Of a DNA stretch of 64,000 nucleotides, positions 1 to 64,000 are shown one piece after another; the first letter of the stretch is position 1, and each line of letters opens with the position of its first letter. The position numbers were made by a program, and so were the translations under genes. The stretch lies in the NCBI GenBank assembly GCA_020353515.1, contig CP070695.1, positions 1,634,200 to 1,698,199 on the forward strand. The letters are read 5' to 3'. Origin of the DNA: Candidatus Heimdallarchaeota archaeon (lineage in GTDB: Archaea; Asgardarchaeota; Heimdallarchaeia; Hodarchaeales; Hodarchaeaceae). The notes under the pieces are model-generated. The model saw nothing but the letters and a program-made list of their open reading frames with translations. It had not been told where the DNA came from and did no database searches.

Positions 1-20
1 CAAAAATGACTTCAAAAATG

Positions 21-51
21 AAGCCAGCTTTTAAAATTCAAATCCGTGTTT
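21..51. repeat. 31-bp dispersed direct repeat, copy 1 (AAGCCAGCTTT-TAAAATTCA-AATCCGTGTTT)
   Basis: Aligns without gaps to copies at 1120-1150 and 1269-1299. Confidence 0.85.
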
Positions 52-159
52 GACGAAGTAGTAAATTTAGCCTCTTCTGATCCTCAGGGTTATTACGATT
101 CGCAATTATAAAAAATTCTCCCAAGACTATTGCGGTCATTTTTTCGACTAAATAAATTC

Positions 160-846
160 CTATTCTTGCTTAATTAGCTTATACCCGACCCAAATTAACC
201 CTAGTGCATAAACGATAATACCCAAGGTTCGTACGATGTAGGGAAAAAAACCTGGAATAAACATAACGACTCCAATTACAAGAAGAAGAATAGCCCATTT
301 AGGAAAAGAATCAGTCTTATACGTTGAATAACCAAAAATAAGAAATCCTATAACATAAATACTACCTGCCAATAGTAACATAGTGAAAAAGATTGGATTC
401 GAATAAATAGGTCCATTAGATAAATCAATTAGATTAGGATCACTTTCTGCAAGAACTGGCCAAATAAAGGTTTCATAATAGATACCAGCATTATATAATA
501 CTTGTCCAACAAAAGTTATCAAGAAACCGATCATTCCCAATTCTGTTAAATCATTATATTGTTTGAAGAATATCCCTAAAATTCCAATTAATGCTAAAAC
601 AAATCCAATAACTCCTAGGCCATTTACAATCAGCCAATCAGGATCAAGAACCAATAAATGATAATTTGTGGGAACTTCATTAATCGGTAACAAAATTGCA
701 TATAAAAACCAAAAAAAGATCAAAAATACAGCCGATCCTATATTTGCTATTCCAGTGATTCGAAAGAAATTTTTATCCAATGCTTTCATTTTTTCTTTAT
801 TTTCCATTTTTTCCACCATTTTAGTTTTAAAAGAAATTTCTACCAA
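160..846 (-). CDS. Polytopic membrane protein (~6 TM), hypothetical
   Basis: 228-aa ORF with about 6 hydrophobic segments; true start probably an ATG at 819, 807 or 789; lies between repeat copies 1 and 2. Confidence 0.8.
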   Translation of the reverse strand: MVEISFKTKMVEKMENKEKMKALDKNFFRITGIANIGSAVFLIFFWFLYAILLPINEVPTNYHLLVLDPDWLIVNGLGVIGFVLALIGILGIFFKQYNDLTELGMIGFLITFVGQVLYNAGIYYETFIWPVLAESDPNLIDLSNGPIYSNPIFFTMLLLAGSIYVIGFLIFGYSTYKTDSFPKWAILLLVIGVVMFIPGFFPYIVRTLGIIVYALGLIWVGYKLIKQE

Positions 847-1119
847 TAGTGCTAAAAATTTTGGTTTTATGTTAATGATAAACTGTTAGACTATTGTTTT
901 GCAATTGCTTATGCTCAAAACTAATTGTCATTAAAAAAATATCTAACAGAAGTGATAAAATTTACAAATGAATTCCCCTAGATTAGACTAATAGGACAAG
1001 TCTTGTTTAACATTTTTTGAGTTCAATCTAAGTTTGAAGACATTCGAACAGAATTCTAATAGCTGATGGAAAAAAATCTATAGATAATAAAAAGAACTTA
1101 AAAAGTAAAATGAAGTAGA

Positions 1120-1150
1120 AAGCCAGCTTTTGCAATTATAATGTGCGTTT
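1120..1150. repeat. 31-bp dispersed direct repeat, copy 2 (AAGCCAGCTTT-TGCAATTAT-AATGTGCGTTT)
   Basis: Direct alignment with copies 1 and 3. Confidence 0.85.
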
Positions 1151-1268
1151 GAAGACGTTTGAAAGAAATATCATCTATTGTAGTGAAAGAAAATGACAAC
1201 AAAGAAAATTTGCTAAATTATTTCCTACTAAACGTACTAAAAAGCTGTTTGAAAAATAAAACCTACAG

Positions 1269-1299
1269 AAGCCAGCTTTACCAATTATAATCCGTGTTT
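1269..1299. repeat. 31-bp dispersed direct repeat, copy 3 (AAGCCAGCTTT-ACCAATTAT-AATCCGTGTTT)
   Basis: Direct alignment with copies 1 and 2. Confidence 0.85.
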
Positions 1300-1485
1300 T
1301 TCGACATAAGTTAAGGTCAAAGTAGACCTTTTACATTGAGATATATATCTTCAAAAATGATTGAGATCAAAAAGGTTATTAAAGATCTTATTCTACTTAT
1401 GTCTATATTTGCTATACACAAATTAAATGAATTTTTTCTTAATCATTTTGATTAAAAACACTTAAACAAACAGGAGATTGATGTT

Positions 1486-4400
1486 TTGCTCATTATGAAA
1501 AATATTAACAATAATCCTAGGATAACTGGAGCCATTGTTGCCATTCTACTTGTTTTTTCATCCTGCTTATATTTAAATTTGTCTTTTAAAGGAATTAACA
1601 ATGTAACACCCAGCACATCTGATGATTCATCCTCTCTCGAAGCTTTAGATGAAGAGTATATAGACACTGATTATATAGTTCCTATAGAAACCCCCATTCT
1701 TCCCTTCAGCGGTTTTATTGAGAATCTAGGGCAACTTAAGGACAGATTATTAACGCACTATTTCTCAACGGGAGGAATGACGGTAGGTTTTGCCCCCTCG
1801 GAATTACGATTTGTGATAAACTCTCCTGAAACCTTGTCTCCTGTTTGTTTCACATTGACATTCCCTGGGGCTCGAAAGGTATCTCCGAGTGGATTTGAAA
1901 AGCAAGCTCACTATATCAACTACTTCTATGGAAACTTTCACCAAACAAATGTACCAACTTACAAAGAAGTCTGGTATTATGACCTTTACCCAGGAATTGA
2001 TCTGAGGTACTATATGTCTCTTGAGGGTTTGAAGTATGAATTCATTGTCAAACCAGGGGCAGATCCCGACTTAATAACTTTGGAAACAAGTCCCTCAACT
2101 CGATTTGTTGTCGAACATCAGACTGTCTCTTTTCAAACACCTCTACACAAAAATGTCCTTCAGGATACACAGCTTTATGTCTTCCAGCAAGATGGAAAGG
2201 CAATTACGGCTCACTTTGAAGCAAGAGGATCTGACCAAAATCGTTATGGATTTTCACTCTCTCCTTATGATGATTCACAAACATTAGTTATTGATCCGTT
2301 AATGCTGTCATTCAGTACTTTCTTAGGAGGAGGTGGGTACGATTATGCGTATGATGTAGCAGTAGATACCTACAACAACACCTATATTATTGGCCAAACT
2401 GATTCTGTTGCTTTTCCTGTTATTCCTAGTGCCCTAAATACATCATTTAATGGTGGTTCTTCTGACCTATTTATCACGAAATTAAATCCTGTGGGAAGTA
2501 GCTTAATCTTTAGTACTTATCTTGGAGGAAGCGGGGAGGATTCAGGTTTCAGTATTGTAGTTGATACTTACAACAACACCTACTTTACTGGAAAGACTTC
2601 CTCACAGGATTATCCAATAACACCAAATGCAATAAACGATAGTTTTAGTGGAGAATATGATATATTCATTACAAAACTCAATGGTACAGGAAATAAATTA
2701 GTATATTCCACTTATTTAGGAGGAGATGATGATGATTCTGCTCGCGAGATAATGGTGGATGCTTTTAACAACACCTATATCACTGGAGAGACTGAATCAT
2801 TAGATTTTCCAGCTACATCTGGTGCTTTTGATGAAACTTATAATGGTGGAACAAGTGATGCCTATATAGCAAAAGTAAGTGCTGCGGGAGATAATCTCGT
2901 GTTTAGTACTTACATGGGAGGCGAAGGCAATGACTATGGCTATGGAATAGCAATAGATGCTTTTAACAACACTTATATTACAGGAGAGACCTGGTCATCA
3001 AATTTTCCGACTTTTAATGCCTATGATAACAGTAAATGGGGAGATACTGATGTATTTATAACAAAAATAAACGCTACCGGGGAAGCTCTAATTTATAGTA
3101 CTTTTCTTGGTGGAAATGTAGTCGATTATGGTTATGGAATTGCTGTAGATAGTAATAACAATACGTACATAACTGGTAAGACCCTATCATCAAATTTCCC
3201 TATTAAAAACGAATATAGTACTTATAGTGGAAATTTCGATTCTTTTGTGACGAAGTTAAACGCAGCGGGAGATGATCTCGAATATAGCACCTATCTCGGT
3301 GGAAGTGGAGAAGATTCTGGTCATGCGATCGCGGTTGACTCTTTAAACAACGCATATGTTACTGGAAGAACTTCATCTGATGATTTTGATACTACGATCA
3401 ATGCCTATAATGGGACTTATAGTGGAAGTTACGATGCTTTTGTGACAAAAATAGTCGCTGCAGGTAATGATCTGGCATTCAGTACTTATTTAGGAGGGAG
3501 TGGAGAAGACTCTGGTCATGCGATAGCAGTTGACACCAACTATGACACTTATGTTGCTGGATATACTAGATCATCCGATTATCCCACTTATAGCGCTTAT
3601 AATGCCTCATTTGGTGGTAGTTTTGACGGTTTTGTGACAAAATTTACTGTTGATGATACAAATCCAAGTATAACCTTGATTTCTCCAACAGAGGGAACTA
3701 TTAATAATTCAGGAATGGTAATCAATGTGACCATAAAAGACGTTCATCTCACTAATGTAATATTTAATTGGGATGGGGATTACAACCAGACTTGGAATGA
3801 AGGCTATCTGTTCCGATTACCTGGAGGGGATGGACAACACGACTTGTACATTTATGCTTATGATAGAGCAGGGAATTGGGCTACCGAAATGTTTTCTTTT
3901 GTAACAGACGACACACCACCAAAAATACTCATTGTCTCACCTGGGCCATGGATCTATCCCTCTATCACAGTAGATATTTCTGGTGATGCTAGCCACTATT
4001 GGTATTACATTAAGGATGTGGATTCTGTTAATCAGACTTGGACTATGGCAGAAACACGTACTTTTACATCGAATGGTACCTACACACTATACGCGTATGG
4101 TAATGACAGCATTGGTAATATTGCTTGGACAAGTGTGCGATTTACTATTGACACATCGTTTGCTTTAGTTGTGATTGAATCTCCCATAAATACAACTACT
4201 CCAATGAATACAACTTCGGTAAAACTTTCTGGTGATGCTGAGTCTTATTGGTATTACATTTCAGGATTTCAAAATGAGAGTCAAAAACAGACTTATTTAC
4301 CCCCAGATCCAGTGGATTATAATCTAGCTGATGGAACTTACACTTTACATGCTTATGGCAATAATTCTGTTGGTAATGTAACCCACGTAGCCGTAACATT

Positions 4401-5328
4401 TACTATCGACACCATCCCTCCTGTACTTACAATAATCTCTCCAACAAATTCAACGTTCACGACTGGTTCTGTCACTGTAGACCTCTTTGGAGATGCTGAA
4501 CATTATTGGTACTCTATAAAATCATTATTTGATAATCAATCATGGACCTCCGCTACCCAACATAATTTGGTTAATGGTACGTACATTCTGCATGTGTATG
4601 GTAATGATACAGCTGGGAATGAAGCACATAAGAGTGTTATTTTTACTATTGATACCACAAGAGCTACAGTTTTTATTGATTCTCCTTTGAGTATTACCTA
4701 TACAACTAACACTGTTACTGTGTCTTTATCTGGTGATGCTTTATTTTACCTTTACAGGATTCCGGGGGTTATTGATGCCGATACAGTTTGGACTGCTCCA
4801 GTAACATACACTCTAGGAGATGGGACTTATACGGTGTATGCTTATGGCTTTAAAACAATGGGGAAAGCTACATATGTAAATGTTTCATTCACGATAGATA
4901 CAACTCCTCCTATAGTAAATATTGATTCTCCTCAAAGTACAGTTTATACAACGGATACAATCACAATAGCTCTTTCTACCCTCTCTAACGCAGAGCATTA
5001 TTGGTATTATATTGAAGGTATTGATAGTGAGAATCAGACTTGGTCCACTACTACCACACGTAGTAGTCTACCAGATGGTACATATACCATACACGTCTAT
5101 GGTAACGATACTGTTGGTAATGTAGCATATACGAATGTAACATTTATCATTGAGATTCCTATCCCAACCTCAATACCAAGTGGAACTAGTATAACTTTAG
5201 AAACTAGTACGACAGGAACATCGACCACATCATCGGAACCAGGACACTTTCCTAACATTCTGACCGTTCTCTTATTCTTAATAACCTCAGTTGTATTCAT
5301 TCAAAAACGAAAGAAGAATAAAATGTAG
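1486..5328 (+). CDS. Cell-surface protein: SBBP (seven-bladed beta-propeller) repeats plus ~6 Ig-like repeats, C-terminal membrane anchor
   Basis: N-terminal signal/TM; FIENLGQ and YDLYPGIDLRY N-domain; ~7 repeats of STYLGGSGEDxGxxIAVD..YITGxTxS; repeats of HYWY..DGTYTLHAYGND..FTIDT; Thr/Ser linker, PGHF, TM and KRKK tail; start TTG 1486 or ATG 1495. Confidence 0.9.
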   Translation: MLIMKNINNNPRITGAIVAILLVFSSCLYLNLSFKGINNVTPSTSDDSSSLEALDEEYIDTDYIVPIETPILPFSGFIENLGQLKDRLLTHYFSTGGMTVGFAPSELRFVINSPETLSPVCFTLTFPGARKVSPSGFEKQAHYINYFYGNFHQTNVPTYKEVWYYDLYPGIDLRYYMSLEGLKYEFIVKPGADPDLITLETSPSTRFVVEHQTVSFQTPLHKNVLQDTQLYVFQQDGKAITAHFEARGSDQNRYGFSLSPYDDSQTLVIDPLMLSFSTFLGGGGYDYAYDVAVDTYNNTYIIGQTDSVAFPVIPSALNTSFNGGSSDLFITKLNPVGSSLIFSTYLGGSGEDSGFSIVVDTYNNTYFTGKTSSQDYPITPNAINDSFSGEYDIFITKLNGTGNKLVYSTYLGGDDDDSAREIMVDAFNNTYITGETESLDFPATSGAFDETYNGGTSDAYIAKVSAAGDNLVFSTYMGGEGNDYGYGIAIDAFNNTYITGETWSSNFPTFNAYDNSKWGDTDVFITKINATGEALIYSTFLGGNVVDYGYGIAVDSNNNTYITGKTLSSNFPIKNEYSTYSGNFDSFVTKLNAAGDDLEYSTYLGGSGEDSGHAIAVDSLNNAYVTGRTSSDDFDTTINAYNGTYSGSYDAFVTKIVAAGNDLAFSTYLGGSGEDSGHAIAVDTNYDTYVAGYTRSSDYPTYSAYNASFGGSFDGFVTKFTVDDTNPSITLISPTEGTINNSGMVINVTIKDVHLTNVIFNWDGDYNQTWNEGYLFRLPGGDGQHDLYIYAYDRAGNWATEMFSFVTDDTPPKILIVSPGPWIYPSITVDISGDASHYWYYIKDVDSVNQTWTMAETRTFTSNGTYTLYAYGNDSIGNIAWTSVRFTIDTSFALVVIESPINTTTPMNTTSVKLSGDAESYWYYISGFQNESQKQTYLPPDPVDYNLADGTYTLHAYGNNSVGNVTHVAVTFTIDTIPPVLTIISPTNSTFTTGSVTVDLFGDAEHYWYSIKSLFDNQSWTSATQHNLVNGTYILHVYGNDTAGNEAHKSVIFTIDTTRATVFIDSPLSITYTTNTVTVSLSGDALFYLYRIPGVIDADTVWTAPVTYTLGDGTYTVYAYGFKTMGKATYVNVSFTIDTTPPIVNIDSPQSTVYTTDTITIALSTLSNAEHYWYYIEGIDSENQTWSTTTTRSSLPDGTYTIHVYGNDTVGNVAYTNVTFIIEIPIPTSIPSGTSITLETSTTGTSTTSSEPGHFPNILTVLLFLITSVVFIQKRKKNKM

Positions 5329-5359
5329 TCAGAACGAAATCTAATCTAAAAAATAAAGT

Positions 5360-8095
5360 TTATTCCTGAGTTCCTGTTAATTTCTTTAGTTTAGTTAAAT
5401 TTGAATAATTGACTCGTTCACATTTCATATCTTTAACATCTTTAGCCAATTTTAATGCTGATTCAATAGTAGTCCGCGCTTTATCCCATCTTTCTAGGTC
5501 TAAATATAGGCTTCCTGCAACAGTTTTCCACTTGCATAGATTTTGTTTATTATTATGTTCCTCGGCGCTAGTGATTGCTTTCTCAAGATATTCTACTGCT
5601 TCTCTTAATTGGCCTTTTGTGCTTGTAGTTTCTTGAATTGTTGTTCCTATTTTTCCGTATAGTTCTCCTTCAGCTTCTTTATTCATGTCTTTAACATATT
5701 CAAGACAATTATTATACTCATTGAGAGCTTCTTTGAATTTTTCTTCTCTGAAATAGATATCTCCTAGTTTTACACGCCACTTTGCCTTACGATTTCGTGT
5801 TTCTGCCATTTTAAATGCTTTCTCAATGTTTGTTATTGCAAGATCCATACGTCCAACTTCTTGATAAGCCTCCACAATATCTCCATACAAAGATTCCTCG
5901 AGTTCCTTATCTCCGATTTTCGAGGCGAGATTAACTGCTTTCTTAAATGTATCAATTGATTTTTGCTCATCACTTTTAATATAACATTTTCCAAGGTTAA
6001 TTAATTGTTTAAGTTGGAATTGATTGTCTTTCTGACCTCGTGCGATTTTCAAGGCTGTCTCAAAGGATTCAGTAGCTTTAACTGGTTTATTTTTTGCAAA
6101 GTAAGCTTCACCTAGATTTGAATGAGCAACTCCTTTCAATTTTGTTAAAGAGAGGTTTTCAGCGATTTTTATAGCCTCACTACTATTTTTGATAGTTTTA
6201 TTATGTTCATTTAAAGATAGGTACTCTGTACCGAGATTAGTCAAGATTTCTGCCTTTGTTTCTTGATCTAATTCTGAAAGCTTACTTAAGGCTTGTTCAT
6301 TGTGATCTATTGCCAGGTTCATATTCCCCTGTTTCTCATAGGTATATGCTAGCTTGGTTAGCCATTGTGCTTCCTCTTTTCTGATACCTAAGGATGAAAT
6401 AATTTTTAATGCATCCTGATAGTAACTAATTGCCTTAGTTTGATCACCTTCCATGAAAGCAACATTCCCAAGAGACCCAGTCCACATACTCTCATACATT
6501 TTAAGATTATTTTCTCGTGCTTTATCTAAAGCTTCTTTATAATACTTTTTGGCCGAGTTAATATCTCCAGTGTCATAATATACATTACCAAGGTTACCTA
6601 ATTGTTTCTCTACTTCAATATTCCCCGTTATTTCATCTTTAATGGATTTAGCTCTCTCTAATGCTACTTTATAAGATTTTAATGCCTGTTCAGGTTTTCC
6701 TAAAGCAATTTCTGCCTTTGCTTGCTGTTCAAGACAATGTAATTGGCTTTCATTATCCCCTATTCTTTCAGATATCTTTTGCGCTTCATTAAAATGCGTG
6801 AGAGCTTTATCATATTTAGCTAAATCATATTGGGTTCTTCCAAGTGCTATTAGTACTTCAATATTGTCTCTTTCATCTTCTGTTTCCTTTACTACTTTGA
6901 GAGCTTTATTGAATTCTGAACTAGCATTTGTTGTATCCCCTGTTTCTTCATAAATCTTCCCTAAACCTAGATGGTACATTGCTTGTTTTTCTTGATGCTT
7001 TCTATTGTGAGCTAATTTAATTGCTTCTTTAAAATGTTCGATTGCTATTTCTTTTTGACTTATTTTCGCTTCAGCTTCAGCTAATTTTCCATACCATTCC
7101 ATGGCATGATCTTTGTCAATTTCTTTAGCAATAGTGACCGCTTTAGTTAAATGTTTGATAGCCTTTGTATACTGCTTCATCTCATAGTAAGCTTTCCCAA
7201 CCTTACCTAATTGAAGTTCAAAAGCCCTCTTATCATCAGATGACTTCAATACCCTCGCTGATTTTTCATAGTTATCTTTTGCTTTTTCTAAATCCCCACT
7301 AGTGAAGAAAATATCTGCTAATAACCCTAAATAACTTGCTTCTTCTTCTCTTTCTCTAGTTGTTTCAACAATCTTTATTGCTTTTTCAAGATTATCTATA
7401 GCTTTAGATAATTCATCTTCCACAAAATAAGTATTTCCTAAGAGAGCATAACTCATCCCTTCAAGATTCTTCGCTGAAACTTCATTCGCTAACACTCTTG
7501 CTTTTTCAAAAAATGAAATAGCTTTGTTGAAGTCTCCTTGTTTATGTGAACATTGCCCAAGGAAATTTAACCATTTTGCTTCATTTCGCTTATCATTCAA
7601 CTTCTTACTCAATGATATAGCCTTTTCGAACCAATTCACTGCTTCTGATATTTCATCACCTTCAAGGTGGTGAATTCCTAATTGACCATAACATTTTAAT
7701 TCTGCAGTTAACTCCCCACTTGCAGTAGCTAGCACTGTAGCTTGCTGATAGGATTCTCTAGAATCTTTTAACTTCCCTGCAAGCTTTTGTACTTTTCCCA
7801 ATTGCATTAAGATGTTTAATTCATTTTTCTTGTCTCCTAATGCATTATAGATTTTATTTGATTTCTTAAAATTCTTAATTGAATCAGATATGTTTTCTAA
7901 TTTTATGTTAACTTCAGCTAATTTTCCGAGTATTCTTGCTTCAGTAGGTTTATCATTAATCTCGTGCGCTAGCTCTACTGCTTCCTCGAAATATTTTGAG
8001 GCCCTTTCTGCATGAATTTCCTGAATGTCGAAAATAGCGTCCAATGCTTCATCTTTTTTTGATTTAATCTCGGTAACTGTGTGAGGATCACTCAT
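5360..8095 (-). CDS. Protein E: cytoplasmic all-TPR solenoid (~22 repeats of ~40 aa)
   Basis: Continuous LGxxY..G...A...Y..AL repeats; no signal peptide, TM or catalytic domain; ATGA overlap with upstream gene and GGAGTTGA SD. Confidence 0.92.
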   Translation of the reverse strand: MSDPHTVTEIKSKKDEALDAIFDIQEIHAERASKYFEEAVELAHEINDKPTEARILGKLAEVNIKLENISDSIKNFKKSNKIYNALGDKKNELNILMQLGKVQKLAGKLKDSRESYQQATVLATASGELTAELKCYGQLGIHHLEGDEISEAVNWFEKAISLSKKLNDKRNEAKWLNFLGQCSHKQGDFNKAISFFEKARVLANEVSAKNLEGMSYALLGNTYFVEDELSKAIDNLEKAIKIVETTREREEEASYLGLLADIFFTSGDLEKAKDNYEKSARVLKSSDDKRAFELQLGKVGKAYYEMKQYTKAIKHLTKAVTIAKEIDKDHAMEWYGKLAEAEAKISQKEIAIEHFKEAIKLAHNRKHQEKQAMYHLGLGKIYEETGDTTNASSEFNKALKVVKETEDERDNIEVLIALGRTQYDLAKYDKALTHFNEAQKISERIGDNESQLHCLEQQAKAEIALGKPEQALKSYKVALERAKSIKDEITGNIEVEKQLGNLGNVYYDTGDINSAKKYYKEALDKARENNLKMYESMWTGSLGNVAFMEGDQTKAISYYQDALKIISSLGIRKEEAQWLTKLAYTYEKQGNMNLAIDHNEQALSKLSELDQETKAEILTNLGTEYLSLNEHNKTIKNSSEAIKIAENLSLTKLKGVAHSNLGEAYFAKNKPVKATESFETALKIARGQKDNQFQLKQLINLGKCYIKSDEQKSIDTFKKAVNLASKIGDKELEESLYGDIVEAYQEVGRMDLAITNIEKAFKMAETRNRKAKWRVKLGDIYFREEKFKEALNEYNNCLEYVKDMNKEAEGELYGKIGTTIQETTSTKGQLREAVEYLEKAITSAEEHNNKQNLCKWKTVAGSLYLDLERWDKARTTIESALKLAKDVKDMKCERVNYSNLTKLKKLTGTQE

Positions 8096-10632
8096 GTTTC
8101 ATCAACTCCTAGAGCTAAGTAAGCGTTTCCTAAGCTTTCTAACTCCTGTATTTGGAGTTTCTTATCCCCAGTCTTTTTGAATATCTCTAATGCTTCCTTA
8201 TGGTTGTTAATCGCTTTCTTAAAATTACCAGCCTCATAATAAATACGGCCAATAGCTCCAAGTCTTTTTCCCTCTTCGTGTACGTTTTTTACCTTTCGAG
8301 CTTTCTTTAAAGCTTTCGTCTCATCTTTCACAGCCGAAGGAACCATTAGATGACGAGTAACAATCCAATATCCAGCAACGCAAGCACTTAGGACTATAAA
8401 TCCTCCCATAATAAGAGCTGGCCAAGGATTTGCTGCTGGTTGAGCGAGATAAGGTGGGATGGGTTGATGTGGAGTTGGTACCCCTGTCTGTTCTTCAGCA
8501 CCAGGAATATCAGGATTCGCATACACGATCACAGTAATAGAATCTTCAACATCTTGGGTTATTACAATTTTAAATTCGTACGTGCCAACAGGTAGATCAT
8601 CGATGTTTACTTGATAGAGTATAGGTTCCCCAGGTTCAAACACACCTGTATCAATGATCGTTTTGGTGGTTCCGTTGTCTTGAAATATTGTGTAAAAACC
8701 ACTTTCATTGCTATAAACTGTCCAGTTTAAATTTAGCACTTGACCAGTCTTTTCATATTCATACTGTATTTGAGAGGGCAATTTTGTTTTTATCTCGACA
8801 TCATATACAAATACGAGCACGGTATCAATAATTGTATTCCCTGAAAGATCAGTAGCAACAAGAGTATAGTTATAAACTGTATATTCCTCTATACCGAGAA
8901 CACTGAAGTTACAAGTGATCGGTACAGCCGAATCCCAAGAATCAAACACGATTTCTGTGCCATTGAAATATAGAAAGTAATTGGAGGGATAACTGTCAAT
9001 CAGAGTCCATGATATTACTTGATCCGAAGCTCCAAAACTTAAGTAAAGATCATCTGGACTATTTACTAGCTGTGGTAAATCCATTTCAATGACTGAAACC
9101 TTGACAATATCTATGATTTGATTACCTGTGCTTTCTGTTAATACTATTCGATAAGAATGTTGACCAATAGGTAGACTATAATTTAACTTATGGATAATTG
9201 GAGAGCCAGATATCCAGAGGTCACTTTCTTTTAGAACATCATCCTTGAATATTGCGTAACTTTGTGCTTGGGTGTCTGTAGCAACCCATGAGATGGAACT
9301 GGAGGTATTTCCCTCTTCAATAATGGGATCTGCAGGCCTGACGAAAGTTTGAAGGGTTAAAGTTTGGCTATCAACCTTATTTTGTAAATATTGAACTTCT
9401 TGACTTGTTTCATCAATGTAAATCCAATTATCGACATTTGTTATTTCATTGAATTGTAATTGTGTCTCATTGCATGAAATAATATATAATCCATAAGAGG
9501 GAGATATATCAGCGATTGAGTTATTATTTACCCCTAAATACCCACATTTCTCGATGAAAATCCCTATAGATTCAGAATTTGACGAAATTAGATTTGAAAT
9601 ATCGTTCTTTTCAATATCTACACTCTCACTTTTTTGTAGGCTTATACCAGTATTTACACCATAGGAAGAGAGCTGCTGGATGGTATTAGTTTTTATATAT
9701 GCACCCGTACAATGATCTAAAAATACTCCACCCACCTCACTGAATGAGGCATCAATCGTAATAATATTATTTTGACTAATTTTGGAGTGCGGACTATCTT
9801 CTAATGATATTCCAAACGCAACTTGGCTAGTAGAGATTATATTAGAAATTGAAGTGTTATTAACCACTGTTGTAGAACTATCTTCCCCATAAACCCCGTA
9901 AGAAGATTTTGAGCTGATTTCATTAATGATAGAATCATTGATATTATTTTCAGTTGAAGATTCTAAAAAGATCCCATATCCATATCCATTGGAGTTTAGA
10001 TTTTTTATTCGAGTTTTTAAAATCTCGACTTCATTACTATCATAAATTCTGACTCCGTAAACATCTCGGGGATTTACAAAACCTGTAGACGTGGACGCGA
10101 TTTTCTCAATAGTATTATTCTTAATGGTTGTGTTCTGAGAATTAACCAAGTGGATACCTGAAACAGAATTAGAAGTTGATGTGATGTTGTAAATCGTATT
10201 TTTAAAGATCTCTGTATGTGGACTGTTATTTAACAACAGACCGTAAGTATAAGAAGAATCAGCAAAGTTTGCAATTTGACAATTCCCGATGTATGAATAT
10301 GGACTGTCTATTACTTCAAGAGGCGAGGACCAAATTTCAAAATCATGTATCTCACTTGCAGGAGCATTAATAATTGTAATAGATTTTATTGGATGTTTAA
10401 TATCATCGTTAAGAAAATCAATGGAATTAAGAATTAAGGCTTGACCATTTCCATCTAAAGTGAGAGTCGAACCATCAACATCTTGATGAATTTTAACCTT
10501 AACTTCTTGGTCCTGGACTATATAGGTGTTAACTTGATTAACTTCCGTAATTGTAAGAAACACCATATGTAGTGGATTAAGAGTTGGTAATGCAGCCACT
10601 AATAGAAAAAATAGAAATATTTTATTTTTCAT
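8092..10632 (-). CDS. Protein D: single-pass receptor-like protein (right-handed beta-helix NosD/PbH1, 3 Ig-like repeats, TM, cytoplasmic TPR tail)
   Basis: Signal peptide; GIxLxxSxxxxIxxNxI repeats; W...D....Y.....G.....W Ig repeats; TM WPALIMGGFIVLSACVAGYWIV; tail LGAIGRIYYEAGNFKKAINNHKEAL; GGAGTG SD. Confidence 0.88.
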   Translation of the reverse strand: MKNKIFLFFLLVAALPTLNPLHMVFLTITEVNQVNTYIVQDQEVKVKIHQDVDGSTLTLDGNGQALILNSIDFLNDDIKHPIKSITIINAPASEIHDFEIWSSPLEVIDSPYSYIGNCQIANFADSSYTYGLLLNNSPHTEIFKNTIYNITSTSNSVSGIHLVNSQNTTIKNNTIEKIASTSTGFVNPRDVYGVRIYDSNEVEILKTRIKNLNSNGYGYGIFLESSTENNINDSIINEISSKSSYGVYGEDSSTTVVNNTSISNIISTSQVAFGISLEDSPHSKISQNNIITIDASFSEVGGVFLDHCTGAYIKTNTIQQLSSYGVNTGISLQKSESVDIEKNDISNLISSNSESIGIFIEKCGYLGVNNNSIADISPSYGLYIISCNETQLQFNEITNVDNWIYIDETSQEVQYLQNKVDSQTLTLQTFVRPADPIIEEGNTSSSISWVATDTQAQSYAIFKDDVLKESDLWISGSPIIHKLNYSLPIGQHSYRIVLTESTGNQIIDIVKVSVIEMDLPQLVNSPDDLYLSFGASDQVISWTLIDSYPSNYFLYFNGTEIVFDSWDSAVPITCNFSVLGIEEYTVYNYTLVATDLSGNTIIDTVLVFVYDVEIKTKLPSQIQYEYEKTGQVLNLNWTVYSNESGFYTIFQDNGTTKTIIDTGVFEPGEPILYQVNIDDLPVGTYEFKIVITQDVEDSITVIVYANPDIPGAEEQTGVPTPHQPIPPYLAQPAANPWPALIMGGFIVLSACVAGYWIVTRHLMVPSAVKDETKALKKARKVKNVHEEGKRLGAIGRIYYEAGNFKKAINNHKEALEIFKKTGDKKLQIQELESLGNAYLALGVDET

Positions 10633-10644
10633 GGTTTCACACTC

Positions 10645-20300: not shown

Positions 20301-23300
20301 GTCTATTCCTTCATGGTTGTAAATATTCCCTGAATATTTGTCATCACCGATAGGTATTAAGAACCTCGAGACGAATTGATAAATAATACCTCCTGTACCA
20401 TCATCTGTGACACGAGGTCTATAATTCTGACGATTTATTACCACAGTGTCATTTTCTGTTGTAAATCCTAAAGGTGTTTGTATGAGATAAGGATCATCGC
20501 TGCTCAGAACATAAGAATCTGACCATGTAGTTCCGAAATCACTGGAAAAGATTGAGACAATTTCTGTTTTTCCCCCAGTTATTCGTTCATACAACACTGC
20601 AATTCTGTTTGAGTAACCAACCATTGTCGCTGCACTCGGGAATCTAGCATTACCAACACCACTTGTTATCGGAAAAACGCCTTGATTATGGTAGGTGCTA
20701 TTTAATACTGTGAAATACAACTGTTGAGCTGCATAGAAGGTATTTTTCGAGTAACCTGCGAAAACAATCCCAAGACGATCGTTAATATCTATTAGATCTA
20801 CAGAATGGATGAAGTATTCCCCTAATCCAAGATTCGCTGAATTATCTGATAATACATTGTTGAAGATCACTTTTAATGTTAAATCTCCTTGTAGAATTGA
20901 AGTATTGGTTTGTGTATAGCAATAGAAAATGTAGTCATGTGTTCCATTGTTTATCTGTAATGTCCCTAAACCTCGTATTTGTGTATCAGGATCAGCTGGA
21001 GATGTTATTCTATCAATTAAGCGAATATCCGAGATTGGATTTCCATTTCGGTCAAAATTACGAGATAGGACACACTTATCGTAATCAGTTGCATTTTTGT
21101 ATGCAATCACCCATGAAACAAGAATATTTCCATTTTGCAGTTGAATGATCGTTGGTTCGTATTCTACTCCATCTACAAATCCATCACTATTATCATAATT
21201 CCTCACCTTAGGAGTACCATTAGTAGTAAGATCATTACTAACCCAATCCGCAGGTGCATCTGTATCTACGGGTATAACTGCCGTTTGAATAACGTTTGAT
21301 TGGTTTTTTCGTTCAAGAATTGAAATTATGGGGGTGAGTTGGGGTGTCGAATCGATTTCAACAGCGTTATAATACAATGAAAGGGTGTCACTCCCATCTG
21401 GAACAGTAAATTTCAAGCTAGTATTCTCATAATCGGGGGCAAATCCATATCGATCAGTAAAGACTGATGAATTTTGTGCAATAACGAAGTACTCTCGTGA
21501 AGGAATAACACCAGTACCAAATGATATGTCAAGTGTGCTATTAATCTGTAAATACCAGTTTGTTAAGTTAACATCGAAAATATTGGGATTATAGAGTTCC
21601 ACCCAATGATAGCTATAATTTGCTGGGTTATCATCAATGTCTTCGTAAAATACCTCGGTGATCAATAATCCTTGGGGAGGGGTGAAAAGCTGTTGGGATT
21701 TCGCAGATCCCACATCAGATGCATTAAGAGTAACAGAGTAATAAAGGCGTCCATCCCCATTTGTGGTATTCACTAGTTGCTCATTACCAGAAAATGGGTC
21801 ATGAAATTCTTCTTCAATTCCATAAACGACAAAGAAGTCACCATTATCAATTTGCACTACATCGTGGGCGTGTGGAGCTAGCCCTACAGGAGATTGGTAT
21901 GTGTCAAAAGTTGGTAACAATCCATGGGGATTTCCATAATTAGGATCAGAGGATATGATTTCAATACGGGTGAAACTCAAACTAGTTGATTCTTGTGCTT
22001 CCCAAATATCAACTCCATGACCATGTCCAATAATCAACTCTAAATTTCCATCAAAGTCACTATCACTCGTACCAAGAGTATTAACATGTGTACTAATTGA
22101 TGGAAAGTCGTATATATGATGAACATTGCCAAAATCTGATTGGAGAGCTAAGAGAAAACCTGTGTTTGTTTTAACAAACGTCTTCTCTTTCTCCCATTCA
22201 CAGACATATTGACGAACATGGTAATCCGCAATGTCATTCCAGACACCATTCAAATCCATCATAATTTCTGCATAATCCTCAACTCCTCCCGAATTACTAG
22301 GTTGTCCTCCACCCCAGTTGGTATATGGCCCATAAGGCTCACCGGTAATCCATACCCAGTTCCCTGGACTTGGTTCATATAAACCAATATGTGCTCTCCA
22401 TCCTGCCAAGCTTTGAACAAAATCATTCTCTTCCTGACTAGTTATGGTCACTAAATGGCCTCCTAAGCTTTCACAGGCAGCTTTAGCTTCACCCCAAGTC
22501 TTCGATTCCGTGAATAATTTGTATTCATTGCCCTTGAAGAAAACTCCACCATGAGTAATAAGAGTGTTACTTCGATTACTCCCACCTATCCATAATTCGG
22601 TTGTGTTATCTTGATTGATATCTGCGAAAAGCATTGTTTGAATATCAAGAGTAGGATGGAAGATCGGATTTCCTGGTTGATCAAAAAAACCTGTTCCACT
22701 AATAGATTGAAAACTTTCCAACCAACCGATTTCAGGATCCCATCGTAGTAAGAATAATTGTCTGCCAGCACCAAGTGCAATCATGCTTCCACGCCCATCG
22801 AAATCGGGGGTGATAGCTAAAGCTGAAAATTGAGTTATATCATAATCAATTACCATATTTCTATAATCAATCTCAAAAATTAGTTTGAATTCATCGTTAA
22901 AACCTGTTGCTTCAAAAATATATACTAGAAGGCCTGCTGTGATAATAAATTCTTCATTTCCATTGCCATTATAATCAAAACCTGCAGTGAGAAGATTACC
23001 ATGGTCAAAGATTGTTCTTCGAAATGTACCAGATACTCCAACAAGCTCCTGAAATGCATAGGGAGAGTAATTAGTAATTTCGGTGTGATTTAGGTCGTGA
23101 GTCTTGAAAGCACGTTTATATGTGTTCTCAATTAAATGTTCGAAGACATATACATTATTATCATAATCACACACAATTATTTCAGCATCTGTATCACCGT
23201 CCAGGTTACTACTTGTAGTTAATGTTATTGTCCAGTCTTTGATCTCCTTCAAGTTAGACCAGGATTTCACCATTGCATAACCGTAATTAATAGCATTTGG

Positions 23301-26300
23301 AGGGGATTGCTTTAAATTTAATTCTAATTTCATCACCTCTGGATTTGTCCCAATAACATACGAATTTTGTTGATCTGTTTCCGCATGTAGTTCTCTCAAG
23401 TTCTCTTTGGTTGGAAACCCATTCCAGACCCAGATAGATTCTGCGGAACTCTCGTTGGAATTTGAAGGGACAATGACTCCTGCAGTATAATTGTTAAATC
23501 GTAAAGATCCATCAGTAGTTGGATTTTTCATTACATAGGCATTTCTAGCCCATATAGGATCTATTGGAGTGCCATGATTCTCAAAAAAGTCCATACCATA
23601 GCGAAAAGTTCCAGAACCTCTCCCATACGAGTAAGCAATGTCGTAATCACCATCATGATCGTAGTCCCATGCGTTAGGCGAGAAAATGGGATTTGAAATA
23701 GCTCTTTCATTCAGCTCTCGAAAGTATTCAAAATCGAACTTAAACTGAGGACTTGTTGTGGTTCCAATATTCCATAAGAGAGCTAAACGACCGTTAGAGA
23801 GAATAATATCCTGTAACCTATCGTTATCAACATCTACTATGGCAGCAGAAGGATAAGTGGTGGATTCGGCAAGATAGCTATACAAATGACCATCTACATC
23901 GCTAAGAGTGGTTGGATTCTGATATTTGTTTGTTATCCAATTAAAGATTACAGGTAATAATCTTGAATCATATGAACTTGGTTTTTTATAAGTTGAATAC
24001 CAAGGAAAGATAATAAGCTCATCTTTACTATCACCCTGATAAAGATCACCAAAAGCAAATGTATCAATACCAAAAGAGAAAGGTATTACATCTTCCAGAA
24101 CATAAGGGGTGTATGCTGTACCATCCAGAGCTCCTGTTTCTGAATTGATTATATGGGGAGGACCTCCATCATAAGTAATAATGAGCTCGGATCCAGGCCC
24201 TCCAGAGCAATCAGATCGGCTTATATGGTGTAAGCCTAGACCTGTATACAAACCACCAGTGAATTCTTTTGTTTCTCCCTGGATATACCTCCAGGATGGA
24301 ATCAGGGGTTTTTTAGGCGTTCCCTGAATACTCCAAATAGTTTCACCAAGATTGAAATAAGCATCAGTGTAAGAATCCCAGTTTTGAAAGAAACCCGGTG
24401 ATACAATCCCATAAGCAATTGCAGGAATCTCGATCAAAACAGCCTTTCGTGTTCGATATTTCCTATAATAGGTGATGTTAAATATCCCCCTCTGAAAAAC
24501 AAGCAATCTTCCATCAGATCCACCAAACACTATCTTATTGACAGTTTCAGCTTCATCATAAGAGAATGATAGTGGGTCTATTGTTACAGAGGCTGCAATT
24601 GTTAGAGGTCGGGCAACATAAGGAAATACTATTGCATCGACTCTTCTTTCCTTTGTTTCACCTGTTGTAACTAATGTAAGACGAATATACTGTGCAGACA
24701 TTATCTTTTTCTTTGCAAAAAGCTGATCAACATCAATAGCTAATCCTTTTCCAGCACTCATCGCAAGAATATCTTCGTTATCCACCTGATGCCAATTAAC
24801 AAGGTTATTCCCAACAGATATATTCCATTCCTCGGGTTGTACAACAATTTCAGAATCATCAAAGATGATATATAAATCTGGATCAGGATTGCCGTTGGAC
24901 GCTAATTCCTCCCCTACTCCTAAGTTCCAGGTTCCAGTGGCATTCCTGTGGGTATTATTTACGCTAAAGACGGAAAATTTATTTTCTCCTGCCTCCCATT
25001 CACACACATAAGCGAAATTTGTGTTGTAAATATCATTCCATTTACCATCTTGATAACGCATATGGCCATAATTTTCATATCCACCCAAATTATTAGGCTC
25101 GTATGTATTCCAATTTGTATAGTCGACACCAACAACACAGGATTCCCCTGTAATCCATTGATTCCAATTCCCTTCTTGTTGTGCATCTGAAAAACCAAGC
25201 CAAACATATCTTGGTCCTGCTAAGCTATGGATAAATGCGTTCTCTCCAGCACTAGTTATAGTAACCAAATGTCCACCACGGGCTTCGCAATCTACTTTTG
25301 CATCCTCCCAATTTTTCGCCTCAGTGATCAACAGGTATTCATGCTCATCATATACAACTCCTCCATGATTACTGAGGGGTGCACCTGTAACAGCAGAATT
25401 ACTAAAAATATCTAGAGCGTTTTGTGTTTTCCCATCCCAAGGCTCTGGATATCTACTCCCATTGATATGCTGAGTATAGACTTGCCAATTCATACCTGCT
25501 TCACGAACCATCCAATCCGCAAAATTATCAAATGGATATGCCCCCTGTGTCTGCCAATCCTCAAAATCTTGGATTAACTGTTCCAAATAAAAATCTCGTT
25601 CCGCAGAATAACGTAAAGCCCATGCTCCTTGGCCATAAGCGAGAACAACGGCATCAGTGGGATGTTGAACCACAGCATCCGAAAGATCCACCTTATCCAA
25701 TTCTCCAATTGCTATTTGGCCTATTGGGTTCCATATTGGTTGATATAATCCACTATTATTCCATATAAGTCGATAATTATTATCGTTAGGGAAAGGAAAT
25801 TCGATACCATGAGGAGCCATCACCACACCATCATTTTCAAAAATGTAAATAGACCCAGAAAGGGTTCCTACGATAATATCTGGTAATCCGTTATTATTAA
25901 AGTCCCCTACACCAAGAGATTGGATTTTTTCATCTACTTCTGTTGAATTCCATCGTTCAGTGAGTTCTATCCAATGTTCTACGTCAAATGGATAACCTGA
26001 GTGATCTGTATATTCAAAGATATGGATTCTCTTATCCCAGGCACCTACAATGAGATCCTGAATCCCATCAAGATCTAAGTCATAAAATTCAACCGATGTG
26101 GCTTGAAAATAATTTTCTGATTTCCAGACAAAATCAAACCGATTTTCGAGATTGGCTATCGGATCATATATATGTGCTTGTTCAAATAGATAAACGCGCC
26201 CATCCGCGCACGCAGCTGCAATCTCTATCAGATTATTGTTATCAGAATCACCAAACGCTACATCATAAATATCACGAGTAATAATTCCTGATCCTGCCTC

Positions 26301-26750
26301 CCACACTTTGATGTATTGCCTCTCATCACTATTCCAACGATAAATATGCAATTCAGTATCAAGAAGATACCCTCCTCCAACCACTAGAAATTCCCCATCG
26401 TCTGAAACTTTCGCTACATGTACAGCAGCTCTTGATAACCAAGGTGTCCACACTTGTTGGTAACTATTTTCATTGTCTCGAAGTTTTCCTAAAACATCAT
26501 ACTCAGGAGAGGGGATTACTTCCTCTTGAGGATTTATCCCAAGATCCTCAAACACTTTCTGAAATGGGTTATCATTAGGGGTAGAAGGAGAAACTTCCCT
26601 TTCTAATACTGGAATATTTTGATGATTTTCACTTTGGTCAGAGATGTTTCCTGTAAAAATTTGGTTAATTTGAAGACTCGTACATATAAATATCGTTATT
26701 AGCAATGTAGGTAAAGTTTTTCTTCCGATTTTAACTAATTGGCTGTTCAT
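17316..26750 (-). CDS. Protein B': giant FG-GAP/VCBS multi-propeller surface protein with two C-type lectin domains, a lamin-tail domain and Asp-box motif
   Basis: GDxDxxGxxDhhhG repeats; WEDAK..CEARGGHLVTITS..WND..YVCE twice; LLITEVFY..WVELYNP..GTP; SSDFGTTWS; C-terminal TM and KRR. Start moved from 26804 to ATG 26750 (GAGTTGA SD). Confidence 0.88.
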   Translation of the reverse strand: MNSQLVKIGRKTLPTLLITIFICTSLQINQIFTGNISDQSENHQNIPVLEREVSPSTPNDNPFQKVFEDLGINPQEEVIPSPEYDVLGKLRDNENSYQQVWTPWLSRAAVHVAKVSDDGEFLVVGGGYLLDTELHIYRWNSDERQYIKVWEAGSGIITRDIYDVAFGDSDNNNLIEIAAACADGRVYLFEQAHIYDPIANLENRFDFVWKSENYFQATSVEFYDLDLDGIQDLIVGAWDKRIHIFEYTDHSGYPFDVEHWIELTERWNSTEVDEKIQSLGVGDFNNNGLPDIIVGTLSGSIYIFENDGVVMAPHGIEFPFPNDNNYRLIWNNSGLYQPIWNPIGQIAIGELDKVDLSDAVVQHPTDAVVLAYGQGAWALRYSAERDFYLEQLIQDFEDWQTQGAYPFDNFADWMVREAGMNWQVYTQHINGSRYPEPWDGKTQNALDIFSNSAVTGAPLSNHGGVVYDEHEYLLITEAKNWEDAKVDCEARGGHLVTITSAGENAFIHSLAGPRYVWLGFSDAQQEGNWNQWITGESCVVGVDYTNWNTYEPNNLGGYENYGHMRYQDGKWNDIYNTNFAYVCEWEAGENKFSVFSVNNTHRNATGTWNLGVGEELASNGNPDPDLYIIFDDSEIVVQPEEWNISVGNNLVNWHQVDNEDILAMSAGKGLAIDVDQLFAKKKIMSAQYIRLTLVTTGETKERRVDAIVFPYVARPLTIAASVTIDPLSFSYDEAETVNKIVFGGSDGRLLVFQRGIFNITYYRKYRTRKAVLIEIPAIAYGIVSPGFFQNWDSYTDAYFNLGETIWSIQGTPKKPLIPSWRYIQGETKEFTGGLYTGLGLHHISRSDCSGGPGSELIITYDGGPPHIINSETGALDGTAYTPYVLEDVIPFSFGIDTFAFGDLYQGDSKDELIIFPWYSTYKKPSSYDSRLLPVIFNWITNKYQNPTTLSDVDGHLYSYLAESTTYPSAAIVDVDNDRLQDIILSNGRLALLWNIGTTTSPQFKFDFEYFRELNERAISNPIFSPNAWDYDHDGDYDIAYSYGRGSGTFRYGMDFFENHGTPIDPIWARNAYVMKNPTTDGSLRFNNYTAGVIVPSNSNESSAESIWVWNGFPTKENLRELHAETDQQNSYVIGTNPEVMKLELNLKQSPPNAINYGYAMVKSWSNLKEIKDWTITLTTSSNLDGDTDAEIIVCDYDNNVYVFEHLIENTYKRAFKTHDLNHTEITNYSPYAFQELVGVSGTFRRTIFDHGNLLTAGFDYNGNGNEEFIITAGLLVYIFEATGFNDEFKLIFEIDYRNMVIDYDITQFSALAITPDFDGRGSMIALGAGRQLFLLRWDPEIGWLESFQSISGTGFFDQPGNPIFHPTLDIQTMLFADINQDNTTELWIGGSNRSNTLITHGGVFFKGNEYKLFTESKTWGEAKAACESLGGHLVTITSQEENDFVQSLAGWRAHIGLYEPSPGNWVWITGEPYGPYTNWGGGQPSNSGGVEDYAEIMMDLNGVWNDIADYHVRQYVCEWEKEKTFVKTNTGFLLALQSDFGNVHHIYDFPSISTHVNTLGTSDSDFDGNLELIIGHGHGVDIWEAQESTSLSFTRIEIISSDPNYGNPHGLLPTFDTYQSPVGLAPHAHDVVQIDNGDFFVVYGIEEEFHDPFSGNEQLVNTTNGDGRLYYSVTLNASDVGSAKSQQLFTPPQGLLITEVFYEDIDDNPANYSYHWVELYNPNIFDVNLTNWYLQINSTLDISFGTGVIPSREYFVIAQNSSVFTDRYGFAPDYENTSLKFTVPDGSDTLSLYYNAVEIDSTPQLTPIISILERKNQSNVIQTAVIPVDTDAPADWVSNDLTTNGTPKVRNYDNSDGFVDGVEYEPTIIQLQNGNILVSWVIAYKNATDYDKCVLSRNFDRNGNPISDIRLIDRITSPADPDTQIRGLGTLQINNGTHDYIFYCYTQTNTSILQGDLTLKVIFNNVLSDNSANLGLGEYFIHSVDLIDINDRLGIVFAGYSKNTFYAAQQLYFTVLNSTYHNQGVFPITSGVGNARFPSAATMVGYSNRIAVLYERITGGKTEIVSIFSSDFGTTWSDSYVLSSDDPYLIQTPLGFTTENDTVVINRQNYRPRVTDDGTGGIIYQFVSRFLIPIGDDKYSGNIYNHEGIDHNFVTQLWVGQIERGHWFKFTDIMDVTAIAVGDSDNDMRNELFLGHDYRVSLLEVTNDNSYTQKWQYQPPSYVSLHPELINSTFAEFFVSDTAKSREVGAVSIFDGNGNGWPELIFSVRGGDVFSFEVTNLEQPINDLYAVTEEYYVSNVPDISSTTDVLLVNINGGELDLVVSDGDGISAWDIEDDRSLWNYTAPSGVEKIYFFNNSLGNPVIVGVTTTGICGLNLGGSERYWIDVAFVDTISGHLFTDVDGDLLPDLIVATTTDIRAIEPVSGDIIWENVTPDNNTQNEGYFDIATATLGSTTKISVCSGNLSIYKQINIINNNGSFLQSFNLTHLSQLDTRSRSVIGDFDGDFNLDLAIANFDNINTDKSYLEVYDLSTLDLILNVTMPIPVGLDLSRFSIYARDVNEDTIGDIILSIPTFTSSTDLFPSYGYSSAVFVIDVATETTVWHRYFTDTLTKFEIDSFGGEEVILAFTADSGLFALSLSGADVLWTDLDTQSVAADIANRENEQTLIATTCNNGTSPIFKVAGMMSKASNIITPQTYIVDTNMKVLYSNLASGEYFVFPVIVTNDGTERLLTAFTNGTLILRSFERGEIWRVQVSPFSSISAVGLEIEPFKFGLAFKTDTSDLYILERTTTQIWAQITTSGFIEASLSLDGDSDVLLLQTISGNSGTLSLLDPITKDFLWTYTSPSYFTYLKTERLDADNIGKKTHIIALDYLGTASLIELPSTSVLGGVFPAPTLGTRWITVKSIPSSDIVTKLATVVLLSDAGQLLRYTWLSNGDISELSHDITDQDEIVSLDVADQGSVTDIMIITRNNGSRVLRDDGSSMTIVNELYNFYNDSIDHHFANIDDTPESEIVIIVHNSLVIFTSEGTIVESHSLPNEIMNVIDWKVDSTMKVAFVTILRDNTIAVADPSNRILSTQNGEAAASDLKDAVVSELGQENVNTGNKTPTLELAISVFLSIFITFAFISNVRKRRQHVKKRRRSQS

Positions 26751-26983
26751 AGCGATTTTCAACTCATAGGGTTTAATTTTAGTAGTGTAGAATAAACAAT
26801 TCATTTTTAATTAAGTTAACAGAAGTAAATTTGTCTAATCTTAGCTATTCACAAAATAAGAATATCGTCCTCTTCGAATTTAATTAATGTTTGCTTATTT
26901 CGATTAGGAAAAGTAATATGATATCTATAATTTTCTCACTGGAAAAATCTCCTCGTAATTAATGTAGAGGTTTTGAATATATG

Positions 26984-27031
26984 AAGAAAAGAAAAAAAAT
27001 ATGTCCCAGGTAGTTATTCCCTGGGTTTTTT
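26984..27031 (-). terminator. Hairpin plus U-tract terminator ending operon A-B-C
   Basis: CCCAGG(27005-27010)-N9-CCTGGG(27020-27025), followed on the minus strand by a long T-run just after the C stop codon. Confidence 0.65.
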
Positions 27032-27034
27032 CGA

Positions 27035-29812
27035 TTATCCTTCTGGTTTTCTTCTGAATCGTTTTCTGAACCCTTTTCCTACTTTCTCAAGGGTACCTGT
27101 TTTCTTAGCCGCATATAATCCTGCTGCTGTACCACCACCAAGGACTAATCCGCCCGCAGCAAGCAGGATTAAACCTCCCAAGAGATCTGGTGCTTTTTTA
27201 GTAGGTGTGATCTTTGAAAACGGGGGAACACTCTCTTGGGGGATCAGCACATCTTCTGGCCCAATAGTAATGTTTAGGAAATAGCTTGTACTCAAACCTG
27301 TGTTCATTGATACACGGAAATAAATATCAGTCCCATTGTAAAGTTCTCTATATGAAGAGTTCATTGGAAAAGGACCAGCTTGCTCAGGATATCCTGCATC
27401 ATTGGTACTAAAGTCAATAATACTACCATTCAAGCTTATCAGCTCAAGATCTAAATTTTCTGTACCAAATTGAGATATTTCTACAATTATTGCTAATCCT
27501 GCCGGTACATTGACCACAAAGTAATCATCATCTTTGATCCGTATCCGTGGTGTCTCCGTGTGGCTAATGGTGTCTCTTGTAGGTCCTTCAACTACTGTTA
27601 TTCGAGTGGCATCACCGAATACATCATTATCTTCATGGGCATCATCGGTTTCTAAAATATCAATCGTTAAATTGTATGAATTGGGAGTTTCACCACCCCA
27701 GATTATACAAAATATGAAATATTTCCCGCTAACAGTGGCATTAAAGGAGATTGTTTCATTTAACACAGTGTCACTTTTCTCTACTTGTGGATAATCTGTA
27801 CCATTATAATCAGAATATAACTCCACATCAATATCATTGGTAAGAATTTCACCTTTTTCTTCAGGGTTTGGATATTCTTCTGGGAAATAATCCAAAGAAA
27901 TATCGATTGTATCGCCTTCATGAAGGTATAAATAATAATAATCGTAAAGGTCATCACGAAGGATAAGATCCGTGTAAATACCTTCAGCGATTGGTGCAGC
28001 AGTGGCAAAATCATTATTTGGCAACTCAAATGCATCATCAAAGAGATCTATGTTAATGGTTAGGTTATAATCTGCAAATCCATACCCAGGAGGTCCCACT
28101 CCAAGGATTAGAAGTAGATACATGTCTGCTTTAACGACATTATAAACAACAGTTTCAGAACTGGAGCCTGATGACGTTGAATCATCAAGAATTACACCAT
28201 CTTGGCTGGCTAAAAATAGGTTCAAATCAGCAAGAGACCCATCAAAGTCAATCCTCACCGTAAGCCAATCACCTGGAAGTAAATATATGCCAAACCAATC
28301 CATGTTTCCTTCCAGTGAGATAAGACCAGCATCAGGATCGTTTTCTGTGGGACTATAGACTTTAGACTGGGTTGGTAGGATATAAGCAGTTAAGGGGCCA
28401 TCATTTACTTCAGCCCAGTCATCCTTTTCTCGAATTGAAATTGTAAGGTTGTAGTAGAGAGGATAAGGATTATTAGAAGATACATGAATATAGAAAACAG
28501 AATCAGATAATGCTCGATATGGTCCAAATCGCAAACCGTTTAGAATCGGTTGTGGATCATCAAGAATTGAACTTGCTGATTGATTTTCATAAACAGTAAG
28601 GCTTAAATCTAATTTACTACCGTCAGGTAATTTTACTGGAACCCAATTGATATCCACAAGTAAACGCTTGTATTTTTCTACATTTACAGTGTACCAATCA
28701 TGATTGTTATTTGAAATAACCATTCCAGGCAATTTTCCAAAGTTTTTAATCTCTGTTGCAGTATTGTTTACGTGATTTGGCCCACTCTCAACTTCATACG
28801 CGTCTTCTAATGTAATATCTAAGGTATAATAATTCGCAATCCCTGCATTATTCCTTATTTCTAGATAATACCAATCTGTGTATTTCACTGTTGTAATAAA
28901 TGTTTCATAGTTCACTGTTGGGTTGCTTTCAAATTGAGAGTCGAAAAGCGTTTTATTTGAAAAATAGAGATGCATATCAGGTCCATTATTCTCATCTTGG
29001 CCAGAATCTAAGTAAGAGGTAACAGTAATATTTACCCACGAGCCTTGATACAGTAAAATCCAATAGGTATCATTATTTCCGTACAATGTGTCTGTATTCT
29101 GTGAAAAACGAAGTTTTTCATAATGGCCAGGGACAATTTCATCATCGCTTCCCCCTGGATAATTTGGAGGAGTAAGATCGTCAAAATGGTCATTTGGGGC
29201 AAAGTATTCCCATTTATCTTCATATACTACAGACATATTGTAAGTGGTTGAATACAGAATCACGTCTCCTATTGCTGGAGTCGAACAAGTTATATTAAAT
29301 ATAAGAGTCTCGGAGGTTCTTATTAAAATAGGACTAATAATTTCTTCATATCCAGAGTAATTGCTATATCCCAACAATGTTCCATTCTGAGCCCAAAGGT
29401 ATATATCTAAATCAGCATAGGGATATTCTAAATCAACAAAGTTGTTAGGCCCTGCAACACCAGTATCTTCCCAAATATTAGTTTGGTTAAATGTAATTGA
29501 AATAGAGAAATAAAACCCTGGTTTGACATCAAAGGAGTAATAATCTGGATTTGAAGAGCTGACATTTAGTAAATCGGGATTAGCGATTGATTCACCACCT
29601 AAAGGATACGCCCATGCCCAACGAGAATTATTAGTTAATGGTCCTAAACCATCGGGATCTTCCCATATGTTGTCAAGATGAGTCGGAGGGGACGCTGCAG
29701 CTGGTTGGGGGACAATAGGGATTTGCATTATCTGAATCATAATGACTAGAAATAGAATTTGTGTTACTAGTAATCCTATCCAAGAGTGTCTAAAGATTGT
29801 ATTTGGCTTCAT
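27035..29812 (-). CDS. Protein C: membrane-anchored protein of ~6 tandem PPC (pre-peptidase C-terminal)-like domains
   Basis: Repeats D.xE.ND...A...D(W/Y)Y...DLDLxL...E.I...Y.LxI; signal peptide; Gly-rich TM plus basic tail. Start moved to ATG 29812 (GGAGGT SD, ATGA overlap with B stop). Confidence 0.85.
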   Translation of the reverse strand: MKPNTIFRHSWIGLLVTQILFLVIMIQIMQIPIVPQPAAASPPTHLDNIWEDPDGLGPLTNNSRWAWAYPLGGESIANPDLLNVSSSNPDYYSFDVKPGFYFSISITFNQTNIWEDTGVAGPNNFVDLEYPYADLDIYLWAQNGTLLGYSNYSGYEEIISPILIRTSETLIFNITCSTPAIGDVILYSTTYNMSVVYEDKWEYFAPNDHFDDLTPPNYPGGSDDEIVPGHYEKLRFSQNTDTLYGNNDTYWILLYQGSWVNITVTSYLDSGQDENNGPDMHLYFSNKTLFDSQFESNPTVNYETFITTVKYTDWYYLEIRNNAGIANYYTLDITLEDAYEVESGPNHVNNTATEIKNFGKLPGMVISNNNHDWYTVNVEKYKRLLVDINWVPVKLPDGSKLDLSLTVYENQSASSILDDPQPILNGLRFGPYRALSDSVFYIHVSSNNPYPLYYNLTISIREKDDWAEVNDGPLTAYILPTQSKVYSPTENDPDAGLISLEGNMDWFGIYLLPGDWLTVRIDFDGSLADLNLFLASQDGVILDDSTSSGSSSETVVYNVVKADMYLLLILGVGPPGYGFADYNLTINIDLFDDAFELPNNDFATAAPIAEGIYTDLILRDDLYDYYYLYLHEGDTIDISLDYFPEEYPNPEEKGEILTNDIDVELYSDYNGTDYPQVEKSDTVLNETISFNATVSGKYFIFCIIWGGETPNSYNLTIDILETDDAHEDNDVFGDATRITVVEGPTRDTISHTETPRIRIKDDDYFVVNVPAGLAIIVEISQFGTENLDLELISLNGSIIDFSTNDAGYPEQAGPFPMNSSYRELYNGTDIYFRVSMNTGLSTSYFLNITIGPEDVLIPQESVPPFSKITPTKKAPDLLGGLILLAAGGLVLGGGTAAGLYAAKKTGTLEKVGKGFRKRFRRKPEG

Positions 29813-32800
29813 TGGTTGAACCTCCTTTTTTTCACAACATAAGTACATGGTAGTGTCACTAATGCTCCTACAGCCATGACTAGAGCGATATATGTCTTAA
29901 GAGTCATCCTAGTTTTATCCAAATATGTGGATACAATGATAGTAGGTGTTTCTTTGATTAAAGAGGAACTTTTACTGATAATAATTCTCCCTGTGATCTG
30001 TCCTCCTTGACCTCCTTGTTGCTCGACAAGATAATCTTCCTTTCCATAAAGAATATACACCCAATGATCAGCTGTACCCAATGCAACATCATTGATTCCA
30101 TCACCATTGAAGTCACCTACAATTGTACATAGGATGAGGTTTGTTGGTACAAATGAAGCCCATATGACCTGAGTTGGAGAGGTTGGTATCCCGCTTAATG
30201 CCATGATGTTATCGTAATTCAACGTTAGTACATCTAGGTATGTATCGTTATTAAGATCTGCCACTTGATATTCTTCTACATAGAATATGGAACGATCTTC
30301 AAAAGTCCAATTCAGATGGAACCCATCAGAATCTAGAGTAAAGCAATAGCTACCATTTGCAAACGACCGTACCACAATGTCATCATTACCATCGCCCGAA
30401 AAGTCACCGATCGCCATATGTGACAGTCTAAAGGGTATTTGATCAAGGAAGATTTTATCGAATTCTGTGGCTAGATTGCTTGTCCAATCATCATTTTGAT
30501 AAGCTACAATTGTTCCATTCCGAACAATAACTACGATTTCTGGACGTGAATGTCCTGTAAAATTACCTACTCTGAAATCTTGAACGGGAATTATAATACC
30601 ATTTCTTAGATTGCCATTTGTTCCATCTAATATCCAGATAGAATGCTCGTAAAGGGCAACTGCAAAGTCAAGAGTTCCATCATTAGTAAAATCAGCAACT
30701 TCAAATTGCGTAAATGGAGCGAATAATTGGTGATACTGCCATATAATCTTCCCATGACCAAGTGTTTGGTCTAAAGTTGTATTATAAAGGACAAATCGAC
30801 CAATATGGGCACTAAAGCGATAACCCATACTGATGGCCAACTCCTCATCACCATCATTATTTGTATCCACAAAAGCCATTTCATTGACAATCACGGGACC
30901 TAAGTATGCATCATTCGACCATATTGTTGGACGACCAATCTCCCCATCTATTATGCTTAATAGACCCGATTTCAACGCCACTGCTACATCAGGAATTGTA
31001 TCACCATTAATATCTTTAACCGCAATACGCATAATTGATGAGGTAAATCGCCATTTCCAGATAATTTCCCCTGTTGACCCCTCGATAGCCATTAAATATC
31101 TACTTCTATCCCCGAAGACAATGTCGTCAACTCCATCTGCATTGAAATCTCCAACAGCTAAATCGATCACATTACCTCGTGTCTTGAAAGAAGAACTATC
31201 CATTTGTACTGCAACAGAAATTGCCCTTGTTGGTTTATGTCGGACAAATGTCTTCATGTATATTCGCCCCTTACCGTCAAGTACTGCTGCTTCGCCAAAA
31301 TCGCCGAAATTACCTGCTGCTACAGATTTTATTGGCCTCTGCCAATTTGCGAATGGGGTTCCATAAGTTCCATCGATAACTGAGACTGCATCGGTATGTT
31401 TAGGACCAGTATATTCTGTGCAAAATACTAGATCATCAGCTTCACCATCTCGATCAAAATCACCTTGAGAAATGTCATTCGCATGTGTATCCCAAAGATG
31501 ATACTCCCAGAGAATGTCTGCAGGATTCAATCCAGACATGGCAATCAGTTTTGTCAAAGGCTGCTGATGGTAGGAGAAGTCATCCATAACGAAGAATGAC
31601 GAGATACCATTAAGTCCATCAATGCTAACTCTGTAAATTCTACCCAGAGAGTCTTCTAACTCTTTAAACTGTAAAAATCGGCCAGGTTCAATGAATACTT
31701 GGTCAAGTAGGTTCCCTTGATAGTCATATGCACTCCAGTTATAACTGTAACCTGTAGCTGTGGAAAAGTATGCGGAGACTCGTGCAGCACGGTCTTTAAT
31801 GATTATATAACTATCTATCTCGACAGCAGTTACTGCCATATCACCTGAATGAGGGATGTAAGTCGAACTGCTGCCATAATCCCCTACAGTCCATCCTTGC
31901 CAAGCGCCACCTGCATTTGAAAAGATAAGGCCTGTGTAATGGTTGTCTACTGTATTTCCGCTTGAAAGATCCTCAAAATCAATAGTATCAGTCGGAAGTC
32001 GGGTTTCTGAATTAAAATCAATCTGGAACATCACATCTTGAAATCCATCTTTGTTAAAGTCATATTTCAAAGTGTTGTCTCGATTCCCAATAGCACCGTC
32101 GAATGTATTGTTCCACAGTTCTGAATAGTTTCCTGTAGTTGTTTCATAAGCAAAAAGAATGCCTGATTCTACGATTAAGACCTCTTCAAAATCATCGCCA
32201 TTCACATCAATTAATGTTGCTGTTAAACCATACTTTGAACTATTACGTGTGAATTGGTGAACGGTACTCCAAGAAACCCCATTATAATTTAATAATATAA
32301 CTGATCCATTATCCTCATTAAATTTGCGTCCAGATACAACAAGGGTGTTATTCCCAGCAGATACGTGTTCTGCTAACCAGGAATTATCCGTAAGAGAGAA
32401 CAATTCCGTAGGCGCAATACCACTAGCCCCGTTTATCCAATAAACAGTTTCATTAAATGGTACAATAATATCTGAAACATTGTCATTGTTAAGATCAGAA
32501 AATGTCATCTCAGTGAAACCATCAATATCAATACCATCGAATTCTACTGACCAGATTTCACTTCCAAAAGCTCCATTGAGTGCATAGAGTGAAGTGGTAG
32601 TAGCATCGTTATCGTGAATAAGGAACACTAAATCTTTAATTGGGTCAGAATTGATAAATGCAGATTTGAGAGTTAAGATAATGGAGTTTTTTGAGAATCC
32701 TTCACTAGAGAGATTGAAGGCCCAGAACTCCCCACCTGTTGACCCATTTAATGCTCGAACTATAGGATACCAAGTGCTTCCTGTTGAATCCATTGTTGCG

Positions 32801-35800
32801 ACAAACAAATCGTCAACTCCATCAGATCCAAGATCAGTTGTATCCATTAATTTATCAGGTGAGGGGTTTACATTGTCAAGAATAGTATTATATTTTGCTT
32901 CCATCCATACTGGATCCCAATCAAAGAATAGGTAGTTGGTTCGGGGAACTTTTGTATTCCGGATCTCAAAGCTGTAAACGTTTCCCTCGACACAAGAAAC
33001 TATAATTTCATCAAATCCATTTCCATTTGAATCATATAGTTCAATATCTGTTGTTTCCGTTGCTAGGCCATCACTATGCCATGGTTGATAATAGAGTAAT
33101 GCTCTCTCTGGCCCACCTGTTCGGGAAACTTCTACGAGAAATGCTTGATTGCCAGAGGCAATAGCAATTTCTCTTCGTGCATCTGCATCTGAATCGCCAG
33201 TGCTAATTGCTCGTGCTTCCATAAAATCAAACAAAGTGAAATTGGATGTAGGATTCATCCCAAAGAAGATGTTATTATAGTACCCTCTATCAGGATATTT
33301 TGTACTCGAGTGGAAATCACTACCTCCAAAATTGGTTGCCATAGTCAACAACATACCACCCTCTTGATCATCATATCCTGAGCCAGTATTGGGATCATCC
33401 TCAGGATCATCTGTTCCGATAGCGTCGCTCCCATAAGCAACAATACTACCACCATATACTACAACAGACTCTTCCTCTGTCACGATGGGGTCATAGTTTA
33501 CAACAGGAGGAGGATTATAGGTCGTTTGGTAAACCAGGACACTTCCACCTCCGCCATCGTCAACGGTTGTTAATACTCCCACAGGAGTCCCTTCGTAACT
33601 AAGAGTACCTCCTCCAGTAGTCAAACCACCACCAACAGTCGTAACAAGGCCAGAATGAGCTGTAACGTCTCCAGAGCTTAAATATGTATATGTATCAGTA
33701 TCACTTGATGTGTATCCTGTACCCAGTGTGACCGTTGAAGATAAACGTTGAGCTGTAGTAAGTCGAACCAAAGAGAAGAAGTTATATTGTGCCATGAACG
33801 AATATGCAAATCCTCCAGTACAGTGAGCAGTGATCGCTGGTCCAACTGAGATCAGGGACTTAACAATCACATTATGGTCTTCTTTTAATACCAAGAGACT
33901 AAATCCATATTGTGGATATACAATGTATTCTGCAAATGGGGGCGTTGTTGTAACGGGTTCTGGATCACGCCATGTGTTTCCATCATCTTTTGAATATGTT
34001 ACCTGTAGATTTCCTGAAGGTTGATACCCCTCAGCTTCAAATATGATCATTAATGCATGGTCAGGTGTCACCGTTTGAGTGATAGATGGATGTAGTTCAT
34101 CTGTACCATCTATAGTTGCTCGAGAGTACGGAAAAGTGCCATCCCATATTGGTGTGGAGTTTGATTTTGCGATCCATAAATCATAATCTACTTTTCCTTC
34201 AACAAAACTCAATCCACTAAAGACAATAACAACATCGCCGCTTACAGAGCGAATGGTATCATGAGAGAGGGCCCTGTATCCTACTTTTCCAGGCCAAGTT
34301 ATGTTATTCTGTACCGCAGACTTTCCAATATTTGGAATCCTATCACCATAGAAAGGAGCATAATTGAAGCTTCCTTGCCAATAAATCCCACCATTTGTAT
34401 TATTTATATAGGAAATTGCTACTCCCAAGCCGTCAGTATTGTTATGGAAATCCCAGACACTCGGATTATAGAGAAGGTGGCCTAAGCTGAAAATAGCTGC
34501 TGCTCTAAACGCGTCAATGTCTTCAAAAATTGCATTTTCCCATTGAAGAGTTCCTGCGTTATCTTTAAGTTCAAGCAGCCATATTCCTTCGTAATCAGGT
34601 GCTATACCAAAGTCGAGGTGACCAGTGAACGCTAAGAAAACACGGCCATTGGGTGTTTGATACACTGAAGGGTGATATTCATAATAAGAATAAGTCATTG
34701 GGAATGTTCCCCAACCTGCAATGGGGGGTCGGTAACGAATTAGAATGTTATCAGTAGTTACTCTTCCATGTTGAATCCACGTATCACCATAATCAGGACT
34801 AGTAGCAAAGTACAGTGCTTGGCCTGCTTTGAAAATTTGGAGCCATTGAGACCGTCCAAAGGTGTCACTCATGTCATATTGAAGCTCAATGAAATCTGTG
34901 TTACGAAGAGCTAGCTGGACTTTTGCTTCAATGTCAAACATTTGCTTAAGTTTTATGGTTGGGAAATTCACATAACTAGTAAGTATTGACCTTTCTACGT
35001 AATTATTATCCCGTGAGGATCCTGGAGCATTTTCATAAATAACCACACCTTTGAATGTACCCACAATAATCTCTTTGTACTGGTCGTAGTCTTGGTTGTC
35101 AACCATTACATCAAAAACTGGATTTTCTTCCATTAAACGATTGGGAGCCCACCAAGTATACGCGTATGTGCCAATTTGATTCTCTAAAATAGCAACAAAA
35201 CCATTATAAGAACCCCACCAAGTTTTATTCACCCCACCGATAATAATCTCATTTAACTTATCATCGTCAGTGTCAGCAATAGTTATTGCTTCAATTGAAA
35301 GAGTTCTGACAGCTGGGGATGACATTGGGTTACCAGGGATGAAGTATCTTCCACGAACAGGCCAGGGGTTAACAAGGAAGTTCTCATCGAAACTATCATA
35401 ACCATTCGATTCGAATACAAATAGAAAGCTACCCGCTGCAAGAACAAATTCTCCATATCCGTTATAGTCAAGATCTCCTCCATAAGCTGCAGCTGTAAAT
35501 TGCGTTATTCCTAAATAATTGAACAACAATCCCCATGGGGATTGTCGAAGATCTGCTTGCCAAATTAATTTGTACTCATCATCAATACTGACGAAACCAT
35601 CATTATTTTGCTCCCAAACAAAGATTGAAAGACCTGCAGTGGCAACCATTTCAAGGAAGCCATCATTATCCATATCAAGACCAACAACTAATTCTTCGAT
35701 ATGATCCCAAATTGTTCGATAGAATGTCCCACTTACTCCTTCTAGTTCCTGCCAAGCATACGGAGAGGTCGTTGAGAGTTCTTTATGGGTAATATCCTGA

Positions 35801-38800
35801 GAACGATAGGCTCGTTTATATGTGTTATTGGTTAAATGCTCAAACACATACAGATTATTGTCAAAATCACCCACAATAACTTCTCCCCGACCGTCCTGAT
35901 CCATATCACCTGTTTTAATGGTCAGTGTCCAACGCTCTAATTCAGGTTTGGTGTTCCAAGTTTCAAATACATGATATCCATAATTTTCAAGCTTGTTTCC
36001 ATATGAATCTGTCCCTGATTTCAAGTTGATTTCTAAGCGGGAAATGATTGGATTTGTACCAATTACAAAGGCATTATGATTATTATATTCAGCCTCTAGA
36101 CGGATAAGCTCTTTTGTATAATTATTGAAAGTAGTCATATGAGTTACTTTTCCAGAACGCGGATCAATAGCAAAAGTAGGAGATGTCAAGTTGTTAAAAC
36201 GAAGACCACCCCAAGAGTTTGTAAATAACCACTTATTTTCTTTCCATTCAGGGGCCCATCGTTTTCCAACATTTTCAAAATATGTTGCTCCTGGACGAGT
36301 TGAGATCCCTAATGAGAGATCTAAATCACCATCTTGATCAAAATCAAATAGTTCAGGGGATGTATAGAGCTTATCTGTAGTTTGGAGATTCAACTCTTGG
36401 AAATATTCTTGATCTAATCTGAACATGGCATTTTCAATGTTTTCTAGTAAATAAATACGGCCATTGGTTAGTACAAGATCTAAATCACCATCACCATCGA
36501 TATCTCCAGTTGCTACTTCTGGAATAGTACGGGATTTCTCTAAAGCTCGTGACAGTAATCCTGTGATCTCTACCTCAGCTAGTTCTAATTTACCTTCATA
36601 CGCTCCAATTCCCCCGCCTGGATTAAACAGATAGAAATCTAAACCTGCTATTGCTTTTTGTTTGGTTTCATCAGCAGGATCATAAAGGAAATCTTCATGA
36701 GCCCAGCCTAAATACATGGTCTCGGGAAAGTTCGGCAAGAAAGGTTGGGGGATATGATCTGCGAAAGTTGGAATGATCGACATTCCAGTATAGAACGGAT
36801 TATAGTTCACTTGAGCGAACATAAGGAGGCTTAGGGCCTCAGAGCGTTCGTTAAGTAAGGACGGAAAGATATATAGTTTACCATTAGATGTTCCAACAAC
36901 AATATCATTTGAAGGGATATTGAGATCAATAATTCCCTCAAGTTCTGGATAATATGCGCTAAAGATGCCTTCAAAGAAGGTTTTAAAGAGAGACACATGA
37001 TCCATACCGGCGAATTCGCCATCTCCTGCTAGGAGGTGTGGTGGGTTATTAATTGGTGTCTCCAAAATTGAACTGCTTGATTCATTATATAACCAAGTTG
37101 GGATCTTTCCGGGATTTTTTACTTCAACAATATCCCAGATATTTGTACCTTGAGTATAAGTGTCATTTTTATAAGAATTCCAGAGTAAATCGTACCCTTT
37201 GGTAGCTGAATTGTATTCAAACATTACTATCTTACCATCAGAAGTACCTAGGACAATTTTCTTCCCCTCGGACTCACCAGTTGTATAAGCCTTATAATAA
37301 TCTAAATCTAAACTCCCTATCGTGATGGATGTTGCTGTATCCATAGGTCTATATAGAACTGGGGCATAACCACCCTTGATTTTAAAGATACCACCATTTG
37401 TTACATTTATTCGCATATACCGGAAATATGCCCAGTGTTCTTTAGAAAGAATAGGGTCAATATCAATCCATAAGTCATCATCATCAGGAGACGGGGATCC
37501 TAGGGCTAACGAAATATCCTTGTCAGGAATTAGTGCCCATAGGCCATCACCCCGTGATACTTCAAATGAAATTTTGCTTAATTGTGGTGCTGTACTCTCA
37601 TGGAATCGTAATAATACATCATACCCAAGACCTTCTCCTGGGATCGCCCACAAACCATCGCCCATAACTTCGCCATCATTTCCCCAGTCAACAATGGCAC
37701 TTGCTATTGAATCTCGGGCATTAAATGTTGTATAGTTTTCTGCTGGGTCATGATTTATATCATATATTCCCGCAATTGGGTTATCATCCACCACACCATC
37801 GCCATTCATATCAATATATACCCCATCCTCACCCCAGGGATCTAATTTTCTATGAATAGCCATAGAAGTATTTTTTGGCCATTGGGGTTCCCAAACATAT
37901 TTGCCAAAAGGCTCAGTGATAATTGTATTAGTCCCCTCATAATAAACATGTAAATTGGAAATATTTTCGGCTGTTAGGAATATACCAGTAGGGGTCTTAG
38001 TTCCATTGACAAACACATTGTAGAGTTGATTATCAATATATACTCCTGATGTAAGATTGTTATTTGAGGAAGACATCCAATCAATATAATGGTTTAAATA
38101 ATGGCCTAATCCTTCAAGTCCCCCAAGTTCCCAAGAGTCAAGGGGTTCCCATAATTGATGAGTCAAGTAACGGCCTGTTAATCCAACAGTTTTATCCCAA
38201 TTAACAACAAAGACATTTTGTCCCACAGAAATGTATACAATCTCATCTGCTTTATCATCATCGAGTTGGTCAACGATTATACGTAAAATTGGTTTCCATG
38301 AAGTATTTCCACTATCCCAATGATAACGATACGAATTATCCTGGGTAAGTGGCCACGGTTCCCCATTGATTGTTAGAATTGTACCATTGTTCTCATATAT
38401 ATATACACGGCCAAGTTCTGTACCAACTATGATTTCTGGGAGAGCATTGTAATTGGTGTCTCCCGTAGCGACAGAAAATATTTTCTCACCAACATCTATA
38501 GTTACTTTTTCTGTATATTCGATCCAGTGTTGTTTTGAGAAAGGATATCCTGAATGGTTTGTATACTCATATACATGGATCTTCTCATCCCAGGATCCTG
38601 CAATGATGTCAGGTTGGTAATCTTTATCGACATCAGCTATTTTGACTCCCCATACTTGTTGTAGTTTTGGACTGGTCCAAACATGGACAAATTGATTCTC
38701 CATATTATCAAATGGATCATAGATGTGTTCTTGTTCAAAGACATACACATGACCATCTGCACTTCCGCAGACGATTTCCATGAAGTCGTTATGATCTGTG

Positions 38801-39288
38801 TCTCCAAAATCTATTGAAAGCACATCTCCTTGAATGATTTGATCTCCTGAATCCCAAACTTTATCATATTCTCTAGTATACCCATTCCAGCGATAGAGAT
38901 GAATCTCGTTATCATATAAATACCCTCCACCTACCGCCAGAAATTCCTTTGTGGGATCAACTGCGATACATCTTACTGCTGCTTTCGTTAACCAAGGTTC
39001 CCACACATTCTGATAATCTAGCTCGTTGTTCATAAGAAATTTAGTTATATCATAGTCTTCAGGAAGATAGGGTTCGTCAACTCCTGGTTCGTCGTCACTA
39101 TAAAATGAATTTAGGGTCTCTGATGTTTCATCTGTAATCGAGCTCCTTAAAGGAGACATTGCTAAGATTGGGGAATTTGGGGTTTGAAGAATGCCTGATG
39201 CAGACATTGGGCCGATTAGAAATATACTTAGGAATAAAATTGCCATAAGTTTTGTAAGAGTTTTTGCCATCTTATGTCCACCTATCAT
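29809..39288 (-). CDS. Protein B: giant FG-GAP/VCBS multi-propeller surface protein with Asp-box repeats (paralog of B')
   Basis: Signal peptide; many GDhDGDGxxDhh motifs; SPDYGDTW and SKDDGNTW Asp-boxes; jelly-roll insert; C-terminal TM and KKRR; start 39288 or 39270. Confidence 0.88.
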   Translation of the reverse strand: MIGGHKMAKTLTKLMAILFLSIFLIGPMSASGILQTPNSPILAMSPLRSSITDETSETLNSFYSDDEPGVDEPYLPEDYDITKFLMNNELDYQNVWEPWLTKAAVRCIAVDPTKEFLAVGGGYLYDNEIHLYRWNGYTREYDKVWDSGDQIIQGDVLSIDFGDTDHNDFMEIVCGSADGHVYVFEQEHIYDPFDNMENQFVHVWTSPKLQQVWGVKIADVDKDYQPDIIAGSWDEKIHVYEYTNHSGYPFSKQHWIEYTEKVTIDVGEKIFSVATGDTNYNALPEIIVGTELGRVYIYENNGTILTINGEPWPLTQDNSYRYHWDSGNTSWKPILRIIVDQLDDDKADEIVYISVGQNVFVVNWDKTVGLTGRYLTHQLWEPLDSWELGGLEGLGHYLNHYIDWMSSSNNNLTSGVYIDNQLYNVFVNGTKTPTGIFLTAENISNLHVYYEGTNTIITEPFGKYVWEPQWPKNTSMAIHRKLDPWGEDGVYIDMNGDGVVDDNPIAGIYDINHDPAENYTTFNARDSIASAIVDWGNDGEVMGDGLWAIPGEGLGYDVLLRFHESTAPQLSKISFEVSRGDGLWALIPDKDISLALGSPSPDDDDLWIDIDPILSKEHWAYFRYMRINVTNGGIFKIKGGYAPVLYRPMDTATSITIGSLDLDYYKAYTTGESEGKKIVLGTSDGKIVMFEYNSATKGYDLLWNSYKNDTYTQGTNIWDIVEVKNPGKIPTWLYNESSSSILETPINNPPHLLAGDGEFAGMDHVSLFKTFFEGIFSAYYPELEGIIDLNIPSNDIVVGTSNGKLYIFPSLLNERSEALSLLMFAQVNYNPFYTGMSIIPTFADHIPQPFLPNFPETMYLGWAHEDFLYDPADETKQKAIAGLDFYLFNPGGGIGAYEGKLELAEVEITGLLSRALEKSRTIPEVATGDIDGDGDLDLVLTNGRIYLLENIENAMFRLDQEYFQELNLQTTDKLYTSPELFDFDQDGDLDLSLGISTRPGATYFENVGKRWAPEWKENKWLFTNSWGGLRFNNLTSPTFAIDPRSGKVTHMTTFNNYTKELIRLEAEYNNHNAFVIGTNPIISRLEINLKSGTDSYGNKLENYGYHVFETWNTKPELERWTLTIKTGDMDQDGRGEVIVGDFDNNLYVFEHLTNNTYKRAYRSQDITHKELSTTSPYAWQELEGVSGTFYRTIWDHIEELVVGLDMDNDGFLEMVATAGLSIFVWEQNNDGFVSIDDEYKLIWQADLRQSPWGLLFNYLGITQFTAAAYGGDLDYNGYGEFVLAAGSFLFVFESNGYDSFDENFLVNPWPVRGRYFIPGNPMSSPAVRTLSIEAITIADTDDDKLNEIIIGGVNKTWWGSYNGFVAILENQIGTYAYTWWAPNRLMEENPVFDVMVDNQDYDQYKEIIVGTFKGVVIYENAPGSSRDNNYVERSILTSYVNFPTIKLKQMFDIEAKVQLALRNTDFIELQYDMSDTFGRSQWLQIFKAGQALYFATSPDYGDTWIQHGRVTTDNILIRYRPPIAGWGTFPMTYSYYEYHPSVYQTPNGRVFLAFTGHLDFGIAPDYEGIWLLELKDNAGTLQWENAIFEDIDAFRAAAIFSLGHLLYNPSVWDFHNNTDGLGVAISYINNTNGGIYWQGSFNYAPFYGDRIPNIGKSAVQNNITWPGKVGYRALSHDTIRSVSGDVVIVFSGLSFVEGKVDYDLWIAKSNSTPIWDGTFPYSRATIDGTDELHPSITQTVTPDHALMIIFEAEGYQPSGNLQVTYSKDDGNTWRDPEPVTTTPPFAEYIVYPQYGFSLLVLKEDHNVIVKSLISVGPAITAHCTGGFAYSFMAQYNFFSLVRLTTAQRLSSTVTLGTGYTSSDTDTYTYLSSGDVTAHSGLVTTVGGGLTTGGGTLSYEGTPVGVLTTVDDGGGGSVLVYQTTYNPPPVVNYDPIVTEEESVVVYGGSIVAYGSDAIGTDDPEDDPNTGSGYDDQEGGMLLTMATNFGGSDFHSSTKYPDRGYYNNIFFGMNPTSNFTLFDFMEARAISTGDSDADARREIAIASGNQAFLVEVSRTGGPERALLYYQPWHSDGLATETTDIELYDSNGNGFDEIIVSCVEGNVYSFEIRNTKVPRTNYLFFDWDPVWMEAKYNTILDNVNPSPDKLMDTTDLGSDGVDDLFVATMDSTGSTWYPIVRALNGSTGGEFWAFNLSSEGFSKNSIILTLKSAFINSDPIKDLVFLIHDNDATTTSLYALNGAFGSEIWSVEFDGIDIDGFTEMTFSDLNNDNVSDIIVPFNETVYWINGASGIAPTELFSLTDNSWLAEHVSAGNNTLVVSGRKFNEDNGSVILLNYNGVSWSTVHQFTRNSSKYGLTATLIDVNGDDFEEVLIVESGILFAYETTTGNYSELWNNTFDGAIGNRDNTLKYDFNKDGFQDVMFQIDFNSETRLPTDTIDFEDLSSGNTVDNHYTGLIFSNAGGAWQGWTVGDYGSSSTYIPHSGDMAVTAVEIDSYIIIKDRAARVSAYFSTATGYSYNWSAYDYQGNLLDQVFIEPGRFLQFKELEDSLGRIYRVSIDGLNGISSFFVMDDFSYHQQPLTKLIAMSGLNPADILWEYHLWDTHANDISQGDFDRDGEADDLVFCTEYTGPKHTDAVSVIDGTYGTPFANWQRPIKSVAAGNFGDFGEAAVLDGKGRIYMKTFVRHKPTRAISVAVQMDSSSFKTRGNVIDLAVGDFNADGVDDIVFGDRSRYLMAIEGSTGEIIWKWRFTSSIMRIAVKDINGDTIPDVAVALKSGLLSIIDGEIGRPTIWSNDAYLGPVIVNEMAFVDTNNDGDEELAISMGYRFSAHIGRFVLYNTTLDQTLGHGKIIWQYHQLFAPFTQFEVADFTNDGTLDFAVALYEHSIWILDGTNGNLRNGIIIPVQDFRVGNFTGHSRPEIVVIVRNGTIVAYQNDDWTSNLATEFDKIFLDQIPFRLSHMAIGDFSGDGNDDIVVRSFANGSYCFTLDSDGFHLNWTFEDRSIFYVEEYQVADLNNDTYLDVLTLNYDNIMALSGIPTSPTQVIWASFVPTNLILCTIVGDFNGDGINDVALGTADHWVYILYGKEDYLVEQQGGQGGQITGRIIISKSSSLIKETPTIIVSTYLDKTRMTLKTYIALVMAVGALVTLPCTYVVKKRRFNQ

Positions 39289-39289
39289 G

Positions 39290-49500: not shown

Positions 49501-50275
49501 TTCCCCAGCTTTCCTTTTCATAAATCCTCTTCTTCTTATAATTAGCTTAACCGTTATCACTCCCATAACCTATTATCTTGTTCATGAATCTCCTAGAGCT
49601 AATCCCATCGGACTCCTCACTAGCAGCTTCGCTTTCGGAACCGTGGGGCTTATTTGTTGTCTTATCGCTCCATTCTTTTTAATAATTTTTCTTATTTTAA
49701 TCGTAGGACCTATATTATTATTCTTTGCTGGAATTTCTTATATGAGCTATAGTGGTTATTTCATCTTCATTGTTATTTTGACGCTAATGGTAATTGGATT
49801 AGAATTATTCTTGTTTCAGAAATTATGGGCTATTCTTATTTTTAATGGTTTAGGTTCTGAACTCACTTTCGGCCAAAAAATCTTCTGGTTAGAAAAAATA
49901 ATATCAAAAGGGCAAGTTAAATTCATTGGATTGATCTTAATTCATTTCTTGCTCCAATCTATATTGTTTTTTATTTTTGAATCCCTCCCTCAAGCGATTC
50001 TAGCGGAAGAATATGTTCATTTTCCTTTTAGTATTCCTTATATCTTTTCATTATTTCCAGTCGATCCTTTAGCTTTCTTGATCCTTACAACTTTTGAGGT
50101 TGGGTTTTTCTTACTGTTTATAATTTATCAAATTGTCCAGTTTCAAAATCAGATCAATATTCTCTATCCAAGTATTCTTGCTGAACGTGTTACTAAGAAA
50201 AAAACAATTTTTACGATAAGAGAAAAGGATTTTCAACACTTTCCTTCTACTTATGGACTAAAAAGACAAGACTAA
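46505..50275 (+). CDS. FtsX/MacB/LolCE-family ABC permease (two FtsX units) with an extra C-terminal multi-TM domain
   Basis: RDRSKEFGVLRAVG and EREMGIMRAMG motifs, two large extracellular domains, about 370 extra hydrophobic residues at the C-terminus. Confidence 0.9.
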   Translation: MKGSLRKTLSTRKRQIGLIFGLAKRNATRSKYRSSLLILGIVLTIALETGIVISIDTLYDNFVFNNRNQNYTDISVIPKEWVGLSTLRSITKDVSSVAGVTKASPVYSLPASRLVKEQFPESNVLIYGIDPKTHPDFSTINITEGKRELHDNTIIISHKLFIDSGFRVGDSVDLKDFETDIVLDPSTFKSSRFTIGGVLNDPSFLGNNLGYLFILINIRTLFNIIPQAERPNILRAKIDVYVENLLDLKIIQEKVKDKVGVRSYVWTEKDISDIRSSGIRAYQTAMNLVILASFVVEFLFITNILAIAIRDRSKEFGVLRAVGSSSKQIVLLISVEILLYSIVGSFLGIIGGIGFANIIVGLMQSFYPTLKFQALSLHPSSLLATLASGIAVALISGLYPIFIALSTPVIRNIHSQMRSGKSSFVLLENWKHTIIMGFLLALTGFILQFFVGPTRFLDFEILSLHFFVILLIFIGTVLIEIGILIFLPKVAFAFLSPIFGELVRTISMRNIAREFRKSLFTIMTAALALTFIIVIGLVSAAVITGFPAFFQEQWGNIDLVAEARDDQLPDINLTTSLEQSTPIIKSSFIQEERTEIQGIYSYVYGVDPSQYAFFAEEVIESVNNDTSTSFLSHNQTLGNTTYGLVSRHLFERLLSPVGSNVSVRIGDNSTVNITIGAVIKPNVFLGNGEYLYISADKFSKFYNSTRAKWFVCAVEGNVRSAQTLIEAEFPIFKEVIGIDFYVKTIERTLMFQSAIFQLLFVESFILAAIAQFICILVSTLRMEREMGIMRAMGLSKRGVIDVFMSESVALGLAAIVVGLFDGLIGSILLTWYINLSFPIEIEFPLDRINTWILFSFIITLASTILPSYRSSRKSIVSTISRRPFRKDFVEESIIVKAFHPLWQTSAVKSIFAIYKSQKQSLIAHEEMKAALPFPSTSIRQFIKHNRFRVQLAFLTLVSIITLSILINNYLLVRGLIPFDFLWRFYFSILPIKDFYADYYSPAFLFINPLLLIISLTVITPITYYLVHESPRANPIGLLTSSFAFGTVGLICCLIAPFFLIIFLILIVGPILLFFAGISYMSYSGYFIFIVILTLMVIGLELFLFQKLWAILIFNGLGSELTFGQKIFWLEKIISKGQVKFIGLILIHFLLQSILFFIFESLPQAILAEEYVHFPFSIPYIFSLFPVDPLAFLILTTFEVGFFLLFIIYQIVQFQNQINILYPSILAERVTKKKTIFTIREKDFQHFPSTYGLKRQD

Positions 50276-50329
50276 AACTCGAGTATGATCCTTCTTCAAA
50301 GGTACTATAATTAAATTAATCATATCAAT

Positions 50330-50728
50330 TTATTCTTTTGATTCAATTTTCTTGATGATTTCCTCAATTCTCTTCTGAAAATCTTCAATTGTGGGAATAA
50401 AATATTGTGCTCGTTCAGGTAATTCGACAAGCTTATCAGCTATAACAAATATGTCAACATTAAGCTGGGATTGGATTGTTGGCGTCAAAGGATGCTTTCT
50501 TTCCTCAAGTACTACAATCATTTCTTGTAGACGAGTACCAATGTTTATTAAAATCGCTGCAGCTTCTTTTGTTATAGATTTCTGTTGCATGAATTGTCCA
50601 GCTGGGAAAAAGACACGCCAGAGAACATTTCCCATCCTGGGACGAAGAATTTCATCCATCTTGTGAATACTCTCATCAAGAAGTTGATGTATATATTTTA
50701 ACTCCTCTAAAATTGCATTTTCTCCCAA
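50330..50728 (-). CDS. Hypothetical helical protein
   Basis: 132-aa ORF, AGGTGA SD before TTG, follows dppF in the same orientation. Confidence 0.7.
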   Translation of the reverse strand: MGENAILEELKYIHQLLDESIHKMDEILRPRMGNVLWRVFFPAGQFMQQKSITKEAAAILINIGTRLQEMIVVLEERKHPLTPTIQSQLNVDIFVIADKLVELPERAQYFIPTIEDFQKRIEEIIKKIESKE

Positions 50729-50762
50729 AAAGAATTCACCTATTGTTGGGATTAAAGGTGTA

Positions 50763-51821
50763 TTAATTGGACTTTTCAGCAGCTTGCTTTAGTACTTCTG
50801 CGGGATCAGTCTCGAGGTCAAGCGGGGGGCGTGGGAACCAGCATGATACATAATGCCCCTTGCTAATTTCTTCTAAAGGTGGTTCCTGGTCAACACATTT
50901 CTTTTGCGCATATTTACATCGAGAGGCGAAAAGACATCCTGGAGGTGGATTAATCGGACTACCAGGTTCTCCAGGAAGAATTTCACGCTTACGCATACGT
51001 GTTGGATCTGGAGTAGGAACAGCAGAGATTAGAGCAGCACTATATGGGTGCACTGCTCCATGTATGATTTGTTTGATGGAGCCCTTCTCCATGACCTTTC
51101 CAAGATACATAATGGCAAGCTTATCACCAATATAGCTTGCTACGGATAAATCGTGAGTGATATATAGATAAGCTATGTGAAATTTACGTCGAATATCTTG
51201 TAATAATGTCAAGATTTCAGAACGGATTGAGACATCAAGCATTGAAACTGGTTCGTCAGCCACAATGAATCTTGGATCAACAACGATAGCTCGAGCAATG
51301 GCTACGCGTTGACGTTGGCCACCACTAAGTTCATGAGGGTAACGAAAAGTGAACTCTTCAGCGGGAACAAGTTGAACAGCCTCAAAAGCTTTAACAACGC
51401 GATCCTCTTCTTCACTTGGGGAGTCCGCGAGATTATTTAAACGTATAGGTTCAGCAACAGTATCATAGAGGCTCAATCGGGGATTTAGTGACGAATAAGG
51501 ATCTTGAAAGATTGTTTGAATCGTTGCTCTAAGCCTACGGAGTTTCCTACGACTAATTTCGGAAAGATCCATTCCTTCGATGGTAACAATTCCATTAGTG
51601 GGTTTCAGTAAACCAATAAGTAATTTTCCTACGGTAGTTTTACCACAACCAGATTCTCCTGCAAGGCAGAACATTTCTTCCTTATATATGTTTAGATCTA
51701 TTCCATCAACAGCTTTAAGCCAAAGTTCTCCTCCTACCATTGAAGAAAAGAAACCAGTGCTTACTGGAAACCATTTCCTTAGTTCACGACATGAGACTAG
51801 TGGTTCACCATTTGTTGCCAT
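50763..51821 (-). CDS. dppF: Oligopeptide/dipeptide ABC transporter ATP-binding subunit (DppF/OppF)
   Basis: GESGCGKT Walker A, LSGGQRQR, IVADEP, ITHD, HPY and C-terminal Cys motif; ATG at 51821. Confidence 0.93.
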   Translation of the reverse strand: MATNGEPLVSCRELRKWFPVSTGFFSSMVGGELWLKAVDGIDLNIYKEEMFCLAGESGCGKTTVGKLLIGLLKPTNGIVTIEGMDLSEISRRKLRRLRATIQTIFQDPYSSLNPRLSLYDTVAEPIRLNNLADSPSEEEDRVVKAFEAVQLVPAEEFTFRYPHELSGGQRQRVAIARAIVVDPRFIVADEPVSMLDVSIRSEILTLLQDIRRKFHIAYLYITHDLSVASYIGDKLAIMYLGKVMEKGSIKQIIHGAVHPYSAALISAVPTPDPTRMRKREILPGEPGSPINPPPGCLFASRCKYAQKKCVDQEPPLEEISKGHYVSCWFPRPPLDLETDPAEVLKQAAEKSN

Positions 51822-51823
51822 TT

Positions 51824-52825
51824 TCAAACCTTCCTGCTGTAACTTTCACTTTGTATTCTTCCTGAAGCGAGATGACATGCCACTCGGTGACCCGACTTTA
51901 ACTCCTCTATTGGAGGATCATCAGTCCGACAAATTTCCTGAGTATATTCACATCTTGGATGGAAACGGCATCCAAGAGGAGGTTTTAGTAGATTTGGTGG
52001 CTGACCAGGAATCGATGCTAATGTTTGATTATGAGATTTTTCAATTGAGGGAATTGAGGCAATCAATCCTTGGGAATATGGATGCAATGGATTTGTAAAT
52101 ATCTCTATTACTGTTCCTGACTCGACAATTTTTCCTGCGTACATAATAATGACCTTCTTACAGGTTTCAGCAACAACAGAGAGATCGTGAGTGATAAGTA
52201 GGAGTGTAATATTTAATTCCTTAGTAAGTAATTGTAGAAGCTCCATGATTTGAGCCTGTACTGTGACATCCAGTGCTGTAGTTGGTTCATCAGCGATAAC
52301 GAATTCTGGATTACAAGCCAATGCCATTACAATCATAGATCGTTGTTTCATTCCCCCGCTGAATTCGAAAGGGTAGTGTTCTACTCGACCAGGGTCTAAG
52401 CCTACCATTTTGAATAGTTCACGAGCTCTTGCCAAAGCTTCTTTTTTTGTTGCATTTGGATCATGTAGCATAATCGCTTCAGTTATTTGATCCTTAATCT
52501 TTATGATAGGATTAAGGGCATTCATCGCACCTTGAAAGATCATAGACATTTTCTTCCAGCGGAATTCACGCATTTCCTCTTCATGATATTCTGCAACATC
52601 TTCACCATTAAAATAAATGCTGCCTTTGACAATTTGACCAGGGAAAGGTAGCATACGGAGAAGAGCGAAAGCAACAGTGCTTTTACCACATCCTGATTCA
52701 CCTACAAGGCCAACTGAGTCACCTTTTTCGATATCAAAGGAGACCTCTTCAACTGCTCTACAGTCTCCGCGTCTCATGCAATAATATACAGAAAGATCCT
52801 TAACTTTTAATGACAAAATTCTCAC
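51824..52825 (-). CDS. dppD: Oligopeptide/dipeptide ABC transporter ATP-binding subunit (DppD/OppD)
   Basis: GESGCGKS, FSGGMKQR, ADEPTTALDVTVQAQI, GCRFHPRC; start GTG 52825 or TTG 52816. Confidence 0.93.
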   Translation of the reverse strand: MRILSLKVKDLSVYYCMRRGDCRAVEEVSFDIEKGDSVGLVGESGCGKSTVAFALLRMLPFPGQIVKGSIYFNGEDVAEYHEEEMREFRWKKMSMIFQGAMNALNPIIKIKDQITEAIMLHDPNATKKEALARARELFKMVGLDPGRVEHYPFEFSGGMKQRSMIVMALACNPEFVIADEPTTALDVTVQAQIMELLQLLTKELNITLLLITHDLSVVAETCKKVIIMYAGKIVESGTVIEIFTNPLHPYSQGLIASIPSIEKSHNQTLASIPGQPPNLLKPPLGCRFHPRCEYTQEICRTDDPPIEELKSGHRVACHLASGRIQSESYSRKV

Positions 52826-55039
52826 CTATAATCTTCGTTGTCGGGGATTCATAGCATTGTCAACAGCGTATCCAATAAATACAAAACCCATTGATAACAA
52901 CGCAATGCAGAAACCAGGTGGTAAGATGAACCACCAAGCATTATTGATAAATCCACCAGCATTATATCCTGCTTGAAGCATACGTCCCCAAGAAACTAGA
53001 TTTTGTGGAGTAAGTGCAAGGAAACTCAACCCAGCTTCCGAAATAATGGAAGATGAAACACCTGTGGCGAGCTGGACAAAAACTAATGTTAATACATTAG
53101 GTAGTACATGTTTAAAAATGAGATAAACATCTCCAGCACCAGCAGCCTTAGCTGCTTCAACGTATGCCTTTTCTTTCTCAACTAGAACCTGTGACCGTAT
53201 AACTCGAGAGGGCCCAGGCCAAGCGAAGAGTGCGATGATGAAAGTTGTAATTTCTAAGCTTGGTGTAAAGAGCGCAGCTAGGATCATCATAATAGGTAAC
53301 CCTGGCATAATCAAAAAGAAGTCGACGATACGCATAAGGATCTCATCAATCGAACCACCAAAATATCCTGCCATCAATCCTACAATTAGACCTACAAAGA
53401 TACCAAAAAAGGTTGCCACGAGCCCAATGAACAATGAAATCTGTGCTCCCCATAAAAGTTGGGCCATAACATCTTGACCCATATCAGATGTTCCAAGCCA
53501 GCCATAAAAATTTGAGTAAACGTGGATTTGTAGATTATCAAACCAGAATTCTGCTTTAACTGTTTCACTTCGATTTCCCAATGGATTAAACGGATTGGTA
53601 AATGGATTCGAGAATTCTAGTCCAACTTCTACATTTACCTCTGAATGTTGGGCAAAAACGAAATAGTATGAAAGAAATGACATATTACGGGTATATCTTG
53701 TCCATTCTTCAGCAAAATGGGGTTTAAGTTCAATTCGTGAGAGATAATCAGGGTAAGGAGAATTTTCTGGTGTATGGAACCTCACATAGGGCATTAGTTT
53801 GTGTCTATCAAGGGTACCATTTACACGGGATTTATAATTAAAAGAAACTGTCACCCATATTGGATGGGTATAATTATAATTGAAGCTTTGAAGTGCTGCT
53901 ATACTAGTCCTAAAATAAGTATCAGTACTATTATCTATGAGAGTCAGTTTGAGAGATCTTGAACCATCAGTGAAATCAGTCGTATCAAATTCATAGAATC
54001 CATGTTCTTCGTCGGGTAATCCTGTTAGGGGATCTGTAACGCTGAAATTCCAAGCTGAATCATCCTCAAAGGAATAATCTGGGAGATAATTTTTGTAGGG
54101 TGGAGAATCTGGATCAGTAAATTGTGTCCATGCAGGAGCAGCATAATCAGGGCCAACACGTGCCAATTGACCTGGGTATTTAGGATAAACGATTGGAGCG
54201 ACCAATGCCATGACAAGGAAAAGTAGTACCAAAATCAATCCGACGATTCCATGTTTCACCTCATAATACTGTTTCCAAACCCCTAATGAACGATCTTTAA
54301 AACTTTTTCGATGAACAAAACTTGTAGGCCATTCCAATCTCCGTATTATATCTACAGTAGATTTGATGGTGGAAGCAAGTCCTCCAATGATAGCTAAAAT
54401 CGCTAGGATGCCGAGAAATAATTGAAAAGCTAATTCTAACACATCTGTTGTAGCTTCACCAAAGATAGTAATTCCAATATCTATTAGAATTAATCCAAAG
54501 TTCTCTAGTATAATTACAAGTAGAAGCCAACCAATTATATAAAGAGAAACCACAATGGAGCCCTCAAAAGCCTCACTCCATTTTAATTTGTTTACTGTAT
54601 CAACGGCAGACTTGATAGTAGAAGTTGTTACTCCAATAAGTATTAAGAGGGCAGCAATTAATAATAATATGTCTTTATAGAAACCGATAACATCAGCAAT
54701 AACCCCCAAAATAGTTGATACTATTACCCATCCACAAATATAGATCGTGGCAATTATAGAGGCTTTAAAAGCTTCAGGCCATTCTATTGAGCGTGCTGTC
54801 GCTACAGCGACCTTTATGGTCGAAGCAAGCCCTCCAATTGTAAATATGACTATTCCAACAATGAAAAATACCATGAATGGAATCGAGCTATTTGGATCGT
54901 CCAGGACAGATAATCCACCACCCAATATAATACCAATAGCAATCATGATACCTCCGATAATTCCCCATCCGCATAAAAAAATAAAAGCAGTAATAGCAGC
55001 CCTAAAAGCTGTAGGCCATTCTAATTTTGATACTGACAT
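52826..55039 (-). CDS. dppC: Peptide ABC permease DppC/OppC with N-terminal triple TM-hairpin repeat and extracellular jelly-roll insert
   Basis: C-terminal LGT..GQD, YVEAAKAAGA (EAA loop), HVLPN, SWGRML, NPR; 737 aa versus the usual ~300. Confidence 0.9.
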   Translation of the reverse strand: MSVSKLEWPTAFRAAITAFIFLCGWGIIGGIMIAIGIILGGGLSVLDDPNSSIPFMVFFIVGIVIFTIGGLASTIKVAVATARSIEWPEAFKASIIATIYICGWVIVSTILGVIADVIGFYKDILLLIAALLILIGVTTSTIKSAVDTVNKLKWSEAFEGSIVVSLYIIGWLLLVIILENFGLILIDIGITIFGEATTDVLELAFQLFLGILAILAIIGGLASTIKSTVDIIRRLEWPTSFVHRKSFKDRSLGVWKQYYEVKHGIVGLILVLLFLVMALVAPIVYPKYPGQLARVGPDYAAPAWTQFTDPDSPPYKNYLPDYSFEDDSAWNFSVTDPLTGLPDEEHGFYEFDTTDFTDGSRSLKLTLIDNSTDTYFRTSIAALQSFNYNYTHPIWVTVSFNYKSRVNGTLDRHKLMPYVRFHTPENSPYPDYLSRIELKPHFAEEWTRYTRNMSFLSYYFVFAQHSEVNVEVGLEFSNPFTNPFNPLGNRSETVKAEFWFDNLQIHVYSNFYGWLGTSDMGQDVMAQLLWGAQISLFIGLVATFFGIFVGLIVGLMAGYFGGSIDEILMRIVDFFLIMPGLPIMMILAALFTPSLEITTFIIALFAWPGPSRVIRSQVLVEKEKAYVEAAKAAGAGDVYLIFKHVLPNVLTLVFVQLATGVSSSIISEAGLSFLALTPQNLVSWGRMLQAGYNAGGFINNAWWFILPPGFCIALLSMGFVFIGYAVDNAMNPRQRRL

Positions 55040-55458
55040 ATATAAGCACCCTAGAGTATGAAAAGTTCTTTATCCTAAGCAGCTACTTTAAACAAATCAA
55101 TTGTTGCTGTAGGTGTTGTTGCGTTCTATTAGTTAACTTTATTAATATGTCGATTACTGAAGGATTTAATGATAGATTTTTCCGTTCTATCAACTGCTCA
55201 TCTTTGTTAACAAGACTAGTGTGTAACAAAAAATCAGATGGAAATGACCTTAAGATCCTCATAAACAAGAGATTAGGATCTCTTGGGTATTAAGAATCAA
55301 ACCTTAAAAAAGCACAAGTATAAGGGATGGATCATAAATTTTCATGCTTCAACAGATTTATTAATGCGCTATTGAACAGAGATAGGTAGACCCATATCAT
55401 GAAGTAGTAGGTTGTTGATAACTGTTCATAAGAAAAAGTGGGTCATTAGGTTTGCGAA

Positions 55459-55953
55459 ATGAGGAAGCTTGTTCTAGGAACTTGGATTATTATAGTTATA
55501 ATATCATCTGGATTATTGATTTCCTCAATGATATATGAAATGGATGAGTATCAAGGAATCGTACATTTTGAATTTTATATTGATGAAGTAAATATTTTAA
55601 CGAATGATCTCGGTGAAATGACCAAAATTCAAATTCTGTCATCTCTTTGGAATCCTTCACGCATTTCTTCTTTCGAACTAAATATGATAGAAGTAATGGT
55701 CTTTCTAAATGGGGAAGAATCAATCTCTATACAGAGAAAATGGTTTTATAGGACAATTAATCCCAAAGTGAACACATCAATTAAATGGCTACATGATATA
55801 GATAACGTGAACCCTTTCATCGACGCTAATGCAACTGGAGATTGGAATTGGTATTTCTATATACAGATAAATATCGAATCAGAGATGGTTGAAAGTGTAA
55901 GACTGCAATTATTCGATAGATCTCAACCATTCCAAGGTGTTGGGTTTATATAA
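55459..55953 (+). CDS. Single-TM protein with LEA_2/WHy-like beta-sandwich
   Basis: N-terminal TM followed by a LWNPS...F.L..I.V.VFLNG pattern. Confidence 0.6.
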   Translation: MRKLVLGTWIIIVIISSGLLISSMIYEMDEYQGIVHFEFYIDEVNILTNDLGEMTKIQILSSLWNPSRISSFELNMIEVMVFLNGEESISIQRKWFYRTINPKVNTSIKWLHDIDNVNPFIDANATGDWNWYFYIQINIESEMVESVRLQLFDRSQPFQGVGFI

Positions 55954-55997
55954 GCTTTATCGGATAGAAAGGTTGTTTTTGAGGAAGGAGAACTAAG

Positions 55998-56228
55998 TTA
56001 GCGCTTTGGTTTTGGAAGAAGTCTCTCGGATAACCACAGGAAGAGCAGAGATATTAGTGATAAGGCACTAATCGCAAAACCAAACCACAATAACATTAAA
56101 CCAATGAAGGGGATGAGAAACCATAGTACGAACAACCCAACTATAGCAATGATTATTCCAATAAGGGTGAACCGTATTAGAGTTGATCGTGTGGTGATAA
56201 GTGCTCGAAGCTCAAATTCTCCGCTCAA
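55998..56228 (-). CDS. Small 2-TM membrane protein
   Basis: Hydrophobic hairpin plus basic tail; GGTGAG SD suggests TTG at 56228 rather than 56264. Confidence 0.55.
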   Translation of the reverse strand: MSGEFELRALITTRSTLIRFTLIGIIIAIVGLFVLWFLIPFIGLMLLWFGFAISALSLISLLFLWLSERLLPKPKR

Positions 56229-56337
56229 AATAATCTCACCCAAGGGTGAATTTACATATAACAACAGCTTTATTAATACATTGTTGAAATCGTGTTATCA
56301 AAACTTGTTTCCATTAGTCTTAAGTGAAGGTGGTATA

Positions 56338-57336
56338 ATGGGCTTACGTCTGTACTTGGTTAAACGCTTACTTGTTGCTGTTGTTTTATTTGTAACTGTC
56401 TTAATCTTTAACTTCTTCCTCTTCCGTCTTCCCATTTTTGTCCTTGGAATGGATCCAATGTCTTTATATACCACTCCTGACATGGAAGCCGAGACTGTCG
56501 CAAGATTAAGAGAGATTTACGGAATTCCTTCTAGAGACGCTGGTTTTTGGGCGTGGTTTGACCATTTCATACTTTATGTAAAAAACATGCTTACTCTTGA
56601 ATTTGGCCAAAGCTTTGTTTCCTTTAATCCTGTCATTAATGATATCATGTCACGAATGCCAAACACAATCATGCTTATGGGAGTATCTACAGTTTTAATG
56701 ATTGTTGTTGGAGTTATCACTGGTATAATAGCCGCTAGCCGATATGGGAGCAAAATTGATACAGGTCTTATAACGATAGGGCTTTCACTGTATAGTTTTC
56801 CAATATTCTTCATAGGCATGTTATTACTCTTAGTTTTTGGTTTCTATATTCCTCTTTTTCCTATAGGTCATTCAATCAGTTGGCCTTTACCGCCAGATCC
56901 AATCAGCTATGCCATAGATTATGGTTGGCATATGTTTTTACCCACTGTAACGCTCACTCTAGGATTTTTCGGTGGATACATGTTACTCATGCGTAATACT
57001 CTAGTTGAAGTCTTAGTAGAAGATTATATTCTTACTGCAAGAGCGAAGGGGCTTCAAGAACGGACAGTGATATTTAAACACGGCTTACGTAATGCTTTCT
57101 TACCTCTTATTACAGTAATAGCAATAAGTTTTGCATTCATTGTTAGTGGAGCGGTTTTGACAGAAACTGTCTTTGCTTGGTTTGGGATGGGTCGTCTTCT
57201 TTACCAATCTCTCTTAAGCTATGACTGGCCAGTTTCTCAAGCTATCTTCTGGATGATTGCAGTAAGTGTTATTTCTGCAAATATCATTGCTGACCTTTTA
57301 TATGGAGTTTTGGATCCACGTATAAAATACGGTTGA
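56338..57336 (+). CDS. dppB: Peptide ABC permease DppB/OppB
   Basis: YLVKRL, FGQSF, EDYILTARAKGL, HGLRNA, ETVF.W.GMG, LDPRI; real ATG at 56338 after AGGTGG SD. Confidence 0.93.
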   Translation: MGLRLYLVKRLLVAVVLFVTVLIFNFFLFRLPIFVLGMDPMSLYTTPDMEAETVARLREIYGIPSRDAGFWAWFDHFILYVKNMLTLEFGQSFVSFNPVINDIMSRMPNTIMLMGVSTVLMIVVGVITGIIAASRYGSKIDTGLITIGLSLYSFPIFFIGMLLLLVFGFYIPLFPIGHSISWPLPPDPISYAIDYGWHMFLPTVTLTLGFFGGYMLLMRNTLVEVLVEDYILTARAKGLQERTVIFKHGLRNAFLPLITVIAISFAFIVSGAVLTETVFAWFGMGRLLYQSLLSYDWPVSQAIFWMIAVSVISANIIADLLYGVLDPRIKYG

Positions 57337-57374
57337 AATATTGAAAATTTAATCACTAACCATGTGGGATCTCG

Positions 57375-57797
57375 GTGAGAAGTATTGATTCCGAAAGAAA
57401 GAAACAGATAGCCACAATCATAATTTCATCTATTGGATCAAGTATATTGGCTAGTACAATTTTTCATCTTTTGTATACTCAACTCATCTCAATGACTGTT
57501 TTAATAGCAGGAATTTACTTAATCATTCCAGCAGTTTTTATCGGTATAATTAACGTAGACATCAAAGAATCGATGATCGCGATGGTTCTATCAGCAGTGG
57601 GCACCATTTTCCTGACTGCATTTACTCGTTCAATACCTGCTTTTATGGGAATCTTAGCTCAAGGTGATTTATTCATTTTTCAACAAATCGCCGAAACAGT
57701 CCCTCTACTCTTTCTTATGCTACCTATAATGATGGTTGGCACAATAATTGGAGTCGTTATAAACGAATTCGTCTTAACACAATATGAATCCGCTTAA
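57375..57797 (+). CDS. 4-TM membrane protein, hypothetical
   Basis: 140-aa hydrophobic ORF downstream of dppB. Confidence 0.7.
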   Translation: MRSIDSERKKQIATIIISSIGSSILASTIFHLLYTQLISMTVLIAGIYLIIPAVFIGIINVDIKESMIAMVLSAVGTIFLTAFTRSIPAFMGILAQGDLFIFQQIAETVPLLFLMLPIMMVGTIIGVVINEFVLTQYESA

Positions 57798-57863
57798 AAT
57801 TCAAAAGAGTGTTTCACTATTAAATAAGCAAGTGAAAGAAAATCAGCGCTTGTAAGTTGGGGT

Positions 57864-58175
57864 TTGAAAATTTCAGATATGCAAGTTGATGAAGTTATTT
57901 ACCGCCGCTGGGTAATTATAATACCAATTTTAATGATTATTATTGGAATTATATTATTCCATTATGTAGGATCTGTTAATAAAGCGATTGGTCTGGTAGG
58001 TGGCTTAATAACTTTGATTGGGGTTTTAACTCTTGGAGCTCTTTTTTCTATGATGTTAGGAATTGAACTGGGATCACGAGCGTTAGAAAAACAGGTTCAG
58101 GACAACCCCTCGTTCCGTGAGAGAATTGAAGCCTCTAAGCAATCTAGTGAAGAAGACCGAAATACCGAAAAATAA
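57864..58175 (+). CDS. 2-TM membrane protein with charged tail, hypothetical
   Basis: 103-aa ORF with two hydrophobic segments. Confidence 0.65.
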   Translation: MKISDMQVDEVIYRRWVIIIPILMIIIGIILFHYVGSVNKAIGLVGGLITLIGVLTLGALFSMMLGIELGSRALEKQVQDNPSFRERIEASKQSSEEDRNTEK

Positions 58176-58527
58176 TCAGTATTTGATCATTTTACTCCCC
58201 CTATTTTTGAGAGCTAATCAATCTTGAATTTACACAGGAGTATATTTCTACAAAAGTTTTGGTGTCAATTTTCACCTAGCACTAAATTATTTTTAGGATC
58301 ATAGAGAATTTCTCTTAATCCTGAGGTCAGTTGATTGAAATGATAAAAAAACAACCAATTCATTCCTCTTTGTTTTCTTGACAGAGTACTTCATCAATCG
58401 TAGCTTATAAAAACTACCTTTTATAGAAAGCAATGAATGAGATATGGATTCAGCAATGCGATTAGATTGCTAATTTGCTGAAAATATACTCATTACAGAT
58501 ACAAAATAGAAATAGGAAGATCTTCAA

Positions 58528-60462
58528 ATGAAAAAATCAAAACTACTAAGTTTAGTAGGTGCAATTGCTCTTCTGACGATTATCTCTGTCAGTAATGTCG
58601 GAGCAGTGACATCTCAAATCAAAACCACAGATAAATGGGCCACTGACTGGCGTCCTTATGGAACCTATGCAGATGAACTGTTATTTGTGGTTTTCACAGA
58701 AGGCGAGACCGCCCTAAAAATGTTAGCACTACAGAGCGGTGAAATCGTCGTAGACGATGAACGAATTCAATCAGATTACCTCGCTGCTCTTGTTCGAGAT
58801 CCTAATATTGAGGTTACTTTTGCCCCAGGTTTAAGATATCGAGTAATTACCTTAAACTGTGAGAAATTCCCCACTAACATCACAGGATACCGACGAGCGG
58901 TAGCTTTTGCTTATGACAAGTATAGAGCAAACATGGAAGCTATCGGAGGCGTTGGTTTACAATTAGACAGCTACATGCCATGGACTGCTACAGAATGGGA
59001 AGTCGAAAGCCAAATCGGGGGTGAATTCTATGACGCAGATTATGCTGCAGGTAATAGGTCGCTTGAGAAAGCTGGTTTTAGAGACTTAGATGGCGATGGT
59101 TGGCGTGAATACGATAAGAACAATAACAACGTGTGGGATGCAGGTGTGGATATAGACGATAACGATCCTCTCCTTGCTATCGAGATGGGCGCCACCTCAG
59201 GTTATGATCCAGCTATTATCGCTGTTACAATCGCTGTTGAAGGCCTTGCACAGATGGGTATGCGCGCTACAGTCGTTGAAAAGGACTTTGGACTCCTTCT
59301 AGACGAGCTCTTACTCGGGCAAGCCTCCTGTGCTTGCTGGACTGAAGGTATCCCCAATATCAATACGATCAAACAAATGTACGACCGATTCCACAGAAGC
59401 GGAGCAGATTGGGACTATTATCGGTTCACAAACGAAACTATCGAGGAACAACTTGAACTTATGGTGAATTCTACGACCACAGAAGATGTCAAGAAATACG
59501 GCCTCGAAGCCAGTAAACTGCTACTCTTTGAACAACCTCAGATTGTCGTCTATAACGACGCTATTGTTGAGGCCCGTCGTAATGACGTATGGGAAGGCTT
59601 CTTTGAACAAAAAGGTGCTGGATACTGCAATGGAGATAACCCTTGGGTTGGTGTTAAAGTCCGCCTACAAACTGGTGAACTGGGTGGAACACTCCGCTAT
59701 GCATGTTCAGACAATCTCAACACTTTGAATGTCATGATGTTACAAACAGGTTACGAAGCTTTGGTTTACCAATATATCTGGGAAGGCTTATATAATGTCG
59801 AGCCAGAGACATGGGACATCATCCCTGGGTTAGCTTATGACTGGGAAGTTGAAACCACCACTGCAGACGCTGCTACTGGTATCCAAGACGGTGAGAAGTA
59901 CACCTTCTACCTGTACGAAAACGAAACCTGGCATGATGGAGAAGACTTCACCGCTGAAGACGTCAAGTTCACCTACGAGAACGTATGGAATTGGAGCTTG
60001 AACTACAATGTAGAAGCCGATTTTGTCTACAGAATTGATATGCCTGATGGTGCTGATGGACACGTTGTCGAAATGTATGTTAACCAGACAGGGTATTTCA
60101 TGTGGGCTGAAGTTGCAGGCGCTACTATTGTCCCAGAGCATATCTGGAGCTCAGAGGCAGCACAAGAAAATGTTTCAGCATTTGTACCAACATCTGATGA
60201 AATGATCGGTACTGGCCCCTATAAGTGGAATCAACGTGTACCTGGTGAATACATCAGTCTCCTCCGCCATGGTGACTGGCGCTGGGATATTCGTGATGTA
60301 CCTGAACCAGAAGAACCAACCACAGAACCAACAGAACCAACAGAAGCAACAAAGACAAAAACAAAGACTAAAACAGATGAACCTGGGCCTGGATTTGAGC
60401 TTATTCCAGCATTCGCTGTATTTGTAACTGCTGCACTTTTCATCAGAAAGAGAAGAAAGTAA
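58528..60462 (+). CDS. dppA: Peptide ABC transporter substrate-binding protein (family 5), PGF-CTERM anchored
   Basis: PGLAYDW, TWHDGEDFTAEDVKFT, IGTGPYK, RRAVAFAYD; signal peptide; Thr/Pro linker then PGF-TM-KRRK. Confidence 0.92.
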   Translation: MKKSKLLSLVGAIALLTIISVSNVGAVTSQIKTTDKWATDWRPYGTYADELLFVVFTEGETALKMLALQSGEIVVDDERIQSDYLAALVRDPNIEVTFAPGLRYRVITLNCEKFPTNITGYRRAVAFAYDKYRANMEAIGGVGLQLDSYMPWTATEWEVESQIGGEFYDADYAAGNRSLEKAGFRDLDGDGWREYDKNNNNVWDAGVDIDDNDPLLAIEMGATSGYDPAIIAVTIAVEGLAQMGMRATVVEKDFGLLLDELLLGQASCACWTEGIPNINTIKQMYDRFHRSGADWDYYRFTNETIEEQLELMVNSTTTEDVKKYGLEASKLLLFEQPQIVVYNDAIVEARRNDVWEGFFEQKGAGYCNGDNPWVGVKVRLQTGELGGTLRYACSDNLNTLNVMMLQTGYEALVYQYIWEGLYNVEPETWDIIPGLAYDWEVETTTADAATGIQDGEKYTFYLYENETWHDGEDFTAEDVKFTYENVWNWSLNYNVEADFVYRIDMPDGADGHVVEMYVNQTGYFMWAEVAGATIVPEHIWSSEAAQENVSAFVPTSDEMIGTGPYKWNQRVPGEYISLLRHGDWRWDIRDVPEPEEPTTEPTEPTEATKTKTKTKTDEPGPGFELIPAFAVFVTAALFIRKRRK

Positions 60463-60465
60463 TCA

Positions 60466-60498
60466 CTTTCCTCTAATTCTCTCTTTTTTTTTTTATTC
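60466..60498 (+). terminator. Pyrimidine/oligo-T terminator after dppA
   Basis: Pyrimidine tract with a run of about 10 T starting ~20 nt after the stop. Confidence 0.55.
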
Positions 60499-60607
60499 AA
60501 CTAGGGGAGTCTGGTCTTGTTTTTGGATTTACATTGGTCTTCAATAGTTGACCACGTAGCGACATCTAAAAATAATCTCTCCCCACTAGTAGATGGGTGG
60601 GTGCTCT

Positions 60608-61342
60608 TTATTTGGGCAACTTTAAAGCCTTTAAGAAATCGTTGACCCATTCAGTGAATGTGACCGTTTCTTTTAGAATACGATTAACAGTAATCTCATA
60701 TTCTTCTGCTGCTGTTTCAGTTGGTATGATTAAAAAGGAGTCCTTATTTTCTATGGCTTGTAATCTCACCATAGGCTTGTCTACTTTAGAAGCATCATCT
60801 GCAGTCGCTAATTCGAGTTCTAGAAGAAATAAGAAATCCTTTGCTTTTACATCTTTAAACCCATATTTCTCCATATATTGTTCTGGTGATAAATCAAGAA
60901 TTATACGACTCCATTCTGTTATCCAGTATTCATCCGTGAACCAATATTCTAAAAATTCTTTTTGACGGGCACGAATTTCACTCAAAACAACCATATAGCG
61001 AATCATTCCCTCTCTGACTCTCTTCATCAAATTAAGCCCAGGATAATCATAAAGCTCATTTAGTTTTGCCCTTTCTTCGCTTAAAAGAACCATAATTTTA
61101 ACAATTTCTTCTAATTCGTGTTCTGTATCAATGGGGACATAATTCGAGACTTTTTCTAACCACTTAATTGTGTTGGACACTTCTTGTTCACTTACTTCTT
61201 TTCCCTTTGCTGCTTCTAATGTTCGTTGAACTATACTTTTATTACGAATAAGAAGCTCCTGTTCTTTTGTTGGTTTTTTTCCACGTCTTCCTAGTATTTT
61301 CTCAATATTGACAGTTATAAAGCGATCTTTTTGAAATTCCAC
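60608..61342 (-). CDS. Hypothetical soluble protein
   Basis: 244-aa ORF, GGGTGA SD before GTG; no family recognised. Confidence 0.75.
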   Translation of the reverse strand: MEFQKDRFITVNIEKILGRRGKKPTKEQELLIRNKSIVQRTLEAAKGKEVSEQEVSNTIKWLEKVSNYVPIDTEHELEEIVKIMVLLSEERAKLNELYDYPGLNLMKRVREGMIRYMVVLSEIRARQKEFLEYWFTDEYWITEWSRIILDLSPEQYMEKYGFKDVKAKDFLFLLELELATADDASKVDKPMVRLQAIENKDSFLIIPTETAAEEYEITVNRILKETVTFTEWVNDFLKALKLPK

Positions 61343-61555
61343 TTTTCAATTCACCCTATCTATTAATGTAAGTTTGAAGGTATACCAAATTAAGTAATTT
61401 TATAGTTTTTACTGTTTTACTCATTTGTTACGAATCTGCATAAAATATTTTTTATAGATGCTGGGTTCAATGGAAAATTCTAATAACAGTAACAAAAAGA
61501 TATGACCATCTATTATTGCTTAATAGATTATCTGCATGAGAGTTGAAAGATTAAC

Positions 61556-62503
61556 ATGACCCGAGTCATAGCAATAACTGGGGCAGCAGGGTATCTTGGT
61601 CAGCACTTAATTCAGTATTTAAATCGAGTATGCTCTGATATCGAGCTTTTTGTCGCGATAGATATACAAAAAATAGCATACTTCCCTGAAATTCCTCTTA
61701 TCTCCTATAAAATTGATGTTAGAGACAACTTTTTTTCAGTTCTTGAAGACCATGGAGTTACAGATCTGATTCATATGGCATGGATCCTTAATCCAATTCA
61801 TAATGTGAAGAAAGCATACAAGATAGACGTCGAGGGGACAAAAAATGTATTGAAAGAAGGGAGTAAAGCAAATGTCGATTATTTTCTTCACACATCCTCA
61901 ACATTGGCGTATGGTGCTCATCCAGATAATCCCTATCCATTATCAGAGTCGGATCCGCTCAGAGGAAACCAAAAATTCCATTATTCGCACCATAAAGTCT
62001 TAGCAGAACAAGTTGTTGATGAATTTAGGACAAAAAACAACAATAATATGAAAATTGGTAAGATTCGACCCTCTGCTATATTATCCTATGACAGCGAGAA
62101 TTTTGTTGCGAACATCCTTAGAGGAGGATGGCGGACATTCTTTTTAATGCCTTATCCAAATGAAGATACTCCAATTCAGTTTCTTCATTTGAAGGATGCG
62201 CTTGAAGGCTTTAGGTTCATGTTGGATCAAAGGTTAGAGGGAGTATATAATGTATGTCCAAATACAGATGTATTGGTCGGTCAAATTCCAAGAATCTTAA
62301 ACGGACGTGGAGTAAAGGTTCCCTTACGTTTATTAAAGGGACTTCTCTGGATTCAATGGAAACTCCGTCTCTCACAAGCCCCTCCAGCTTATTTAGACTT
62401 TGTGGCTTATCCATTTGTGGCATCAAACCAAAAAGTAAAAAATCTGGGATATTCGCCAAAATATTCAACTGAAGAGGTTCTTCTATCCTTTAAAGGAAAA
62501 TAA
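61556..62503 (+). CDS. NAD-dependent epimerase/dehydratase (extended SDR)
   Basis: TGAAGYLG nucleotide-binding motif, HTSS, YSHHK (YxxxK), GVYNV. Confidence 0.9.
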   Translation: MTRVIAITGAAGYLGQHLIQYLNRVCSDIELFVAIDIQKIAYFPEIPLISYKIDVRDNFFSVLEDHGVTDLIHMAWILNPIHNVKKAYKIDVEGTKNVLKEGSKANVDYFLHTSSTLAYGAHPDNPYPLSESDPLRGNQKFHYSHHKVLAEQVVDEFRTKNNNNMKIGKIRPSAILSYDSENFVANILRGGWRTFFLMPYPNEDTPIQFLHLKDALEGFRFMLDQRLEGVYNVCPNTDVLVGQIPRILNGRGVKVPLRLLKGLLWIQWKLRLSQAPPAYLDFVAYPFVASNQKVKNLGYSPKYSTEEVLLSFKGK

Positions 62504-62520
62504 ATGCATCGAAAGGAAAT

Positions 62521-63294
62521 TTATTCCAGTCCTTGAAAAAAATGAATTGTACGAGAAAATAACTCTCCCTTGTACAAATCTTCATTCATAATTGGATGTG
62601 AGGCTCCTTCTACATACCATAATTTCTTTGTTGAAGACTTAATGGAATCATAAATTATCTTCGCACTTTTGTATGACACTGCTTCATCAGCTGTGCCTTG
62701 GATAATGAAAGCAGGGCACGTTACCTTGTGTAGTGATTTTTTTACTTGCTTCAATCCTTCTAAAATTACCAACCCTAGTGATGTTGGAATCCAGTCATAT
62801 CCTATCCAACCCTTTGCTTTTAGCTCAACTGGTGCAGGACTAGTATATTTTTCAGGGATAACCTTTTTAATTAATGGATCCTTGTTAATTATCGGTAAAA
62901 AGGATAATAAACGGTTTTTCACACTTATTGCAGCCGCCCAAGTCGTAATTGCAGTAACCTCCTTTTGTTCCGAAGCCAATAGCAAAGTTAAGATTCCTCC
63001 CATGGAATGACCAACAACGAAGATATTAACACAATTTTGGTGGAGTTGTTTGAATCCTTCTCGGGCATCGGTCATCCAGTCAGTAAATGACACGTCAAAA
63101 AGATCTTCTGGCCGTGTCCCGAACCCTTTTAACGCGGGAAGTAGTATAGTAGCTCCCGTTTCGGAATGAAGAAGGTGTGCGAATTCTTTCAGGTCCCATG
63201 TTGTGCCTCCGCCAGCACCGTGTAATAATAAATATCCAGTGTTTGATCCCTCTATAAAAAGAGGTTCAGCTCCGTCCAAATATTGTGCTGACAC
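62521..63294 (-). CDS. Alpha/beta hydrolase, carboxylesterase/monoacylglycerol lipase-like
   Basis: LLLHG, GHSMGG nucleophile, IQGTAD, SH catalytic His. Confidence 0.9.
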   Translation of the reverse strand: MSAQYLDGAEPLFIEGSNTGYLLLHGAGGGTTWDLKEFAHLLHSETGATILLPALKGFGTRPEDLFDVSFTDWMTDAREGFKQLHQNCVNIFVVGHSMGGILTLLLASEQKEVTAITTWAAAISVKNRLLSFLPIINKDPLIKKVIPEKYTSPAPVELKAKGWIGYDWIPTSLGLVILEGLKQVKKSLHKVTCPAFIIQGTADEAVSYKSAKIIYDSIKSSTKKLWYVEGASHPIMNEDLYKGELFSRTIHFFQGLE

Positions 63295-63314
63295 GTTTTA
63301 ACCAACTCAGTCAG

Positions 63315-64000
63315 TTATTGTATCTTTTCTAAAATCCAATCTCCAACAGGTTGATGCCTATGAATTGCTGGGTAAATCTTAATCGCGTGTTTTGCTGATT
63401 CTATGAAATCTGGAATTGCTTTGATGACTTTTTTAATTGCAGAAGTGAAAGGATAGACCATATGATCACACGGAAATTCTTTTTGAGAGAAATTTTGAAG
63501 GGTTTTATATTCAAATTCTTCAAAAAGGGCACTATTCCGAGGTACAACCTTATCATAAGTACCAACAGCATTTAACCACAATAAGTTCGGATTTAATGGA
63601 GGCAGAGTGTTTAAGGATTGTAATAAATGACTAGTGTGAGTTAATTGAAAGAAACCAAGTCCTAAATCAGCTGCTAGAGGTTTATGATCCTCTGAAAGGA
63701 ACTTTCTGAGAACATTCACAGTTTCTTCAATTCGTGAAATATCACCAGCCTCCACACCATGATTAGGAACAGTAAGTAAGGCAATTGCTCTAATCATTGA
63801 TTCAATTTGTTTGAGAGGATATGGATGATCTACGTATGGACTCGTAAAATATCGAGAGATGATTCCCCCCATAGAATGAGAAATAATTAACACTGTCTCC
63901 CCTCGTTTTTTGTAGATGAAATCAACAGCTGTTAGGACATCTTCATGAGCTAAGGTTTTAATATTACCAGTAACAGCATTGCTCAAATTTAGAGTCCAAC
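63315..64000 (-). CDS. Alpha/beta hydrolase (lipase/esterase-like), 5'-truncated by window edge
   Basis: SHSMGG, TVPNHG, DKVVP, CDH; the frame stays open to the window end. Confidence 0.82.
   Translation of the reverse strand, partial: WTLNLSNAVTGNIKTLAHEDVLTAVDFIYKKRGETVLIISHSMGGIISRYFTSPYVDHPYPLKQIESMIRAIALLTVPNHGVEAGDISRIEETVNVLRKFLSEDHKPLAADLGLGFFQLTHTSHLLQSLNTLPPLNPNLLWLNAVGTYDKVVPRNSALFEEFEYKTLQNFSQKEFPCDHMVYPFTSAIKKVIKAIPDFIESAKHAIKIYPAIHRHQPVGDWILEKIQ

Follow-up and report, generated by a model that had tools for sequence, protein, structure and literature searches.

Two giant surface proteins of Asgard archaea, A and B, are encoded as a fixed two-gene module, and on balance they probably constitute a new, Asgard-specific, and vertically inherited paired surface receptor or adhesin, made of two subunits and likely dependent on Ca2+ for attachment. 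Most likely, the pair would hold the cell, or protrusions of it, to partner cells or substrates in a Ca2+-dependent manner. Molecules for adhesion and partner attachment in Asgard archaea are central to models of how an archaeal host met the mitochondrial ancestor. By cryo-ET, cultured Asgard cells have a single membrane; they have no S-layer, and the 'complex surface proteins' on them are unidentified (PMC9834061). Adhesion to and crawling over surfaces are documented for cultured Asgard cells (PMC13716822), and Hodarchaeales attach to methanogen partners (10.1101/2025.02.26.640444). The A-B module, which is present both in the cultured Lokiarchaeum ossiferum and in Hodarchaeales, is a concrete, lineage-specific candidate for the cell-contact machinery of the Asgard archaea, the closest archaeal relatives of eukaryotes, and the cultures, proteomes, and cryo-ET data already at hand allow direct tests of it.

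The genes were analysed in a 64-kb stretch of DNA (64,000 nucleotides; "the window"), whose source is, as had been supposed, an Asgard archaeon of the Hodarchaeales. Seven co-oriented ORFs at 5360-45907 (window coordinates; this and all features below lie on the minus strand) together encode 13,444 aa. In the order of transcription, these are A (2205 aa, 39290..45907), B (3159 aa, 29809..39288), and C (937 aa, 27035..29848), then a hairpin and T-run, then B' (3162 aa, 17316..26804), A' (2224 aa, 10645..17319), D (846 aa, 8092..10632), and E (911 aa, 5360..8095). By coordinates, a 1-bp gap separates A from B and a 12-bp gap separates A' from D, while B/C, B'/A', and D/E overlap at ATGA; the B/C overlap is formed by the B stop codon and an internal ATG of C at 29812, from which C has 925 aa. 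Coupled junctions, either a 1-bp gap or an ATGA overlap, are found in other families as well. The 230-bp spacer between C and B' begins, directly 3' of the C stop codon, with a CCCAGG-N9-CCTGGG hairpin followed by T8CT4 (26988..27032). This terminator-like element, which folds with -13.4 kcal/mol (z = -3.2) and was not flagged by a consensus terminator scan, separates the two gene sets.

The order, junctions, and intervening terminator (here a terminator-like hairpin) given in the preliminary description are borne out by the ORF coordinates and the hairpin analysis, and so is its recognition of two paralogous pairs. A and A' are full-length, diverged paralogs with 34% identity over 2190 columns, and B and B' share 30-36% identity, in blocks, with extra lectin and LTD inserts in B'. 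Hydropathy agrees that six of the proteins are exported and C-terminally anchored and that E is cytoplasmic: A, A', B, C, and D each have a hydrophobic segment at the N terminus and, near the C terminus, a TM with a basic tail after it, and B' has a C-terminal TM, with an N-terminal h-region weaker than in the other exported proteins of the locus. Asp-type Ca2+-binding motifs had been ascribed to A, A', B, B', and C; they are present in the first four (30, 31, 12, and 11 DxDxD motifs, respectively), and C has 0.

The linkage of A to B is invariant. Among 185,579 species genomes there are 51 A loci, all in Asgard archaea or unnamed archaeal MAGs. Twelve of these 51 are cut by a contig end and were left out of the adjacency count; wherever the contig extends past the A 3' end, B lies directly 3' of A on the same strand (39/39 loci, spanning three Asgard classes). 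In both L. ossiferum (A = NEF87_004127, with B as its neighbour) and a Thorarchaeote, the adjacent pair is surrounded by unrelated housekeeping genes. Within a set of 41 relatives, 20 of the 21 A-positive genomes also carry B, and the exception has contig-end A fragments alone. Furthermore, in at least 3 independent Thorarchaeota MAGs, A and B are fused as one ORF (4881, 4897, and 4836 aa) that retains the A TM, a linker of about 65 aa, and the B signal/TM, consistent with an out-in-out topology. Such 'Rosetta-stone' fusions indicate that the two proteins work together. Read from gene arrangement, adjacency and fusion would denote functional linkage of A and B and not necessarily a stable heterodimer. 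Complex prediction with alignments of A residues 55-330, A residues 915-1205, and B residues 60-450 gave a score of 0.00, which is neutral on binding.

The A tree broadly tracks taxonomy. A' forms a separate clade (SH-aLRT 100) common to two Heimdallarchaeia families, f1 and f5, in which each member adjoins a B'-type gene, and the duplication is older than the split of these two families. In Heimdallarchaeia, then, the pair was duplicated anciently, and each copy gained its own third membrane-anchored subunit, C for AB and D for B'A'. The partners had been proposed to be interchangeable. This part of the preliminary description falls, since the tree and synteny give fixed cognate sets, A-B(-C) and B'-A'-D, that are passed on together across families, C accompanying AB and D accompanying B'A'. 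Its other main elements, an Asgard host, a functional tie between A and B, and a membrane- or lipid-type A head (discussed below), stand. The functional tie is upheld by the 39/39 adjacency, the co-duplication, and the natural fusions, and the homologs are not usually unlinked. The locus matched no characterised system. Integrin-repeat ESPs were reportedly treated by Liu et al. 2021. No published description of the A-B module was found, although its B family is possibly an asCOG of that study; NEF87_004126 to NEF87_004128 are unmentioned in the L. ossiferum 2022 supplements.

Linkage of this kind might instead reflect shared regulation and export, with A and B as surface adhesins or coat components that are co-regulated without forming a physical complex. 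Giant multi-domain adhesins often act alone, A and B each have their own signal and anchor, and the distribution of the module is patchy: of the 301 Asgard genomes that are at least 80% complete, 78 carry it, with 0/92 in one family, so it cannot be a general Asgard coat. However, 39/39 adjacency, co-duplication with swapped order yet kept coupling, and fusions are unusual for mere co-regulation, and we consider independence rather unlikely. For a paired receptor or adhesin, we infer a physical A-B complex, its Ca2+ dependence, the division of binding between the subunits, and the adhesion role. A and B would both be giant type-I membrane proteins, each with a C-terminal helix anchor and nearly no cytoplasmic tail.

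B consists of a signal peptide, several FG-GAP beta-propellers (Pfam FG-GAP and FG-GAP_3, which match both B and B'), a BNR/Asp-box region, a C-terminal TM, and a KKRRFNQ tail. Its integrin-alpha-like N-terminal propeller (residues 60-450, 37939..39111) is about 50% identical to that of Thor/Loki orthologs. A 31-sequence alignment of this propeller contains 57 invariant columns, and its DxDxDxxxD-type loops are invariant. B' also has a lamin-tail domain (LTD) and two inserted C-type lectin domains, the first near residues 480-605 and the second at residues 1434-1536 (22197..22505; Lectin_C E = 1.9e-35, in two stretches); its C-terminal tail ends in RKRRQHVKKRRRSQS. With its array of integrin-alpha-like FG-GAP propellers, joined by lectins in B', B would most likely be the recognising part of the pair.

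A-B resembles the integrin alpha/beta heterodimer in several respects. Like the integrin subunits, A and B would be two co-expressed type-I membrane proteins with a divalent-cation-dependent function, the N-terminal propeller of B has DxDxDxxxD Ca2+ loops, and A, the second partner, begins with an alpha/beta domain. Other features set the pair apart. A and B are 2-3 times larger than integrins, B has several propellers, and a TSP3 stalk and a beta-barrel-like domain form part of A. A lacks the vWA/MIDAS, PSI, hybrid, and EGF domains of integrin beta (no vWA, PSI, or EGF Pfam match); the best fold matches of its alpha/beta domain are not vWA, although this fold search is inconclusive by itself. 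The GFFKR-type membrane-proximal cytoplasmic motif is absent from the tails of both B and B'. Finally, integrin-style signalling by A or B itself is made less likely by their cytoplasmic tails of 7-15 residues.

The third subunits are built differently. C has a signal, PPC-type beta-sandwich repeats, and a C-terminal TM, and a homolog lies 3' of A-B in a second family (G023:C119). D has a signal, a right-handed beta-helix (Pfam Beta_helix/NosD), an Ig-like region, a TM at residues 740-758, and, after the TM, a cytoplasmic tail with Pfam TPR matches; seven further genomes, from two families, also have D after B'-A'. E is a cytoplasmic all-TPR protein with no TM (Pfam, hydropathy). An E gene after D is limited to some members of this genus, and it is missing from that position in three genomes (G008, G026, and G030). 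E is thus a genus-level accessory, and in this genus the B'-A' set would extend to a cytoplasmic TPR protein placed after D, with putative D-E docking.

Several of these modules, namely PPC (C), NosD/beta-helix (D), BNR/Asp-box (B), and the lectins of B', also occur in secreted hydrolases. The locus might then be an extracellular polymer capture or scavenging apparatus of a peptide-degrading archaeon, whose targets would be glycans or proteins to be taken up, not cells. Hodarchaeales are peptidotrophs (10.1101/2025.02.26.640444), and upstream of A lie a divergent FtsX/MacB permease gene and then, 5 kb away, Opp/Dpp peptide transporter genes. However, the Opp/Dpp genes are not conserved beside A-B in other lineages (nor is the MacB/FtsX gene), and Pfam gives no catalytic domain in any of the seven proteins. 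Scavenging seems unlikely as the function of the locus.

Under the favoured reading as an attachment pair, A would supply a long Ca2+-binding TSP3-repeat stalk bearing a head. A begins with a signal/anchor and an alpha/beta domain, followed by a helical region of about 600 aa, an amphipathic beta domain, about 900 aa of TSP3-type Asp repeats, the C-terminal TM, and the short basic tail. The stalk (residues ~1205-2090, 39638..42295) contains the 30 DxDxD motifs, 12 DxDxDG motifs among its repeats, and matches TSP3_bac (PF18884; E = 3.6e-8 in A and 2.8e-24 in A'). In these Asp-rich repeats A and A' resemble the thrombospondin TSP3 'wire' and bacterial TSP3_bac proteins. Unlike thrombospondin, A has no coiled coil, is membrane-anchored, and is always paired with B; no Pfam match in A or A' corresponds to the EGF repeats or to the C-terminal lectin-like domain of thrombospondin.

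The 1,200-aa head of A appears, by sequence comparison, to belong to no known family. Its three-layer alpha/beta domain (residues ~60-250, 45158..45730; predicted fold with pLDDT ~85) is generic Rossmann-like, and its best fold matches are a tie among SAVED-CHAT, periplasmic-binding/LacI lobes, and legumain. This domain has no Pfam or PDB sequence match (profile-versus-PDB search), and Pfam over 29 homologs gave nothing consistent. The region that follows (residues ~310-920, 43148..44980) is all-helical, of no known family, and rich in hydrophobic residues (38% I+L+F+V+M), with unremarkable hydrophobic moments (z > 2 in 10/23 helices). A profile-versus-PDB search with the head returned designed helical repeats only, which is a composition effect.

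The most conserved part of A is the amphipathic beta domain (residues ~925-1195, 42323..43135), with ten predicted strands of 8-19 residues. All ten are dyad-amphipathic, with one hydrophobic face (+0.9 to +3.8, Kyte-Doolittle) and one small or polar face (-0.5 to -2.3). Three fold searches with this domain found outer-membrane beta-barrels only, with VIA Z up to 12.3 (8.4-12.3 for barrel matches of residues 925-1195), Foldseek probability about 1.0, and Atlas TM 0.58. The beta domain is therefore predicted to form an outer-membrane-like amphipathic barrel, although closure of the barrel is uncertain because the head models are of only moderate confidence (pLDDT ~70; pTM 0.40 and 0.54). The domain has no Pfam match and no sequence homology to any known OMP family. 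In a profile search of 1.84 billion proteins it occurs in just 53 clusters, mostly with the lengths and domain positions of A or of a shorter paralog. An ESM Atlas feature search, with low recognition, gave Bacteroidota clusters and DUF6603 at 0.83, which serves as a lead only.

The predicted fold and the dyad-amphipathic pattern are those of outer-membrane beta-barrels such as autotransporter beta-domains, CymA, TonB-dependent receptors, and BamA. Unlike these, the A domain occupies the interior of a protein that is exported and anchored at its C terminus; its hydrophobic strand faces reach 9 residues, and the typical outer-membrane belt is shorter. Such a fold class is also unexpected in a single-membrane archaeon, as the cultured relatives are by cryo-ET (PMC9834061). 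In its helical region and amphipathic beta-sheets overall, the head resembles the large lipid transfer proteins lipovitellin, MTP, and ApoB. These (1lsh, 6i7s, and 9bd1) are the top matches of a Foldseek search with the whole 1,200-residue head, but are non-significant and a lead only (E 1.6e-3 to 1e-2, TM ~0.1, rmsd > 30 A); no match reached E <= 1e-3. With its alpha/beta domain, hydrophobic helical region, and conserved amphipathic beta-sheet or barrel, the head would most likely contact a hydrophobic surface, for example, a membrane or lipid. The earlier proposal that A engages a membrane or lipid fits the presence of such a domain in the predicted head, although dyad-amphipathic strands are also found in soluble sheets. 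A more specific version is speculative and doubtful: in an archaeon lacking an outer membrane, the tip of a Ca2+-stiffened stalk would present a pre-formed outer-membrane-type barrel or amphipathic lipid-binding sheet, shielded by amphipathic helices, for B-guided planting into, or lipid uptake from, the envelope of a syntrophic partner. If true, the lineage ancestral to eukaryotes would possess archaeal machinery dedicated to inter-membrane contact or to lipid exchange.

The same barrel-like fold and strongly hydrophobic strand faces, together with weak whole-head Foldseek matches to Tc-toxin A subunits, could suit a contact-dependent pore-former or weapon, in which B targets a cell and the A beta domain inserts to damage it or extract from it. 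The Tc matches, like those to the lipid transfer proteins, are non-significant (E >= 1.6e-3, TM ~0.1), however, the locus has no toxin or immunity gene, and A and B both remain anchored to the producer. A weapon is a quite improbable reading.

Least probable is that these tandem giant genes are cargo of an 'aloposon'-type mobile element. The aloposons Otus and Ephialtes of Heimdallarchaeum do hold tandem giant genes, of 3,000-6,000 aa, and such genes are mentioned in Thorarchaeota (PMC8813620); here, B and B' encode ~3,160 aa, A and A' ~2,200 aa, and the orthologs in complete genomes G028 and G038 ~2,080 and ~2,670 aa. The likeness is that of tandem giant genes in Asgard genomes, and we reject this origin: in aloposons, a tRNA gene on the downstream side of the giant genes is the integration site, and four genes, one of them for a MinD/ParA-like ATPase, lie upstream, but the 64-kb window has no tRNA (ARAGORN) and no upstream MinD/ParA gene set. 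Neither homologs of aloposon genes nor extra A- or B-like giant genes were detected in G028 and G038. Unlike aloposons, A-B has a stable chromosomal context, with flanks syntenic between G028 and G038 and housekeeping neighbours that differ by lineage, and its inheritance looks vertical.

Seven consecutive ORFs, 13,444 aa in sum, occupy the minus strand of the window: A (39290-45907), B (29809-39288), C (27035-29848), B' (17316-26804), A' (10645-17319), D (8092-10632), and E (5360-8095). A and B are separated by a 1-bp gap and A' and D by 12 bp; B'/A', D/E, and, given a start at the second ATG of C (29812), B/C overlap at ATGA. The 230-bp spacer 3' of C opens with a GC hairpin (-13.4 kcal/mol, z = -3.2 vs shuffles) followed by a T-run; a consensus terminator scan did not pick up this hairpin. 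Identity is 34% between A and A' over 2190 aligned columns, and 30-36% between B and B' in long blocks. The layout and every junction agree with the preliminary description. Its one failing detail is the claim that C is rich in Asp-based Ca2+ motifs: DxDxD occurs 30 times in A, 31 in A', 12 in B, and 11 in B', and never in C.

By hydropathy, A, B, C, A', and D each have an N-terminal hydrophobic segment and a C-terminal TM helix with a basic tail. B' has the same C-terminal arrangement and a weaker N-terminal h-region, and E has neither feature. Pfam finds TSP3_bac as the sole match in A and A', FG-GAP propellers in B and B', two C-type lectins and a lamin-tail domain in B' but not in B, PPC in C, a right-handed beta-helix and, after the TM, a short TPR in D, and TPR throughout E. 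Between Hodarchaeales and Thor/Loki the first 390 residues of B share ~50% identity, and 57 columns are invariant; these include three DxDxDxxxD loops, typical of integrin-alpha propellers. Beyond this point B is far more variable and takes inserts such as lectins and LTD. A separate 1,328-aa ORF adjoining the B'-A'-D set of another genome (G008; L085, contig C49, 1638-5624, +) contains a C-type-lectin segment that shares 44% identity with B' residues 1416-1538, a likeness that suggests movement of lectin cassettes between surface proteins.

A and B make up a fixed module. A pattern scan covering one genome from each of 185,579 prokaryote species found 51 A loci, all in Asgard or "uncultured archaeon" MAGs; the hosts are Hod-, Heimdall-, Kari-, Thor-, and Hermodarchaeota, Lokiarchaeum ossiferum, Harpocratesius, and Promethearchaeum. 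In tblastn searches of these loci, B begins immediately 3' of A in the same orientation at all 39 where the contig extends past A; the other 12 loci lack B, and their contigs stop within A or at its end. Among 41 relatives, B is also present in 20 of the 21 A-positive genomes, the exception having only contig-end A fragments. L. ossiferum (A of 2076 aa and B of 2641 aa, 3 bp apart) has the pair among LSM and L37e genes; a Thorarchaeote (2195 and 2630 aa, 1 bp apart) has it among TGT and MTHFR/Mtr genes.

One Thor-type genus has A and B fused in several of its genomes. Single fusion ORFs of 4881, 4897, and 4836 aa were verified in three Thorarchaeota MAGs from different studies (loci L081 in G228:C144, L082 in G114:C28, and L083 in G267:C38). 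Each keeps the C-terminal TM of A, a ~65-residue linker, the signal/TM of B, and the final TM of B, which would give a consistent out-in-out topology. Because one fusion is sister to an unfused protein in the tree, there may have been more than one fusion or fission event. Genes that always adjoin, are translationally coupled, and fuse repeatedly classically encode proteins that act together. Here these features indicate that A and B do so, rather than prove a stable heterodimer; complex formation, Ca2+ dependence, and a role in adhesion we infer.

A maximum likelihood tree of the A head (the N-terminal ~1,200 aa) places A' in its own clade (SH-aLRT 100) with members from the window's family and a second Heimdallarchaeia family; the other A sequences divide into a Thor/Loki and a Heimdall group, as vertical descent would predict. 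The duplication of the pair is old. In both families the A'-type gene lies downstream of B'-type, and the A-type gene upstream of B-type. Seven other genomes of these two families have a D homolog after B'-A', and a further family has a C homolog after A-B; E follows D in three genomes only, all of the window's genus. A-B stands alone, with no third subunit, in three genomes of family f3 (G024, G028, G038), in L. ossiferum, and in the Thorarchaeote. The data show fixed cognate sets, A-B(-C) and B'-A'-D(-E). Of the earlier interpretation, a functionally tied surface pair A-B that is specific to Asgard archaea, with third subunits particular to each paralog, is supported, and interchangeable partners are contradicted by tree and synteny.

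In its C-terminal half A has ~900 aa of TSP3-type Asp repeats, then an Ig-like segment and the anchor. Its N-terminal 1,200 residues have no sequence relative in Pfam or PDB. An AlphaFold2 model of the head from a 30-sequence alignment (pLDDT 70, pTM 0.40) predicts an alpha/beta domain (60-250, pLDDT ~85), ~600 residues of helices, and a beta domain (925-1195) whose strands reach 19 residues. Matches to the alpha/beta fold are generic (SAVED-CHAT, Z 10.6, level with periplasmic-binding/LacI lobes and legumain). Conservation within A is highest in the beta domain (51% mean column identity; motifs including LTFFQD and YIGLD). Folded alone (pLDDT 70, pTM 0.54), this domain matches only bacterial/mitochondrial outer-membrane barrels in three fold searches. 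VIA-align against 48,161 chains returned CymA (Z 12.3), autotransporter beta-domains, BamA, and TonB-dependent receptors, the best 50 rows being all membrane beta-barrels and nearly all bacterial outer-membrane proteins; Foldseek on PDB gave FepA (E = 6.4e-4), BrkA, and EspP (the latter two at probability about 1.0); and the ESM Atlas gave TonB-dependent and other OMP barrels (TM 0.55-0.58 over ~215 residues). All ten strands are two-faced in alignment-averaged hydropathy, with a hydrophobic face (+0.9 to +3.8) and a small/polar one (-0.5 to -2.3).

A profile search of 1.84 billion proteins with the beta domain returned only 53 clusters, most of them A-type and the others members of a shorter (~1,500-1,800 aa) paralog family, and hence nothing that connects the domain by sequence to bacterial OMPs. 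This second, distant family carries the same beta domain near residues 400-680 (for example G137:C4:311627-312343, G134:C18, G260:C5; P0093, P0094, P0084, P0097). Most of its members are in Thor-type genomes, and the window's genome has none. Amphipathic sheets can alternatively line soluble lipid cavities, and the whole-head Foldseek list is topped by lipovitellin, MTP, and ApoB, all non-significant. The model is of moderate confidence, and the sheet may or may not close into a barrel. As far as sequence pattern and predicted structure go, the two-faced strands and barrel-like fold support the earlier proposal that A makes contact with a membrane or lipid. The head of A brings to the locus a new domain family and an unexpected outer-membrane-like predicted fold.

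The window's genome is a single contig of 4.94 Mb, and an Asgard host is correct, since the annotation of the closest A homologs reads Hodarchaeales, Hodarchaeota, or Promethearchaeota. A search with the beta domain found the module in 78 of the 301 Asgard genomes that are at least 80% complete: 11/18 in the window's family (f1), 8/9 in f5, 9/27 in f3, 40/71 in the Thor-type f11, and 0/92 in f14. The module is widespread yet dispensable, and therefore not a general surface coat. Aloposons (Wu et al. 2022, PMC8813620), mobile elements that carry tandem genes of 3,000-6,000 aa, integrate at a tRNA, and have a MinD/ParA gene set upstream, are a very unlikely reading of the locus: the 64-kb window has no tRNA and no upstream MinD/ParA set, and the A-B flanks show synteny in G028 and G038, the two complete genomes, neither of which has an additional A- or B-like giant gene.

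The locus probably belongs among giant modular surface adhesins/receptors. No description of the A-B pair was found in the literature; B-type proteins may already be catalogued as a family among the "integrin repeat-containing ESPs" that PMC9258230 credits to Liu et al. 2021. Cryo-ET of Asgard cells reveals "complex surface proteins" of unassigned identity and an amorphous coat, with no S-layer (PMC9834061; 10.1101/2025.11.06.686947). Crawling of adherent cells is reported for L. ossiferum and a Hodarchaeales isolate, with unknown adhesion molecules (PMC13716822), and Hodarchaeales isolates bind methanogens via protrusions with unidentified filaments (10.1101/2025.02.26.640444).

Convergent with E lies a 1,280-aa surface protein (1486-5328, +) with DUF7948, six SBBP propeller repeats, and Big_13 Ig domains; a similar-sized ORF occupies the same position in genome G011 (L084, 3533-7348). 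Divergent from A is an FtsX/MacB-type permease of 1,256 aa (46505-50275, +) with a large periplasmic-core-like domain, an adjacency that is not conserved in other lineages. Opp/Dpp-type peptide ABC transporter genes follow (50763-60462), with one unusually long permease (737 aa), and fit the peptidotrophy of cultured Hodarchaeales.
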